Shown here: piece after piece, positions 1 through 64,000 of the stretch | Position numbering within the stretch: the stretch's first letter is position 1 | Layout: each line of letters opens with the position of its first letter | DNA from: an uncultured Phycisphaerales bacterium | GTDB taxonomy: Bacteria > Planctomycetota > Phycisphaerae > Tepidisphaerales > Tepidisphaeraceae | DNA: 64,000 bases | Reading direction: 5' to 3' | Assembly (NCBI GenBank): GCA_963758525.1 | Contig: CAVWVQ010000003.1 | Coordinates: 3,680,001-3,744,000, forward strand | Notes under the pieces: model-generated | What the model saw: the letters and a program-made list of their open reading frames with translations, nothing else | What the model was told of the DNA's origin: nothing | Database searches by the model: none | Position numbers and translations under genes: made by a program

Positions 1-436
1 GTGCGAGGTGAAGCTTCGCGATGCGAATCTGCAGGTCGGCTGCGTTCGCGTTCTCGGAAAAGGGATGAAGGAGCGTATCGTCCCCCTGGGCCAAATGGCG
101 GCCGAAGCGATCGCGCGGTATCTCGAAGGTTGCCGCCCAAACCTGCAGCGCCGCCCGTCCGACCTGCTGTTTCTCTCCCGCAGCGGCAAGCCCTTGGAGC
201 GGATCGGCCTCTGGATGCTCGTCGAAAAATACGGCCGCCGCAGCGGCCTGCTGAAAAGCATTTCTCCCCACACGCTGAGGCATTGCTTCGCCACCCACCT
301 CCTCGGCGGCGGCGCCGACCTGCGCGTCGTCCAGGAACTGCTGGGCCACAGTGACATCGCCACCACGCAAATCTACACGCACGTCGATCAGGACCGGCTC
401 AAGAGCGTCCACAAGCGCTTTCATCCCCGGGCGTGA
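1..436 (+). CDS. xerD: Tyrosine recombinase XerD (5'-truncated by window edge)
   Basis: ORF 8..436 has [40 protein letters not shown] and ends HPRA, typical of XerD/XerC. Confidence 0.85.
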
Positions 437-543
437 GCGCCGTCGCGGTGTTGTATGACCACTTTACACCGCGCCGGTCGGCGGGGCGAGCAGGGTCGGA
501 ATGCCGCTTTTCGGGGCAGTAATCAGGTCCCGATTTTCCCGAT

Positions 544-1197
544 TTACAAAATTTTACGTTGGTGGACGACTCCGCGCAGATGAACCGGCAGCCAGCCGAT
601 CGCGGCTCCGACCAGATGCGCCAAGGGCACCGTGACAATACCAGCGCGCAGATCGCCGACGAACATTGCACGGTTCGTGCGGCAGTCCACCAGCGCCTTT
701 GCAACGAACAAAAGGATCAATGCTCTGTTCATCCACGGCATCAAGGTGGTGCGGCTCGACTTTACTTTTCGCGGCAACGGGACGGCTTTCTGGTGTTCGA
801 GGCGGACACTTCCGGCCGCCAGCATAAACAACGTGCAATCGATGCCGGACAGTCCCCGGTAGACGTGCAGACCCGGCAGCAGACACCACAAAGCCGCTGG
901 GATCAGCAGTGCGGCTGCGCCGACAGCCATCAGCATGGACGTTCGGCTCTGCAGCTCGCAGGTTGCCCCGAGAACGACCAACATCAGCACATCCCAACGC
1001 AGGTGCGATGCTGAATAGTGCGCCAAGTGGCAGGTAAGGATCCGCCAAAACTGCCCGTCGGCGATTCTGGCGCGATGGTATTCCAACAGCCGGGCGCAGC
1101 CTGGATTGAGGAAGATGACGACCGCCAGGCAGGCGAAGATGAACGTGATCCACGGCAGCCGTCGGCAGTCGAAGGCATCACGTTTTGGGATTCGCAT
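544..1197 (-). CDS. Rhombosortase (rhomboid-family intramembrane serine protease)
   Basis: WRILTCHLAHYSASHL, catalytic GLSG and AHLVG motifs, multiple TM segments; ATG at 1197; downstream of a GlyGly-CTERM-like protein. Confidence 0.8.
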   Translation of the reverse strand: MRIPKRDAFDCRRLPWITFIFACLAVVIFLNPGCARLLEYHRARIADGQFWRILTCHLAHYSASHLRWDVLMLVVLGATCELQSRTSMLMAVGAAALLIPAALWCLLPGLHVYRGLSGIDCTLFMLAAGSVRLEHQKAVPLPRKVKSSRTTLMPWMNRALILLFVAKALVDCRTNRAMFVGDLRAGIVTVPLAHLVGAAIGWLPVHLRGVVHQRKIL

Positions 1198-1391
1198 GAA
1201 GCACTCGCTTGCGGCGCTCACTTGCTGATCCGAGGGGCGGAGGCAGAAACCTCCGCGTCCGGCCTCCCCGCGCGGGGAAGGCCGGACGCTCTGAACTGAT
1301 GCCTTTGGGCGAAATGCGCCCTCGAGCAACGCTCATCTGTCCCACGCGCGGTCATGGATTTCGGCGGGGGACGGCTTGTGCTGGTGCCGGC

Positions 1392-3536
1392 TCAAGCCGC
1401 GCGCTTCCTCCTGATGGATGCACCCCATGCCAATGCGGCGACGGCCAGTGCCATCGCAGCGGTAAGAGGGTCGATCGCGCCGGCGCCCGTTGAGCTGCTG
1501 CCGCCGCTGGAACTGGGTAAGTCGGCGTTATGCCCGGCCGATTGCGGCGCGGCGAATGGTGCGCTCACGCCCGGCAGGCTGGCATCCGGGGAGTCTGTAG
1601 CGGAATCAGGGAGCATTGCGAGTTGCTTGGGCTCAACCGCCGCAGGCCCAAGGGCGTCGATGGCCTGGTTTCGCATCTTTTCAAGCTGATCGCGCAGGAC
1701 CGCTTCGCTCTGCCGATCGTGATCGAGCCGCAGCGCGTTGCGACGCTCGATGTGCCACCGCTGAAACTCCGCGTCGTTTTCCAGGACGATGAACGAGGTG
1801 TACTCGGTGGCGATGGAGTACCCTTCGCCAAGTTTGACGATCTTATCCACCACCGCGGAGCGCGAGCCGCTCGCGTCAGCCTCTTTCAGCAGGCCCTGTA
1901 CCTGGTGCCATGCCCACATCCGCTCGATCTCGGGGTTCGTCGTGTCCTGCTTGGGGAAGTCGAGCGAGACAGCGGTTTTCATCGGTTCATCGCCGATCTT
2001 GCCGGCGAGGGTGATGCAGCAAGCTCCGCCGATTTTGTATCGCCCATAGACGCGAACGGGAGCGCCGTAGTAAAGGTTGGGCAATTCGGCGGGAACCACG
2101 TCGTACACCTGAATGCCGCCGAAATCGACCTTAAGATCGCTCGCCACCGGTCGCAGAAGTTTGCGGCGGAAAGCTTCAGCGGCGCGGGCGAAGTTGTCGC
2201 CGTGGCTGAGAAACGCAGCCAGCCCTCCCGACTCGTCGGCAACGTTCTGCAGCAGCGGCTTGTTGACATCGTTGCCAACGCCGATGCTGAAAACGCGGCT
2301 GTTCGCCGGCCGCCCCTTGATCAACTGCAACAACGTTTGCGCATCGCCGGCGTCGGTCAGCCCGTCGCTAAGGATCACGACGTTGAGGGTGCGCTTGGGG
2401 TCATCGTACTTGTATGCGGTGTTCAGTGCCGGATTCAGCACCGTCCCGCCGCGCGCTTCCTGCGAGGCAAGAAACGCCTGCGCCGCCGCCTTTTGCTCGG
2501 CGGACGCCGGCATGATCTGATTGAACAACGGGTGAGCCGTGACATTGAAGGTCATGACTTCGAAACGGTCATCCTTGCCCAGGTTGTTGATAAACGCGTC
2601 CAGCGAGTTGCGCGACAGGTCGAGCTTCCCGTCGTCGCTCATGCTGCCGGAAATGTCGAGGATGAACACGTAGTCCATTCCCGCCTCCCGCTGCTTCAGT
2701 TCTTCGCCTGCCGTCATCGTCATGCAGAAATAACCGTCTTCTGCGCCCTGCCGGCTGGCGATCAGATCGATGCCCGTGTGCGGGCGCGACAAGTGGTACG
2801 CCAGCACCACGTCACGATTCAAATCTCCCTCACTGGTCTCCAGGCTGGCCTGGAAGTATTTGGCATTGTGCTGTGCGATGGCAAAATCCTTGGGATGGCT
2901 CGGGCTCTCCATCGCGACGACCGGCACTTCGCTTTTCACATCCACCGTCATGGAGAATTTGCCTCTCGCGTGGCTGTCGATCCGTCCTCGCGTGGTCGTG
3001 GCCAGCGGGTAGACCAGCGTGGCCCAATCATGGTCCACGTCCAATTCCTGGTAGTAGACGACCTGCACCTTCTGCTGGGCCCGCGCGGCGATGGGGAAGA
3101 CGCGCATCTCGAAGGTCTTGTAGTCCACTTGTTCCAGCAGCCCCGGGTCACGCTTCTGCTGCTTGTAGCTGTTATAGATTTGGCGGGCCTTGTCCTTTTC
3201 CAGTACCTCTCCGACCATCTCCTTCCCGTCGATCCACATGGAGAAGCTCGCGACCGAGGCATTGTTGGGAACCGGGAAGGTATACAGCGCCTCGACCTGC
3301 TTGTTTTCCAGGTTCTGGAACACCTGCGTCACTTGCGTGACTGCAATTCCGTTGTTGATCGTAACCTTCACGGAGTGCTCCTTGATCTCCAGTTGCCCGC
3401 CAAGCCCGCCATCGGCGATGAGCATCCCGGCAGCGCGAGCGCGTGCCGCCGTGAGGGAGATCATCAGCAGCAGCGCGATCACGCCCGGCGGCGCCGAGCG
3501 GCGGTTGAACGACGTTGACCATATAGATCGAACCAT
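1392..3536 (-). CDS. Secreted VIT + vWA domain protein with GlyGly-CTERM-like sorting tail
   Basis: Signal peptide, VIT domain (EALYTFPVP), MIDAS DISGSM, LSDG; C-terminal S/G-rich linker, GAGAIDP, TM helix, RRKR. Confidence 0.85.
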   Translation of the reverse strand: MVRSIWSTSFNRRSAPPGVIALLLMISLTAARARAAGMLIADGGLGGQLEIKEHSVKVTINNGIAVTQVTQVFQNLENKQVEALYTFPVPNNASVASFSMWIDGKEMVGEVLEKDKARQIYNSYKQQKRDPGLLEQVDYKTFEMRVFPIAARAQQKVQVVYYQELDVDHDWATLVYPLATTTRGRIDSHARGKFSMTVDVKSEVPVVAMESPSHPKDFAIAQHNAKYFQASLETSEGDLNRDVVLAYHLSRPHTGIDLIASRQGAEDGYFCMTMTAGEELKQREAGMDYVFILDISGSMSDDGKLDLSRNSLDAFINNLGKDDRFEVMTFNVTAHPLFNQIMPASAEQKAAAQAFLASQEARGGTVLNPALNTAYKYDDPKRTLNVVILSDGLTDAGDAQTLLQLIKGRPANSRVFSIGVGNDVNKPLLQNVADESGGLAAFLSHGDNFARAAEAFRRKLLRPVASDLKVDFGGIQVYDVVPAELPNLYYGAPVRVYGRYKIGGACCITLAGKIGDEPMKTAVSLDFPKQDTTNPEIERMWAWHQVQGLLKEADASGSRSAVVDKIVKLGEGYSIATEYTSFIVLENDAEFQRWHIERRNALRLDHDRQSEAVLRDQLEKMRNQAIDALGPAAVEPKQLAMLPDSATDSPDASLPGVSAPFAAPQSAGHNADLPSSSGGSSSTGAGAIDPLTAAMALAVAALAWGASIRRKRAA

Positions 3537-3662
3537 GATTCAGCTCCTTTCCAAGAGCATTAGAAAGGGGACGTGTTTTCGTGCCGCCCTGGCAGCCGAC
3601 GGGTGATCGAGTCGCGCCGTCCCTTTAGACGCGTTCGAGTTGGCTGAGGCCCTGGTGCTCAA

Positions 3663-3678
3663 AGCGAAGGCGGTGCCG
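3663..3678 (-). promoter_or_regulatory. Putative sigma-54 (-24/-12) promoter for the VIT-vWA/rhombosortase operon
   Basis: Minus strand CGGCACCGCCTTCGCT: GGCAC with GG-N10-GC spacing, ~127 nt upstream of the VIT-vWA start, next to a divergent sigma-54 activator. Confidence 0.6.
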
Positions 3679-3749
3679 TCGCGGGTTCCGCGTTTTCGCG
3701 GCCCTGAGTGGCGTTCTGTGCCTCGCGTCCTTACAACTCAATACATTCT

Positions 3750-3777
3750 TTGCGCAATGGCAGTACATTGGATGTAC
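3750..3777. promoter_or_regulatory. Candidate enhancer/operator palindromes
   Basis: TTGCGCAA (3750-3757) and GTACAT-TGG-ATGTAC (3763-3777) in an AT-richer patch 70-100 nt upstream of the -24 box. Confidence 0.35.
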
Positions 3778-3786
3778 ACTGCCGGC

Positions 3787-5343
3787 ATGCTCTTTACGTC
3801 GGCCCAAAGACGCGTCGCTGAGGCATTTCGCACGCTCGTTTACTGCAACCCCTTCCTTCCGGAGCGAGCGACCTGCGAGCAGGACATCCTGGGCGCCGAT
3901 GCTGATGTGCTCGACTCACCCTGGAACGTCATTCACGACGTTGCCGGCGGGCGGCGAAATCTTGCGCGGTTGAGGGATCGGGCCGAGGACCTGGCCTCCA
4001 GCGCCCGCGAGCGTGTCGTTGCCGGCGTCACGCCGGTCCCCGGGGAGACCGAACTGTACGAAAATCTGGTCGTCTACGTGCTCTACTACCGCTGCTACGA
4101 TCAGCTCAATCTGCCGATCCAGCAGGCCGGGAATGCCGCGGCGGCTAAAGGCAAAGTCGCCCAAGGCGCGGTGAAGCGAGCTCCCCAGCGCGTTGCCGGG
4201 TACGGTGAGCTGGTCCGCGGCGCCCGCCACTTCCTGCAGCCGCTGGAAACCTCGCTGACGGTGGCGCACGATCCGGCGCACCTGATGGCGCTATTTTTCC
4301 AGATCCGGCGTGCGTTTCACCACATTTTCAGCTTCCTCGCCGGTCGCACGATGGCGGCGGCGCGGCTTCGGGCGGCGGTCTGGGAGTCGATTTTCACTCA
4401 CGACATGGCCCGATATCGTCGCACCCTCTACTGCCGCATGGCGGATTTCACCACGCTGATTACCGGTCCGTCCGGAACCGGCAAGGAACTGGTCGCCCGC
4501 GCAATTGCGCTCTCGCGCTACATCCCCTTTGATGAGAAGCGCCAATGCTTCGTTGAAGACTTCGCCGGATCGTTCGCCGCACTGAGTCTCTCTGCGCTCT
4601 CGCCAACATTGATCGAGTCGGAGTTGTTTGGCCATCGCCGCGGGGCATTCACCGGCGCGCTCGACGACCGCGCTGGATGGCTGGAAACCTGCCCGGCGCA
4701 CGGCACCGTCTTCCTCGACGAGATCGGTGAGCTGGACGGGCCGATACAGGTGAAGCTGCTGCGGGTGCTCCAGGACCGCGTCTTTCAGCGCCTCGGCGAT
4801 ACCGCTTCCCGCACCTTCCGCGGCAAGATCGTGGCTGCCACCCACCGCGATCTCGCCGCCGAGATGGCCGCCGGACGTTTTCGCACCGACTTTTATTATC
4901 GCCTCTGTTCCGACCTGGTCCGCACGCCATCATTGCGGGAACAGTTACTCGAACGCCCAGAGGAGCTGCGCGACCTGGTTCTCTTCATCGCGCGTCGCGA
5001 GGCCGCCGGGGAGGCCGATACCGTTGCCGACGAAGTCGTTGCCTGGATCGACAAGTCCCTCGGCCGCGATTATCCCTGGCCCGGTAATTTTCGGGAGTTG
5101 GAACAGTGCGTTCGGAACGTTCTGGTGAGAAGCAGGTATACGCCCCCCGCGATGTCGTCGACCGACGCATTGGATGATTTGTTCCGAAACATCAGAACTG
5201 CGAGCCTCACGGCCGAAGAGTTGCTTCGTGCATACTGCGCGCTGGTCTACGCCCAGACCGGCAGCTATGAAGAGACTGCGCGGCGAGTGAAGCTGGACCG
5301 CCGGACTGTTAAGAGCAAAGTTCAGCCGTCGTCCGCAAGGTAG
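3787..5343 (+). CDS. Sigma-54-dependent transcriptional activator (AAA+ bEBP)
   Basis: GPSGTGKE, ESELFGH..GAFTGA, FLDEIGE, WPGNFRELEQ, C-terminal HTH; N-terminal domain not recognised; start chosen at ATG 3787. Confidence 0.9.
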   Translation: MLFTSAQRRVAEAFRTLVYCNPFLPERATCEQDILGADADVLDSPWNVIHDVAGGRRNLARLRDRAEDLASSARERVVAGVTPVPGETELYENLVVYVLYYRCYDQLNLPIQQAGNAAAAKGKVAQGAVKRAPQRVAGYGELVRGARHFLQPLETSLTVAHDPAHLMALFFQIRRAFHHIFSFLAGRTMAAARLRAAVWESIFTHDMARYRRTLYCRMADFTTLITGPSGTGKELVARAIALSRYIPFDEKRQCFVEDFAGSFAALSLSALSPTLIESELFGHRRGAFTGALDDRAGWLETCPAHGTVFLDEIGELDGPIQVKLLRVLQDRVFQRLGDTASRTFRGKIVAATHRDLAAEMAAGRFRTDFYYRLCSDLVRTPSLREQLLERPEELRDLVLFIARREAAGEADTVADEVVAWIDKSLGRDYPWPGNFRELEQCVRNVLVRSRYTPPAMSSTDALDDLFRNIRTASLTAEELLRAYCALVYAQTGSYEETARRVKLDRRTVKSKVQPSSAR

Positions 5344-5558
5344 CGAAGGACGCATCGTTCCCCTCGCCCAGCCCGCGGCGAAGCGATCGCCCGCTCTCTC
5401 GACAGCACCCTGGTACCGCGTTTCCCGTCAGACGGCTGTTAAGTACGTCTGGTCCACCTCATACGCCCAATAGCGGGCATGGAAGTACGGTGCTCACGGT
5501 CCAGCGCCAATGCCGAGCACCGGAACGAAACGGCTGCGATTGTTGAAAAATTCGCCGC

Positions 5559-5801
5559 TCAGTCGGGCTTGCGGTCAGTTTCCACCGGTTCATGGTCAGG
5601 GACGGCAGCCAGGAACCGGTCAAAGTCGGCGCGGCGGCCGCTGGCCGCTTCGTGACGCAGATATTCGAGTGTGCGAAGTGCGGCCATCTTCTCGGCCGCG
5701 GCGCTGGCCAAAAATTGGTCCACGGAGTATCCCTCTTCGGCGGCCAGCGCTTGGATGCTCCGCTGAAGCGACTCGGGAAGTTCGACAGTCAGTTTGCTCA
5801 C
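5559..5801 (-). CDS. Putative antitoxin (RHH/HicB-like DNA-binding)
   Basis: 80 aa, LTVELPESL...EGYSVDQF..SAAAEK; overlaps the stop of the PIN gene. Confidence 0.75.
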   Translation of the reverse strand: MSKLTVELPESLQRSIQALAAEEGYSVDQFLASAAAEKMAALRTLEYLRHEAASGRRADFDRFLAAVPDHEPVETDRKPD

Positions 5802-6217
5802 GGTCTGCTACCTTCTGCGATCATTTTCAGGAAATGCCGCGGCGTAACGGCCTGAACGCCCAACTGCTCACAGCCACGGAAATCCCGGATGTTGGGGGTC
5901 ACGATATATGGACAGTTCGCGGCAAACGCTAACTCCAGAACCATATCGTCGTTCGGATCAGGAAGAAACGGCCGCCAAAAAAAGAAAATATCCTGCAGCC
6001 ATGCCTGGGCGGCAAGGTATCGCAGGAAACCCAGTGCATTATCGGAACTCTGCCCCGGAGGCAGGTGCTCGGGCCGGGTCAGTACGTCCTGCCATTCCGC
6101 GTAGAGTCCGATCGACAGACAGATTTCAAAACGAGGCGATGGAATCTCACTGACGAGCGCGAAGCTTGCTCCGCGCCGCGAGCGAACCGCGGCAACAAGA
6201 ACCGACGTATCTTTCAT
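5798..6217 (-). CDS. PIN-domain toxin (VapC-like)
   Basis: DTSVLVAAVRSRRGAS, LPDPNDDMVLELA, IVTPNIRDF; ATG 6217 overlaps Pnkp stop (ATGA). Confidence 0.8.
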   Translation of the reverse strand: MKDTSVLVAAVRSRRGASFALVSEIPSPRFEICLSIGLYAEWQDVLTRPEHLPPGQSSDNALGFLRYLAAQAWLQDIFFFWRPFLPDPNDDMVLELAFAANCPYIVTPNIRDFRGCEQLGVQAVTPRHFLKMIAEGSRP

Positions 6218-8790
6218 AACCTCGGATCCACCGGCTCGCTCTCCAGCGCCAAAACTGCAAAGACACATTCATGCACCCGCCGCAGCGGCTCACGGCGGGC
6301 GAATCGCTCAAGTCCTTCAATGCCCAGGGCGAACTCCCGCAGCGCGAGCGATCGCTTGGCCGCCAGCCCGCGCGAACGAAGGCGCTCCAGATTACCTGGC
6401 GCGTCGTACTCCGGGCCGTAGATGATGCGCAGATATTCCAGCCCGCGGCACTTGACCGCCGGCTGCACCAGACCTTTCTTTCCGCGCACGACAAATTCCA
6501 GCGGCTTGACGACCATTCCCTCGCCGCCGGCGGCGGTGAGCTGCTCCCACCAGGCGATTCCAGCCGCGACCTCGGCCGGGTCGGTCACGTTGACGACGCG
6601 ATGTGCGGTCGTCATCAACGGGCCTGGCAATGCATCGTTGGTCAGTCTTGCCAGCATTTGCATGTGCCAATGGTGGTCGCGATCAACGTGAACTTTTCCC
6701 TCGCTGGCAAGAAGATGGAACGGCGCCAGGCGCAGATCGGAAACGCCGTTCACCGGCCAGCAATATCGGCGGTATGACTCGACGTATTGATGCACCCGCG
6801 TGAGCCGGCTGCGCTGCTTTTCCAGCATCGCATCGATCTGGGCTGCCGATGCAGTGCCCGCGAAATGGTCAGCTGTCTGCTGCAAGAGATCGATCGATTC
6901 GGCGACGGCGGCGCTCGATGCCGATCCGACCGCCGCGTATTGGTTCTTCAGCAGTTCCTGCGCCTTGGCCGACCAGGGCATCAACTCGCAGTCGAGGCAG
7001 AACCAGTCGGTCGAAAGTTCGTGCCACAGGTTCGCCCGCGTCAGCCCGTCGCGAACAGTGTTGAGCAACTCGGCCTCGACAGAGCGATCCTCGAAGAACC
7101 GTCGGCCGGTACGCGTGTAAATGATTCCAGCCGTCGCTTCCCGAACTGCAAAGCGACTGCGGGCCGTCGCCTCATCCCGGCAGACGATGACCACCGCCCG
7201 CGACCCCATGTGCTTCTCCTGGCACATGACGGTTTCCGCGCCGGCGGTTCGGAAATAATCGAACGCCTCCTGCGGATGCTCGAGCAAACCCGGCAGTTGC
7301 GTCGTGCCGGTCGGCGACATTGTGGGCGGCAGATAGATCAGCCATTTCGGATCGACCGCGAACCGGCTCATCACTTCCAGCGCGGCCGTGGCGTTTTCCT
7401 CGCGGACGGTGACGCTGTGATGCAGCCGCGTTGTGATGAGGCGCTTGCCGGTCACGTCCGCCAGGTCCAGCACATCGTCATGCTGCTGTTGCGCGCTGAG
7501 TTCCGGCTGCACGTGCGGCGCGAGAAACGGCCGAGCCGGTTCTGCGTACGTCCTGCGGGCAGGCACTGAGATGATCTCTTTCTCAGGCCAGCGCAGCGCG
7601 GAGAGCTTTCCGCCAAAGACGCAGCCGGTGTCGATATTGATCGTGCGGTTCAGCCAGTCGGCTTCGAGAACGGGCGTGTGACCGTACACAACATGTGACG
7701 GTCCGCGATATTCCGCGGCCCAGTGGTAACGAATCGGCAGGCCGAATTCGTCGGTTTCACCCGTCGTCTCTCCGTAGAGCGCAAATTCGCGAACGCGCCG
7801 CGAAGCCCGGCCGATGTATCGCTGCTTCATTCCGGCGTGAGAGACGACAAGCCGACCGCCGTCGAGCACGTAGTGACCGACCAGCGAATCAATGAAGTTT
7901 GCGACTTCATCGCAAAATTGCGGAGACTGCCCTTCAAGTTGTTCCAGCGTTTCTGCCAGGCCATGCGTGATCTGAACGTTTTTGCCCCGCAGTTTTCGCA
8001 GCAGCTTCGCGTCATGATTGCCGGGCAGGCACAGGGCCGTGCCGGCTCGCACCATCGACATCACGAGCTTGAAGACCTCGACGACTTTGGGGCCGCGGTC
8101 GTTCAGGTCGCCGAGAAAAATTGCCTTGCGCCCGCTCGGTGGAGTCACCGCGATATTTTCGCTGGTCGTTTCGATCTGGTAGCCAAGGGATGTGAGCAAT
8201 TCGGCCAGCTCGTCATAGCAGCCGTGTACGTCGCCGATGATGTCAAATGGGCCGGTGTCAGATTTGCGATCATTCCACAGCGGTTGCCGTTCGATGCTGA
8301 CGCTCTCCACTTCCTCTGGCGTCTGGAGGATATGCACGTAGCGGAATCCCTCCCGTTCCAGTCCGCGCAAGCTTCGCCGAAGCTGCATCAGTTGATTGCG
8401 AATCACATGCGGCCCGAACGCGCGATCCGCCCGGCCCCGATTGCGCTCCTGACAAACGTCCTCCGGCATCTTCAGCACGATCGCCACCGGCAGAACGTCA
8501 TGCTCGCGCGCGAGCTCGACCAGCGGTTTGCGTGCTTCGCTCTGCACATTGGTCGCATCAATCACCGTGAGAAGTCCGCGGCCGAGGCGCTTTCCCGCGA
8601 CAAACTTCAGCACGTCAAACGCGTCCGCGGTCGCTTCCTGGCTGTTCTCGTCATCGCTGACCAGTCCGCGACAGAAGTCTGACGAAATCACCTCCGTTGG
8701 CTTGAAGTGCTTCCGCGCGAATGTGGACTTGCCGCAACCGGATGGGCCGATGAGGACGACAAGAGATAGTTCGGGGACGGTTAGTTTCAT
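6214..8790 (-). CDS. pnkp: Bacterial polynucleotide kinase-phosphatase-ligase Pnkp
   Basis: P-loop GPSGCGKS, metallophosphoesterase GDVHG/GDLNDRG/GNHD, ligase motif QEKHMGSR, C-terminus ESEPVDPRL. Confidence 0.95.
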   Translation of the reverse strand: MKLTVPELSLVVLIGPSGCGKSTFARKHFKPTEVISSDFCRGLVSDDENSQEATADAFDVLKFVAGKRLGRGLLTVIDATNVQSEARKPLVELAREHDVLPVAIVLKMPEDVCQERNRGRADRAFGPHVIRNQLMQLRRSLRGLEREGFRYVHILQTPEEVESVSIERQPLWNDRKSDTGPFDIIGDVHGCYDELAELLTSLGYQIETTSENIAVTPPSGRKAIFLGDLNDRGPKVVEVFKLVMSMVRAGTALCLPGNHDAKLLRKLRGKNVQITHGLAETLEQLEGQSPQFCDEVANFIDSLVGHYVLDGGRLVVSHAGMKQRYIGRASRRVREFALYGETTGETDEFGLPIRYHWAAEYRGPSHVVYGHTPVLEADWLNRTINIDTGCVFGGKLSALRWPEKEIISVPARRTYAEPARPFLAPHVQPELSAQQQHDDVLDLADVTGKRLITTRLHHSVTVREENATAALEVMSRFAVDPKWLIYLPPTMSPTGTTQLPGLLEHPQEAFDYFRTAGAETVMCQEKHMGSRAVVIVCRDEATARSRFAVREATAGIIYTRTGRRFFEDRSVEAELLNTVRDGLTRANLWHELSTDWFCLDCELMPWSAKAQELLKNQYAAVGSASSAAVAESIDLLQQTADHFAGTASAAQIDAMLEKQRSRLTRVHQYVESYRRYCWPVNGVSDLRLAPFHLLASEGKVHVDRDHHWHMQMLARLTNDALPGPLMTTAHRVVNVTDPAEVAAGIAWWEQLTAAGGEGMVVKPLEFVVRGKKGLVQPAVKCRGLEYLRIIYGPEYDAPGNLERLRSRGLAAKRSLALREFALGIEGLERFARREPLRRVHECVFAVLALESEPVDPRL

Positions 8791-8847
8791 AGAGGCCCGT
8801 TTGTCTTGATACGCGGCGATTCCGCGTGGTGGTCAAGCGACAGTGTT

Positions 8848-8916
8848 GTACTGCGGGATTCATTCCGCCGTGATTTCTCGCGCCCGACACCATGGCGGGA
8901 TGAATCCCGCCCTACA
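8848..8916. repeat. GTAG-type REP doublet (family A)
   Basis: Inverted arms GCGGGATTCATTCCGCC / GGCGGGATGAATCCCGCCCTAC; same family at 9793 and 63010. Confidence 0.85.
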
Positions 8917-9000
8917 CGAGACGTGCATGCGACTGCTGGCGACTCGACCCCTCGATTCAACCGGCATCGACCCGCTCTTGGCGATCAACATCCTTCCTCC

Positions 9001-9765
9001 TTACGTTTGCGACAGCCTGATTTGAAGCAACAGCTCGTGCAGATCCGCCTTGCCCGAGGGGTTATCCGGCAACGCGCTGCCCTCGTGAGCGTGCTGCAAC
9101 TTGTCGCGCAGACGATGGTATTCGAGTTGGTGAAACTCGATCTCCCCGTCCGCGAGGGTCGTTTGCTCGGCGCTGGCGATCTTGCGCGAGATCAGATCAC
9201 GGACATGGGCCAGCCTCTGCTCGTCGTTGAGCGTGCCGAGGTTCGCTTCGACCTGGCCGGTTTGCATCAGATGAATCCCGGTGAGGAGCACGCGGTAAAC
9301 GTAGAGCAACGGCTTGACCCGCCGAGGTCTCTCCTTCTCAAAAAGCTTCCATTGCGTCTCGGCAAAGCCGAAATAGTGGTGCGCGTGGTGACGCGTGATG
9401 CACCTTGTGGCAATCTGCTCGAGAAGATCGTGCTGCGGCGTTGTCATCACGATGAGCGGCGAATAAAGCTGTTCGAGCACGTATCCGTTCTTTTTCAGAA
9501 GCAGTGAGAAGAATTTGTGCGCGTCGTGAGTGACCAGATCGAGTTCGACGCCATCGCGATCATCTGCCACTTCAATCGTCTCCGGCCCGGTTTGCAGGCC
9601 GGCGACTCGATCGAGCGGCAGGATATGGACGCCGCGCAAATCGTAATCGCTGTCCGGCGACGCAAAGCCGTACAGGTGCGCTCCGCTGATCGTGACGAAC
9701 AGAAGCGGATAAGGCTGCGATTCGGCGACCTTTTTGAGAACCGGCAACATCACTGGCGGTGACAC
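9001..9765 (-). CDS. Pol-beta superfamily nucleotidyltransferase (RlaP/YcgL-like)
   Basis: SGAHLYGFASPDSDYDLRGVH motif, KKNGYVLEQLYSP. Confidence 0.85.
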   Translation of the reverse strand: MSPPVMLPVLKKVAESQPYPLLFVTISGAHLYGFASPDSDYDLRGVHILPLDRVAGLQTGPETIEVADDRDGVELDLVTHDAHKFFSLLLKKNGYVLEQLYSPLIVMTTPQHDLLEQIATRCITRHHAHHYFGFAETQWKLFEKERPRRVKPLLYVYRVLLTGIHLMQTGQVEANLGTLNDEQRLAHVRDLISRKIASAEQTTLADGEIEFHQLEYHRLRDKLQHAHEGSALPDNPSGKADLHELLLQIRLSQT

Positions 9766-9792
9766 TCCTGTCGAAGCTACGGGTGAATCGAT

Positions 9793-9863
9793 GTAGGGCG
9801 GGATTCATTCCGCCGTGATTTCGCGAGAGATCGGAACAGACGGCGGGATGAATCCCGCCCTAC
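9793..9863. repeat. GTAG-type REP doublet (family A)
   Basis: GTAGGGCGGGATTCATTCCGCCGT ... ACGGCGGGATGAATCCCGCCCTAC. Confidence 0.9.
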
Positions 9864-9885
9864 GGGGAGAACGATATCGCCGAGC

Positions 9886-10824
9886 TCAGTCATCTTGGAC
9901 CATGCTCCGGCGCACCTCGAGCAGCCAATCATTGGCTGCCACGTAGTCGGGCCGCTCGGGAAGAGTCGTTTTTGCGTAGGCATTTTCAAAGTCCTGCTGG
10001 AGGGAAATCCGCCAGGCATCGGCGGCTTCGAACGGCATCTCGCCGCGTCGCACCGCCAGCAGCTTGTCCCGCGCTCCCTGCGGAACCGCAACGGGGACGC
10101 GATGTTCTTCGAGCACTGTAATGCCCGCCATCAGCAGCCGGAGCAAATGCATCACGTGTTTCCATTTGATCGCGCCTTTGTTGCGCAGGTCGGCCTGGAG
10201 CTTCTTGAACTGGCTCATCACATAGCCGTTGTACGTCTGATAGATGAGTTTGGAGAGCAGTCGCTCTCGAATCCCCAGGAGTTCCTGAGCCAGCGGCGTC
10301 GCGTGCTCGACCATCGGCGTGTAGAGGCACTCCAGCACATTGGGATTGGCCTTGAGCGCCAGCATGAGAAACTTCTGCGCTTCCCAATAGACTTCCTCGG
10401 TCTGCGGATTTTCCAGTTGCTCCGGCACGCCATAAAGCGACCAGTGGAGCGACGCCGGAGGAAGATACACGCCACGGCGGTCGACATCGCTCGCTTCGTT
10501 GGACAAGCCGTAGGCCTGTGAGCCGACGACGCACCGGTAGATCACGTGGCGGTACAAATCGTACTCGGCAAGCGGATCGAGCATTGGTCCGTCGCCGGCC
10601 GCGTCCTGAAACTGAGAGAGAATCGCCAGTTCGCGTCGATGCAGGCTTGCCAGTGAACCATCGTTGAACCGCACCCGGTAACTGTTCCAGTAGTCTGAAG
10701 GCGCTTCCTGCACGACGCCGACCGCGCCGCGCGGATGCAGGGGCCGACCGTCTTCTCCGCGAATGTCCGCAAGCGCAACGACCTTGGTGCCGACCGAGAG
10801 AATGAAATGCGCCTGGTGGTTCAA
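9886..10824 (-). CDS. Pol-beta superfamily nucleotidyltransferase (RlaP-like) with extra small N-terminal beta-rich domain
   Basis: VGSQAYGLSNEASDVDRRGVY, KANPNVLECLY, KHVMHLLRLL; TTG start at 10824 inferred. Confidence 0.85.
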   Translation of the reverse strand: MNHQAHFILSVGTKVVALADIRGEDGRPLHPRGAVGVVQEAPSDYWNSYRVRFNDGSLASLHRRELAILSQFQDAAGDGPMLDPLAEYDLYRHVIYRCVVGSQAYGLSNEASDVDRRGVYLPPASLHWSLYGVPEQLENPQTEEVYWEAQKFLMLALKANPNVLECLYTPMVEHATPLAQELLGIRERLLSKLIYQTYNGYVMSQFKKLQADLRNKGAIKWKHVMHLLRLLMAGITVLEEHRVPVAVPQGARDKLLAVRRGEMPFEAADAWRISLQQDFENAYAKTTLPERPDYVAANDWLLEVRRSMVQDD

Positions 10825-10843
10825 TTGTCGCTCAAGCTGAAAG

Positions 10844-12247
10844 TCATGGCAGCTCAAAAACCGCCATCTGCGTGGGCGGTCCAACTTCCGGATCCTCCGG
10901 GCCGACGGGCAGGAAGCGAGCCGCGTAGGAAAACCGGGCCGCGACCGCGCCCGCCCATTCCTGGAACTGTCGGCGCGTCCATTCAAAGCGATGGTCGCGA
11001 TGACGAAACGTGCCGGCCGCAAGCGTCTCGAATCGCACGTTGTATTCCACGTTGGGCGTGGTGACGATCACCGTCTTCGGCCGGGCAAACTCAAAGAGCA
11101 CTCGCTCAAACGCCACCAGCCTCGGTTCGTCGAGATGTTCGATGACTTCCACGACGGCGGCTGCGTCAAACCCGCTCAGACGCGCATCGCGATAGATGAG
11201 CGAGCCGTGCAGCAACTCGATCCGGGCCCGCTGCCGCTCCGGCATGCGTTCCAGATGCAGCCGTTCGGCGGCAATTTCCAGAGCGCGATGCGAGACATCC
11301 ATTCCAACGACACGGTCAAACTGCTTGTCTTCCAGAAGCCGGCGCAGGAGATTGCCGTAACTGCATCCCAGATCGAGCACGCGCTGCGCCCCGCATGATT
11401 TCAGGCCCGCCAGCACGGCATTCTGCCGCTGCTCGTTGAGGCTGAGCTTCTCCTCCACTTTCTGCTCTTCGGTCGCGCGCAATTCTTCGGCTTCATCCGC
11501 TTGCGCAGGATCCGCGTCAATGAGCCGGGCCAGCGCCTGATCCGCGAGGTGCCGACGGTGCTTGAGATAGCGGCGGACGATCTGTTCTTTCTCCGGATGC
11601 GCCGCCAGCCACGGCTCGCCGTGCCGCAGCAGTTTTTCGACCTCTTCCTCGCCGATCCAGTAGTGCTTGTCGTTGTCGAGCACTGGAATCAGCACGTACA
11701 GATGCGTGAGCAGATCGTGCAGCGTGATCGTCTGCGAAAGCTCGACCGTGAAGTACGGTCCTTCGCCCCATTCGGGAAACCGCTGATCGAGCGGATGATG
11801 CGTCGCGGAGACACGATACCCCAACGGCTCGAAAAGTTTGTGCAGCAACATCTCACCGCCCCGGCAGGGGAGCACACTCAGCCGCGCCACCAGCGGAATC
11901 GGCCTCTCGATCAGGTCCGGCCGTTCGCGGCTTGTTCCCGAGAGCGCCGAGCCAAAAACCTGTGCGATGGCGACCGACAGCAGCGAACTGGCGACATAGG
12001 GCCGATCGTTCACGTACTGCTCCAGCGAAAACCCTTCGCCCGCCGGTCCGCGGCGATTGCGCACCAGGCCGATCGGATCGATCTCCAGCAACAAAGCGGC
12101 GGTGCAGCGTTCTGCCGAAGCCTGTGGATAGAACACGTGTGCGGTTCCGAACGCCAATTCAAACGCCTGCGGCCGCGCAGGGTTTTTGTGCAGCAGATAC
12201 CCGAGGTCGGTGGCGGGGGAGTGGGTGGTTGTGAGCGTGAGGAGCAT
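10844..12247 (-). CDS. hen1: 3'-terminal RNA ribose 2'-O-methyltransferase Hen1
   Basis: MLLTLTTTHSPATDLGYLLHKNP N-terminus, VLDLGC SAM motif, EVIEHLD, FRHRDHRFEWTR. Confidence 0.95.
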   Translation of the reverse strand: MLLTLTTTHSPATDLGYLLHKNPARPQAFELAFGTAHVFYPQASAERCTAALLLEIDPIGLVRNRRGPAGEGFSLEQYVNDRPYVASSLLSVAIAQVFGSALSGTSRERPDLIERPIPLVARLSVLPCRGGEMLLHKLFEPLGYRVSATHHPLDQRFPEWGEGPYFTVELSQTITLHDLLTHLYVLIPVLDNDKHYWIGEEEVEKLLRHGEPWLAAHPEKEQIVRRYLKHRRHLADQALARLIDADPAQADEAEELRATEEQKVEEKLSLNEQRQNAVLAGLKSCGAQRVLDLGCSYGNLLRRLLEDKQFDRVVGMDVSHRALEIAAERLHLERMPERQRARIELLHGSLIYRDARLSGFDAAAVVEVIEHLDEPRLVAFERVLFEFARPKTVIVTTPNVEYNVRFETLAAGTFRHRDHRFEWTRRQFQEWAGAVAARFSYAARFLPVGPEDPEVGPPTQMAVFELP

Positions 12248-12338
12248 GGCGTGCAAAATCGTCGCTGTCGCCGATCTAATTGCAACGCGTGCTGTGAGAC
12301 GAAGGCGCGGTCGGACGTCAACGCGCCGGCTAGTAGCA

Positions 12339-12632
12339 TCAGCGTCCGCGTACACTGGTGGATTCCGCAAGTGCCCCAGGTATGGGTTTGCCGGTCACAC
12401 GGCTATACAGCACCTCGGGATCTACGTCTGCGCCGTTGGGCCACACCACTGTGCCCAATTCGTTGTTCACGCTTACCTTTGCAAAATACTCCTTGTCTTC
12501 CAGCGGCGCGAAAACACCACCCTGGCCAACGACCCACGATTCAAAATCCACCACCCCCTTGATCCCGTCAGCGAACGTCAGCTCCAACTGATAATCACGG
12601 AGGTACTGAACGGATGTCACATCGGGATGCAT
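12339..12632 (-). CDS. DUF2442-family protein (putative antitoxin)
   Basis: YQLELTFADG..GVVD, GTVVWPNGADVDPEVLY. Confidence 0.8.
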   Translation of the reverse strand: MHPDVTSVQYLRDYQLELTFADGIKGVVDFESWVVGQGGVFAPLEDKEYFAKVSVNNELGTVVWPNGADVDPEVLYSRVTGKPIPGALAESTSVRGR

Positions 12633-12646
12633 AGCGGTCTCCATGC

Positions 12647-12906
12647 TCAGCGTAAGGGCTCTATGCTCTGCAGCGGTTGATGCTCCATGGCGGATCGGAA
12701 GTTTGTCAGTAGCTCGTCTTGGTGCAGCGCTGCCCATTCGATCACCATCCCAGCGCACGCGGTGGAAGGTAGCCGGATATCAGCATTGGGGGATTGATCA
12801 GTATTTTTGCTTTATCCGCTCCGTATCGAGCATGGAAGTGCGCCGGTTCATGGTCGTTGTAATAAATGGCAACGATGATCCCAAAAAATCGAGAGATCTC
12901 CGGCAT
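12647..12906 (-). CDS. DUF4160-family protein (putative toxin), one frameshift near 12748
   Basis: Manual translation: MPEISRFFGIIVAIYYNDHEPAHFHARYG...GYLPPRALG, then shifted frame MVIEWAALHQDELLTNF..IEPLR*. Confidence 0.75.
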
Positions 12907-12969
12907 CAACCCACGCTAACGATTGTAGTATGGCAATTCAACGTCGGACGTCGAAGATATCGAAGATCC

Positions 12970-13090
12970 CAAGGCAATTGCATGTGACAGTTTTGTGGTG
13001 CAGGCTTCCAGCCTGCTTCCCAAGCAGCAGGCTGGAAGCCTGCACCACAATGGGAAATCGTCCTTCCGGCAGTCACATGCAATTGCCCTG
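12970..13090. mobile_element. 121-bp MITE with ISAs1-like ends containing a REP hairpin
   Basis: 19-bp terminal inverted repeats CA(A/G)GGCAATTGCATGTGAC, flanked by direct repeat CGAAGATCC (12961-12969, 13091-13099); internal perfect 25-bp inverted repeat 12993-13017/13026-13050. Confidence 0.7.
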
Positions 13091-13161
13091 CGAAGATCCC
13101 CACCAGGGCCGATCGATCGCGTACGGCATTCAGAATTGCAACGCCCCCGAAGTTTGGCAAA

Positions 13162-14535
13162 ATGGCGAGCGTGAGTGACGAAAAACAACCTGAGGTGTGG
13201 GACGCAATCATCATCGGCGGCGGCCCGACTGGAGCGATCGCCGGCCTGGAGCTCGCGCGGCGCGGACGCCGCGCCCTCATCTTGGAAAAGGCGGAATTCC
13301 CGCGATTTCACGTCGGCGAATCGCTGCTGCCGGCGACGCTCGATCTGCTTAAAGAGCTGGGGCTGGAGGCAGAACTGCGGAAGCTGCCGCATGTGAAGAA
13401 GTTCGGTGCGGATTTTGCGATGGGGGGCAAGGGACTGCCGACGGAGATCGATTTTGCGCACGGGTATTGCCGGTCATTCGAGACGTTTAACATCGAGCGG
13501 TCGCTCTTTGACGCAATGCTTCTGCGCGAGGCGGAGAAGCGAGGCGCCCAAGTCCGGCAAGGGACGGCTGTCAGACGGATCGTGTCACTTGCCGATGGCG
13601 ACGTGTGCGTGGAGACGGATGCGGGGGAGGTTCGCGGGCGGTATTTGCTCGACGCGAGCGGGCAGGGCTCCGTGGTCGGCCGGCATCTGGGAACACGTCG
13701 CCCGGCTGAAGAGTCGTACCTCCACAAGGTCGCATACTTCAACCATTTCGAGAATGTATCGCGTGCCGACGGCATCAAGGGAGGCAATCCGCTCATCGCG
13801 ATGATGGACGAGGGTTGGTTCTGGCTCATTCCGATCACCGAACGTCGCACCAGCATCGGCATGGTGATCGATGCCGACACGGCCCGGCGCATCTCTCGCG
13901 AGGAAGGCGTCGCGCCGGATCGCATGCTCGCGTGGGGGCTGGATCGCTGCCCCGCGATGCTCAAGCGATTGCGTGATGCAATTCGGCCGCAGACGAACAA
14001 TGTTGCCGCGGATTTCAGCTATCGCTGCCGGCCCTACGCGGGGGAGGGTTATTTCCTGGTGGGCGACGCGGCGGCGTTTATGGACCCGATCTTTTCAACC
14101 GGAATCTTTGTCGGCACCCAGGGAGCGATGGCGACGGCCCGCCTGGTGGACGACATCCTTGCCGGTCGCATCAGCGCTTCGCGGGCGCGCAAACAGTATT
14201 GCCGCCAGTTCGAGCAGTGCACCGACACGCTCTTCAAGCTCATCGGCCAGTATTACGATCACTCGTTCCGCGAATTGTTCCTGCAGGGGTCCGGTCCGCT
14301 GGCGGTGCATCGCGCGGTGATCGGGGTCCTGGCGGGGAATGTTTTTCCGCGTCCGCCATTGAAGCTGCGATGGCGATTGTGGGTGTTCGATCAGTTCGTG
14401 AAGATCAATCGCAGCCGCCGGTTGGTGTCACCGCGACGAAGGTTTTCGCTGCTCAAGCAGACCGTGCCGTCCGCGGGTGCTGCGCCAATGATCGCAGTGG
14501 GCACTGGAACCCCGGGCGATCTCCCGCCGGTCTAG
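13162..14535 (+). CDS. Flavin-dependent halogenase-family protein
   Basis: GGGPTG, FPRFHVGESL, KKFGA (putative catalytic Lys), WFWLIP (WxWxIP), GDAAAFMDPIFSTG. Confidence 0.8.
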   Translation: MASVSDEKQPEVWDAIIIGGGPTGAIAGLELARRGRRALILEKAEFPRFHVGESLLPATLDLLKELGLEAELRKLPHVKKFGADFAMGGKGLPTEIDFAHGYCRSFETFNIERSLFDAMLLREAEKRGAQVRQGTAVRRIVSLADGDVCVETDAGEVRGRYLLDASGQGSVVGRHLGTRRPAEESYLHKVAYFNHFENVSRADGIKGGNPLIAMMDEGWFWLIPITERRTSIGMVIDADTARRISREEGVAPDRMLAWGLDRCPAMLKRLRDAIRPQTNNVAADFSYRCRPYAGEGYFLVGDAAAFMDPIFSTGIFVGTQGAMATARLVDDILAGRISASRARKQYCRQFEQCTDTLFKLIGQYYDHSFRELFLQGSGPLAVHRAVIGVLAGNVFPRPPLKLRWRLWVFDQFVKINRSRRLVSPRRRFSLLKQTVPSAGAAPMIAVGTGTPGDLPPV

Positions 14536-14682
14536 AGCGAAGCGCAGCGGAGCGTTCGAGAGCGCTCCCGAGGCGCTCCTGCGGCTTAGCCTGGCGCATC
14601 CTGATCTTCTCCCCATTCCCCTTGCAAACGATTTCACGGTCTTCTAAGCTGCAATGTTCCTAAGGAAAGGGTTATCAAGATC

Positions 14683-14967
14683 TTGGATGCAGTGCGGAAT
14701 CAATCTCTCGACGAAATTAAGATCGAATTGAAACGGCTTCTGGTGGAAAATCTCTCGCTGGAAGACGTAAAGGCTGAAGATATTTCCGACGATGCAAACC
14801 TCTTTGGCGAAGACGGGATCGGGCTCGATTCGCTCGACGGGGTTGAGGTGGTCGTGCTGCTCCATCGCCAGTACGGGCTGGACGTGAAGGCAATGCAGAA
14901 GGGGCGCGACGTGTTCCGCTCGATCAATACCCTGGCGCCCTACGTGCTGGCCAACGCGACCAAGTAA
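14683..14967 (+). CDS. Acyl carrier protein 1
   Basis: LFGEDGIGLDSLDGVE phosphopantetheine motif. Confidence 0.9.
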   Translation: MDAVRNQSLDEIKIELKRLLVENLSLEDVKAEDISDDANLFGEDGIGLDSLDGVEVVVLLHRQYGLDVKAMQKGRDVFRSINTLAPYVLANATK

Positions 14968-14985
14968 CAATTCGCGCGATTCATC

Positions 14986-16290
14986 ATGACACGCTCACCG
15001 ATCTGGATTGCGGGCGTCGGGGCAGTATGCGGAGCTGGTGACGATATCCCCTCGATTCTCAGCGCGTTCTCGACCGGCCGACGCAGGCCCGTGAACACGC
15101 TTCCCTTTAAAAGCTCCGTGGTGTGCCCGACATTCCAGGTTTCGGCGGATTTGCCGGTGCTTCCTGAACGATACAACAGCAGTCGCAGCCTCCGGATGAC
15201 GATCCGGGCTGTGCGGGAAGCGCTGGAAAACGCGGGGATCCGGCGATTGGGCGCTAACAGTCCGTTGCACAACCCCGCTCCGAATCTGAGCTACTCCGAA
15301 GGCTCGGATCAGGCGCCGGGAAATCCGAGCGTTCGGAGTACCTCAGACTCGGCGTGGAGGGGCTCCGAGTCGGGTTCTAACGTCCGCGTCGGCGTCTGCA
15401 TCGGAACGACGGTGGCGTGTCAGTTGAACAGCGTTTCGTTTTACGGCGCCTATCGCGGCGGGCAGGAACCGCCGCTCGACGCGGTCTGGAACTATCTGCA
15501 TTCGAATCTGGCGCAGGCGGTCGCGAGGTTGCTAAAGCTCAGCGGCCCGCGGATGACGGTCGTCAACGCATGCTCATCGGGCACCGACGCGATCGGCGTT
15601 GCCGCGAGCTGGATTCGCGCCGGTCTGTGTGACATCGCCATTGCCGGCGGCGCGGATGAATTGCACCCGGTGCCGATGTCGGGGTTCTGGTCGCTGGGGG
15701 TGATGAGCACCGAGCCGTGCCTGCCATTCGATCGCAACCGCAGCGGCTTGAATCTGGGAGAAGGCGCCGGGATCGTCGTGCTGGAGTCCGATGCGCACGC
15801 CAAGGCGCGCGATCGTCGCAATCAGTTTGAGGTTGCGGGTTTCGGCTCCGCTTGCGACGGACATCACCTGACCGCGCCGCATCCCGAAGGACGCGGGCTC
15901 GACGCCGCGATTCGCGCCGCCCTCCAACAGGCGGGCATTGCGCCCAATCAGATCGCGTTCGTCAATGCGCACGGCACCGCGACGCACGACAATGACCGTG
16001 CCGAAGGGAAAGTGCTGGCACGTCTCTTCGGCTCTGATGTGATGCTTCTCTCCACCAAAGGATACACCGGCCACGCCCTGGGGGCGGCGGGGGCGCTGGA
16101 AGCGGTGTTCACGCTGCTGGGCCTGCGGGAAAAATGGATTCCGCCCAGCGCGGGATTCGAGCAGCGCGACGACGATATTGGCGTTGCCCCTGCCGCGCGT
16201 CGCAGGTCGATTGACGGCAACTACGCGCTTTCCACGTCGCTCGCATTTGGCGGCAACAACGCGGCGCTGGTCATCAGGAGGCGCGCTTGA
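14986..16290 (+). CDS. Beta-ketoacyl-ACP synthase (active C-H-H) with 41-aa repeat-derived insert
   Basis: NACSSG, AHGTAT, GHALG, AFGGNN. Confidence 0.9.
   Translation: MTRSPIWIAGVGAVCGAGDDIPSILSAFSTGRRRPVNTLPFKSSVVCPTFQVSADLPVLPERYNSSRSLRMTIRAVREALENAGIRRLGANSPLHNPAPNLSYSEGSDQAPGNPSVRSTSDSAWRGSESGSNVRVGVCIGTTVACQLNSVSFYGAYRGGQEPPLDAVWNYLHSNLAQAVARLLKLSGPRMTVVNACSSGTDAIGVAASWIRAGLCDIAIAGGADELHPVPMSGFWSLGVMSTEPCLPFDRNRSGLNLGEGAGIVVLESDAHAKARDRRNQFEVAGFGSACDGHHLTAPHPEGRGLDAAIRAALQQAGIAPNQIAFVNAHGTATHDNDRAEGKVLARLFGSDVMLLSTKGYTGHALGAAGALEAVFTLLGLREKWIPPSAGFEQRDDDIGVAPAARRRSIDGNYALSTSLAFGGNNAALVIRRRA
15254..15381. repeat. In-frame palindromic insertion inside ketosynthase
   Basis: 30-bp inverted arms 15280-15309/15323-15352 (3 mismatches); CTAAC direct repeat at 15254 and 15377, 123 nt apart. 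Confidence 0.75.
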
Positions 16291-17150
16291 TTCAGCCAAT
16301 GGGAATCCTCGGCATCGGCGCGATCACCCCCTTCGGCAGAGATCTCGCGCAGGTTGCCCGGCACGTGCAGGAATCGGGCCGCAATCCGCCCAGCGGGCGG
16401 CGCGTCAACGATGAACTTTTGGTGGACCCGGCCATCAGCAAGCGAATGCGACGAGCCGATCGCTTTTCCCGGATGGCTGCCGTCGCCGCGATTGACGCAT
16501 GGAAACAGTCGAGCGGCGCCTGCGAGGATGTGCCCAGGGAACGCATCGGGCTGATCGTGACCTCCGGCTTCGGTCCGCATTGCCGCGGATTCCGATTCCT
16601 CGATGGAATGCTCGATTGCGGCGACAGTGCCGCCTCCCCCACGGATTTCTCTCACTCCGTTCATGGCGCCGCCGCCGCGTACATCACCGAACTGCTGGAA
16701 CTGCGCGGACCGTCCCTGAGCACGACGGACTTTGAAGTCGGATTCGAGGAAGCCGTCCTGCTCGCGCAATGCTGGCTCAATGACGGCACGTGCCAGCGCG
16801 TCCTGGTGGGGGCCGTCGAGGAACTGGGCGACGTGCTGCTGCATTGCGTGGCGCGCATGATCGCGCCGGAACAGTCAATGATTCTGGGCGAGGGCGCTCT
16901 CTTTTTCATGCTCGGGCCGGAGGCCGCCGGCGCGTTTGCGAGTCTCGACGCAGTTGCCGGGCCCCGGGCCGACGAGCTACGAATTATCGATGAATCTGAA
17001 AATCACTTCTGTCGCTCGGCGACGGATTCTGCCTTCCGGTTGCTCGCGACGGTGCTTTTGCCGCAGGTTGAAAATGCCCGGGTGGTTGGCGCATCGTGCG
17101 GCTTACGGGAAACTTCATTGGGCGTCACCCGTCGAAGCCCGATGATCTGA
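16287..17150 (+). CDS. KS chain-length-factor-like protein
   Basis: MRRADRFSRMA, SPTDFSHSVHG; no catalytic Cys-His-His; overlaps KS stop. Confidence 0.8.
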   Translation: MIQPMGILGIGAITPFGRDLAQVARHVQESGRNPPSGRRVNDELLVDPAISKRMRRADRFSRMAAVAAIDAWKQSSGACEDVPRERIGLIVTSGFGPHCRGFRFLDGMLDCGDSAASPTDFSHSVHGAAAAYITELLELRGPSLSTTDFEVGFEEAVLLAQCWLNDGTCQRVLVGAVEELGDVLLHCVARMIAPEQSMILGEGALFFMLGPEAAGAFASLDAVAGPRADELRIIDESENHFCRSATDSAFRLLATVLLPQVENARVVGASCGLRETSLGVTRRSPMI

Positions 17151-17170
17151 TTGCGGAGGAAGAATTTCAG

Positions 17171-17479
17171 ATGCTCCAAGCCAGCGATATTGAAGATGTT
17201 CAGAAGCAACTCTGCGAGGAAATTCGCGTGTTGATGTCGTTGAAGCCCGGCGCGGTTCTTCCCGACACCAGCCTGGCGGGCTTGGGCATCGATTCGCTGC
17301 GATTCGTTTCGCTGCTGATCGTCATCGAGCAGAAGTTCGGCGTGAGCCTGATGAAGGTGGGACTGAAAAAAGAGGACATGCAGTCTGTTCGCACGCTCTC
17401 CTCGGCGATTTGCGCGGGCGCAGCGCTTGAGGCTTTCGCTTCCCTATTTCCGCTCGCGCCGCTACCTGAGCGGCGTTGA
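17171..17479 (+). CDS. Acyl carrier protein 2 (true end probably ~17430)
   Basis: LGIDSLRFVSLLIVIEQKFG; tail overlaps next gene, probable 1-nt error. Confidence 0.8.
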   Translation: MLQASDIEDVQKQLCEEIRVLMSLKPGAVLPDTSLAGLGIDSLRFVSLLIVIEQKFGVSLMKVGLKKEDMQSVRTLSSAICAGAALEAFASLFPLAPLPERR

Positions 17480-18761
17480 CTGGATGATGGGCGCGATGGA
17501 CTACCTGGCCATTCGCACCACCGGCATCGGCGCGCTCTCGCAGGCGATTCTCGACGTTGCGGGAAAGATCCCTGAGCCGGCGCTGCGCTCGGCCCTCGAT
17601 CAGATCTCGGATTGCTTTCCGCTCGTGCATGGCCGGGTGGCACGCGATTGTTTCAACCTCGCGCCATTCTGGAAAGTTTCGCGAAACGCCCGCGCGAAGC
17701 GGCTTGTGTTAAAGGTAGTGGACCTTTCCCAGGGCTCGGATACCGAAGCCGAGCGACTGCTCGCCGAGCACGTCAACACGCGCATGCAGCCGCGCTTTCA
17801 GCACCTGCGGTTTTTGCTGATTCATGTGGGCGAAACCCGGTCGCTTCTGGGGATGGTCTTCGACCATAAATTGCTGGACGCCTTCGGAGCCGAGTCATTC
17901 CTCCGGCTCATCGATCAGACTTCGCAGGGGAAGCTGGGGGAAATCGCGCCGCTGGTGAAGACCGCGGAACCCGCCCAACTCGATCACTGGATGCGCCGCT
18001 TTCAGTCCGGCAAGACCGTGAACGAGAGGCTCTTCAAACTGGGCCAGCGCGACCTTTCCGCGCTGCAAATGCCCGCTCCGGGCGGGTCGCACCGAGTCTG
18101 CTTTCTGCACGAAAAGCTGACCGTGCAGGAAACCGAGCACGTCCGCCAGCGATCCGGCGAAGAATGCGGCATGCCGATCCTGCTTCCCTCGACCGCCGCG
18201 CGCGCGGTCCTTGCCATGAAGCAGGCGATTCCGAATCCCCCGCTGGCGGGAACGCAGCATCTGGTTTTCACCTCCGCCAGCACGCGATCGCCGGGCCAGG
18301 AATGGGATGGACTGTTCTTCAACCAATTGTCGTTTCTGCTTTTCTCGGTGCCGGGGGAAGCGCCAACGTCGCCTGCGCCGCTGGCGGTGCTGCTCCGCGA
18401 CGAATTCTTCGACCAGATGAGAAGCGGCATGCCCGCCGCGCTGCAGGACGCGACGATATTGATGCGCATTTGCCCCCACTGGCTTGGAAGCCGGCTGATG
18501 AAACGCTTTTTCAAAGGCCGCGTTTGCTCGCTCTACTTCGCCTGCCTGCGCGAAACCGGCTTTTCCCAGAAGAGCTTCATGGGATTGCCGGCCGTCGATC
18601 TGATTCACACACCCACCGCTTTCGCGCCCCCCGGATTGAATTTGTGCATGACGTTTTTTGATGACCATTTCAATCTGGTGCTCTCGTATCTCGATGGGGC
18701 GATGCAGGAGAGCGAAGCCCGCGAGATGATGAGCCGATTTAAGTCGATGCTGATTGCCTGA
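17427..18761 (+). CDS. Condensation-domain-like / CoA-dependent acyltransferase
   Basis: 444 aa, FPLVHGR, HKLLD (HxxxD) motif, C-terminal PPGLNLCMTF..LVLSY. Confidence 0.6.
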   Translation: MRLSLPYFRSRRYLSGVDWMMGAMDYLAIRTTGIGALSQAILDVAGKIPEPALRSALDQISDCFPLVHGRVARDCFNLAPFWKVSRNARAKRLVLKVVDLSQGSDTEAERLLAEHVNTRMQPRFQHLRFLLIHVGETRSLLGMVFDHKLLDAFGAESFLRLIDQTSQGKLGEIAPLVKTAEPAQLDHWMRRFQSGKTVNERLFKLGQRDLSALQMPAPGGSHRVCFLHEKLTVQETEHVRQRSGEECGMPILLPSTAARAVLAMKQAIPNPPLAGTQHLVFTSASTRSPGQEWDGLFFNQLSFLLFSVPGEAPTSPAPLAVLLRDEFFDQMRSGMPAALQDATILMRICPHWLGSRLMKRFFKGRVCSLYFACLRETGFSQKSFMGLPAVDLIHTPTAFAPPGLNLCMTFFDDHFNLVLSYLDGAMQESEAREMMSRFKSMLIA

Positions 18762-18819
18762 GTGCCGGGCCGGTATGTCAGGGAAATAAGCGAATCGCAG
18801 TTGTGACGCCCAAATCCTC

Positions 18820-18936
18820 CCCCGTGGCACGGGCATCTTGCCCGTGTTGGCGACTTGAGCAGAAAAAAACCGTTGTTACCAAAGCCTCCCGTCAGCACCA
18901 CGCTCCCAACACGGGCAGGATGCCCGTGCCACGGGG
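18820..18936. repeat. REP doublet (family C) between convergent genes, possible bidirectional terminator
   Basis: 31-bp arms CCCCGTGGCACGGGCATC(T/C)TGCCCGTGTTGG, 1 mismatch. Confidence 0.85.
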
Positions 18937-18949
18937 AACGGCCCTGAAA

Positions 18950-20389
18950 TCACGCTGGCGATTGTCGATTCCTTGCGAGTTTGCCGCTGACTGTTTTGGG
19001 AAGGGCGGAAACGATCTCGAACTCAGCCGGCACTTTGTAGGAAGAGAGCCGCTCGAGGCAACGTGCGCGAAGTGACTCGACGGTGGCAGCATCGCCCGCA
19101 TCGGCTCGAACCACGACTTGGGCCGCCACCGTCTGCCCAAACTGCGCGTGTTCGCGTCCCCAAACGAGCGATTCGGTGACGCCGGGCAGCGCATTGATCG
19201 TCTCTTCGACCTCCTCGGGGAAGACTTTCATCCCAGCGCACACGATCACGGTCTTGCCGCGGCCCAGCAGCGTCAAACGTTCTTCCGCGTCCAGCCGTCC
19301 GAGGTCGCCGGTATGAAACCAGCCGTCGTCGAGACATTCCTCCCGCAGTCTCCAGGGAGAAACGTAGGCATCGAACATTCCCTTTCCCTTGAGCAGCACC
19401 TCACCGATGCCATCGCGATCGGGGCTGGCAATGCGAAGCTGATAGTCGGGCAGGATTCGGCCGACGGAGTTTTCTTCCGCGTCATGCGGATCGGTGTTGA
19501 TGAACGGCAGGCCGACTTCGATGATCCCATATGCTTCGGCGGGAATGACGCCAAACTTGTCCGCGAATCGTTTCGAAATGTCGCGGGGCATCTTCATCGC
19601 AGTGCTGATCGCGAGCCGTACCTTCGAGAGAGATGCAGGTGCTACCAGGTCCGAAGCGCCCAGCAGGTAATAGTGGACGGGCGACGCGTAGATCAGCGTG
19701 ATCGGGAAACGCCCGGCCGCATCGAGAACCGAAAACGGAAAATTGCGATTTGCGACGATGATCGTCGCGCCTTTTCGCAGGAACAGCAGAATCGACACGA
19801 CGAAATGATGGCTCATTCCCAGCACCCAGAGAATCACGTCCCGATCCGTCACACGCAGTCCCTGATTGGCCGCATCCGTGCGCTCGATGATCGAGCGATG
19901 GCAAAGCACAACGCCCTTGCTCTCGCCGGTGGTGCCGGAAGAGAATCGAATGAACGCAGGTTGCAGCTCGCGGCATCGCTGATCCAAAGCCGAACCGGCG
20001 CGGCGCGGTTGCCAGATGAACATGTCGTCGAGCGTCTCGAACGCCGGTTCATCTGCCGGACGCGGCAGGTCACGATGGGACAGTATTCCGTGCACATCGA
20101 TGCGGTCGACCGTTTCCTCAATCTCGTCTCGCGTCAACGTATCCGCAATCGGAACGACGGCGGCGCCGCTTTGCAGGATCGCCAATGCTGCGACGACATA
20201 ATCAATGCCGTCGCTGCACCGCAGTGCGATGCGACGACCGATGCCGATGTCGCGGCCTGCGAGCGTCCGGCTCAGGTTCGTGATGTGCGCCAGCAGTTGT
20301 TCGTAGGTAATCGACTGCTCGCCCTCGACGATGGCCGCGCGCTCGCCCAACGATCGAGTCTCCTCCCGGATGGTGTCGACGATGTTCAT
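18950..20389 (-). CDS. AMP-dependent acyl-CoA/ACP ligase
   Basis: FSSGTTGESKG, AYGIIE, WFHTGDLG, LPKTVSGK. Confidence 0.9.
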   Translation of the reverse strand: MNIVDTIREETRSLGERAAIVEGEQSITYEQLLAHITNLSRTLAGRDIGIGRRIALRCSDGIDYVVAALAILQSGAAVVPIADTLTRDEIEETVDRIDVHGILSHRDLPRPADEPAFETLDDMFIWQPRRAGSALDQRCRELQPAFIRFSSGTTGESKGVVLCHRSIIERTDAANQGLRVTDRDVILWVLGMSHHFVVSILLFLRKGATIIVANRNFPFSVLDAAGRFPITLIYASPVHYYLLGASDLVAPASLSKVRLAISTAMKMPRDISKRFADKFGVIPAEAYGIIEVGLPFINTDPHDAEENSVGRILPDYQLRIASPDRDGIGEVLLKGKGMFDAYVSPWRLREECLDDGWFHTGDLGRLDAEERLTLLGRGKTVIVCAGMKVFPEEVEETINALPGVTESLVWGREHAQFGQTVAAQVVVRADAGDAATVESLRARCLERLSSYKVPAEFEIVSALPKTVSGKLARNRQSPA

Positions 20390-21574
20390 GCAGTCTTCGC
20401 TCGCGATGCTGCCAGTGTGTAGACGAGGATGGTCAGAGTCGGAGCGATGGTGAAGGCCACGATGTGCGATCCCACAAACCACCGCAAGTGCGGCCCAGCC
20501 GACGGTGGCAGAACGCGGTCCGCGACGCGCAGCGAGAATCGCGGCACTGCGGGAAACATCGTCATCGCGACAACGAGCAGCGCGATCGCCTTGTTCAGAT
20601 GCAGTCGGCCGGCAATATAAACTACGGCGATTGGTCCCCATGGCCAGAAAACGATTCCCAGCAATGCCGACAATCCAGCGGCGGCGGCGACGCCCATCGG
20701 GGAGCAGAGTCCGCGCAGCCAGGTGACGGCTGTGTCCACGTGTTCGGGGGCAATATTGTGGTGCGGGCTTCCAGCCTGCAGCTTCTTTCCCCTCCCCTGG
20801 TACTCCGGGGGGCGAAGAAGGCGTCCGGCCGCGGTACTTTTCAGCAGGGGATGCGGAATCGGCAACAGCTCGCGGGCCACGAGCTTCGCATGCACCAGCG
20901 AAATGCGGGCGTTATCGCGAATGGGATGGAAGCTCGAGACACGTTCTGCCGCGTCGGGATACCAGACGCGGATGGGCAGACTTTTGACGTTCAACCCGGC
21001 CCACAAAGCGCGGGTGATGATTTCCATCTCAAAGTTGTAATGCCGCGACTGGATCGCCAGTCCGCTGATGTGCCGCACCGGATAAGCGCGAAAGCCACTT
21101 TGGGTGTCGCGGACGACTACACCGGTTTCGACGCCGATCCAGAAATCCGAGAAATCGCGCCGAAAAGGCTCGATCGCGGCATCGGGCCGCTGATCTGTTC
21201 CCGCCGTCCAATTAGAATCGTGTCGGGGGAAAGTTCTGGCAGGAAGCGCGGAATATCCTCGGGAAAGTGCTGCCCGTCTCCGTCGAGCGTGATCAAATAC
21301 CTGGCTTGCCCCTTCGCGGCAGCCTCAAAGGCCGTAGCGAGCGCCGCGCCTTTTCCGAGGTTCACCGGATGACGAATCACGGTGACCTCAACATCTTTCA
21401 ACAGTGTCCGCAGATCCGCGTCGGTGCTGCCATCATCGATAACGAGCACATTGAAAAGTTGCGCCGCGCTCGTTTGACGACATCGACGATCGTCGCGGCA
21501 TTGTTGTAAACCGGGATAGCGCACCACGTCTGCGTCTCCGGAGCCGCGGACGTGATCGAAAGCTTTGGCATCAT
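20386..21574 (-). CDS. Glycosyltransferase family 2 with C-terminal membrane domain (two frameshifts, ~21465 and ~21160)
   Basis: IPVYNNAATI / VIDDGSTD..NLGKGAAL..TLDGDGQH / DTQSGFRAYP..FEMEII spread over three frames. Confidence 0.8.
20756..20812. repeat. Two fused REP half-elements (families B and D) inside GT2 ORF
   Basis: TTGTGGTGCGGGCTTCCAGCCTGCA matches the 12993 arm; TTCCCCTCCCCTGGTACTCCGGGGGG matches the 27700/28511 family. Confidence 0.7.
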
Positions 21575-21668
21575 ATCGAGCGGCTGCGCGTCGCGCAGCG
21601 ACAACTTCGCAATGCCATGGCAGGGGGCCATCGGAGGCGCAGCGTGTTGAGCGTCAACTTGGGCACTT

Positions 21669-22291
21669 TCACGCTCGCGCCCTCGACGCTAAACGTCGGG
21701 CCAGGCTCGTCGGATCGGCCTCGGCCGGGAGAACCATGCCGCTTTCCTTGCCGCGGTCGATCGCCACGCAAACGGCGGATGTCGAGTCGCTCCAGAGCGC
21801 GAGCATCGCCTCGGCTTCACCATCGGCGACAAATTCTGTCGCTTCGCGCACGAGCGTGCCCAGGGGGTCGCGATCGGCGTGAATGTGCAGGCCAGGACCG
21901 GTCAGCGCCAACGCGATCGCCACTTCCCCCAGGGTGCTGGACGGCAGCGTGTAGATGAACAAATTTCCCCGCCCCATCGATCGGCCGCTGCGAACGTAAT
22001 CTCGAAAATAGTTCTCGTCGGCGGTCAGACATCCCTCGTAACCCGCGCCGACCAGTCCAATCTCCGGCGGCGGGTCCTTCGACCAGTCGCATGCGTTGAG
22101 CATCAGCGCCGCGGCGCAGAGGCACGCGCGACACTCGCTGGTCATGCGCGACAAATATCGGATCGGCCGGCCGATGAGCACGGTCAGCTCGTCGTTGAAG
22201 AGCGGCGCCGTGCGCGGAAGAGATGATGGCGATCGTCAGCAGCGACGACGCCGCAATTGTCGGCCGAGCACCAGGAGCAGCCGCGGATCAA
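21669..22291 (-). CDS. Short KS N-terminal / chain-length-factor-like protein (frameshift ~22215)
   Basis: YLSRMT, DENYFRDYVRSGRSMGRGNLFIYTLPSS..GEVAI; TTG overlaps KS stop. Confidence 0.7.
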
Positions 22292-23411
22292 GCAATCCCT
22301 CGACCCAGAACGACGGCGGTGTTCACGCCGCCAAAGCCGGAGTTGGTCGACAACGCCCGCGTGGGCGCGGCGATGCGAATGGAGTCGGAATTTGCCCATC
22401 CAATGGCAGAAGCATCGGGGTTTTCCAGCCCGATCGTCGGCGGGACGATCCCTTGCGACAGCGCGCGTCCGGCCACCAATATCTGCACCAGCCCCGCAGC
22501 AGCGAGCGTATGGCCGACGGCGCCTTTGACGGAGAAAATCGGCTTGGGAGATTCCAGCGCACGGCGAAAAGCCACAAGCTCCATCGCATCGCTGTACAGG
22601 GTCGCGGTGCCGTGCGCGGCGATAAATGCGAGCTCGCCGGGACCGCAGTCGGCCATCGCGCACGTGCGCAGGATCGCGCGGGAGAGCCCGGCCGCGTCGC
22701 GGTGGGGTGCCGTCATGTGCATGGCATCTGTCGTATTTCCCCAGCCGAGGATGGAAACCGCCGACGAGCCGGCGGCGGATGGATCGGACGTCACCAGCGC
22801 CCAGGCGGCGGCCTCACCCAGCGTCAGGCCGCAGCGTTGCGCGTCAAACGGCCGCGCGGGCGCCTCGCACAGGGAGAGCAGCGCCGAGAATCCGGAGTAG
22901 ACAAATTCAGAGATGCTGTCGCAGGTCACCACCAGCACGCTTTGGGCCCGCCCATGGCGGATCATGGCTGCCGCCCGCGTCAGCGCCGCGGCGGACGAGG
23001 CGCATGCCGAGGAGACCACCATCGCGTCTCCCTCCAGAGCCAGCATCTCCTTGACCGCGCGAAGCAATTGCTGGGGGCCCGCCCGCTGCGCCAGGGGCGG
23101 GTCGGCGTTCAGAACGGCTTCCTCGACGTACTCAATTTCGCCGACCGTCGTCGCCAGGATGAGAGGAGTGAGCGGATCGATCGTTCCCCGAAGCCGGCCG
23201 AGCAGGGGCGCAGCAGCGCCATTACGCGCGATTCGCCGGATTCGACGTCCAGGTCGGGCACCACCGCCATCTGATTGCTTACAAAGCCCCGCGGGGCGAA
23301 CCGCTGGGAGCCGCGAATCGGACATTTCCGGCTCAGCAGCCCGTCCCACAGCGCGTCGAGGCCCCATCCGTATGCGGTGACGACGTCGGATCTGGCGATC
23401 ATGGCGTTCAC
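22288..23411 (-). CDS. Beta-ketoacyl-ACP synthase (frameshift ~23205)
   Basis: VVTAYGWGLDALW N-terminus, then SSACASS, AHGTAT, GHTL, SGFGGVN. Confidence 0.85.
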
Positions 23412-23899
23412 CGGCCACCTCCCAGTTCTCCAGCGAGCCAGCGCCGGCGGCATGCTTCCTGCATCGCGGGCGGAGCGAGCAGCGGGACGCCCTTTTCATC
23501 GACGAACATCTGCACAGTGTAACCGGCCGCGGCAAGTTTGCCGGCCTGGTTGTGAATCTCATACTCGATGTCCATCCGCGCGCCTTCGTTCCAGATCATC
23601 CTTCCCGTGATTTGCGCTTCCTCTCCCAGCGGCACGGGCGCGAAATAGTCGACGTGAAGCTGCACCACCGGAGCCCGCAACCGATCGCGATGGAAGTCGG
23701 CGTAGGTCATGCCGCACAATCTGCCCAGCGCTTCGTTGGCCTTTTCAAAGAGATTGGCAAATCGCCCGTGCCAGAGGACGCCCATCGGATCGACATCGCT
23801 GAAACTGACGCGCTGCGTCAGTCGCACGACCAGCGGCGCCGGCGCATTTGGATCGGCCGGGAAATATCCGCCCTTCTGGCGGCGCGGGGCGTGGATCAT
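23408..23899 (-). CDS. Acyl-CoA thioesterase (4HBT/hot-dog fold)
   Basis: RVSFSDVDPMGVLWHGRF. Confidence 0.85.
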   Translation of the reverse strand: MIHAPRRQKGGYFPADPNAPAPLVVRLTQRVSFSDVDPMGVLWHGRFANLFEKANEALGRLCGMTYADFHRDRLRAPVVQLHVDYFAPVPLGEEAQITGRMIWNEGARMDIEYEIHNQAGKLAAAGYTVQMFVDEKGVPLLAPPAMQEACRRRWLAGELGGGR

Positions 23900-24285
23900 G
23901 CCGCGGCTCCCGCCGGCGCGGATCGGGCGATCAACGCAAACTCGGCGCGTTTCTGATCGGCGACGAAGAGGCGCGCCTTGATGGCGAGTTCGCCGTCGCT
24001 GTTGCAGCTCATGTCGGCATCGATGAGCACTTCCTCCCCCGGACGCACAGGCTGAAGCAGCTTGGAATTCTTCAGCCGGCACAACTGCAGATCGCCGATG
24101 CCATGCGCGGCCGCCCCGGCCAGCAGCACCGCCTGCAGCATGCAGATTCCGGGGAAAATGGGTTGAGCCGGAAAATGATCGGCCAGCAGCACGAAATTCG
24201 GATCGAGCATCAGCCGGGCGCGAAAACCGCCTTCGCGCGGTTCGGTGGTCAGCATCGATCGCAACTGCTCGCGTACCGCGTTCAT
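23896..24285 (-). CDS. FabZ/ApeI-like 3-hydroxyacyl-ACP dehydratase
   Basis: HFPAQPIFPGICML, KLLQPVRPGE. Confidence 0.85.
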   Translation of the reverse strand: MNAVREQLRSMLTTEPREGGFRARLMLDPNFVLLADHFPAQPIFPGICMLQAVLLAGAAAHGIGDLQLCRLKNSKLLQPVRPGEEVLIDADMSCNSDGELAIKARLFVADQKRAEFALIARSAPAGAAA

Positions 24286-24288
24286 GCG

Positions 24289-25122
24289 TTATTGCTTTTG
24301 CCAATCACGGTTCTTCACGACGATTCGGTAGAAGTACCGGCTATTGTCCATCACGATCCCACGCGGGTAAAGCCCGCCGCCGGCGGCGACGTAATCGAAG
24401 TATTGCACGCGCCAGATGGTGCCGAAGAACCCGGCCTGCCGTTTTTCCAGCAGGACCGGCGGATTTGCGCCCAGCTCGAAGATCAGCGTTCCCTGCTGGT
24501 CGCGCTGGTTATAACGCACAAAAGTGCGGCGCGGTTCCGCCACGGCGGAGGCGGGGGGGGCCAGATCGAAATACATTCGCCGAACGTCGTTTGCGACCGA
24601 GAGCAGCAGATCCTGATGCTGATCGAGCGGCGGAATCGCAAAGCGCACCACGCTGTTCCGCCGATCGCCGCCCACTGCAAAGAGCTGGACCCCCAGTTGA
24701 TTGAGACCAACAAGGTCGAACGTTCCCGCGATTCGATCGACGCGGACGACGCCGAGCACGGCCAGATCGTGAAACGGCGCGTGGATGATCACGGTGTCGT
24801 CAGAAATGAACTGCGGCGGGATCGAACGGGCGACGCTTTCGCGCATCGCCTGGGGATCGGGGTTGACGAGCACGGGCAGAGTGCCGCGCGAGAACGGTTC
24901 GTGCGCGCAGCCAGTGAGTATCGAGAACAATACCAGCGTCAGCGCGATTCCCCCTCCGACGGCCGGCCCGCACCCTGGCCCTCCCCCGGAATACCAGGGC
25001 AGGGAAAGGAGGGAGTCGTATCTTGCGATGCGCCGCTGGCTCTTCGCCGCCGGCGGCATGGAGCACCGGAGGAGGGGAAAACCAGATTCGCAGCCGATCC
25101 GCTCGCTCGCAGCTCTACTCAC
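24289..25122 (-). CDS. Lipoprotein, DUF3261-like (start uncertain)
   Basis: Lipobox ILTGC, LVGLNQLGVQLF, DVRRMY; position typical of APE-like clusters. Confidence 0.55.
   Translation of the reverse strand: MSRAASERIGCESGFPLLRCSMPPAAKSQRRIARYDSLLSLPWYSGGGPGCGPAVGGGIALTLVLFSILTGCAHEPFSRGTLPVLVNPDPQAMRESVARSIPPQFISDDTVIIHAPFHDLAVLGVVRVDRIAGTFDLVGLNQLGVQLFAVGGDRRNSVVRFAIPPLDQHQDLLLSVANDVRRMYFDLAPPASAVAEPRRTFVRYNQRDQQGTLIFELGANPPVLLEKRQAGFFGTIWRVQYFDYVAAGGGLYPRGIVMDNSRYFYRIVVKNRDWQKQ
24951..25082. repeat. Degenerate family-D REP remnants in or near the 5' end of the lipoprotein gene
   Basis: CCCTGGCCCTCCCCCGGAATACCAGGGCAGGGAA and GGAGCACCGGAGGAGGGGAA. Confidence 0.6.
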
Positions 25123-27490
25123 GCTCTCCTCCAAAGCCGCCACTTTTCCAGCAGGTAGCACGCGCCGGGAATGCCGATGAACGCGGTGAGATAGCCGGTG
25201 AGCACGCCGGAGGTCATGCTGACGCCGACGAGGTGCAACGCCGGATGATGCGCGAAGATGAGCGACGCGGTGCCGGCGAGCGTGGTGAGCGACGACAGAT
25301 GCATCGACGCCATTCCCTGACCTAGCATGCGCTCGTTTCCATCCCACGCATACGCCGCGAACACGCCGTAGTCGCTGGCGAGTGCCATGATCAGAATCGC
25401 GACCACGACGCTGACGACGCTGATGGACAATGAGAGCGTCGTGAGCGTCGCCAGCATGAAAATGACGCCGCAGATGGCCGGCAGCATGATGATCGTCGAC
25501 TTCAGCACGCTTCGCGTGAGCAGCAGCAGCGACACGACGATGAACGCGGCGCTGACGCTGACGAGCAGGCGATTCTCCGCCACCGCCGACTCGGCAAACG
25601 CCTGGCTGAGCGCGCGCCGGGAGACCACTTGCGCTTCGGGATGGCCGGCGATCAATCCGCGGACGGATGCGACGTTTTGCTCAGTGTCCTCAAAGTAGCT
25701 GAGAACCTGATGATCGCCGTTGGCGGTGGCGAGGAATTGCTGCTCGATCGTCGCGAGAATCGGATTGGAGGAGTCATCCGGCGGCGGCTGGGTCAGGCTG
25801 TCGAAGAACGGATCAAACGCATTGGGAGCAAAGCCGAACGGGGCGGCTGCGGCGGCGACGTCGCGTCGAACGTCGGCAATCCGCCGGGGCGTCCAGAACG
25901 CGCGCCAGCGCGTCTGGTTCTCCTGCCGGGTTTGCGACGAAGGCCAGAAGCTCGCCAGCGACGTGAACGAACCCTGCGGGACATGTCCCGCTATGACCTT
26001 GTACAGGCGATCGTTGGCCTCCTCGGCGTCTTCGAGCGATTTGCCGGAGACCGCCAGCAGCGCCATCTCCGCGTCGGTGCGTCCCCATGTCTTCTGAAAA
26101 TTCGCCTCGTTTTCCTTCACGGCAGCGCTGACGCCGTCGAGGGTGCTGATGTCGGAGTTGAAACTGATCTTTCGCCCGACGACGCACGCCACCAGCAGCG
26201 CGGCTGCGCCGAGGATTGTCAGCGGCACCATTCTCCGGCCCCACTGCCGCAGGGGCGGCCCCTGGCCCAGCGCCATGATCTTGCCGCCGGGCTTGACGAT
26301 TACGGGAAGAACAAACAGCGCGCCCAGCAGCGAAAGCACCAGGGAGACGCTGGTGAGATAGCCGAGCTGGCGGTAGGCGGGAATGTGCGAGAAGAGCAGG
26401 GCGATGAAGACGCCCAGCGTGGTGAGATGGCAGATGATCAGCGGGCGCTGGATGCGGCGGACGTCGGCCTGAGGATCGTTGCCGAGCCAGACCGCGGTGT
26501 ACACGAAAATGCCGTAATCGACGGCGCTGCCCGCCATCGTCGCGGCCAGGCCGATGACGATGGTGGAGAGATGCGGGAAGACCAGCGCGCACATGCCGAT
26601 GGTCGCCGCGATGGTGATGACCGGAAGCAGAAAGACCGCCGCCACCCGCCAGTCGCGGCAGATGACCAGAAAAAGCAGCACGAACGCGATGCTGTTGATG
26701 AGGGCGGCGCGGTTGATGTCGCTCTGCATCAGTTGATTGTTCTGCTCTGTGTGAATCTGCGCAGATCGGCGTGATCTGAATGCCGGGCGGCGCCGCGGCG
26801 CAGATGGCATTGAGATGTTTCACCAGTGCCGAGGAACCCGCCAGGCTCGTCGCGGTGGTGGAAGTTTCCATCGGCAGCATCAATTGCCGGCCGTCGGGGT
26901 GAAGCAGATGGCCGTCCTTGACCTCAACGCGAAAGTTAATGCCGTTGGTGAGATCGAGCAGGCGCTTGAGAATGCGCGATTCCACGCCCAGCGGATCGCG
27001 GCGGATCACCGGCTGAAAAAACGAACCCTCCGGCTTGAGAAGCTGCAGATAGCATTCGCGCATTCGCTTGCGCAGCGCATCGGGCGCGGTCGCTTTTTCC
27101 ACCTCGGCCAGGTCGCTGGCATTGAGCAATTCGCCGGCATGGTCCATCAGGGCGATTGCCTGGGCGAGCGCATTCGCCTCGCCGGGCGGATGCAGCACGC
27201 GGCTGATCAACGTCGGATCGAGCTTCTTCTCCGTTTCGTCAGCCGCCGCGATCAGATCCTGCGTCGATCCGCCGTCGGTCAGCCGAAACCAGAGAACCGC
27301 CTTGGCGGCGAAGCTGGAATCGCGCAGAAACAAAATGGTGCGCCGCGCCTCGCTGTTCTCCGGCAGCAGCGGCTCCAGTGAACTGTCGATGTGCAGCCGA
27401 AACCAGCCGCAGACGGACAGCAAACCGATCACCAGCGCGCACAGCGAAATCCAGCGCGTCAGCGGCCGGCTTGCGCGGTGCGTCGCTCAT
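25119..27490 (-). CDS. MMPL/RND-family lipid exporter (frameshifts ~27470 and ~26762)
   Basis: IDSSLEPLLP, DPLG, AGSAVDYGIF, ALASDYGVF, many TM segments. Confidence 0.85.
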
Positions 27491-27526
27491 GGGATCGATC
27501 TGGGCCGATGACGATTCAGCCGATGC

Positions 27527-27572
27527 TTTCCCCCTCCCCTTGCACTCCGGGGGAGGGCTGGGGTGGGGGCGG
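27527..27572. repeat. Family-D REP (left arm of a 27527-27740 doublet)
   Basis: TTCCCCCTCCCCTTGCACTCCGGGGGAGGGCTGGGGTGGGGGC, inverted partner CCCCGCCCTGGCCTTCCCCCGGAGTACCAGGGGAGGAG at ~27700-27738. Confidence 0.75.
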
Positions 27573-27808
27573 GCTGTATTTTCAAATGGCAAACATTGCT
27601 CCGATCACCAACGCTGAGTCCATGAAACTGCATGATCCCAAGTCGCGCCTAACCTTCGACTGATTTCATCGAGCGTGAACAACCTTCCGGCCGGCGCTGC
27701 CCCCGCCCTGGCCTTCCCCCGGAGTACCAGGGGAGGAGAAAACAGTTCCTCCCACCCTGACCGTTCCTCCCGGAGTTGCAGCAAGGAGAAAGCGACTCTC
27801 CTAACATG

Positions 27809-28672
27809 TCACTGAGCCGGCGGAATCGCCCATGTCTCTTTCGGAATCGGCTGATTGATTTTGGTGTCCTTGAATTGCAGCGTGGTCACGTCGCCGCTCG
27901 CTTCCGTCACGACCATTTTATCAATGTATTGCTCGCTCTTGCCGAACGTGAGATCGATCTGCTTGATTACCTTCGCAACCATCGACTGGCCCTTGGGAAC
28001 GAAGAGGAGCCGCAGAGGATGCTCGCCTTCGAGTTCGGCGTCGTACCCGTCACCGAGTGTCTTCAGGTCGCCCATGAACCACGCCTGCAACTGCTGATTG
28101 ACCGCGGCGAACGTGGGATCGCCGCCGAGGTGAATCACCTGCACCTGATTCGTGTCTTCGTCCCATTGGCGGATTTCCTCGCCCTCAATGCGGATGGCGT
28201 ATTTCACCGGATCGCGGACGATCCAGACCAGCTTGTCGGGCTTCTGCAGCGCAAATCGGCCGGAGATCGTCACCTTGTGATTCAGCACGGAGAGCTGCTT
28301 TTCCTGCGTAAAGTCCGCCTGCACGGTGTCGACCGTTTTGAGCTGTTGCTGAAGATGTTCGAGCACCTCCAGCGAGACGCGCGTGGTCGGGCCGGGATCG
28401 GCGGCGGGTTGGGTCGCGGGAATCTCCGCGTGGAGAGCGCTGACCGACGCAAAAACAAAAAAGGAAGTCACGAAAAGGCAGGTTGGATGTTTCCATCGCG
28501 ATAACGTTCTTCCCCCTCTCCCGGTACTCCGGGAGAGGGTCGGGGTGAGGGTGCCTTGGAATGGCGAAAGGCTCGCGACACTCCGAATCACCCTCACCCT
28601 CTCCCGGAGTACCGGGAGAGGGGACCAGAAAGTCGTTCGACCGAGGTCAGCGATTAATGCAGTCAAGTTCAT
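27809..28672 (-). CDS. LolA-like outer-membrane lipoprotein carrier
   Basis: TVQADFTQEKQLSVL...SGRFALQKPDKLVW; ATG 28672 overlaps upstream stop. Confidence 0.85.
   Translation of the reverse strand: MNLTALIADLGRTTFWSPLPVLRERVRVIRSVASLSPFQGTLTPTLSRSTGRGGRTLSRWKHPTCLFVTSFFVFASVSALHAEIPATQPAADPGPTTRVSLEVLEHLQQQLKTVDTVQADFTQEKQLSVLNHKVTISGRFALQKPDKLVWIVRDPVKYAIRIEGEEIRQWDEDTNQVQVIHLGGDPTFAAVNQQLQAWFMGDLKTLGDGYDAELEGEHPLRLLFVPKGQSMVAKVIKQIDLTFGKSEQYIDKMVVTEASGDVTTLQFKDTKINQPIPKETWAIPPAQ
28511..28624. repeat. Family-D REP doublet read in frame in the LolA-like N-terminus
   Basis: TCCCCCTCTCCCGGTACTCCGGGAGAGGG..GGTGAGGGT / ACCCTCACCCTCTCCCGGAGTACCGGGAGAGGGGA; encodes SPLPVLRERVRV..TLTPTLSRSTGRG. 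Confidence 0.85.
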
Positions 28673-30177
28673 ACAAGCATCGCCTTCTCCGCTTCCACGC
28701 TGGGACGCCAGACTTTCAGTTCGCCGCTGGCCAGGAATCTGCCATCCTCGTGAGAGACGGTTCCTTCGACAACCCCGAAATCGCCGAAACGCGCGACCTT
28801 TTTCACGTCGACGAACAGGCGGTCTCCCGCGTGAGCCGTTCCCTCGATCCTGAGGTCCTTGACGCCCAGCAGCATTCCGCGATGCAGCGACTGTTCGTCG
28901 GCAGAAAGATGAAATCCATGCGACGCGGCAAACGACTGGGCGATCATCTCGATGTAAGCGGCTTCGTCCAGCCGGCCGGATTCGTCGACGAAAAGCGAAT
29001 CGGATCGGACGACGAATTCGGTGCGCGCAGAGCGCTCCCCGACGGCGATGATGCGATCGACCATCCGGATGCGCGGACCATGCGGAATCATGCCGCCGAT
29101 CGGCGCCGGCAGCGCGGGGATCGCCGTTCCCTCCGCTTTCCAGCAAAGCTGATCGCCGGCGAGATAGTCGCCGGTGAGCTGATATGCCGAGCCCCGGCAG
29201 CCGTAGCAGTCGGTCGTTTTGGAGCACGTTCGGCACGGCTCTTTCACCTTCTGTCCGAATGCGCGGAGATTTTCCAGCACTTCGCTCTCATCGAGGATTG
29301 TTCGCAGCGATTCGGTGCGAATATTTCCCAGCGGAATCGTGACGCCGACACAGGCAAAGATCGTTCCGCAGGGAGTGACATGACAGGCGAAGAGGTGCCG
29401 CTTGCACGAACGCCCGGTCAACTCCGGCGGATGCTCCCAAGTTTTGCCGAACTCGTCGCGGTCGATGCGACCCAGCTCGTTGAACAGTTGCCGGGCGCGC
29501 TGCGGCGCGACGACCCGGCCGGACGCATCGGCAGACGAACGGGGGCTGATCATTTGAAGGTAAGGTTCGACGCCGAGCGATCGCGTGCGCCGCCACCAAT
29601 CGGGCAAGGCTTCAATGTTGTCGTTGCGAACGGCCACGCGCGCTGCAAGAGGTGGTGCATCCGCTGAACAATAGCCGGCCTTCCGAAGCACATCGATCGC
29701 GACAGATGAGCCGAGAAGCGGATCGACTTTCAGCACGACAGCGACGTGTCGATTGCGCATGAACTCCGCCAGCTCCGAGTTGAGGCAGTCGCCGTCGGCA
29801 AATAGCTCGATTTCAACATTGCGCACGCGCAGGTGTTCGATCAGCTCCCGCAATCGGGGGGAAAGAATTGGATCGCCCGTTTTTCCGTGTTCGAGGATTG
29901 CCCCGCGCGTCCCACCGGGAGGGGATTCGACCAGGATGAACCGTCGGGCTCCCAGTGCGATCGCCTGATCGGACAAACCCAGAATTTCTTCAATCGACAG
30001 AACCGCTCGCGGCATCAAAGCGCAGGCCTCGCAGTGGCAAGCGATGTCCTCTGAAAGATCCAATTCGATGGAAAGCAGGCCTTTCGCGGCCACGGCCGCG
30101 GCGATTTGCCCGGCGGTAAAGCCGATGCCGCTGACGCGAATGGTGCAGTCGCCGCGCACGCTAATTGGCCTCTCCAC
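28669..30177 (-). CDS. Radical SAM-like/SPASM protein fused to C-terminal hot-dog dehydratase; non-canonical Cys motif
   Basis: CHCEAC instead of CxxxCxxC; SPASM cysteines CKRHLFAC..ACVG..CRTC..DCYGCR..DQLC; C-terminal IPHGPRIRMVD..IEMIAQ. Confidence 0.8.
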   Translation of the reverse strand: MERPISVRGDCTIRVSGIGFTAGQIAAAVAAKGLLSIELDLSEDIACHCEACALMPRAVLSIEEILGLSDQAIALGARRFILVESPPGGTRGAILEHGKTGDPILSPRLRELIEHLRVRNVEIELFADGDCLNSELAEFMRNRHVAVVLKVDPLLGSSVAIDVLRKAGYCSADAPPLAARVAVRNDNIEALPDWWRRTRSLGVEPYLQMISPRSSADASGRVVAPQRARQLFNELGRIDRDEFGKTWEHPPELTGRSCKRHLFACHVTPCGTIFACVGVTIPLGNIRTESLRTILDESEVLENLRAFGQKVKEPCRTCSKTTDCYGCRGSAYQLTGDYLAGDQLCWKAEGTAIPALPAPIGGMIPHGPRIRMVDRIIAVGERSARTEFVVRSDSLFVDESGRLDEAAYIEMIAQSFAASHGFHLSADEQSLHRGMLLGVKDLRIEGTAHAGDRLFVDVKKVARFGDFGVVEGTVSHEDGRFLASGELKVWRPSVEAEKAMLV

Positions 30178-30952
30178 CGGCTTCGATCGTATCCAGATGC
30201 GCGCGAATCCGGTCTCGCGCCAGATTCTTCAGTTGGTAGGGGCTCATGCCACCATGCTCCTCGGGCTTGATTGCCGGCAGTTTTGTGAACGTGATCCGGC
30301 CGGGGTGCAGGAGCAATGAGCCTTTGTGCGGGATGTCCTCGTTTCCTGCGATCGCAATAGGCACGACGCTCACGCCCGCCCGCTGTGCAAGCCGGAACGA
30401 AGAGCCGTGGAACGGACCGAGCTTCCGGGAGCCCGAGCGCGTGCCCTCGGGGAACGCGATGATGGAGCAGCCGACGGAAAGCAGTTTCGCGCCGGCTTCC
30501 ATGAATTCCTCGAAAGGCATCTCCCGCACTTTGAGGTATTCACCTTTTGTCGCAAGCGTCCCCATGACGGGCATGTGAGCGGGCCAGATGTTCAACACCT
30601 GCACGGTTTCAATCGGCAGATAGGCCATCAGGAAACCATCGGAGAGAGAGCGATGATTGGCGACAAATACGCAGGGCATTTTCTGGTCTGGCTCGAGATC
30701 GATAAATCGCACCCGGACAAACGGCCAGCCGCAGCGGACGATCATCGCTCCATAATAACTGATGCCGCGGCGGGTCAGTCGTTTGGTCAGCCGGCGGTTG
30801 CGCGATGCGTAGTGGACCAGTGTCACGAACGAGGCGACTGCAACGCCATAGATCACGGAGAGAATCGGCGCCATGATCCAGAAGATGAGATTCAGGGCGA
30901 CGAATTGGGCCCGCCACAGGATCGAGCGGCGATGCGCCACCTGCCGTGACAT
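30161..30952 (-). CDS. Lysophospholipid acyltransferase (PlsC-like)
   Basis: NHRSLSD and FPEGTRS motifs. Confidence 0.9.
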   Translation of the reverse strand: MSRQVAHRRSILWRAQFVALNLIFWIMAPILSVIYGVAVASFVTLVHYASRNRRLTKRLTRRGISYYGAMIVRCGWPFVRVRFIDLEPDQKMPCVFVANHRSLSDGFLMAYLPIETVQVLNIWPAHMPVMGTLATKGEYLKVREMPFEEFMEAGAKLLSVGCSIIAFPEGTRSGSRKLGPFHGSSFRLAQRAGVSVVPIAIAGNEDIPHKGSLLLHPGRITFTKLPAIKPEEHGGMSPYQLKNLARDRIRAHLDTIEAGGEAN

Positions 30953-30956
30953 CCAT

Positions 30957-31217
30957 TCACGCCTTCTGCTGCTCACCGCGAATGAGGATCAGGTAATTAT
31001 AGAGATCCTGCATGCTGCGAATGGATCGCACGCGTTCATCGTCGCGGACTTGCACGCCGAACCGCTTTTGAATTGCCGCCACCAGATCGACCACGTCGAG
31101 GCTGTCCAGTCCCAGGTCGCTGAAGATCTGTGCGTCAGGCGTGAGCTTTTCCCGCGGAATCTCGAAGGAATCCGCGAACACCTCGTTCACCGCATCGATC
31201 AGCTCGGGGTTGGTCAT
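30957..31217 (-). CDS. Acyl carrier protein 3
   Basis: DLGLDSLDVVDL. Confidence 0.9.
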   Translation of the reverse strand: MTNPELIDAVNEVFADSFEIPREKLTPDAQIFSDLGLDSLDVVDLVAAIQKRFGVQVRDDERVRSIRSMQDLYNYLILIRGEQQKA

Positions 31218-31364
31218 GCACTCTCTTGCCCGCCGATTCGGAATCTAACGGTGGCCGGGCGCGAATGCAACCAGAACCCGTTTCGCCAGCGGCTTTCTCT
31301 GTGGCTCGTGGGCGTCCGGCGCGTCCCGCGCGTGCTGGCGACGTGGAAGCAAGAGGACGTTGGA

Positions 31365-32907
31365 TTATGCGAATTCCATATCGCCGATCGGCAGCTCGGC
31401 GCTTCGGTACATCTCCAGCACGCGATGGATGTCGCCGTCCTGTCTTCGATCGGCATCATTGACGGGCACGTGCTTGCGAATCGCGTCATGCAGTGCTTTG
31501 GCTCTGGTGTGGCATCCCTCGCGGTTACGCAGATCGACGGCCTGGCAAAGGGCGAGTTGCACGACGGCCAGGACCGTCTCGGTCAGCTCCAGCACGCGCA
31601 GCGCGTCTCTGGCGGCGATGGTGCCCATGCTCACTTTGTCCTGATTGTGCGACTCGGTGCTGCGGCTGAAAACGCTGGCGGGCATCGTCAGCTTCAACGC
31701 CTCGGCGGCAAGAGCCGACGCGGTGATCTGCATCGCTTTGAATCCGTGATGGCTCACGTGATCCGGGCCGGCGCGGGCGACGAGATCGGCGGGCAGCCCG
31801 TTGCTGGTGGCGGGATTGCAGATCAGGGCCATCTGGCGATCGATCAGGTCCGCGATGTTGGCGACGGCGATCTTGAGCATGTCCATCGCCATGCAGGGAT
31901 GTCCGCCGTAGAAATTACCACCGTGAAGCACATCGCCGGTGGCGGCGTCGAGGAGGGGATTGTCGTTGGAGCTGTTGATTTCGGTTTCGAGCAGGCCGCG
32001 GATAAACGTGAGCGAGTCGAGGAGCACGCCGATGACGTGGGGGGCGCAGCGGATGGAATAGCGGTCTTGAATCCGGCCATCGTGCTGGGCGCTGCCACTG
32101 ACGTATTCAACATCATCGGCGATCCAGCGGGCGCAGGCGCTGGCCGGGGTGTGGCTTGGCGAGAAAAATGCGGTCGTCGAAGTGGCCGCGGTTGCCGCGG
32201 AGGACGTCGCTGCTCATCGCCGTCAGCGCCGACGCCCAACGAGCAAGTTGCCTTGCCCGCTCGTAGGCAAGGCACGCCAGCGCGGTCATGACGCTGGTGC
32301 CGTTCATCAGCGCGAGGCTTTCCTTGGGCCGAAGCTCGATGGGCTTGAGGCGCGCTTCCGCCAGCGCGGTCGCGGAGGGAACGACTTTCCCGTTGTAGGA
32401 GACCTCGCGCTCCCCGATCAGGACTGCGGCGACGTAGGAAAGCGGCGTGAGATCGCCGCTGGCGCCGACCGATCCTTCCGAGGGGATTTGCGGGAGAATG
32501 CGATGGTTCAACAGATCGCAGAGCCGTTGCAGCAGAAGCGGCCGCACACCCGAGCGTCCCTGCGCGAGGCTGACGAGCCTGACAACGATGACGGCGGCGC
32601 TCTGGTCATCTTCGAGCATTTGACCGGTGCCGCAGCCATGAAAGCGGACGAGATTTGCCGCCATGCGTGCGGAGAGCTCGGGCGGAACTGCTTTTTCGCA
32701 GGATTCGCCGAACCCGGTGGTGACGCCGTAGATGAGTTCGCCGCGGGAGATCAGCCGGTCGAGCAGTTCGACGCTGCGGTCGAGCCGCTGACGAAACGCC
32801 GCCGACTCGTCGAGGGCGACGCGCGCTTCGCCCCGCGCCACGCTTAACACATCGGCAATACTGAGCGGCGTGGCCCCGATGGTGATGACAGGCTTTTCTT
32901 CAGCCAA
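31365..32907 (-). CDS. MIO-dependent aromatic amino acid ammonia-lyase (frameshift ~32140)
   Basis: IYGVTTGFG, GSVGASGDLTP (ASG), QDRYSIRCAPH, SSNDNP, HNQDKVSMG. Confidence 0.9.
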
Positions 32908-33016
32908 TTGCGTTGGTCCTTGCTGCGTTTTCCCAAATGCCCGGTGGAAGTTAGCGCAATGATAATCGGGATACGCGGCAATGCCAGAGGGGGTTCGGTC
33001 AGGGCGGCCCCCTCGG

Positions 33017-34186
33017 TCACCGTGTCGCGAGCTCGCCCGCTTTCGCGCCGGTCGCGAGGCAAATCCCTCCAACGCGGGTCGACGCCGCTGCGGCGCGGGT
33101 TGCGGAAATGCAGGTCCCGCCGGCGAACAGATTTTCGACCACCGCGCTCTGCAGCGCTTCGGGCGGGATGTCGTAGTGATCGCCAGGCGGCGGGTAGTCG
33201 TAGGACGGGCCCTTCTCCGAATCCCAGTTTTCGATCGGCCACCAGGCGTGAATCGCGTCGGGGCCGCGCTTTTTGCCGGAGAGTACGTCTGATTCGGTTA
33301 CGAGATATTTGCCACGCAGGCGTCGCCCGTCGCGGCGCAGGGCATGGGGTGACATCTCGATGATGGTCGCTGAGGTAAACGCGGCAATGCTTTCGCGGAC
33401 TTCCAGAATGACGCTGCGAACGAAAGGATTTGCCTGTTCGGGTGAAAATGCGTTGGGCGGAATCGCGAGCTTGAGCACGCCTTCGCCGGGGCTGGGGCCG
33501 GGATAGAAGACCGCGAATCTTGCGGCGTGAGGCAGCGATCCTTCGATGACAGCCTGATTGAGCGCATACGGAATCTGCAGGCGCAGCAGATCGGCGTCTC
33601 CAGTCAATCCCGCCCAGCGGATGGCATATCCGCCCAGCATGTCGGTGGAAGCGCGATCGGGCGGTTGCAGGGCGTCTTCGCCGACCAACTGCAGTATGTT
33701 GCCCCCGCCGGTGCAATCGACGACTGCGTTGACGGGAAACGTTCCGTCGACAGTCCCGGAAAGTCGCAGGGAAATGATGCGATCGCCCTCGCGGCTTACG
33801 GCAATCGCGCGGGTGTCCGTCCGAAGATCGACCTTTGAGTCGGCACAGATATCCGTCAGCGCGCTCTCCCACGCTGACGTGGGAAATTCGAGCACGGACG
33901 CGTGCCCGAACGTTCGCGGAACGACGCCCGACGGGGCGTTGCGGACCATGCGCGTTACCACTTCGCGCTGCAAGCCGGCGTTCAGCGTGTCAGCGGGCGC
34001 CGACGGAGCGGCGGCGTAGAGCCCGCAAAGAGAGCGGTGCATGGCGGCGGTCACGGAGCCGCCCAGACGATTGCCAGCGTCGATCAGAAGTACAGCGGCG
34101 CCGCGCCGCGCCGCGGCCGCGGCGGCGCAGACGCCGGCGGGGCCGGCGCCGACGACGGCGATGTCATATTTTTGTCGCGGCAGCAC
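33017..34186 (-). CDS. FAD-dependent oxidoreductase
   Basis: DIAVVGAGPAG, VVDCTG, RRLRGKYLVT, NLFAGGTCISA. Confidence 0.85.
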   Translation of the reverse strand: MLPRQKYDIAVVGAGPAGVCAAAAAARRGAAVLLIDAGNRLGGSVTAAMHRSLCGLYAAAPSAPADTLNAGLQREVVTRMVRNAPSGVVPRTFGHASVLEFPTSAWESALTDICADSKVDLRTDTRAIAVSREGDRIISLRLSGTVDGTFPVNAVVDCTGGGNILQLVGEDALQPPDRASTDMLGGYAIRWAGLTGDADLLRLQIPYALNQAVIEGSLPHAARFAVFYPGPSPGEGVLKLAIPPNAFSPEQANPFVRSVILEVRESIAAFTSATIIEMSPHALRRDGRRLRGKYLVTESDVLSGKKRGPDAIHAWWPIENWDSEKGPSYDYPPPGDHYDIPPEALQSAVVENLFAGGTCISATRAAAASTRVGGICLATGAKAGELATR

Positions 34187-34196
34187 GGAGTGAATC

Positions 34197-34598
34197 TCAT
34201 CGCGGGAAACCGGGATCCGTTGGATCGTAGTCGACTTCCATCACGCTGTAGCCGGAGGTGAAGGCGCTGTCCTGGGAGTAGACGATTTCCCCGATTCCCT
34301 TGTAATAGGCGGTCACGCGGGAGTTGTCGCCGCCGTAATGGAACGGAATCCATGCTTTGCCGGTGACGTATGCATGCTGGGAGGTTGGGGGACCGATGGT
34401 CGCCTGCACCTGCTCCATGCTCATGCCGTTTTTCACTTTCGCGAACGGGCTGTCGGGGGGAATGGGAACGGCCGGCGCGGTGGCGGCGGGAGCTTCGGCG
34501 GGCCTTGCCGAGGCCGAGCTGGAATTGCTGGAGGAGCACCCGATCAGCAGGCTCGCTGGAAGTACGACGGCGGCACCTATAATGCGTTTGTTGAACAT
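34197..34598 (-). CDS. Small lipoprotein (SmpA/BamE-like domain)
   Basis: Lipobox LLIGC, KVKNGMSMEQVQATIGPP. Confidence 0.7.
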   Translation of the reverse strand: MFNKRIIGAAVVLPASLLIGCSSSNSSSASARPAEAPAATAPAVPIPPDSPFAKVKNGMSMEQVQATIGPPTSQHAYVTGKAWIPFHYGGDNSRVTAYYKGIGEIVYSQDSAFTSGYSVMEVDYDPTDPGFPR

Positions 34599-34644
34599 GG
34601 CGCGGTTCTCCATGAAATGTGGTTTGGCGATAAGGAAAAATCTA

Positions 34645-35880
34645 TCACCGCGGCATGGTACAGGCAATAGCGGCATTGATCCCGCCGAAAGCGAAGCTGT
34701 TCTTGAGGAAGGCATCGAACCTCGCGGCTTTCTTCTCGCGAACGTGGTTGATGCCGGCGCAGGCCGGATCGACCTCCTCGAGATTGTGCGTGGGGTAGAT
34801 CGTCTGGCTTCGCATCATTTCGATGGTGGCCGCTAATTCGATCGCGCCCGATGCGCCCAGCGTGTGTCCCATGTTCCCTTTGAGACTGCTGACCGGTACG
34901 TCGGGGCCGAAAACCGCCGCGATGGCGCTGGCTTCGGCGGCGTCTCCCTGGGGAGTGCCGGTCGCGTGCGCGCCGACATAGCCGATGTCGCTGGGCGAAA
35001 GCCCGGCGGATGAGAGCGTCGTCCGCATGCAGACTCGCATGGAAGAGTCGTCCGACTGACTGACATGCACGCCGTTGCTGCAGGTGTGATACCCGACCAC
35101 CTCGGCCAGAATGTTGGCTCCGCGACGCTTCGCGTGCTCGAGTTCTTCGAGAACGATGACGCCGGCACCTTCGCCGCAGACCAGGCCGTCGCGCTGCGCG
35201 TCAAACGGGCGCGGCGTGCGCGAGGGGCTGTCGTTAAATTTGCTGGAGGCAGCATAAAGGATGTCGAAAGAACCCACGACCGTCTCGTGCAGCTCCTCAC
35301 CCCCGCCGCAGAGAAGAACGTCCTGCCGCCCGAGCCGGATTTGATCGTATGCGGCCCCAACTGCCTGCAGTCCCGACGCACATGCAGCCGATGTCGCGGA
35401 GACGACACCTTTGATGCCGAAATATTGCGCCACGTTGAGGGCGACGGTGTGCGAGACGCATCGGAAAAATTCCGAGGCGCCCAACAGCATGTACTCACTT
35501 TTGGCCAGCAGCAGCTCGTAGGTGTGCGTGATCGCCTGCGGGCTTCCGGTGGTGGATCCCATGATGCATCCGAAGCGCGGATTGTCGGGGATCGTGGCCG
35601 GGTCGATCTGCGCATGTTGCAGCGCCTGGACGGCGGCTTGCACGCCGAAGATGCTCATCGTGCTCATCGTCCGGCGGGTCGCGCGGGGGATCCCCTTGGG
35701 ATCGCGCAGCTCGATCGACGCCCCGACCTGGCAGCGAAGCTTGCCGAAGCGGTTCCATGAAGGAGGCATCGCCCGGGTGGCGCAGACACCGGCCTCGAGG
35801 CCTTGCATCATTTCGGTCACGCTATAGCCGATCGGAGATACGACGCCGTATCCGGTTATGACGACGCGGTGGAAAGACAT
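34645..35880 (-). CDS. Beta-ketoacyl-ACP synthase (FabB/FabF/ApeR-like)
   Basis: RVVITGYG, SAACASG, AHATGT, GHTLG, NSFAFGG. Confidence 0.92.
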   Translation of the reverse strand: MSFHRVVITGYGVVSPIGYSVTEMMQGLEAGVCATRAMPPSWNRFGKLRCQVGASIELRDPKGIPRATRRTMSTMSIFGVQAAVQALQHAQIDPATIPDNPRFGCIMGSTTGSPQAITHTYELLLAKSEYMLLGASEFFRCVSHTVALNVAQYFGIKGVVSATSAACASGLQAVGAAYDQIRLGRQDVLLCGGGEELHETVVGSFDILYAASSKFNDSPSRTPRPFDAQRDGLVCGEGAGVIVLEELEHAKRRGANILAEVVGYHTCSNGVHVSQSDDSSMRVCMRTTLSSAGLSPSDIGYVGAHATGTPQGDAAEASAIAAVFGPDVPVSSLKGNMGHTLGASGAIELAATIEMMRSQTIYPTHNLEEVDPACAGINHVREKKAARFDAFLKNSFAFGGINAAIACTMPR

Positions 35881-37376
35881 GATTTCCCGGAAAGATAATC
35901 CTTAAACACATCGCGCCCCAGAAGACTTCGGCACACAAAGAACGCCGAGGTCATCGCTCCAAGCACCCCCGGCAACAGCGCGCTTTGGCCCGCCGCATAT
36001 AAATTCGAGAGCGGCAGCCGACCGGCGACATTAAACTGCCCGATTTTCTGACGAATGCCATAGGCGCTCCCATCAGGGCTGTGCAAATAGTCGCGGTACG
36101 TGAGCGTTGACGCGGAGTCGATCACGCGCGTTTCCCGGCATTCTGGAAGATGCTCGCGGATCCGTCCGAGGACCGATTCGGTCCGCAGCCTTTTATACTC
36201 AGCGTATTCCCGCGGCCGGCGTTTGAGCTTCGTCGCATTCCATCGATCGGTCGTTTCCGTGAAAGCCACCTCCAGCGCAGTCACCGTATGCACCGGGCCG
36301 CTCGACCCGCGCTCGCTGCTGCGCAGCACCATCATCGGCCCGTCGATCGGCTCGGGCGACCGGCAGGTCAGCATCTCATTCAAATCGGTATTCGGCAGAA
36401 TCGACGCCAGCGTGATCGCGTCCTTGCCCGCGGGGGTGTCCAGCGCACCGTAGAGCGTGAAAAAACCGTTGGTCGATTCAAAATCGTTGACGCGATTCGC
36501 AAAAGCTTTGGAAATGTGCTCCCTGGGGAGAATTGACAGAATGCTGCGCGGATGAATCGTGAAAATGCACCCGGCGGCGCTAACCTCCGTGCCGTCGGTC
36601 AATGCGAAACGCATCACTTTGCGTTTCTCGACATCGAGGCATTCCTGGATCGTGGTGCGCGTGCGGATTTCGACGTTATCCCGACGCAACACATCGACCA
36701 GCGCATCGACGAAGGCGTCGCCCCCATCTTCCACGCGCGCAAGCGATTCCTGCAATCCGAAGCAGACCCGGCAATGGGTTGCAAACGAGACTTCATTGGG
36801 CCGGGTTCCGTAACACATGCACAGGCCGCCGAGGATCGTCTGCAGCATTTGATCTGACGTGCAGTCGTCAAGGACGGTCTGGAGCGGAATGGTGTCAGCC
36901 TCAAGCGGCGGCGGAAATTCATCGAAGCCGGAGACGGTGAGCGTTGGGGTCGCATCGATGACCGCCTGGAATTTTTGGAAGTAACGGTCAAGGCCGGCGC
37001 GCTCGCGCGGGAAATCGCGCTTGAGTTTTTCGCGGACGATTTCCATACCGCAGGGGATGACGTACTGGGCTCCCAGTGAGGGGAAGATCATGCGATGGGA
37101 CGCGTCGCGCGGGAAAAACAGCGGGCGAATCTGATCGCGGACGCCGAGGATGGAAAGGAGCGTGTCGAGCACGCCATTGCGCTGGTCGTTGAATCCGCCG
37201 GTGAAGTGGAAGCCGACATCGTAGGGGATTCCCTCCACGCGGAAGCGCGCCAGTGATCCGCCGAGAATGGTCGCTTTTTCCAACAGCAGCACGCGCTTGC
37301 CGTGCTGGGAGAGGACGCGGGCGGCGGTGAGCCCGGTGATGCCGCTGCCGACGACGATGTAATCGTAGTTTTTCAT
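35856..37376 (-). CDS. Phytoene desaturase/retinol saturase-like FAD oxidoreductase
   Basis: VVGSGITG, YDVGFHFTGG, TYRDYL..GSAYG, NLYAAGQS..PGVLG. Confidence 0.85.
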   Translation of the reverse strand: MKNYDYIVVGSGITGLTAARVLSQHGKRVLLLEKATILGGSLARFRVEGIPYDVGFHFTGGFNDQRNGVLDTLLSILGVRDQIRPLFFPRDASHRMIFPSLGAQYVIPCGMEIVREKLKRDFPRERAGLDRYFQKFQAVIDATPTLTVSGFDEFPPPLEADTIPLQTVLDDCTSDQMLQTILGGLCMCYGTRPNEVSFATHCRVCFGLQESLARVEDGGDAFVDALVDVLRRDNVEIRTRTTIQECLDVEKRKVMRFALTDGTEVSAAGCIFTIHPRSILSILPREHISKAFANRVNDFESTNGFFTLYGALDTPAGKDAITLASILPNTDLNEMLTCRSPEPIDGPMMVLRSSERGSSGPVHTVTALEVAFTETTDRWNATKLKRRPREYAEYKRLRTESVLGRIREHLPECRETRVIDSASTLTYRDYLHSPDGSAYGIRQKIGQFNVAGRLPLSNLYAAGQSALLPGVLGAMTSAFFVCRSLLGRDVFKDYLSGKSCLSTASS

Positions 37377-37410
37377 TGATCCGGGCTGCGGCGCGGGCCT
37401 CTATGCAGGA

Positions 37411-37440
37411 ACGCGCTCCGCTGCGCGTCGCGGCCAACCC
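37411..37440. repeat. Single family-E REP arm
   Basis: ACGCGCTCCGCTGCGCGTCGCGGCCAACCC matches the 44405 and 51448 arms. Confidence 0.75.
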
Positions 37441-37474
37441 GTAAAGACACATCACAGGCAGCTTGGATGGGCGA

Positions 37475-38209
37475 TCAGGTCGCGAGGCCGCCGTTGATTC
37501 CGATGACCTGTCCATGAATATACATGGAAGGTTCACGACAGAGAAACTCAATGACGGCGGCCACGTCGTCCACCTGCCCAAATCGGGCCAGGGGGATCAT
37601 CGGGAGAATCTTGTCCTTCGGCAGATTCGCGGTCATGTCGGTTTCGATCAATCCCGGCGCAACCGCGTTGACGCAGATGTTTCGCTTGCCCACTTCGCGG
37701 GCCAGCGCCTTGCACGCTCCGATCAAACCCGCCTTGGCAGCCGAGTAATTCACCTGCCCGGCCTGGCCTACCTGCCCGGATACCGACGACACCGCCACAA
37801 TTCGGCCGCGACGGGCCCGCAGCATCGCGAAAAGCACCGCGTTGATTACGTTGTAAAAGCCATCGAGATCGGTCCGAATGACAGCCGTCCATTCTTCGGG
37901 TTTCATCCAGACCATCAGATTGTCGCGGGTGATTCCGGCATTGAAGACGACGATCTCCGGAGACCGCTCTTCCGCCCGGCCGCGCAGCGCCGCGTCGGTT
38001 GCCCCGCGGTCGCTGACGTCGAAGCAGAGCAACTCGCACTTGCGCCCAAGCTGCTCGATCTGAGCCTGTGTTTCGCGGGCCTGCTCGTGATTGCTGCGGT
38101 AGGTCAGCCAGATGTCGCAGCCTGATTTGGCCAATCGGATGGCGGTTGCCCTGCCGATGCCGCGGCTGCCTCCGACGACGAGCGCGACAGTGGGCTGGTC
38201 CTTTTCCAT
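37475..38209 (-). CDS. fabG: 3-oxoacyl-ACP reductase (FabG-like SDR)
   Basis: GGSRGIG, NAGITRD, YSAAK, NAVAPG. Confidence 0.9.
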   Translation of the reverse strand: MEKDQPTVALVVGGSRGIGRATAIRLAKSGCDIWLTYRSNHEQARETQAQIEQLGRKCELLCFDVSDRGATDAALRGRAEERSPEIVVFNAGITRDNLMVWMKPEEWTAVIRTDLDGFYNVINAVLFAMLRARRGRIVAVSSVSGQVGQAGQVNYSAAKAGLIGACKALAREVGKRNICVNAVAPGLIETDMTANLPKDKILPMIPLARFGQVDDVAAVIEFLCREPSMYIHGQVIGINGGLAT

Positions 38210-38221
38210 GGGGTGTCTATC

Positions 38222-38249
38222 ACTATACCGCACGCCACACTGGCAGCAA
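38222..38249 (-). promoter_or_regulatory. Putative sigma-70 promoter of the long minus-strand operon
   Basis: TTGCTG-N16-TATAGT, 12 nt upstream of the fabG ATG. Confidence 0.35.
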
Positions 38250-38322
38250 CGCGTTGCACCGTCGCATGTTGCATCACCGCGGCTTCAATCGAATAATCGC
38301 GGGCGTGTTGTCAGATGGATCG

Positions 38323-39084
38323 GTGATCCCCGCGATTGAGTTGTCGGGCATTGTCCTCTTCGCCGGGATCGCCATCAGATGGCTGGTGCGGCGGCTTCTG
38401 CTTGCGTGCCTTGGCGTGAAATCGAACAGCGCGCTCGCCAGCGAGCCGATGGGTCGCGTGCTGCGTCGCTTTGAGAAAATGCGCACGTCCGTCTGGATGT
38501 TCGCGTGGTTCAAGGTGCGGCTCGATCCGATGTTTCGCGAATTGCCCGCGCTGCTGAAGGAACTGCCTTCCCCCCAGGCGATTCTCGATATCGGCTGCGG
38601 GCATGGCATCGCAGGTTCGGCGCTCCTCGAATGGTGCCCCGGCTCGACGATTGTCGGCATCGACCCGAGCGGATCGCGCGTGCGCGTCGCGTCGAAGGTT
38701 TTCGCCGGCCGCGGTCGGGCGATCCGGGGCGCCGTTCCCGATCTGCCGATCGAGCACCTCACCGGGCGCGTCGATGCGGTCCTTATTCTCGATGTCATCC
38801 ACTTTCTGACCGGTCCGCAGCTCGAAGCCACGTTTCGGCAAGTCCGCCAGCGCCTCGCCGAGGGTGGCTGGATCATCATTCGCGTGTCCATTCCCGAGGC
38901 GCCTTCAAAATCGCTGTTGTTTCGTCTCGAACCAATCCAACGGAGCTTCACGCGCGGCCGGGCGTACTACCGCACAGGCGACCGTATCGAGCAGATGCTG
39001 AAAGACGCGAAGTTCACCGTAAGGGAGCGTCAGATGTCCGGCATAGGCAGCGAACTCTGCTGGTTTATCGCGGTCGCAATTTGA
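38323..39084 (+). CDS. Class I SAM-dependent methyltransferase with N-terminal TM (start uncertain)
   Basis: FAWFKVRLDP, ILDIGCGHG, ILDVIHFL. Confidence 0.8.
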   Translation: MIPAIELSGIVLFAGIAIRWLVRRLLLACLGVKSNSALASEPMGRVLRRFEKMRTSVWMFAWFKVRLDPMFRELPALLKELPSPQAILDIGCGHGIAGSALLEWCPGSTIVGIDPSGSRVRVASKVFAGRGRAIRGAVPDLPIEHLTGRVDAVLILDVIHFLTGPQLEATFRQVRQRLAEGGWIIIRVSIPEAPSKSLLFRLEPIQRSFTRGRAYYRTGDRIEQMLKDAKFTVRERQMSGIGSELCWFIAVAI

Positions 39085-39091
39085 CTCACCT

Positions 39092-39146
39092 GTAGCACGG
39101 CCGTCCCGGCTGCGATTCGAAGCTGCAGCCGACACGGCTGTGCTAC
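39092..39146. repeat. REP-like hairpin after methyltransferase
   Basis: GTAGCACGGCCGTCCCGGCTG / CAGCCGACACGGCTGTGCTAC. Confidence 0.65.
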
Positions 39147-39254
39147 GAGAATGGCTCATTCGTTTCTCAGTGAAAACCTGAGTGCTTGATGCTTGGCCGC
39201 TCTATCTCGCGATCTGGTCGCGTGGTAGCTTCAGTGACCGCGGCGAAATCGACG

Positions 39255-39680
39255 ATGAATGGACAGGCTCCTCCCGTGAATAACATCCCGCATAAGCTCG
39301 GTTTGCTGCTCGCCCAGTTTTCGTACGTTCGGCGCACCATTGACAAGCGCGCCGACTTGCGCGAGTTTCGCGGCCGTCCGACGCTTCGCATCTTCGTGGG
39401 CGTCTTTGCGATCTGCCTCAGTTTTGCCATGTGCTGGCCGGTGATCACCGCGCTGGGAACGCTTGGCGTCTATCTCCACCGGCCGTGGCTTGTCGTGATC
39501 TTCGGCCCGATCGTCTGGGGTGTCTCCCACTGCGTCTTCCTCTTCGGCATGGCCCTTTCCGGCGAAAAATACCTCCGCATCCTGCTTCGCTGGCTCACGC
39601 GCGTTTGCGTCGAGCAGCTTCTCGCGATGGCGCCGCAGTCATCACAGCTCGGCTGCGTTGCGGTCGCGCAGCCTGAATGA
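39255..39680 (+). CDS. Hypothetical membrane protein
   Basis: Two to three hydrophobic segments, GPIVWGVSHCVFLFGM. Confidence 0.6.
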   Translation: MNGQAPPVNNIPHKLGLLLAQFSYVRRTIDKRADLREFRGRPTLRIFVGVFAICLSFAMCWPVITALGTLGVYLHRPWLVVIFGPIVWGVSHCVFLFGMALSGEKYLRILLRWLTRVCVEQLLAMAPQSSQLGCVAVAQPE

Positions 39681-39723
39681 CCGTGCTCGATCCCGCCCGG
39701 GCCACAGGTACCGCGAAATGCAG

Positions 39724-39818
39724 AACACGAATCGACACGAATTTTGCACGAATCCTCACGAAGCAGATTTCCCCGCCTTTATTCGTGAGATCGTGCTTCA
39801 TTCGTGCAGATTCGTGTT
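39724..39818. repeat. Inverted array of CACGAAT units (~10-bp period)
   Basis: Four CACGAA units then four complementary TCGTG units between convergent genes. Confidence 0.75.
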
Positions 39819-39877
39819 CCCTCTTCATGGATTGCGCGGCACCTGGCAGATCGACAGCGCGTGTTCGCGCAAGGTCT

Positions 39878-40789
39878 TCAATTCCATAAGTCGAAGAAAT
39901 TAAAAAACTGCCAGGGATGCTGGTCGACGAACTGTTCAAGGCAATCCGCAAACTGCTGTGCGTAGGGCGCGTAATGCTCCGGTATTCGCCCGAGGCCGGG
40001 CGGGACGTTGATCACCTTCGCCAATCGCATCTCGTACGATCGGTCGGATGTTCTCGATGTCAGCATCACCACGACCGGCATGCCGCTGGCTGAGGCAAGC
40101 CGGTATGGGGTGACCGGCAACTGGATCGTCCCGCCGAGGAACTGCGCGCTGACGCGATTGCGCTCATCGCCGAAGGTGCGGTCGCCCATCATGGCAACGA
40201 TCTCGCCGCGAAGCAGCGCCTGGGTCATGCGCATCACGCCGTCTAGCCCGGTCCGGGGATCGATGATCGTCGCCCGGTCCGGATCAAACATCGAAAGCGT
40301 CCGGCGCTCGGGGATGAGCACGAGCCAGAAGTGCTTTGGAAAGGTCCTGGTCGTTGACATTCCCACCTGCCAGCTGCCGGCATGGGAGTGCAGCATGATG
40401 AAACCGTTGTCACCCTGCGCCATGTCGGCAAGGCGTTGGCGGTCTGGCGAACGTGCCGCCAGCGCGTCTCTGCCGAGCACGCCGACTGCCGTGATATCCA
40501 CCAGCGTTTCGCCGAACGTGCGGATGAGCCGATAGGAATCGAGGAATCGTCGCAGTCGGCCGCGCCGTTCCGGAAACCGCCGATCCAGATAAAATCGGGT
40601 TCGCGCCCGGATCGAAGGGTAGAGCAGCACGTACCAGAGCGTGGCGAACCACGAAATGTGATACGCGCGGGTGAGACCACCCCAGCGGAGCAGCCAGCCG
40701 AAGAATCGGAAGTGCCACGCCGGGCCGACGTTCGGCTCCGACCACTGTCGCATGCTGGCAGCCGTGTTTTCCCGATCGTCGTCGATCAT
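39878..40789 (-). CDS. Lipid A lauroyltransferase-like acyltransferase
   Basis: HSHAGSWQ, GEIVAMMGDR, FLGG, HPWQFFNFFDLW. Confidence 0.85.
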   Translation of the reverse strand: MIDDDRENTAASMRQWSEPNVGPAWHFRFFGWLLRWGGLTRAYHISWFATLWYVLLYPSIRARTRFYLDRRFPERRGRLRRFLDSYRLIRTFGETLVDITAVGVLGRDALAARSPDRQRLADMAQGDNGFIMLHSHAGSWQVGMSTTRTFPKHFWLVLIPERRTLSMFDPDRATIIDPRTGLDGVMRMTQALLRGEIVAMMGDRTFGDERNRVSAQFLGGTIQLPVTPYRLASASGMPVVVMLTSRTSDRSYEMRLAKVINVPPGLGRIPEHYAPYAQQFADCLEQFVDQHPWQFFNFFDLWN

Positions 40790-40855
40790 GCGCAGAGGGT
40801 TATGCAGCCAACAACCCGATTATGCGCAGCTCGTTAGTCGATCGCGAATCGCGCT

Positions 40856-40976
40856 CCCGTGGCATGGGCGTCCCGCCCATGCGGGTCGCGTGAAACGGCG
40901 AGGACCTTTGTTATCGACGGTTCTGAGACTTCCGCATCGCTCGCATGGGCGGGACGTGCCGGACGCCCATGCCACG
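40856..40976. repeat. REP doublet (family-C-like)
   Basis: CGTGGCATGGGCGTCCCGCCCATGCG / CGCATGGGCGGGACG..GACGCCCATGCCACG. Confidence 0.75.
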
Positions 40977-41049
40977 AACCACGCGTCTTCATGAAGCAGA
41001 GTTGCTGCCCCTGCGCTACAGCCTGTCGGCGGGGCGGACGCCTCTCTTC

Positions 41050-42841
41050 TCACCCCTTCGGCGCCGCCGGCGCTAATCGAATATGCACTTCCTTGAGTTG
41101 CCGTTCGTCGATCGGTGACGGGGATCCGCACATCAAATCCGCGCCGCTTTGGGTCTTTGGGAACGCGATCACATCGCGGATGTTGGTGATTCCGCGCAGA
41201 ATCATGACCAGCCGGTCGAGGCCCAAGGCGATGCCGCCGTGCGGCGGCGCGCCGTATTGCAGCGCATCGAGCAGGAAGCCGAACTTGGCTTTCTGGGATG
41301 CGGGGTCGATGCCGAGCAGAGCGAAGACTTTCTGCTGAACGTCCATGCGGTGGATACGGATCGAGCCGCCGCCCACTTCGCTGCCGTTGACGACGATGTC
41401 GTAGGCTTTGCTGTTGACCGACTCGACGACCGCCCGGTCGGGGCTTTCGAGTTTTGCCAGGTCCTCATCCAGCGGCGCGGTGAAGGGGTGATGCGTCGCG
41501 GAGAAGCGTTTTTCTTCCTCGTCATATTCCACCAGCGGGAAGTTGACGACCCATACCCAGGCAAATTCCGTCGATGCCGGAAGCTGCAGATCGCGGGCCA
41601 TCTTCAATCGCAACTCGCCGAGGACTTTGTGAACGACTTTGGGTCGATCCGCCGCAAAGCAAAGGAGGTCGCCCTCTTTGGCGCTGGTCCGCTCGATGAT
41701 CTTCGCCGCGATCGGCGCGAGAAACTTCGCCACGCCGGTGTCGAAGCCGGTGGCCGTGACCTTGGTGACGGCCAGCCCCTTGGCGCCAAATCCCTTGGAC
41801 CACTCGGCCAGCGCGTCGGTCTCCTTGCGCGGCAGCTTCGCGCCGCCAGGCACCACAATCACCTTCACCATCGGCGCATCGCGGAAAACCTTGAAATCGG
41901 TCGTATGCGCCAGATCGGTGATGTCGCTTAGCTTCATGCCATAGCGCAAATCCGGGCGATCGGAGCCGTACGTGCTCATCGCTTCGGCATATTCCATGTG
42001 CGGAATCGGATTGGGAATTTCCTTGCCGAGGATTTCCTTCCACAGCAGGCGCAACAGCCCCTCCATCGTTTGGATGATGTCCTCGCGGTCGATGAACGAC
42101 ATCTCGACGTCGAGCTGCGTGAACTCCGCCTGCCGGTCGGCTCGGGGGTCCTCGTCGCGAAAACATCGGACGATCTGCATGTATTTGTCGCAGCCGGCGA
42201 CCATCAGCAACTGCTTGAAAAGCTGCGGCGACTGCGGGAGCGCATAGAAACTTCCCGGAATCAGCCGCGAGGGAACCAGGAAATCGCGCGCGCCTTCCGG
42301 CGTCGATTTGGTCAGGAACGGCGTTTCGATCTCCCAGAAGCCCAGGTCCCCCAGGTAATCGCGCATCATCTTCGTGACGCGATACCGCGTGCGAAGGGTC
42401 TCCTGCATCTCGGATCGGCGCAAGTCCAGGTAGCGATACGCCAGCCGTTTTTCCTCGTTGACCGTCTCGCGCTCATCCGGCGTGAAGGGGGGCGTCGGCG
42501 AAATGCTCAGCACTTCCATCGACTTGACGCGCACTTCAATCTGCCCCGTCGGCAGCTTGGGATTGACCATTCCCTCGCCCCGCGGCGTCACCACGCCAGC
42601 CGCGCTGACGACCCATTCACCGCGCAGCTTCGCGCACGTCTTCGTGAACCGCGGGCCCGCACGTGTCGCTGTCGAAGACAAGCTGCGTGAGTCCGTCGCG
42701 GTCGCGCAGATCGATAAAGACCAGCCCGCCATGATCGCGATAGGAGTGAACCCATCCCGCCAGGCGGACCTCCGCGCCAACATCAGAGCCGCGAAGCTGG
42801 CCGCAAGTGTGAGAACGATATTTGGTTTTGATGGCGTGCAT
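41050..42841 (-). CDS. aspS: Aspartate--tRNA ligase, probably non-discriminating (frameshift ~42635)
   Basis: YRSHTCG..RDHGG..DLRD in one frame; [32 protein letters not shown] in next frame. Confidence 0.95.
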
Positions 42842-42847
42842 GGGGAG

Positions 42848-42876
42848 GGTTCAGGGTTCGGGGTTCAGGGTTCAGT
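42848..42876. repeat. Tandem 7-mer GGTTC(A/G)G x4
   Basis: GGTTCAGGGTTCGGGGTTCAGGGTTCAG directly upstream of aspS. Confidence 0.8.
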
Positions 42877-42880
42877 AAGA

Positions 42881-43127
42881 GAAATTCGAATGACGAAGTT
42901 CGAATCCTCGAATCAAATCCGAAGCTCGAATTTCGAAACGGGGAGCCAATCTATCGTGGTCCTAACCGCGTCACGCGACATGATCTGTCCAGGGCTCGCA
43001 GTACCTCGAAGTTCTTTGCATTTGTTTCGTGTTTCGAATTTCGTCATTCGAGTTTGATTGTTTGATTCGAGGATTCGAGCTTCGTCATTCGAGCTTTGAG
43101 TTTTCGATCTTCGTCATTCGGAATTTC
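42881..43127. repeat. Inverted low-complexity heptamer arrays (TTCGAAT/TTCGTCA)
   Basis: GAAATTCGAATGACGAAGTTCGAATCCTCGAATCAAA vs TTTGATTCGAGGATTCGAGCTTCGTCATTCGAG. Confidence 0.8.
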
Positions 43128-43137
43128 CGTACTCGGC

Positions 43138-44217
43138 CTACGGCTTCACCGTCCATCGTGGCTTGGCGAACCACTCGCGCATCACGTCCTCCGCCGGCTT
43201 GCCCTTGGGGGAATACCCGCGGCTGTCCGCATCGAGCGTCCACTCCCAGAACATGAAGCCGCCGGACTGCGGCTGCCCCCACCAGGCGCGGAAAAAACCC
43301 TGGTAGAGCTTGCGCTGCAGATCGTTGTCGATGCCCGCGCTCTCCTGCGTGTAATCCCACGGCTCATGCGCCGCGTTGCTGATGCTGCACCAGCCGGCTT
43401 CCAGCAGAATCAGCGGCTTGCCGATTTTCTCTTCAAAGCGGAACAGGTCCTTCTGGATTCCTCTCCATCGCGAGACGATTTCGTCCACGCTCACGTCGCG
43501 GTTCTCGCCCAGGATGTAATAGCTGTTCATCCCGATCAGATCCAACTGGTTCCAGAAGGGGATCGACGTGTAATGATCCCAGTTGGACGAGTAGGTCAGC
43601 AAACCCTTGTACTCGTGGCGAATCATCTGGATCGTCTGGGTCCACTCGTCGGCAAACCGTTCGGTGCTGACCAGCTCCGATCCAACGCTGAACACGTCCA
43701 CCCCGGTCTTTTGAGCCACGCCCGCGTAGAGCGAGATCATCTCCCGGTAGCTGTCCCACCACTTCTGCCAGTCCGTCGGATGAATCGTCCCGCGCCAATC
43801 GTGCTCGCCGGGATTGTCCAGCAGAACGATCGGCATCAGGATCACGCGCAGCTTTTTCGCCTTGGCATGCAGAATCAGCTCGCCGAGCTGCTGCTCGTTG
43901 AGGGTCTTGCGGACGTCGATATAAATCTTGCTGCTCGAACCGTTTTCCTGACGCGAATCGACGACGATGGAAACGGTGTCGGCTCCCTCCGCCGCGATCT
44001 CGTCGAGCGCTTTGAGATACTCCGCCAGCCGCCACGGCTGCTGCAACTGCATCGCGACGCCGATGTACGGCATCCCGCTGGTCGTCACCGCCGCGGAAGC
44101 CGCCGGCGCCTCGGGCTCCGACGAATGCACGCCCGTCGCCGCCGTCGGCCAGAGCACGCATCCCATTGCCGCGAAAAAGACCAGCAACGCGCTGATAACC
44201 AGAAAGTGACCCTTCAT
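43138..44217 (-). CDS. Secreted glycoside hydrolase family 113-like protein
   Basis: Signal peptide, WRGTI, VGSEL, YSSNWD, IGMNSY, KPLILLEAGW, YSPKGKPAE. Confidence 0.75.
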   Translation of the reverse strand: MKGHFLVISALLVFFAAMGCVLWPTAATGVHSSEPEAPAASAAVTTSGMPYIGVAMQLQQPWRLAEYLKALDEIAAEGADTVSIVVDSRQENGSSSKIYIDVRKTLNEQQLGELILHAKAKKLRVILMPIVLLDNPGEHDWRGTIHPTDWQKWWDSYREMISLYAGVAQKTGVDVFSVGSELVSTERFADEWTQTIQMIRHEYKGLLTYSSNWDHYTSIPFWNQLDLIGMNSYYILGENRDVSVDEIVSRWRGIQKDLFRFEEKIGKPLILLEAGWCSISNAAHEPWDYTQESAGIDNDLQRKLYQGFFRAWWGQPQSGGFMFWEWTLDADSRGYSPKGKPAEDVMREWFAKPRWTVKP

Positions 44218-44325
44218 GTCTCCTCACTTAAAGAGCGAAGACTATACGCAGACGCGTGCGAGTGCGAAAGATGCGGGCGAGGAATTGAGCCAGCCCCGTT
44301 TTGTGAGAGCCCCCGACCCAGAACC

Positions 44326-44437
44326 CGGTTAGCCGCGACGCGCAGCGGAGCGCGTATTGGAACCGGAAACAGCGTGGTGTTACCACAGTTGACCCCTCGG
44401 GACGAATACTCGCTCCGCTGCGCGTCGCGGCTAACCG
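44326..44437. repeat. REP doublet (family E)
   Basis: 33-bp arms CGGTTAGCCGCGACGCGCAGCGGAGCG(C/A)GTATT, 1 mismatch. Confidence 0.9.
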
Positions 44438-44487
44438 TTGATCGATGCGATAACAAACCGCTTCGGAAGTCGAACCTCCCCTCGCAA

Positions 44488-45867
44488 TCACCCCCGGCTC
44501 ATCAGCAGCCGATGCTTCTCGCTCACCGGCAGCAATCGTCCATCCTTCCCCGCGATATTCATCAGCTCCAGCCACTGCTCAAACTCCGGCGCCGGCTTGA
44601 GGTGCATCAGTTGCCGAAGGTAAGCCGCGTCGTGAAAGCTGGTGGACTGATAGGCAAGCATCACATCATCCGCCCCCGGCACGCCCATGAAATAATTGCA
44701 ACCGGCCAGTGCCAGCAGCGTCATCAGCGTGTCGCTGTCGTCCTGATCCGCCTGCGCGTGATTCGTATAACACACATCCACCCCCATCGGCAGTCCCAGC
44801 AGCTTTCCGCAAAAATGATCCTCCAGCCCAGCGCGGATGATCTGCTTTCCGTCGTACAAATATTCCGGCCCGATGAACCCGACGACCGTATTCACCAGCA
44901 ACGGCTCAAACTCCCGCGCAACCGCGTATGCGCGCGCCTCCAGCGTTTGCTGATCGACGCCATGGTGCGCATCGGCGCTCAGCGCCGATCCCTGGCCGGT
45001 CTCGAAGTACATCACGTTGTGCCCGAGCGTGCCGCGCTGCAGCGACAGGGTCGCCTGATGCGCCTCGCGCAGCAGTTTGAGGTCGATCCCAAAACTTCGG
45101 TTTGCCGATTCCGTCCCCGCGATGGATTGAAACGCCAGGTCGACCGGCGCTCCTTCTTCGATCGCGCGGAGCGTGGTCGTGAGGTGCGCCAGCACGCACG
45201 ACTGCGTGGGAATCTGATATTCGCGGATGAAGCCGTCGATCATGTGCAGCAGCGACTTGACGGCCGCGACATTGTCGGTGGCCGGGTTGATGCCGATGCA
45301 CGCGTCGCCGCAGCCGTAAAGCAGTCCGTCGAGAATGCTCGCCGCGATGGCCGCCGGATCATCCGTCGGATGGTTCGGCTGCAGCCGGATCGCAAGCCGT
45401 CCGGCCAGTCCGAGGGTGTTGCGAAACCGCGTGATCACCCGGCACTTGCTGGCGATCAGAATCAAATCCTGATTCCGGCACAGCTTCGACACCGCCGCCG
45501 CCATCTCCGGGGTCACCCCCGGCGCAACGGCCGACAGTGATTCGGTCGTCGTCGCATAATCCAGCAGCCATTCGCGGAACGCGCCGACGGTGAAATTAGA
45601 AATGGGCGCGAAGGGTGCAGCATCATGCCGGTCGATAATGAGCCGGGTAACTTCGTCGATCTCATATGGAACAACCGGCTCCTCGAGGAACCGCCGCAGC
45701 GAGATATCCGCAAGAACCGTGAGAGCCGCGACCCGCTCGCGGGCATCGCCCGCCGCGATCCCCGCCAGCACATCGCCCGAGCGCAGCGGCGATGCCTTGG
45801 CCAGGACCTCTTTCAGATCGGCGAAGGAATAATGGGTTCCACGAAGATGGACCGAGTACGTCGACAC
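44488..45867 (-). CDS. eutB: Ethanolamine ammonia-lyase large subunit
   Basis: LAKASPLRSGD, RLQPNHPTDD, YFETGQGS, AGLEDHFCGKL, YQSTSFHD. Confidence 0.95.
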   Translation of the reverse strand: MSTYSVHLRGTHYSFADLKEVLAKASPLRSGDVLAGIAAGDARERVAALTVLADISLRRFLEEPVVPYEIDEVTRLIIDRHDAAPFAPISNFTVGAFREWLLDYATTTESLSAVAPGVTPEMAAAVSKLCRNQDLILIASKCRVITRFRNTLGLAGRLAIRLQPNHPTDDPAAIAASILDGLLYGCGDACIGINPATDNVAAVKSLLHMIDGFIREYQIPTQSCVLAHLTTTLRAIEEGAPVDLAFQSIAGTESANRSFGIDLKLLREAHQATLSLQRGTLGHNVMYFETGQGSALSADAHHGVDQQTLEARAYAVAREFEPLLVNTVVGFIGPEYLYDGKQIIRAGLEDHFCGKLLGLPMGVDVCYTNHAQADQDDSDTLMTLLALAGCNYFMGVPGADDVMLAYQSTSFHDAAYLRQLMHLKPAPEFEQWLELMNIAGKDGRLLPVSEKHRLLMSRG

Positions 45868-46068
45868 GGGGAGTATGAGTGTGTTTACTCCAGCGGGCGA
45901 CTAAATTGAAGCAATGTTCGGCAGCAGACGCGGCGGCCGGAAACGCTTGAGGAGCCCACGCCATGAACGATGACCCGATCGTCGAAGCAGTTCGACGCGA
46001 TCGCGAAAAGTATGGCGCGTCGTTCAACTACGACGTGCACGACAGTTTCGGTCTCGCGGTCGCACCCG

Positions 46069-46158
46069 AAAGCCAACGGATTGCCATCCGTTGGTTCCCG
46101 CTTTCAGCTTCGATTCCCGCCCTCGGAGAAGACCAACGGATGGCAATCCGTTGGCTTT
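46069..46158. repeat. REP doublet (family F), further copies at 46291-46317 and 46886-46907
   Basis: Perfect 27-bp arms AAAGCCAACGGATTGCCATCCGTTGGT. Confidence 0.9.
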
Positions 46159-46995
46159 GGCGCTGAGCCTCCCGCTCCCATTTGCAATCCCGCTCTTCGC
46201 GCGTGACATTCGCCCGGGCAACGGGAAAGTCGTCAAATATTCCCTCGGACAGCGCTGCAAAGCCTCATAGTTGCGTCGCTGCTCCCCGATAAAGCCAACG
46301 GATTGCCATCCGTTGGTCCCCGTTTTCCCACTTGTAAGCCGCTTTTCCTTTCATCGCTCCCATCGTTCGCTCGCAGAAAATGTCCCCCCGCGCCCGTTCC
46401 GCTGCTAAGGGGCTCTCCGCCGTCAACATTTACTCCCTCCTCGATCGGCACAGAGCAACTTCAAAAGTGTGCCAATTCGTGCCATTTCGTGCCACTTTAC
46501 GGAGTGAAGCTGAGGTCGGGACTTTCTGATTGCAAATTCGTGCGGCAGTAAATGTCGCGTCGCAAACGAGGGATTTCGTAGGTTCACGGCATGAATCGAA
46601 CCATTGAAAAGCATGAAACCGCTGGCGCGGCCGTAGACCGGCGAAGCAGGTGCATCGTACGCGGCGAGCGTGCGGGGATACCCCGTTTTCAGCGAACGGC
46701 GCGCAACTGTTCGCGCGGTGTCGCGCCACGCTGGAGAGTATCCTGCGGGATGGTGAGGAGTTGCGCGCCGGATGCGACATGCGGCGCTGCAAAATCTGTC
46801 GCGCGATGTCGCAAGCTGGGGGCCGGGGTCACGAGTCGGGAGTGGGGAGCAAGGAGCACGAAGCAATAAGCATGATCAATTCCCGCGGATCGCCATCCGT
46901 TGGCTTTGGGAGACTGGCGATCAAAGCTAAGCGATCCCTGCTCATCGCTCCTGACTTTCGACTCTCGGCGCTCTCCACGACGCGGAATCGATCTT

Positions 46996-47352
46996 ATGCG
47001 GGTTTGGGCCGATATAATTGGTGTTGTCGCATACGAAAGGCGCCCGCTGGAGAAACAGATCGTTCCAACTTCGCAACCGCCGCAGGCGAGAGCCTCGCCG
47101 GTGGAGTTCTGGCTGACGATGTCGGCATTCGTCGGGGCGGGGCTGGTTTATCTTTCGCTGTTCCTTCAGTCGGCGATCATCTTTGGGATTGGCGAGGTGC
47201 TTTGCCTGGTGGTGTCGGTGCCGATCGTGTTGCTGCATCGCGACGAAATTCGCAAGTGGTGGCTGGCACGGGGGAAATGTCCGGGCTGCGGGCGGGATCT
47301 TCGCGGCGTGAAGGGAGCCTGCCCCAACTGCGGGCGCAAAATGATCGTTTGA
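46996..47352 (+). CDS. Small membrane protein with C-terminal zinc ribbon (start uncertain)
   Basis: Two TM segments, then CPGCGRDLRG..CPNCG. Confidence 0.65.
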   Translation: MRVWADIIGVVAYERRPLEKQIVPTSQPPQARASPVEFWLTMSAFVGAGLVYLSLFLQSAIIFGIGEVLCLVVSVPIVLLHRDEIRKWWLARGKCPGCGRDLRGVKGACPNCGRKMIV

Positions 47353-47366
47353 CGTTGGTCAAACCG

Positions 47367-48950
47367 TCAGTCGGCCAGGCGAATCTGTTTGGGGGAGTCG
47401 ATGCGGATTTCGGGACGACCTTTATAGATGGTGACGATGCCGTCGATGGCGATCTTGCGGCCGACGATTCCTTTTCCGTTGTCGCCGCCGAATTGTTCCT
47501 GCATCCGTTTCAGGACCGAGCCGGGACAGAACAGTTCAAATCCGATGTCTTCATCGGCGTCTTTGAAGGTGACGCGCATGTTGCCCGAACTGGTGATGTG
47601 CGTCTTATTGGGCACGCCGACGACCGTGATGGGTTTTCCGGAGAGCGGGTTTTTCGGGTCGTTGGCGATGGCGAGGAGGGTGGTGAAGTCGGAAACCGAG
47701 AACGTGGATGCCGGTCCGTTGGGGACTGGGGCAGGAGTGGCCACGGGCGCGGGTGCGGCCGTGGCGACGGGCGCGGGCGCGGGATCGGCGGGTGGCGCGT
47801 CGGCGGGAGCGGCGTCGGGCGCAGAGGCGCAACAAAAGCGTGTTTTGGCTGGGAAGTTTCGATCAGGATCACTGCCGCGGAGATCACCGCGACGAGGACG
47901 GCGCCGCCGCCGATCAGGAGGTTGCGGCGGAGACTCGACGATGCGGACGGTGTTGTCAGCATGGAGCCGGAACTGCCGGCGTAGCTCGTTGCGCCGACCG
48001 GACCCGATCCGCGACCGCCGATCGATGGGAGCGCGCCGGAGGCGCACAGCGGAATCGTATGAACGCGCAGGGCGCTGGCGAATTGCTCGGCCGACGCAAA
48101 ACGGTCCTTGGGCGCTTGGCCAGGCCCTTTTGGATGATTTCACCCAGTCCGGCCGGCAAGTCGGGCACGCGCTCGCGCAGATCGGGAATCGGAGCAGAGA
48201 CGTGCTGATCGAGGATCTCTTTTGCCGTGCCACCGTCATATGGCGGGCGTCCGCTCAGCAGGTAACAGACCGTCGCCGCGAGGCTGTAGACATCGGAAAG
48301 GGGCTCGGCGGGCTTGCCCCGGACAATCTCAGGTGCGATGTAGAGCGGGGTGCCGACCGCTTCGGTGCCCAGGTAGAACGAATCGTTGGGGTCGTCGATG
48401 CGGGCGAGGCCGAAGTCAGTGAGCTTGCAACGTCCGCCGCGCGAGAGCATGAGATTCGACGGCTTGATGTCGCGGTGAATGATCCCAAGCTTGTGCGCGT
48501 GCCCCAGCGCCTCGGCGGCTTCGGCGCCGAGCTGGCAGGCGCGTACCACGTCCATCGGCCCGCTCGCCTTCACCAGGTCGCGCAGGCTTCCCCCTTCCAG
48601 CAACTCCATGGCGATGTAGAAAACATCGCTGGTCTGGTTCACCTCATAGACCTGCACGACGCCGGGATGTTCTATCGAAGCCGCCGACCGTGCCTCGCGA
48701 ACAAACTGCTCCAGGCCGATGGTCCTGTCTCCCAACTTGAACTGCATCGGCAGCAGCTTGAGGGCGACCTGCCGCTGCAGATCGACATCCTCGGCGCAAA
48801 AACGCGGCCCATGGCGCCCTGTCCCAGCAGCGCCACGAGTTTGAATCGCCCGACGCGACGCCCCAGCCAGGCAGGAGCCAGCTTCACGTTGCGAGCGACC
48901 GGTTTTTTGGGGGTGTCCCCGACGTTCATCAGGCGGGAATTGTCATCCAC
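47367..48950 (-). CDS. Membrane Ser/Thr protein kinase with Pro-rich linker and C-terminal OB-fold-like domain (several frameshifts)
   Basis: LGQGAMGRVF / FVREAR, HRDIKPSN, DFG, GTPLYIAPE / TM LLIGGGAVLVAV / GIVTIYKGRPEI in successive frames. Confidence 0.8.
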
Positions 48951-49078
48951 ACGGGTTCAAGAAAAGATGAGCGTTACAATAAGGTTGGGTTCAGATTCGA
49001 TTGGTTGCGATCGGCCTCGGCGCTACCCGCAACCTCTTGGGGTAAAGTGCGATGCGTTGCAGCGTAGGTGAAACCCTG

Positions 49079-51349
49079 ATGCGGCTTCTTTCAAAAAGAT
49101 GGCTCGGCCTGACCATTGCCCTGGGCGCCATGGCTGGGCGACCGTCGCCCTTGGCGCGGTCGATCCGATCAAATTGGACGCTGCGATCGACAAGGGCAAG
49201 CAGTGGCTGCTGGCCAATCAGACGAACGGAATCTGGGAGCAGTGGCAGAGCGCTACCGACGAGAACCAGAAAACGGGATGGACCGCGCTGGCGCTGGACG
49301 CGCTCCTGTCGGCGGGGACCAAGCCAAACGATCCGGCACTGCTCCCGGGATCAAATACCTTGAGGAGACCGAGACGAACGGCGTCTACGCGCTGGGGATG
49401 CGGATGCAGGTGTGGGAACGGCTTCCCGCTTCGCCGCAGGTCATGCGGGCCGCCAGGGAAGACGCCACCAAGCTGCTGCATGGCGTCGGGCACGACGGGG
49501 AATACGCTGGAATGTACGGCTACACGATTACCTCAAGGGCCTACAGCCATAGCCGGGCGCAATATGCGGTGCTGGGCATGAGCGCGGCCGAGCAGATGGG
49601 GATTGAGGTGCCTGGCGACTATTGGAAGTTGGTTGAAAAGGGTTGGATCAACCATCAACTGCCCGAAGGCGGATGGACGTACAAGCAACACGACGACAGC
49701 GGGCACCCGCCAACGGCGGGGCTTACGGCGGTCGGCGTGGCGACGCTGTACATCGTCGCCGACATGCTCCACGAAGCGGAGAGCATCGATTGCCATCAGA
49801 CTTTTTCGCTCCCTGCCATTAACCGCGGCCTCAGCTGGCTTGCCCTGCACAACGGCGAGATCGCCAATGGCGATGAAACGCCGCGCAATTACCCTTACTC
49901 GGCCCTCTATGCAGTGGAGCGCGTCGGCGCCGCCAGCGGGATCAAATCTTTTGGCGCGGTGAACTGGTTCGAGAAGGGCGCCCAATGGCTCGTGAATTCG
50001 CAGAACTCTGACGGGCACTGGGACCCCAGCGGCGAAGATCACAGGAGACTGGGCGACATGGTGGATACGTCGTTTGCGCTGCTGTTTCTCTCGCACGGGC
50101 GAGCGCCGCTGATGATGCAGAAGCTGGACTACAGCGCCGATCCGCAGAAGCCCGCCGGATGGAATCGCCGGCCGCACGACGTGGCGAACCTGGCGCAGTT
50201 CACAGGAGAGCGACTCGAGCAGGAACTTTCCTGGGCGGTGGTCACTCTCTCTTCGCCGGCAACGGAGTATCACGACGCGCCGATTCTGTATCTGGCGGGA
50301 AGCGAGCCGCTGGTGCTGAGCGATGCCGCCAAGGCGAAGCTGCGCGAGTTTATCGAAGCGGGCGGCATGATCGTCGGCAACGCGGAGTGCGCCGGCGGCG
50401 CATTTGCGCAAACCTTCGAGAAGCTGGGCGCGCAGATATCCGCTTCGGAATTTCGAGCGCTGCCGGCGAACCATCCGATCTTTACCGACCAGCAGTTTCC
50501 CAGCAAGAAATGGCAATTGCGCCCCATGGTGCTCGGGCTGTCCAACGGCGTGCGCGAGTTGATGATCCTGTTTCCCAACGGTGATTTTGGCAAAGTCTGG
50601 CAGCTCAAGGAGACCAGGACGCGCGAGTCGGTGTTCGAGCTGGGCGCCGACGTCTTCGAATATGCCGCGGGAACCCGGCAGCTGCGCGACCGGGGGGCGC
50701 AGATCATCGTGACTCCCGATACGACGATCAGCGCGACCTCCACCATCAGGCTGGCGCGGCTGAAGTACGCCGGCAACTGGGACCCCGAGCCGGGCGGATG
50801 GCGACGGCTGGCAGCGCAGATGCACAACAGCCGGAAGATCGATCTGGATGTGGCGCCGGTCGGACTGAAAGGGGACCTGGGCAAGAGCAAAATCGCGCAT
50901 CTGACGGGCACCACCGCGCTACGACTCTCTGATGAAGAAAAGGTTGCTCTGAAGGCATTCCTCAGCGCCGGCGGCACCCTGATCGTCGATGCCGCCGGCG
51001 GCTCAACCGACTTTGCGGCATCGGCCGAGCTGGAACTCGCCGGCGTCGTTGGAAGTCCCTTTCTCACGCTCGCGAGCGATGACCCGGTTTACTCCGCCGG
51101 CGGCGTTCCGCTGGGGAAGGTCCAATATCGACGCTTCCGGGCGCAGGCGCGGGCGCGCTGGATGTTCCGCGCGTCAAGGCGAGCAAGATCGGCCAGCGCT
51201 ACGCGGTGTTTCTCAGCCCCGACGATCTTTCCGCGGGACTGGTGGGAGAGCCGGTGGACGGAATCTTCGGGTATGAGCCCGAGGCGGCCACGGCGGTGAT
51301 GGAACGGTTGATCCTTGCGGCAGCGCACGGGTCTGGGAAAGCTGGGTGA
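49079..51349 (+). CDS. Secreted prenyltransferase-repeat + DUF4159 protein, paralog 1 (about three frameshifts)
   Basis: HSRAQYAVLG, QLPEGGWTY, YAVERVG, APILYL, YAGNWDPEPGGW. Confidence 0.75.
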
Positions 51350-51360
51350 ACATGCTCGAT

Positions 51361-51503
51361 GGGTTCGTTCGTGGTTAGCCGCGACGCGCAGCGGAGCGCG
51401 TATTCGCATGAATTGCGCGACGGTGTGAACTTGCGCTGCTTCTCCTTCGAATACGCGCTCCGCTGCGCGTCGCGGCTGACCCCGGATAACCACGAACGAA
51501 CCC
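51361..51503. repeat. Nested inverted repeat (family-E REP doublet inside a 17-bp outer IR)
   Basis: Outer GGGTTCGTTCGTGGTTA/TAACCACGAACGAACCC; inner family-E arms ~51374-51406 and 51448-51481. Confidence 0.85.
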
Positions 51504-51540
51504 GGTGATGAAGCGCCCCGCAAGGTCGCGAGCTGCAGTT

Positions 51541-52038
51541 TCATTCCCGCTTGCGCACCGCTTCCTCCTGGCATCGTTCGATGACAACGGTGCAGGCGAG
51601 AATGAGAACGTCGTCCTGCCCGTCGGCGATGTCGACGCCGTACGTGTCGGCGATGCTGAACCACTTTTCGGAGACTTGAGCGATCTGCTGTCCGCCGCGT
51701 GTGATCGTGTATTGGTGGTCGGTGAAATTGCCGCGGGCTTCCAGATCGCCCGGGCCGTGCTCGTCGTCAACGGTGAAGCGATGGCCGAACATTGTGAAGA
51801 GCGATTCCTTGACGACGGCCTTGAGCGCCCCGCCGTGATAGATTTCATAGGTCGGCCCCCAGGAAAGCAGCTTCTTCTGAACGACGGCCAGTTCGTTGCC
51901 CTGCATGTCCTGGAAGATCAGCCGGTCGCGCAGCGTCAGGACCTTTCCGTCGACGAAAAAGACATCGTTGCCGTCGGCATCGCGGATGGTGAAATCGCTG
52001 CCGAGGGAGAAAAGCTTTTTCTTCATTACGTATCGCAT
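51541..52038 (-). CDS. LURP-one/Tubby-C-like protein
   Basis: MRYVMKKKLFSLGSDFTI..VDGKVL, KWFSIADTYGVDI. Confidence 0.85.
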   Translation of the reverse strand: MRYVMKKKLFSLGSDFTIRDADGNDVFFVDGKVLTLRDRLIFQDMQGNELAVVQKKLLSWGPTYEIYHGGALKAVVKESLFTMFGHRFTVDDEHGPGDLEARGNFTDHQYTITRGGQQIAQVSEKWFSIADTYGVDIADGQDDVLILACTVVIERCQEEAVRKRE

Positions 52039-52170
52039 GGATTGCTCGTTAGTGGAGGGATCGATTCTTTTGTTCCGCGAAGGGCAAGCCACGGCGGGAA
52101 CCGATTGGAAAGCTTGCTCCCGTCGCTCCCTCGAATTCTCCTGTCACGTTCCAATCACCAATCACCTGAG

Positions 52171-54786
52171 TCACTTCTTCGTCGCCGGCGGCGGAGCATT
52201 CAGCAGGACCATGTTGCGCACGATTTGGGTGGCGGTTTCGGGAGTGTAGCCGATGATTCCGTCGGTCGGCTGTCCCACCAGGCCGGCGGCGAGGTCTTCC
52301 TTGCTGAGATAGGCGGCGATGCGGCCGTTTTGGGTGATGCCGAAGATTCTGGCGGTGCGAAGATTGCCCAGCGTCGTGTGTGCGAAGGTGCGATATTGGA
52401 TCGATTCAATTTTGGCGTCGGGCAATGTGTAAAGAGGGTCGTCGGGCTGCAGGGGCAGCGACAGGCCCTTGGCCGCGGAATCGGGGAAGAGGTTGCGGAG
52501 CATCAACTCGGCGGAGGTGGAGAATTCGTTGGACCCGCCGCCGGCGTCGACGATGAGCACGCCGCCGCTGGCGACGAACTTGCGCAGCTCGTCGGTCTGG
52601 GCGTCGGTGAGGTTGAACTGCGTGGTGCCGGTGAGATCGGCGATCTTGAATCGAGCCGAGGCGGCAAGTCGTTTTTCGTCCGCGGCGGCGTACTCGGCTT
52701 CGATTTCCTTGACCTTGGCGGCGCACAGCGCCTTGAGCTTGTCCTCATCGCCTTCGGTGGCGGCCATCTCCTGAGGCGTGATTCTCTTGAACGCGAGCTT
52801 GCGGATTTCACCGGCGGAGGGGCGTTTGGGGCCATTCTCGTCGGGGGCGGCGTTGAGTTCACCGCTGCCGAGCTTGATGGTTTTTATTTCGAGGTCGGTG
52901 TGGAAGTCGTTGTGAAGTATAGCCGCCAGCCGCGGCCAGCCGCCCGGCTCGGGGTCCCAGTTGCCGCCATACTGGAGGCGGGCAACGCGGATCGTCCGCT
53001 CGTTCTTGATTTTGGGGTTGGGAAGCACGAGGCAGCTCTGACCCCGCGTCAGCAGGTTTTTCTTATCGACGGCATACAGGAAAATGTTCGCGCCCAGGCC
53101 GAGCGCTTCGGGCCTGGCGCCGGTCGGCGGGCTCTGCCAGACCCGGGGCGGATCGCCGCCGTCCAGGAGAATCATCAGCTCTCGGATGCCATTGGTCAGT
53201 GCCAGCACTTTGAAATGACCTTTGACGATGGGCATCTCCTCGCGAAAGATCGGGCTGTTCGGCTCAAGCTCACGAAATTCGTAGCCGAACAGTTTGGTGC
53301 CGAGCTTCAGAAAGCTGTCGCTGAACGGCTTGCTGTTATAATCGGCGTTTGCGACGATCATCCCGCCGGTATCGATAAATTCCTTGAGCTTCTTTTCATC
53401 GGCATCGCTGAGATTCAGCTCCTGGTCTCCGCCCAGATAGAGAATGGGGGCATCGCGCAGTTCGGCGGCAGGGACTTCAAGCGTAACCAGTTGCCAGTTG
53501 AGATTGGTTTCGATCTGATCGCCGGTCCATTTGGCGAGATTGGCCACGTCGCGCGGACGATTGTTCCAGTCGGCGTCGGCGGATTTGCCTCCTTTCTCAA
53601 ATTCGTAGTGCAGTTTGTTCATCATGACGGGCGCCCGGCCGCGGGAAAGGAAGAGAACCGCGAAACAGGTATCTGTCAGATTGTTGCCAACGCCGCGGAG
53701 CGGCCAGCGGCCATCTTTCTCCTGGGTGGCGACAAAATGCTCCGCGCCTTTTTCAAACCAGTCGGTGGTTCCAAAATACTTGGTGCCGCTGGCGACGCCG
53801 ATGCGTTCGACGCCGTACCACGCGTAGGTGGTTTCGACCTCGTGGAAATGCTTGGTCATCCAGCGCAGCCCGTTTTCGATGTTGGCGTTGAAGATATTGC
53901 CGTGGTGCTCGCCGACGTCGGAAAAGGTTTCGTCCTGGGTGATGAAGAGCGTGGCGATGCCTGCCGCGGTCATGGAGGCGCTGGCGTTGGGCTGGCTGCC
54001 CTTATGCGTTGGCGAGGAATCGTAGGCCCATCCCCCGTCGTTGAACTGCGCCTGCCGCCAGATTTCGTCGAAGGTGTGCCAGTAGCGGGTGTCGACCCTG
54101 CCCCCCGCATCCTCAAGCGCCCAGAGCCCGAGAATGCCGTACTGGCTCACGCTGTGATCCATGCGGTTTCCCTTGCCGCTGCCGTAGTCCCAGAGCCCGC
54201 GGTTGTCGCCGGTGGTGTTCACTCCACCCACAATCCGATCGATGTCACGGTCGATGTACTCTTTCAGCTCGCCCCGGTCTTTGGGATTTCCCGCAAGTAT
54301 ATGCCATACCTGCGCCCGCAGCCCAAGCGAATAGATGCCGATCACATCGGCTTTTTTGAGAAAGCTGATGGCGCTGGCGACCCGTTTGTCCTGAGGCGAT
54401 TCGCCCGCGGCCAGGAGCGCGTAGGTCGCCAGCGACGTGAATCCGCCAAAGGCGTCTCCCTGCGTCTTCTGCCAGTCATGGGCGGTCCCGACGCGGGTTT
54501 CGGAGGTTTCCCAATGCCCGCCGGCTTTTTGCTGAGAGTAAATGTACGCGACCCCTTTTTTAATCGCCTCGTCGATCTGCTCGGGCGTGACGGGCCCTTC
54601 CACCACAGGAGCCGCCTCTTTTGTTGGCGTGGGCTTCTTCGGTTTCTTTTCCGCCGCGCCCGCTGTCGCTGCAATCACGAGGGCGATCACAATAAACGCA
54701 GTCAATCCACACGAACAAACGGCGGCCATGCGAGTGATGCGGGCAGAAACGCTCGGAAAAGGGCGGGAAGGAGCAATGTTCATCAT
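52171..54786 (-). CDS. Secreted prenyltransferase-repeat + DUF4159 protein, paralog 2 (start uncertain)
   Basis: DHSVSQYGILG, QFNDGGWAY, YGVERIG, APILYL, YGGNWDPEPGGW. Confidence 0.8.
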   Translation of the reverse strand: MMNIAPSRPFPSVSARITRMAAVCSCGLTAFIVIALVIAATAGAAEKKPKKPTPTKEAAPVVEGPVTPEQIDEAIKKGVAYIYSQQKAGGHWETSETRVGTAHDWQKTQGDAFGGFTSLATYALLAAGESPQDKRVASAISFLKKADVIGIYSLGLRAQVWHILAGNPKDRGELKEYIDRDIDRIVGGVNTTGDNRGLWDYGSGKGNRMDHSVSQYGILGLWALEDAGGRVDTRYWHTFDEIWRQAQFNDGGWAYDSSPTHKGSQPNASASMTAAGIATLFITQDETFSDVGEHHGNIFNANIENGLRWMTKHFHEVETTYAWYGVERIGVASGTKYFGTTDWFEKGAEHFVATQEKDGRWPLRGVGNNLTDTCFAVLFLSRGRAPVMMNKLHYEFEKGGKSADADWNNRPRDVANLAKWTGDQIETNLNWQLVTLEVPAAELRDAPILYLGGDQELNLSDADEKKLKEFIDTGGMIVANADYNSKPFSDSFLKLGTKLFGYEFRELEPNSPIFREEMPIVKGHFKVLALTNGIRELMILLDGGDPPRVWQSPPTGARPEALGLGANIFLYAVDKKNLLTRGQSCLVLPNPKIKNERTIRVARLQYGGNWDPEPGGWPRLAAILHNDFHTDLEIKTIKLGSGELNAAPDENGPKRPSAGEIRKLAFKRITPQEMAATEGDEDKLKALCAAKVKEIEAEYAAADEKRLAASARFKIADLTGTTQFNLTDAQTDELRKFVASGGVLIVDAGGGSNEFSTSAELMLRNLFPDSAAKGLSLPLQPDDPLYTLPDAKIESIQYRTFAHTTLGNLRTARIFGITQNGRIAAYLSKEDLAAGLVGQPTDGIIGYTPETATQIVRNMVLLNAPPPATKK

Positions 54787-54965
54787 GAATCTCTTGCGAT
54801 GGCACTCCACGAGGGTGGTATATCCGAACGACCATGGAATCTTAACTAAACGCTGTCTGTGGCGACAGTTTCAATTTGCTGGACTAGGCGCGGGAACCGC
54901 TTCATCACCTTGCACGGCAAGTCCGAGCGTTTCGCGACGCGGGAGAATCGCTACAGTTTGCCAGC

Positions 54966-55655
54966 ATGACTCAGGAAGCTTCACCCGGGGGGATGGACCG
55001 CCGCCGGCAGATACGCGCGGTCATTTTCGATATGGACGGCCTGATGATCGACAGCGAAAGCGCCTACTGGGATGTGGGAAGGCGGATTGCGCGGTCGTTT
55101 GGGAAAGAGGTGACGGACAAAACGCTGGGAAACATGATGGGGCGCAAGCCGATCGAGTCGATGCAGATTTACGCGAAGGATCTGGGCCTGACCGTGGCTC
55201 CGCAGGAACTGCTGGAGCGGCGGGATACGGAAGTGTTTGCGATGCTCCAGCGGGGCGTGAAGCCAATGCCTGGACTACTGGCCACGCTGGACGCATTTCA
55301 AGGGAAGTACCGGCTGGCCATCGCGACCAGCGCGACGCGGCGGTTCCTGGACGTGGTCATCGGACAACTCGGCATCGCATCCCGATTCGACGCGCTGCAG
55401 ACTTCCGACGACGTGGTCAATGGGAAGCCCTCGCCGGAGATCTATCTCAAGGCCATGGCAAAGCTCGGACTCAGCGGCGACGCCTGCGCGGTGCTGGAGG
55501 ATTCGTCCAACGGCGCCCTGGCTGGAAAACGCGCGGGAGCCTGCACGATTGCCGTGCCCTCGCAATACACAAGCTGGCAGGATTTCAGTTTCGTGGACTA
55601 TGTTGCCAAAGACCTGGAGGATGCGGCGGCACATCTGTCCAGGACCACATCATGA
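54966..55655 (+). CDS. HAD-family phosphatase
   Basis: FDMDGLMIDSE, GKPSPEIY, LEDSSNG. Confidence 0.9.
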   Translation: MTQEASPGGMDRRRQIRAVIFDMDGLMIDSESAYWDVGRRIARSFGKEVTDKTLGNMMGRKPIESMQIYAKDLGLTVAPQELLERRDTEVFAMLQRGVKPMPGLLATLDAFQGKYRLAIATSATRRFLDVVIGQLGIASRFDALQTSDDVVNGKPSPEIYLKAMAKLGLSGDACAVLEDSSNGALAGKRAGACTIAVPSQYTSWQDFSFVDYVAKDLEDAAAHLSRTTS

Positions 55656-56110
55656 CCGCGAAGACCAAATCCGCGCCGCGGTTCAGCTCCGAGGAGTTTT
55701 ACAAGCTGATTCGCAGCCAGATCGAGCACGAGGACAATCTGATCGGCACGCGCCTCAACTGGTTCGTCGCTTCGCAATCGTTTCTCTTCTCCGCATATGC
55801 GATCGTCGTGAGCAATCTGACCGGACTCAAGCCCCCGTGGGTCAATGCGCAACAGCGCATTCTTTTCTCCATCATCCCGGTGCTGGCGATTTTCGTCTGT
55901 CTTCTCATTCAGGTCAGTTGCGCGGGAGCAATTCTGGCGATGCGCCGCCTGCGACGCCTGTACGCAATGCATGTTGAGCACGCGCCCGACCACGGGCTTC
56001 CCCCCGTTCAGGGGTACTCGCACAACTATTTCATGGGCCAGGCCAGCCCGCTGCTCCTCCCGCCGGGCTTTCTCGCGGTCTGGTTGATTTTGCTGATTCA
56101 TGGGATGTAG
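55652..56110 (+). CDS. Hypothetical membrane protein
   Basis: ATG overlaps HAD stop; HEDNLIGTRLNWFVASQSFLF, three hydrophobic segments. Confidence 0.7.
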   Translation: MTAKTKSAPRFSSEEFYKLIRSQIEHEDNLIGTRLNWFVASQSFLFSAYAIVVSNLTGLKPPWVNAQQRILFSIIPVLAIFVCLLIQVSCAGAILAMRRLRRLYAMHVEHAPDHGLPPVQGYSHNYFMGQASPLLLPPGFLAVWLILLIHGM

Positions 56111-56114
56111 GTCG

Positions 56115-56237
56115 GGTGATTGGAACGTGGAACGTGACGGGGAGGATGAAACGCGAAACGTGAAGACGTGACAAGGGGCCTTTTCGCGCTTCACGTTTTC
56201 ACGTTTCATCTCTGTCACGTTCCAATCACCAATCACC
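56115..56237. repeat. Heptamer-based inverted repeat; last 26 bp duplicated at 52141-52166
   Basis: GGTGATTGGAACGTG / CACGTTCCAATCACC; CTGTCACGTTCCAATCACCAATCACC identical at both loci. Confidence 0.8.
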
Positions 56238-56247
56238 AGAACCATTT

Positions 56248-56276
56248 TTGACCTTTCGTTCCAGAACCGCTACACT
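56248..56276 (+). promoter_or_regulatory. Sigma-70 promoter, probably leaderless tetR transcript
   Basis: TTGACC-N17-TACACT, 7 nt before GTG start at 56284. Confidence 0.6.
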
Positions 56277-56283
56277 GGGGTCT

Positions 56284-56880
56284 GTGGCTCGGCCGAAGGA
56301 ATTTGATACCAACGTGGTGGTGCAGGACGCGATGGAGGCGTTCTGGACGCGCGGTTACGCGGGAACGTCGGTCAATGATCTGTTGGAAGAGACCGGGCTG
56401 AACCGTGGAAGTCTGTATGGAAGCTTCGGGGACAAGCACAGTCTCTTTCTGACAGCGCTGGATCGCTACGATGAGCAGGGGTGGGCGAAGATTCGGGAGA
56501 TTCTCGACCAGCCGGGGCGGGCGCGGGACGTGATTGAGAATTGGATTCGCGCGTCGGCCGATTCGTGCGCGGGCGAAGACGGCCGGCGGGGATGTCTGCT
56601 GTGCAAAGCGGCTATGGAGCTTGTGCCGCATGACGCGGAAGTTGCCGCGTGGATGAAACGGGTGGGGAAGCGCAATGCCCGCTATTTGGCGCGGCTGGTC
56701 GAACGCGGGCAGCGCGAGGGGGACATCGACGCGAATCTCGATGCCCGCACGGTGGCCCGCTTTCTCTGGAATTCCCTGGCGGGACTTCGATTGATGGGGA
56801 CGACCTCGCCAACCCGGCGAGAGGTGCGGGAAGTGATCGATCTGGTGTTGCGGGTGATCAACTGTCAGGGAGAAGCGTGA
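56284..56880 (+). CDS. TetR/AcrR-family regulator
   Basis: ARPKEFD..FWTRGYAGTS..SLYGSFGDK, RGCLL. Confidence 0.9.
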   Translation: MARPKEFDTNVVVQDAMEAFWTRGYAGTSVNDLLEETGLNRGSLYGSFGDKHSLFLTALDRYDEQGWAKIREILDQPGRARDVIENWIRASADSCAGEDGRRGCLLCKAAMELVPHDAEVAAWMKRVGKRNARYLARLVERGQREGDIDANLDARTVARFLWNSLAGLRLMGTTSPTRREVREVIDLVLRVINCQGEA

Positions 56881-58088
56881 TGCGGAAGTTTCCGCCGATG
56901 CGACATTCATGTGTTGGTCTGCTGTTGCTGGCAGGCGCGGTCGGCTGCAAGCCCTCGGGCGCCGCGCCGGGCGCCGGCGCGCCTCCGGGCGGCGGGCGTC
57001 CGCCGACGCTGGTCGTGGCGGCTGATGTGGTCACGCGGGATGTGCCGGTCTATCTCGACGAGATCGGCACCTGCGTCGCGCGCGAGAGCGTGAGCATCGA
57101 GCCGCAGGTGTCCGGCAGGATCATGGAGATTCAGTTCCAGGACGGTGCGGATCTGAAGAAAGGGGACAAGCTCTTCAAGATTGACTCGCGACCCTATGAA
57201 GCGGCGCTGGCCGGCGCGGAGGCACAATACGACAAGGACCGTGCGCTTGCCGCCAACGCTCGGGCCAACGCGATACGGCAGGAACAGCTCTTCGAAAAGA
57301 AGCTGGTCAGCCCCGCCGACTACGACCTGGCGCGATATACCGCCGACTCGCAGGATGCGTCGGTGAAAATAGACGCGGCGACGGTGGAGACCGCCAAGCT
57401 GAATCTCGAATACTGCTCAATCGTCTCGCCGATCGACGGACGAGCCGGGCAGCGACTGGTGGATATCGGCAATGTGGTGCGCTCCGACAAGGATTCGCCG
57501 TTATTGAGCATTCAGCGCCTCGATCCGGTCTACGTTGATTTCACCGCGACTGAAGCCGAGCTCCCGGAAATTCAGCGCAACATGGCAAGCGGCGCCCTGA
57601 AGGTGACGGTACGCATTCCGCGTGACGGGCCGGCGACCAGCGCGCTGCCCGAATCGACCGATGCGGCGCACGACGGATCACTGACATTCCTCGACAACGC
57701 GGTAGCCAACGGCACCGGCACCATCAAGCTCCGGGCGACCCTGCCGAATTCGGACCACCTCTTTTGGCCCGGCCAATTCGTGCGCGTGCGCCTGATCCTC
57801 ACGACATTAAATAACATGGCCGTCATTCCCGCAGATGCGCTCCAGTTGAGCCAGCAGGGGACGTTTGTGTATGTCATTGGCAGCGATATGACCGTCCAAC
57901 CCCGGCCGGTGAAGGTGGGCCAACGGCAGGGAGCCCTGGGCGAGCAGGTGGCGATCGAATCGGGTTTGAAAGCTGGCGAGAAAATTGTGGTGACCGGGCA
58001 ACTCACGCTCGGGCCGGGCGCGCCGGTGCGGTTCAACAAGCCCGAACCTGCGACACAGCCTGTTGCAGACGCGGGGGGCAAGTCGTGA
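56880..58088 (+). CDS. RND efflux periplasmic adaptor (MdtA-like)
   Basis: Lipobox AVGC, VSIEPQVSG, SPIDGRAG, TGTIKLRA, FWPGQFV. Confidence 0.9.
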   Translation: MRKFPPMRHSCVGLLLLAGAVGCKPSGAAPGAGAPPGGGRPPTLVVAADVVTRDVPVYLDEIGTCVARESVSIEPQVSGRIMEIQFQDGADLKKGDKLFKIDSRPYEAALAGAEAQYDKDRALAANARANAIRQEQLFEKKLVSPADYDLARYTADSQDASVKIDAATVETAKLNLEYCSIVSPIDGRAGQRLVDIGNVVRSDKDSPLLSIQRLDPVYVDFTATEAELPEIQRNMASGALKVTVRIPRDGPATSALPESTDAAHDGSLTFLDNAVANGTGTIKLRATLPNSDHLFWPGQFVRVRLILTTLNNMAVIPADALQLSQQGTFVYVIGSDMTVQPRPVKVGQRQGALGEQVAIESGLKAGEKIVVTGQLTLGPGAPVRFNKPEPATQPVADAGGKS

Positions 58089-61000
58089 CGAATCTTTCCG
58101 ATCCCTTCGTTCGTCGCCCGGCGATGACGACGCTGCTGACGGTGTCGGCGATCCTGTTCGGCGTCATCGCGTATCGATCGCTGCCGGTCAACGATCTGCC
58201 GGCGGTCGACTATCCCGTGATCCAGGTGCAGGTGGCGTATCCCGGCGCCAGCCCTGACACGATGGCGAATAATGTCGCCACGCCGTTGGAACGGCAGTTC
58301 ATGCAGATCCCCGGCCTGGACATCGTTACGTCCAAGAGCCAGCAGGGAAATTGCAGCATTACCTTGCAATTCGCGCTGAGCAAGAGTCTCGACGCTGCTG
58401 CGACTGACGTGCAGACGGCCATTTCGCAGGCGAGCGGAAGTTTGCCCGTCGACCTCCCGTCGCCGCCGACGCTCGCAAAGACCAATCCGAACGATCAGCC
58501 GATTCTGTATGTGGCGCTCACCAGCGACACGGTCACCGCCGCAAAGGTGTATGACTACGCGAGCACGCAGGTGGGACAGCGGATCAGTATTCTGCAGGGC
58601 GTCAGCCGCGTGGTGGTCTACGGCACCAAGGGAGCCATCCGCATCAAGGCCAATCCCTCTGCGATGGCGATTCGCGGCATTGCGATCGACGAATTGGCCG
58701 CCGCCATTCAGGCCGGAACGAGCTATCAGGGCGCTGGCCAGTTCGATGGCCCGGACCGAACACTGCTCCTGCAGCCTCACGGCCAGCTCGACACTGCGGA
58801 GCAGTACGACAACCTGGTTGTCGCGTGGCGGAACAATGCTCCGGTGTATCTGAAGGACGTTGCGGAGGCGAAGGACTCCATCCAGGACGAGCGCATCAAC
58901 ATGCGATTCTGGGCGCGCGGGCACACCACGCCGACCGCGACGGTCGTCGTCGCTGTCTTCCGCCAGGCAGGCGCGAACGCCGTCGAAGTTTCCAAAGAGG
59001 CGCGGGAACTGCTTCCCATCGTCCGCAAAGAACTGCCTCAATCCGTTGAGATCACGCCAATCTACGATCGCTCGGTCTCCATCGTGAATTCGGTGCAGGA
59101 TGTGAAGCTGACGCTCATCATCGCCTTCGTGCTGGTGGTGATGGTGATCTATCTGTTCCTCGGGCGAGCCAAGGACACGCTGATTCCGGTGGTGGCGCTG
59201 CCGCTGTCGTTGCTCCTGACGTTCGTCGTCATGTGGGTTCTGGGTTACAGCCTCGACAATCTCTCTTTGATGGCGATGACGCTGGCGATCGGCTTCCTCG
59301 TCGATGACGCCATCGTCTTCCTGGAAAACACTGTGCGCCGGATGGAGCAGTACGGCGAGAGCCCGCTCACGGCGACGTTGCACGGCGCATCGGAAATCAG
59401 CTTCACGATCCTGGCGATGACCATTTCGCTGGCGGCGGTGTTCCTGCCGCTGGTGCTGATGAGCGGCCTGGTCGGACGCATCTTCCGCGAGTTCGCGGTC
59501 TGCATTATCGTCGCGATTTTCGCATCGGGCATTGTCTCGCTGACACTGACGCCCCTGATGTGCTCACGCCTGCTCGATGAACGCAAGAAGGGCCACAAGA
59601 AAACCGTCATCGAGCGCGTGGTTGGCGGCATCGAGCATCGCGTGCTCGACTGGTATGGCCGATCGCTCACGTTCTTCCTGCATCTGCGCGTCCTCTCGCT
59701 TGCCATCTGGCTGATCTGTCTTGCGGGCACGATTCTTCTGCTCGTGCAAATCCCCAAATCGTTCCTTCCCGTCGGCGACAGCGGATTCATCTGGGGCGCG
59801 TTCATCGCTCAGGACAGCTCGTCGCCCCAGCAGATGCGCCAGTATCAGCTTCAGTCGGAGAAAATCCTCCAGACCAATCCGAACGTCGGGATGACGTTCA
59901 CGATGACCGGCAACGGACAGTTCATCAATTCGAATATGGGAATCGTGCTGGCGTTCCTGAAGGATCGCAAGGAGCGCGAGCCGATCCAGGCGGTCGTCGG
60001 AGAGCTCGGCGGCGGTCTGTTTGGCACCGTGCCGGGAATCATTCCATTCCTGCGTCCCTTCCCGGTGTTGGAGATCAGCACGGGCGCGACCAATCAGAAT
60101 CAAGGGCAGTACGCCTACGCCCTTTCCGGCGTGAATCCGCAAGAAGTCTACGACGTTGCGGAAAAGCTCCTGGCAAAGATGCGCACCTATGACGGCTTCG
60201 TTCAGCCGGTCACTTCCGACTACTTCGCCAACACCCCGAACCTCGACGTGGACATCCTTCGCGACAAGGCGGCAACCTACAACGTGTCGGTTGCGAGGAT
60301 CGAAAACCTGCTGCGAAATGCCTATTCGCAGAATTACCTGTATCTGATCAAGAAGCCGACGGACCAGTACCAGGTGATTCTGGAGTGTGCCGACTCGGAC
60401 CGCGCGCTGCCGGAGAACCTGAGCTTGCTCTATGTCCGCTCGGACGATGGAAAAAATCTCGTCCCGCTGAATGCGGTTGTGAAGTGGCATCAGTCTCTTG
60501 GGCTGCAGACGGTCAACCATCTGAACCAGTTCACGGCAGTGACGATTTCGTTCAACCTCAAGCCGGGCGCGTCGATCGGCGAAGCGACCAAATTCATCGA
60601 GAACGCGGCGAAAGAGGTCGTGCCGGTCACCATCCGCGGCAGCCTGCAGGGAGAGGCTCAGACCTTCAGCGAGACGATTAATACCCTCGTCATTCTCATG
60701 ATCCTCGCCGTCTTCGTCATGTACGTGATCCTCGGCATCCTCTACGAGAGCTACGTGCATCCGCTCACGGTGCTTTCATCATTGCCAGTGGCGCTGGTCG
60801 GGGGATTGGCGACGCTGGCGCTCTTCGGGCAGGAGGCCTCCCTCTACGCGTTCGTCGGCATGTTCATGCTGATGGGGATCGTGAAGAAAAACGGAATCAT
60901 GATCGTCGACTTCGCGCTGCAGCGCGTCGCGCGTGGGGACTCGGCCGAGAAGGCGATTCATGACGCGAGCATGGACCGCTTCCGTCCGATCATCATGACC

Positions 61001-61315
61001 ACGCTGGCTGCCTTGATGGGCGCCCTGCCGCTGGCGCTGGGCATTGGCAACGACGCCGATTCGCGCCGGCCGCTGGGATTGGTCATCGTCGGCGGCTTGA
61101 TCGTCTCGCAGTTCATCACGCTGTACATCACGCCGGTGATTTATCTGTGTCTTGAAGACTTCCAGGAGAAGGTGCTCGATCGCACCTCGTTCTTCCGTTC
61201 CACGCGCATCATTCACGGCCACGACGAAACGGTGACTCCAAAGTTCCCCCTTGGCCAGGACGGCAACGGCAACGGCGGCCATGCGGCAGGGACGCCGGAG
61301 CCGGCGATGGGATAG
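58085..61315 (+). CDS. RND efflux permease (MdtB/C-like)
   Basis: FVRRP, GFLVDDAIV, GIVKKNGI, RFRPIIMTT. Confidence 0.93.
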   Translation: MTNLSDPFVRRPAMTTLLTVSAILFGVIAYRSLPVNDLPAVDYPVIQVQVAYPGASPDTMANNVATPLERQFMQIPGLDIVTSKSQQGNCSITLQFALSKSLDAAATDVQTAISQASGSLPVDLPSPPTLAKTNPNDQPILYVALTSDTVTAAKVYDYASTQVGQRISILQGVSRVVVYGTKGAIRIKANPSAMAIRGIAIDELAAAIQAGTSYQGAGQFDGPDRTLLLQPHGQLDTAEQYDNLVVAWRNNAPVYLKDVAEAKDSIQDERINMRFWARGHTTPTATVVVAVFRQAGANAVEVSKEARELLPIVRKELPQSVEITPIYDRSVSIVNSVQDVKLTLIIAFVLVVMVIYLFLGRAKDTLIPVVALPLSLLLTFVVMWVLGYSLDNLSLMAMTLAIGFLVDDAIVFLENTVRRMEQYGESPLTATLHGASEISFTILAMTISLAAVFLPLVLMSGLVGRIFREFAVCIIVAIFASGIVSLTLTPLMCSRLLDERKKGHKKTVIERVVGGIEHRVLDWYGRSLTFFLHLRVLSLAIWLICLAGTILLLVQIPKSFLPVGDSGFIWGAFIAQDSSSPQQMRQYQLQSEKILQTNPNVGMTFTMTGNGQFINSNMGIVLAFLKDRKEREPIQAVVGELGGGLFGTVPGIIPFLRPFPVLEISTGATNQNQGQYAYALSGVNPQEVYDVAEKLLAKMRTYDGFVQPVTSDYFANTPNLDVDILRDKAATYNVSVARIENLLRNAYSQNYLYLIKKPTDQYQVILECADSDRALPENLSLLYVRSDDGKNLVPLNAVVKWHQSLGLQTVNHLNQFTAVTISFNLKPGASIGEATKFIENAAKEVVPVTIRGSLQGEAQTFSETINTLVILMILAVFVMYVILGILYESYVHPLTVLSSLPVALVGGLATLALFGQEASLYAFVGMFMLMGIVKKNGIMIVDFALQRVARGDSAEKAIHDASMDRFRPIIMTTLAALMGALPLALGIGNDADSRRPLGLVIVGGLIVSQFITLYITPVIYLCLEDFQEKVLDRTSFFRSTRIIHGHDETVTPKFPLGQDGNGNGGHAAGTPEPAMG

Positions 61316-61320
61316 GCTTA

Positions 61321-61390
61321 AAATCCGAACGACGAAACCCGAAACCAGAATCAAATTTGATTCTGGTTTCTGGTTTCGTCATTCTGATTT
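61321..61390. terminator. Long palindrome between convergent genes
   Basis: Perfect 30-bp palindrome GAAACCAGAATCAAATTTGATTCTGGTTTC (61341-61370) with imperfect extensions. Confidence 0.6.
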
Positions 61391-62902
61391 TGACACAAAC
61401 GCCCGAACGTCCTCCCCCAGCTTCGTCAGCGACGTTCGCTTGTGATACAGCATGTGCCCCCCCTCATAGAAGTTGTGGATGATATGTTTCCGCAGTTCCG
61501 GGCTGAGCTGCATGTGGTCGATGCTGTAGTTTGCGGCGGCGAAGGGCGTCGCCAGGTCGAAGTAACCGCTGGCGAACATCACGCGCAGGTTGGGGTTGTC
61601 GGTCATCGCGCTGGCGAGCGTGCGCGAAACATCGAGATAACCGTTTCCGGCCTGTCCCATGTTCCATGGCTGGACTTTGCCGGTGAGCACTTCGTAGGTG
61701 AGATCATTCTCATACTTGAGGGTTTGCCGCACGTAGTTATTAAACGTCGCGGTGTAGGCGGAGAGATACGGCTGAAAGCTCGGATCGAAGGTGGCAGAGT
61801 TGTCCAATGGCTCGGCATTGAAGCCGGTGAGACGGCCGTCAAATCGCCCGATGACCTGCCGCTGATCGGCGAGCAGCGCTCCTTCGAAACGATCGGGCCG
61901 GATGCGCAAATCCGCTTTTTCGACGAAGTCGAGCGGAAGCCCGGTGAACCGCGCCAACGTGGTGTTGATCGCGCTCCGCTGGTCGGCGGAGAGCGCGGCG
62001 TTGCGGGCCAGCGCCGGGCCATAGGTTTCGATTGACCACTGCGTTGCCTGGGCGATGGTTTTCTGCAGATCCGCCTGCAGATCGGGGGCGAGCTTGTGGT
62101 GATACCACGCCACGGCCGCGTAACTCGGCAGATAGAGTTGATAAGGCAGGTCATTCCCCGGCCCGGACTCGATCGTCGCGAAGTTCAGTACCGACGAAAT
62201 CAGGATGATTCCATTGAGCCCGATTCCATCCGCCTGCTGCAGGTAGTCGGACAGACCGGCCGCGCGGGTGGTGCCATAGCTTTCACCGGCCAGATATTTG
62301 GGGGAGAGCCAGCGCTGGTAGCGGGTGGTGTACAGCCGGATGAATTCCGCCACCCAGTGAATGTCTTCGTTGACACCGAAAAATTGTTCTGGCTTCTCCC
62401 CCTGCGCCGGGCGGCTGTAACCGGTGCCGACGGGATCGATAAAAACAAGGTCGCTGGCGGCAAGCCAGGTGTCGGGGTTTTCTTCAAGATGATAGGGCAG
62501 GAGCGGCAAGTCGCTGGTTTCGTCGAGCGCCACGCGTTGCGGCCCGACCGCGCCCAGATGCAGCCAAACGGAAGCCGAGCCGGGCCCGCCATTGAAGAGA
62601 AACGTGATGGGTCGCTTGGAAGCGTCTTCGCCGGCGGGGAGTCGCTCGTACGCCACGAAAAAGAAATCGGCCTTCGGTTTGTCGGCGTCGTCATGCACGC
62701 CAATGCGCCCGGCAGTAGCGCGATACTTCAGGGGCTTTCCGTCGATGGTGATCTGGCCTTCACTGACCGACAGCTTTTCAGGACCGCCTGGTCCCGAGAG
62801 CGCCGCTCCAGGCTGGGTCGCCGGCGCCGATGTCGGCGCTTGAGCAAGGACGAGAGATGGAATCAGTGCGATGAATGCAACGCAGGAGAAAACAATGCGC
62901 AT
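61379..62902 (-). CDS. Serine carboxypeptidase, family S10
   Basis: Signal peptide, FNGGPGSAS, IDPVGTGYS, GESYG, DLATP, GGHMLY. Confidence 0.9.
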   Translation of the reverse strand: MRIVFSCVAFIALIPSLVLAQAPTSAPATQPGAALSGPGGPEKLSVSEGQITIDGKPLKYRATAGRIGVHDDADKPKADFFFVAYERLPAGEDASKRPITFLFNGGPGSASVWLHLGAVGPQRVALDETSDLPLLPYHLEENPDTWLAASDLVFIDPVGTGYSRPAQGEKPEQFFGVNEDIHWVAEFIRLYTTRYQRWLSPKYLAGESYGTTRAAGLSDYLQQADGIGLNGIILISSVLNFATIESGPGNDLPYQLYLPSYAAVAWYHHKLAPDLQADLQKTIAQATQWSIETYGPALARNAALSADQRSAINTTLARFTGLPLDFVEKADLRIRPDRFEGALLADQRQVIGRFDGRLTGFNAEPLDNSATFDPSFQPYLSAYTATFNNYVRQTLKYENDLTYEVLTGKVQPWNMGQAGNGYLDVSRTLASAMTDNPNLRVMFASGYFDLATPFAAANYSIDHMQLSPELRKHIIHNFYEGGHMLYHKRTSLTKLGEDVRAFVSKSE

Positions 62903-63009
62903 GGCGAGATGATAGCGCCGCTGCGCGCAGCCGTCCAAGCCGTGAATGAGCATCGCATAAGAACCGCGAAGAGGCCGGGACTGGAAGAAGGCATTGCGGA
63001 TCTTGCGAT

Positions 63010-63079
63010 CGTAGGGCGGGATTCATCCCGCCGTTTTCCCGGCCGGCCAACAAATCGGCGGGATGAATCCCGCCCTACG
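63010..63079. repeat. GTAG-type REP doublet (family A)
   Basis: Perfect 24-bp arms CGTAGGGCGGGATTCATCCCGCCG. Confidence 0.9.
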
Positions 63080-63193
63080 CGGAGCCGATCGCCGCTTTCG
63101 AGCGTCACACTCTCATTGTGAGTCAAACCGGGATGCTTGCCGGGCGTAGCGCGCTGTCGAATAATGGCTGGCTTCATACCTTGGAGAAACTCG

Positions 63194-64000
63194 ATGCCTG
63201 AGCAATTTCGGACGGAAAAGGATTCGATGGGGGAGATGAAGGTGCCGGCAGGCGTGTATTACGGCGCGCAGACCGCCAGGGCGGCGGAGAATTTCCCGAT
63301 CTCGAATTTGCGATTCGGGCGGCAGTTCATTGCCGCCATGGGCCTGATCAAGGCGTCGTGTGCCAGAGTGAATCGGCAATTGGGTTTGCTCGACGAGCGC
63401 CGGCTGGAGCTGATTCTCAAATCGTCGCAGGACGTGATCGACGGGCGTCTGGACTCGCACTTTGTCGTCGATATTTTCCAGACCGGCTCGGGCACGTCGA
63501 CGAACATGAACACCAATGAGGTGATCGCCAGCCGCGCCAATGAAATTGCCACCGGCAGTCGCGGGGGCAAGGAGCCGGTCCATCCCAACGATCACGTCAA
63601 CATGGAGCAAAGCTCCAACGACGTTATTCCCACCGCGATGCACGTTTCGGCAGCGGTTGCGATCAAGCAGGCGCTCGTCCCGGCGCTGAGCCATCTGGCA
63701 GAGGTGCTTGGGCAAAAGGCCGATCAGTTTGACGACATCGTGAAAATCGGGCGCACGCACCTTCAGGATGCCACGCCCGTGCGCGTGGGGCAGGAACTGG
63801 GCGGATACGCGGCCCAGGCTCGACTTTCGGTGGATCGCGCAAAAGGGCCCTGCACGCGTTGCTCGAATTGCCGCTGGGAGGAACCGCCGTTGGCACCGGG
63901 ATTAACTCCCATCCCGATTTCGCGAAGCGGGCCATTGCATTGATTGCGGACGCGACGGGCATCGCGTTTGTCGAAGCACACAATCATTTCGAGGCGCAGG
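63194..64000 (+). CDS. fumC: Class II fumarate hydratase (3'-truncated, frameshift ~63846)
   Basis: [56 protein letters not shown] in shifted frame. Confidence 0.9.

Follow-up and report, generated by a model that had tools for sequence, protein, structure and literature searches.

A planctomycete gene cluster with an aryl-polyene-lipid core and a condensation cassette, a candidate source of a perhaps halogenated outer-membrane glycolipid

The window is the whole 64,000-nt stretch of DNA that was analysed. Its positions 13162-40789 hold 27 genes, all of them real, which are given here together with the two arms of an inverted repeat.

13162..14535, +, flavin-dependent halogenase-like protein (PF04820; best PDB match 3E1T), optional member, halogenase motifs present, xanthomonadin-type descent judged from the tree
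14683..14967, +, acyl carrier protein ACP1, ApeE-like
14986..16290, +, ketosynthase KS1, Cys-His-His, ApeO-like
16287..17150, +, chain-length factor CLF1, ApeC-like short KS domain without catalytic Cys (PF13723; weak ApeC match)
17171..17479, +, ACP2, the carrier protein that belongs to the condensation cassette
17484..18761, +, stand-alone NRPS-type condensation-domain protein, DHxxxD (predicted structure, Foldseek, invariant residues)
18950..20389, -, AMP-forming ligase of the condensation cassette; nearest solved relative is malonyl-CoA synthetase
20386..21535, -, GT2 glycosyltransferase, hydrophobic C-terminus, like the N-half of ApeJ, two frameshifts
21669..22290, -, CLF2, short, KS-like, predicted KS2 partner, frameshift near N-terminus
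22288..23411, -, KS2, Cys-His-His, own clade, frameshift near 23207
23408..23899, -, 4HBT thioesterase, ApeK-like
23896..24285, -, dehydratase, ApeI-like
24289..24948, -, lipoprotein, weakly DUF3261/ApeN-like (E 0.028)
25119..27490, -, MMPL exporter, ApeM-like, frameshift near 26740
27809..28471, -, LolA-like chaperone (ApeL), scoring highest with the NCBIfam model for flexirubin LolA2 but under its cut-off
28669..30177, -, fusion of an ApeP-like dehydratase to a radical-SAM domain that is degenerate (CxCxxC), SPASM intact
30161..30952, -, PlsC-type acyltransferase, ApeD-like
30957..31217, -, ACP3, ApeF-like
31309..31349, no strand, inverted repeat, left arm, bounding the inverted block
31365..32907, -, aromatic amino-acid ammonia-lyase, ASG motif, FH selectivity pair, frameshift near 32150
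33017..34186, -, FAD oxidoreductase (PF12831), in distant operons directly 3′ of the condensation gene
34197..34598, -, small lipoprotein, kept in relatives
34645..35880, -, KS3, Cys-His-His, ApeR clade
35856..37376, -, CrtI/phytoene-desaturase-like FAD enzyme
37475..38209, -, FabG ketoreductase (46% to ApeQ), scoring highest with the NCBIfam model FlxB but under its cut-off
38356..39084, +, SAM methyltransferase, start approximate
39255..39680, +, small membrane protein, family unassigned, kept in relatives
39878..40789, -, LpxL-type acyltransferase, like the C-half of ApeJ
40929..40969, no strand, inverted repeat, right arm

The contiguous set of about 27 genes described in the first-pass annotation is thus all present, but it is incomplete: an FlxY-like ligase and a polysaccharide deacetylase lie off-site at 379492-381667 of contig C2 of this genome (G000), and in several relatives these two come after the ammonia-lyase. 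Each enzyme class that had been named was recovered, namely three ACPs, FabG, two dehydratase domains, thioesterase, AMP ligase, ammonia-lyase, GT2, two acyltransferases (PlsC-type and LpxL-type), MMPL, LolA, two lipoprotein-like ORFs, halogenase, the HxxxD protein, two FAD enzymes and the methyltransferase, together with three ketosynthases carrying Cys-His-His (KS1, KS2 and KS3) and two short KS-like proteins, CLF1 and CLF2, both without the catalytic Cys. Going by its orthologues, the genome belongs to a planctomycete of the family Tepidisphaeraceae.

Counterparts were found for 16 of the 18 E. coli ape proteins, with 22-46% identity where measured pairwise, and none for ApeA and ApeG. With ape of E. 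coli CFT073 and Xenorhabdus doucetiae the cluster shares ApeR, Q, P, O, N, M, L, K, J, I, F, E and D and, weakly, C, B and H; in the search against 18 sequences the matches to ApeC, ApeN, ApeB and ApeH were weak, with E-values between 3e-6 and 7e-3, and the profile E-values for the counterparts of ApeE, ApeF, ApeI, ApeP and ApeM were 1e-19, 1e-21, 2e-14, 2e-17 and 4e-38. Among the lipid-anchor enzymes, PlsC matched ApeD at E 1e-15, and GT2 and the LpxL-type enzyme correspond to the two halves of ApeJ, which is split here into two genes. The DH-thioesterase, MMPL-LolA-lipoprotein and acyltransferase-ACP neighbourhoods are shared as well, whereas the overall gene order differs and KS2/CLF2, ACP2, the condensation protein, a second ligase, the lyase, the halogenase, the CrtI-like and PF12831 enzymes and the rSAM/SPASM domain fused to ApeP are extra. 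The counterparts cover every core class in the published ape-cluster definition. Ape clusters are further marked by a cell-bound polyene pigment with absorption near 430 nm. Because 16 of the 18 E. coli genes are represented, the core of the cluster is, as judged from its sequence, the known aryl-polyene-lipid pathway, as had been proposed for this planctomycete under the heading of an aryl polyene/flexirubin-type core. Gene-for-gene synteny with E. coli ape, the one characterised cluster compared directly, was absent, also as expected; the accompanying statement that the product cannot be predicted from sequence was too cautious, since these counterparts point to an aryl-polyene-lipid scaffold.

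A phylogeny against the Ape ketosynthases had been asked for. It placed KS3 in one clade with ApeR (support 100/99; 41% identity) and left the placement of KS1 relative to ApeO unsettled, although ApeO is the best match of KS1 (36% identity). CLF1 matched PF13723 (E 6.5e-8) and, weakly, ApeC (E 4e-4), and CLF2 aligned to KS2 in hhalign with a probability of 78%. A complex model of KS2 and CLF2, built with the orthologues from G041, scored 0.93 against 0.00 for the best control, with at least 97% agreement of contacts between runs and a partner pLDDT of at least 88; the score mark was met by 116 of 157 solved pairs and by 2 of 215 mismatched pairs. As like complexes have already been solved, this score speaks for likeness only, and KS2 and CLF2 are predicted partners. 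The third ketosynthase with its own chain-length factor is an unusual part of the cluster, and so is the CrtI-like enzyme.

The flexirubin clusters (flx) of Chitinophaga pinensis and Flavobacterium johnsoniae share the ammonia-lyase and FlxY-like ligase, several KS, the deacetylase, acyltransferase, LolA, glycosyltransferase and exporter, whereas all flexirubin NCBIfam models fell under their cut-offs here. Intact orthologues of the FlxY-like ligase gave FlxY as the best model (426 of 520 bits), and against the FlxA model intact orthologues reached 351 of 700 bits. The ammonia-lyase scored under every NCBIfam cut-off, and according to the literature its FH pair may be intermediate between PAL and TAL. 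In this genome (91% complete) the dialkylresorcinol cyclase DarB, an extra KSIII that marks flexirubin clusters, was not found, as the one PF08541 match, the sole KSIII-type gene, adjoins a FabF-type gene. Xanthomonadin/arcuflavin-type clusters, which are common within the same family, share the halogenase clade, exporter, LolA and acyltransferase; in contrast to them, KS and CLF are separate rather than fused here, the starter likely comes from the lyase, and an XanB2-type chorismatase gave no tblastn match at 1e-12 in this genome (query, the G001 enzyme).

Rather than the halogenase, the strangest part of the cluster is the condensation cassette, in which an ACP, a stand-alone condensation domain, an FAD oxidoreductase and a ligase are kept as a set: in distant loci of at least 5 kb the FAD enzyme follows the condensation gene in 22/22 and the ligase in 20/22. 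The predicted structure of the condensation protein (pLDDT 91.7) has the two-lobed fold and xHxxxD motif that define NRPS C domains, D127, H128 and D132 are invariant, and the top Foldseek matches were all condensation-type. The protein may use an acyl group on a carrier to form an amide or ester, but it could also dehydrate, as the best match, AzeD (8S6L; TM 0.75), carries the title "dehydratase". Among solved structures nothing comes close to the PF12831 enzyme (best TM 0.49), and polysaccharide deacetylases were found also in clusters without the condensation gene. The stand-alone condensation family, sizeable and unannotated, comprises 383 clusters at 50% identity (E up to 1e-30) and may add a new mode of lipid acylation.

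Co-occurrence of the two arms in related genomes, which had been set as a test, was seen: 22 of 141 family genomes carry the condensation gene, exactly the same 22 carry the FlxY-like ligase and 21 of them the ammonia-lyase. The genes common to the distant operons lie on one strand there, with GT2-LpxL-ACP1-KS1-CLF1 adjacent and likewise KS3-ACP3-PlsC, an arrangement that matches the division of labour between ApeJ/ApeE and ApeD/ApeF proposed for aryl-polyene lipids. The two arms belong together.

From the genes, their families and motifs, the conserved order and the co-inheritance, we infer the steps of a pathway and put at about 0.55 the probability that the cluster makes an aryl-polyene glycolipid like those solved in Xenorhabdus, adds one extra acyl group through the stand-alone condensation enzyme and exports the product to the outer membrane. 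The ammonia-lyase would convert Tyr or Phe to coumarate or cinnamate, to be activated by the FlxY-like ligase and extended on ACP1 by KS3 and KS1/CLF1 with FabG and the two dehydratases, and the halogenase would place Cl or Br on the ring while it is held on ACP1. A second conjugated chain would be built on ACP3 by KS3 and/or KS2/CLF2, its double bonds adjusted by the CrtI-like enzyme, and placed on a lysophospholipid by PlsC; GT2 would add an amino-sugar, to which the LpxL-type enzyme would attach the aryl polyene. The least certain step would begin with the cassette ligase charging ACP2 with a small acid; once this acid has been altered by the FAD enzyme, the condensation protein would transfer it either to a hydroxyl or to an amine that the deacetylase has exposed. 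MMPL, LolA and the ApeN-like lipoprotein would export the lipid. The aryl-polyene core has been described before, as have halogenated aryl polyenes; the product is likely a new and perhaps halogenated version of known outer-membrane glycolipids, and a halogenated lipid, if made, would be a lineage biomarker. Of the earlier grounds for a distinct, exported, glycosylated lipid, the halogenase and the radical-SAM domain are weakened.

The rSAM/SPASM-dehydratase fusion is present, with an intact SPASM, but its rSAM domain carries CxCxxC instead of CxxxCxxC and the following glycine motif (12/12 close orthologues covering the site; in distant ones the canonical motif is kept in 3/5 and lost in 2/5), and the domain probably no longer does radical chemistry. 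The claimed likeness to ladderane-type FAS II clusters stands as membership in the same wider family, since relatives carry the TIGR04072 B12 radical SAM gene; a profile search found no such gene in this genome, and only 5 of the 141 family genomes scored above cut-off. Kuenenia stuttgartiensis and Desulfotalea psychrophila have extended FAS II clusters that share with this one the CrtI-like enzyme, a radical SAM gene, a PaaK-type ligase, an Mmp-like membrane protein, a glycosyltransferase and KS paralogues with changed active sites; the link is based on gene content and one HMM. Rattray et al. (2009) proposed a PUFA route for such clusters, and the product could accordingly be a polyunsaturated or branched membrane lipid that is non-aromatic or partly reduced, with lyase and halogenase as side additions. 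We consider this unlikely: distant operons do combine a canonical rSAM and the CrtI-like enzyme with B12 radical SAM genes, TIGR04072 among them, and no halogenase stands beside ACP1 in 14/14 distant loci spanning that spot, yet the missing TIGR04072 gene and the altered motif set this cluster apart, and 21 of the 22 family carriers have retained the lyase (72-91% identity), often near the FlxY-like ligase. Ten distant carriers yielded no close lyase orthologue (homologues of 33-38% in four), and the older operon may therefore not use an aromatic starter.

Ladderane-like FAS II clusters whose products are not known have been reported from Desulfobacterota, Myxococcota, Verrucomicrobiota, Planctomycetota and Omnitrophota; our distant relatives come largely from these five groups and have much of the aryl-polyene-lipid core, and a polyene glycolipid, not a ladderane, is predicted for them. 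Tentatively, and with doubt outweighing confidence, the operon family might make an undescribed class of outer-membrane glycolipids with two polyene chains and a third, chemically tailored acyl group, which a free-standing condensation domain would attach to the sugar and B12 radical SAM enzymes would tailor in Desulfobacterota, Omnitrophota and Lentisphaerota, while the planctomycete lineage would have given up radical chemistry and gained the lyase and an oxygen-dependent halogenase. If true, this would explain many "ladderane-like" clusters of non-anammox bacteria and provide a tractable model for them.

Two separate products are improbable. A small, released, halogenated acyl amide or ester would then come from the left operon together with the ligase and the FAD enzyme, and an ordinary aryl-polyene lipid from the remainder. 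It fits that the left genes are transcribed towards the rest, that the FAD-ligase-condensation cassette occurs in differently arranged clusters (G157, G088 and G164) and that 12 of 21 carriers have the lyase block at a distance or on a different contig. The identical presence pattern and single-strand distant operons argue for one product, as do three KS served by one ketoreductase and one dehydratase pair and a lipid exporter as the sole exporter.

Flavin-dependent halogenases carry GxGxxG, a conserved Lys, WxWxIP and FxDPxFS; the Lys and the latter two motifs are present in 9/9 rows and GxGxxG in 7/9, and the match to halogenase 3E1T has an E-value of 4e-56. In the tree the 16 halogenases of this clade group together (100/99) within the halogenases from aryl-polyene clusters that bear a chorismatase, from which we conclude that the gene was acquired from xanthomonadin-type clusters. 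It is present in 14 of 22 carriers, with no match at E 1e-100 in the other 8. As a mark of a distinct lipid, the role first assigned to it, the intact gene is thus weakened by being optional and derived. That descent and the gene's optional presence would also suit a lipid made without halogenation, the flavoprotein acting as a hydroxylase or serving the xanthomonadin-type remnant on contig C5 of this genome (fused KS, ACP-dehydratase, LpxL), beside which no halogenase was found. This is very unlikely, as the halogenase lies directly 5′ of ACP1 in 8 of 14 relatives examined, G515 has a second one inside its own xanthomonadin-type cluster and three further carriers have a second homologue, the motifs are intact and a search of this genome gave no chorismatase match.

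Six frame changes in five genes (GT2 twice, KS2, CLF2, MMPL and ammonia-lyase), repeat insertions, an inversion, the loss of a GT25 gene and the displacement of two genes might suggest a cluster decaying towards no product, which is barely credible given that catalytic motifs are retained, several other few-contig genomes have scattered breaks at different places, many relatives are intact and the essential aspS next door is likewise split across frames, so that the frameshifts are probably long-read errors. The 9.6-kb block 31365-40789 is reversed relative to relatives, and KS1 carries an in-frame palindromic-repeat insertion of ~41 aa at 15275-15357.

The cluster is a conserved variant of the aryl-polyene-lipid family and holds one uncharacterised module, a cassette of an ACP (ACP2), a stand-alone HxxxD protein (here the condensation protein), a PF12831 FAD enzyme and a ligase. 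All of the roughly 27 genes that the first-pass annotation had assigned to it were recovered between positions 13162 and 40789 from ORF lists, translations and Pfam and NCBIfam scans. Their arrangement, together with repeats and neighbouring features, is listed below.

Features of the cluster and its surroundings (window positions; strand given for genes)
6214-12370, minus: RNA-repair operon of consecutive genes for a Hen1 methyltransferase, two RlaP nucleotidyltransferases and a Pnkp ligase/phosphatase
13162 to 18761, plus: six cluster genes (left arm)
15275-15357: 83-nt palindromic repeat, in frame within the ketosynthase gene KS1, about 33 genomic copies
17484-18761, plus: condensation protein
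38209 down to 18950, minus: 18 cluster genes
beyond 38209: methyltransferase and membrane protein (plus), then an LpxL-type gene (minus)
31309-31349 and 40929-40969: 41-nt inverted repeat, 15-17 genomic copies
12993-13050, 18820-18936, 20751-20848, 27528-27742, 28510-28623 and 39723-39819: REP-like palindromes of several families, 27-164 genomic copies each, some within coding regions
41050-42850, minus: aspS, essential, adjoining the cluster
49116-61315, plus: DUF4159 protein, two long unannotated ORFs (1114 and 522 aa) and an RND efflux pair

Six frame changes relative to intact orthologues were observed, two in GT2 and one each in KS2, its predicted chain-length-factor-like partner CLF2, MMPL and the lyase. 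The aspS gene is likewise split, the N-terminal part lying in a different frame, which points to assembly indel errors; because of this split and because the genome assembly consists of six contigs, long-read indels are the likely cause of the frame changes in the cluster, which is probably functional. A check against two public DNA runs, with 0.16 and 0.08 of the words present, listed neither an indel nor a piece bridging a break, and a promoter and terminator scan of 12500-20000 found nothing exceeding chance. The palindromic repeat in KS1 adds about 41 residues that are absent from the orthologues, yet the catalytic residues are intact. Compared with relatives, the window carries a 9.6-kb block, running from the lyase to LpxL, in the opposite orientation, and the 41-nt inverted repeat bounds exactly this block, which suggests a repeat-mediated inversion.

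The order ACP1-KS1-CLF1-ACP2-condensation gene, facing ligase-GT2-CLF2-KS2-TE-DH-lipoprotein-MMPL, is the same in all 14 close relatives whose left arms were fetched, one of whose contigs stops before ACP1, and this shared order rules out a chimeric assembly of the two arms. That the arms co-occur in related genomes was borne out by the survey of 141 family genomes: the condensation gene and the FlxY-like ligase are found in the same 22, and the lyase in 21 of these (E up to 1e-100), these carriers representing eight genera, with 13 of them in one genus, so that as kin they are not independent. The distance between condensation gene and lyase is at most 30 kb in nine of the 21 and 276-323 kb in two; in ten the two genes are on different contigs. 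In the survey neither of the two further genomes from the window's genus gave a match, and in an even sample across the phylum 4/400 other genomes matched. A second contig of the window's genome (C2) holds a FlxY-like ligase (64-74%) and a deacetylase (48-58%), and a GT25 gene present in relatives was not found in this genome.

Counterparts of 16 of the 18 aryl-polyene (ape) proteins of E. coli CFT073, the only characterised cluster used for sequence comparison, were detected by BLAST or profiles: matches were strong or clear for ApeR, Q, O, K, F, E, P, I, D, J, M and L and weak for ApeC, N, B and H, and none was found in the cluster for ApeA and ApeG. The functions of the ape proteins were taken from portions of PMC8253772, and the lipid structure and proposed roles of ApeD, ApeJ, ApeE and ApeF from Grammbitter et al. 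(bioRxiv 2020.12.19.423268). Two antiSMASH arylpolyene clusters are reported for a cultured family member in a portion of PMC13514998, and aryl-polyene genes are therefore not new in the family. Further background came from portions of PMC3949708, PMC5651878, PMC11266412, PMC9902471, PMC11968836 and bioRxiv 2026.05.19.726425. The literature search, outside which most subscription papers fell, brought up no aryl-polyene cluster with this condensation cassette, and the flx and ape supplements could shorten the list of extra genes.

We give slightly better than even odds (about 0.55) to an aryl-polyene glycolipid, as a lipid class, being the product; in this strain it is likely halogenated. The cassette would supply an extra acyl group on this glycolipid, the acceptor proposed for the condensation enzyme being a guess, and roles for the KS, ACP and acyltransferase genes were putatively assigned from homology and gene order. 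Counting against the reading are low identities, an ambiguous lyase specificity, the failure to find a close lyase orthologue in distant carriers, the halogenase being optional and the FAD enzyme having no closely related structure. The original interpretation is supported in part: the aryl-polyene core, for which 16 counterparts were found, stands, while the halogenase turned out to be optional and the radical-SAM motif altered. Ladderane synthesis (extended FAS II clusters: PMC2649909, in part) is rejected on account of this altered motif and because no gene of TIGR04072, the B12 radical SAM family of ladderane-associated FAS II clusters, was found in this genome, and a flexirubin proper (flx cluster: PMC3992019, in part) because the dialkylresorcinol cyclase DarB was not found.

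The altered motif belongs to a degenerate radical-SAM domain that, together with SPASM, is fused to an ApeP-like dehydratase (rSAM/DH): CxCxxC is present in 12/12 close orthologues covering the site, the SPASM cysteines are retained and the glycine motif is missing. Because the radical-SAM part is entirely missing at four loci of relatives (L084, L085, L025 and L031), an active radical SAM-dehydratase is doubtful.

The condensation protein had no match in Pfam and NCBIfam; its structure model has the fold of an NRPS condensation domain by fold comparison, in agreement with ESM Atlas, and D127, H128 and D132 are invariant (97/97 and 33/33 rows). A distant orthologue searched against plasmids gave no match. 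The folded model of the FAD enzyme matched generic flavoproteins only, and for the lyase, the ligase and the CrtI-like enzyme PDB searches fixed no substrate. Complexes of KS with CLF have been solved before; a complex model of CLF2, with KS2 as the KS partner modelled, scored 0.93 against 0.00 for the control, which supports a predicted KS2-CLF2 pair.

The halogenase keeps its characteristic motifs. A close copy is present in 14 of the 22 carriers and lies directly 5' of ACP1 in 8/14 fetched relatives. In a 30-row tree, 16 copies group as a single clade that falls within halogenases from chorismatase-bearing clusters of the same family (chorismatase E 4e-41, below cut-off). The TIGR04072 gene occurs in 5/141 family genomes (G556-G559 and G019; example L009:2844-4220), among them four of the eight halogenase-free carriers; the fifth carries a halogenase as well as two condensation genes. 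As all five belong to one genus, this pattern is a lead only. Elsewhere in the window's genome, C5:15900-20022 retains what is left of a xanthomonadin-type cluster (fused KS, LpxL, ACP-dehydratase), beside which neither a chorismatase nor a halogenase was found, and in another genome (G500) a halogenase homologue of 52% identity stands alone at L169:16504-17988, with no cluster gene in 40 kb.

KS3 retrieved 29 loci. The 19 closest, at 76-83% identity, are labelled Tepidisphaeraceae, Tepidisphaerales, Phycisphaerales or Phycisphaerae, which points to a Tepidisphaeraceae planctomycete as the probable host. Omnitrophota, Victivallales, Desulfobacteraceae, Kiritimatiellales and other planctomycetes account for seven more at 53-57%, Deltaproteobacteria for two at 44-48%, and one locus stands at 31%. 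Mapping covered 45 of 80 metagenome loci, those of at least 5 kb, and 22 of these 45 are distant (26-33%); in all 22 the FAD enzyme lies directly 3' of the condensation gene, followed by the ligase in 20. In the 14 distant loci covering ACP1, LpxL and a B12 radical SAM gene stand ahead of it, in most together with GT2; none has a halogenase there. The B12 genes of one close and one distant relative pass TIGR04072 (569 and 623 bits, cut-off 360), and a search of 10 distant genomes, several of which are small, gave no close orthologue of the lyase. The cluster links the aryl-polyene-lipid family to unexplained ladderane-like clusters of non-anammox bacteria. Distant genome loci carry FabG-CrtI-KS3-ACP3-PlsC-rSAM/DH-LolA-MMPL-lipoprotein-DH-TE-KS2-CLF2 on one strand, and in a KS tree of 43 rows, a hand-picked subset, every planctomycete KS clade joins the matching KS of the distant operons.
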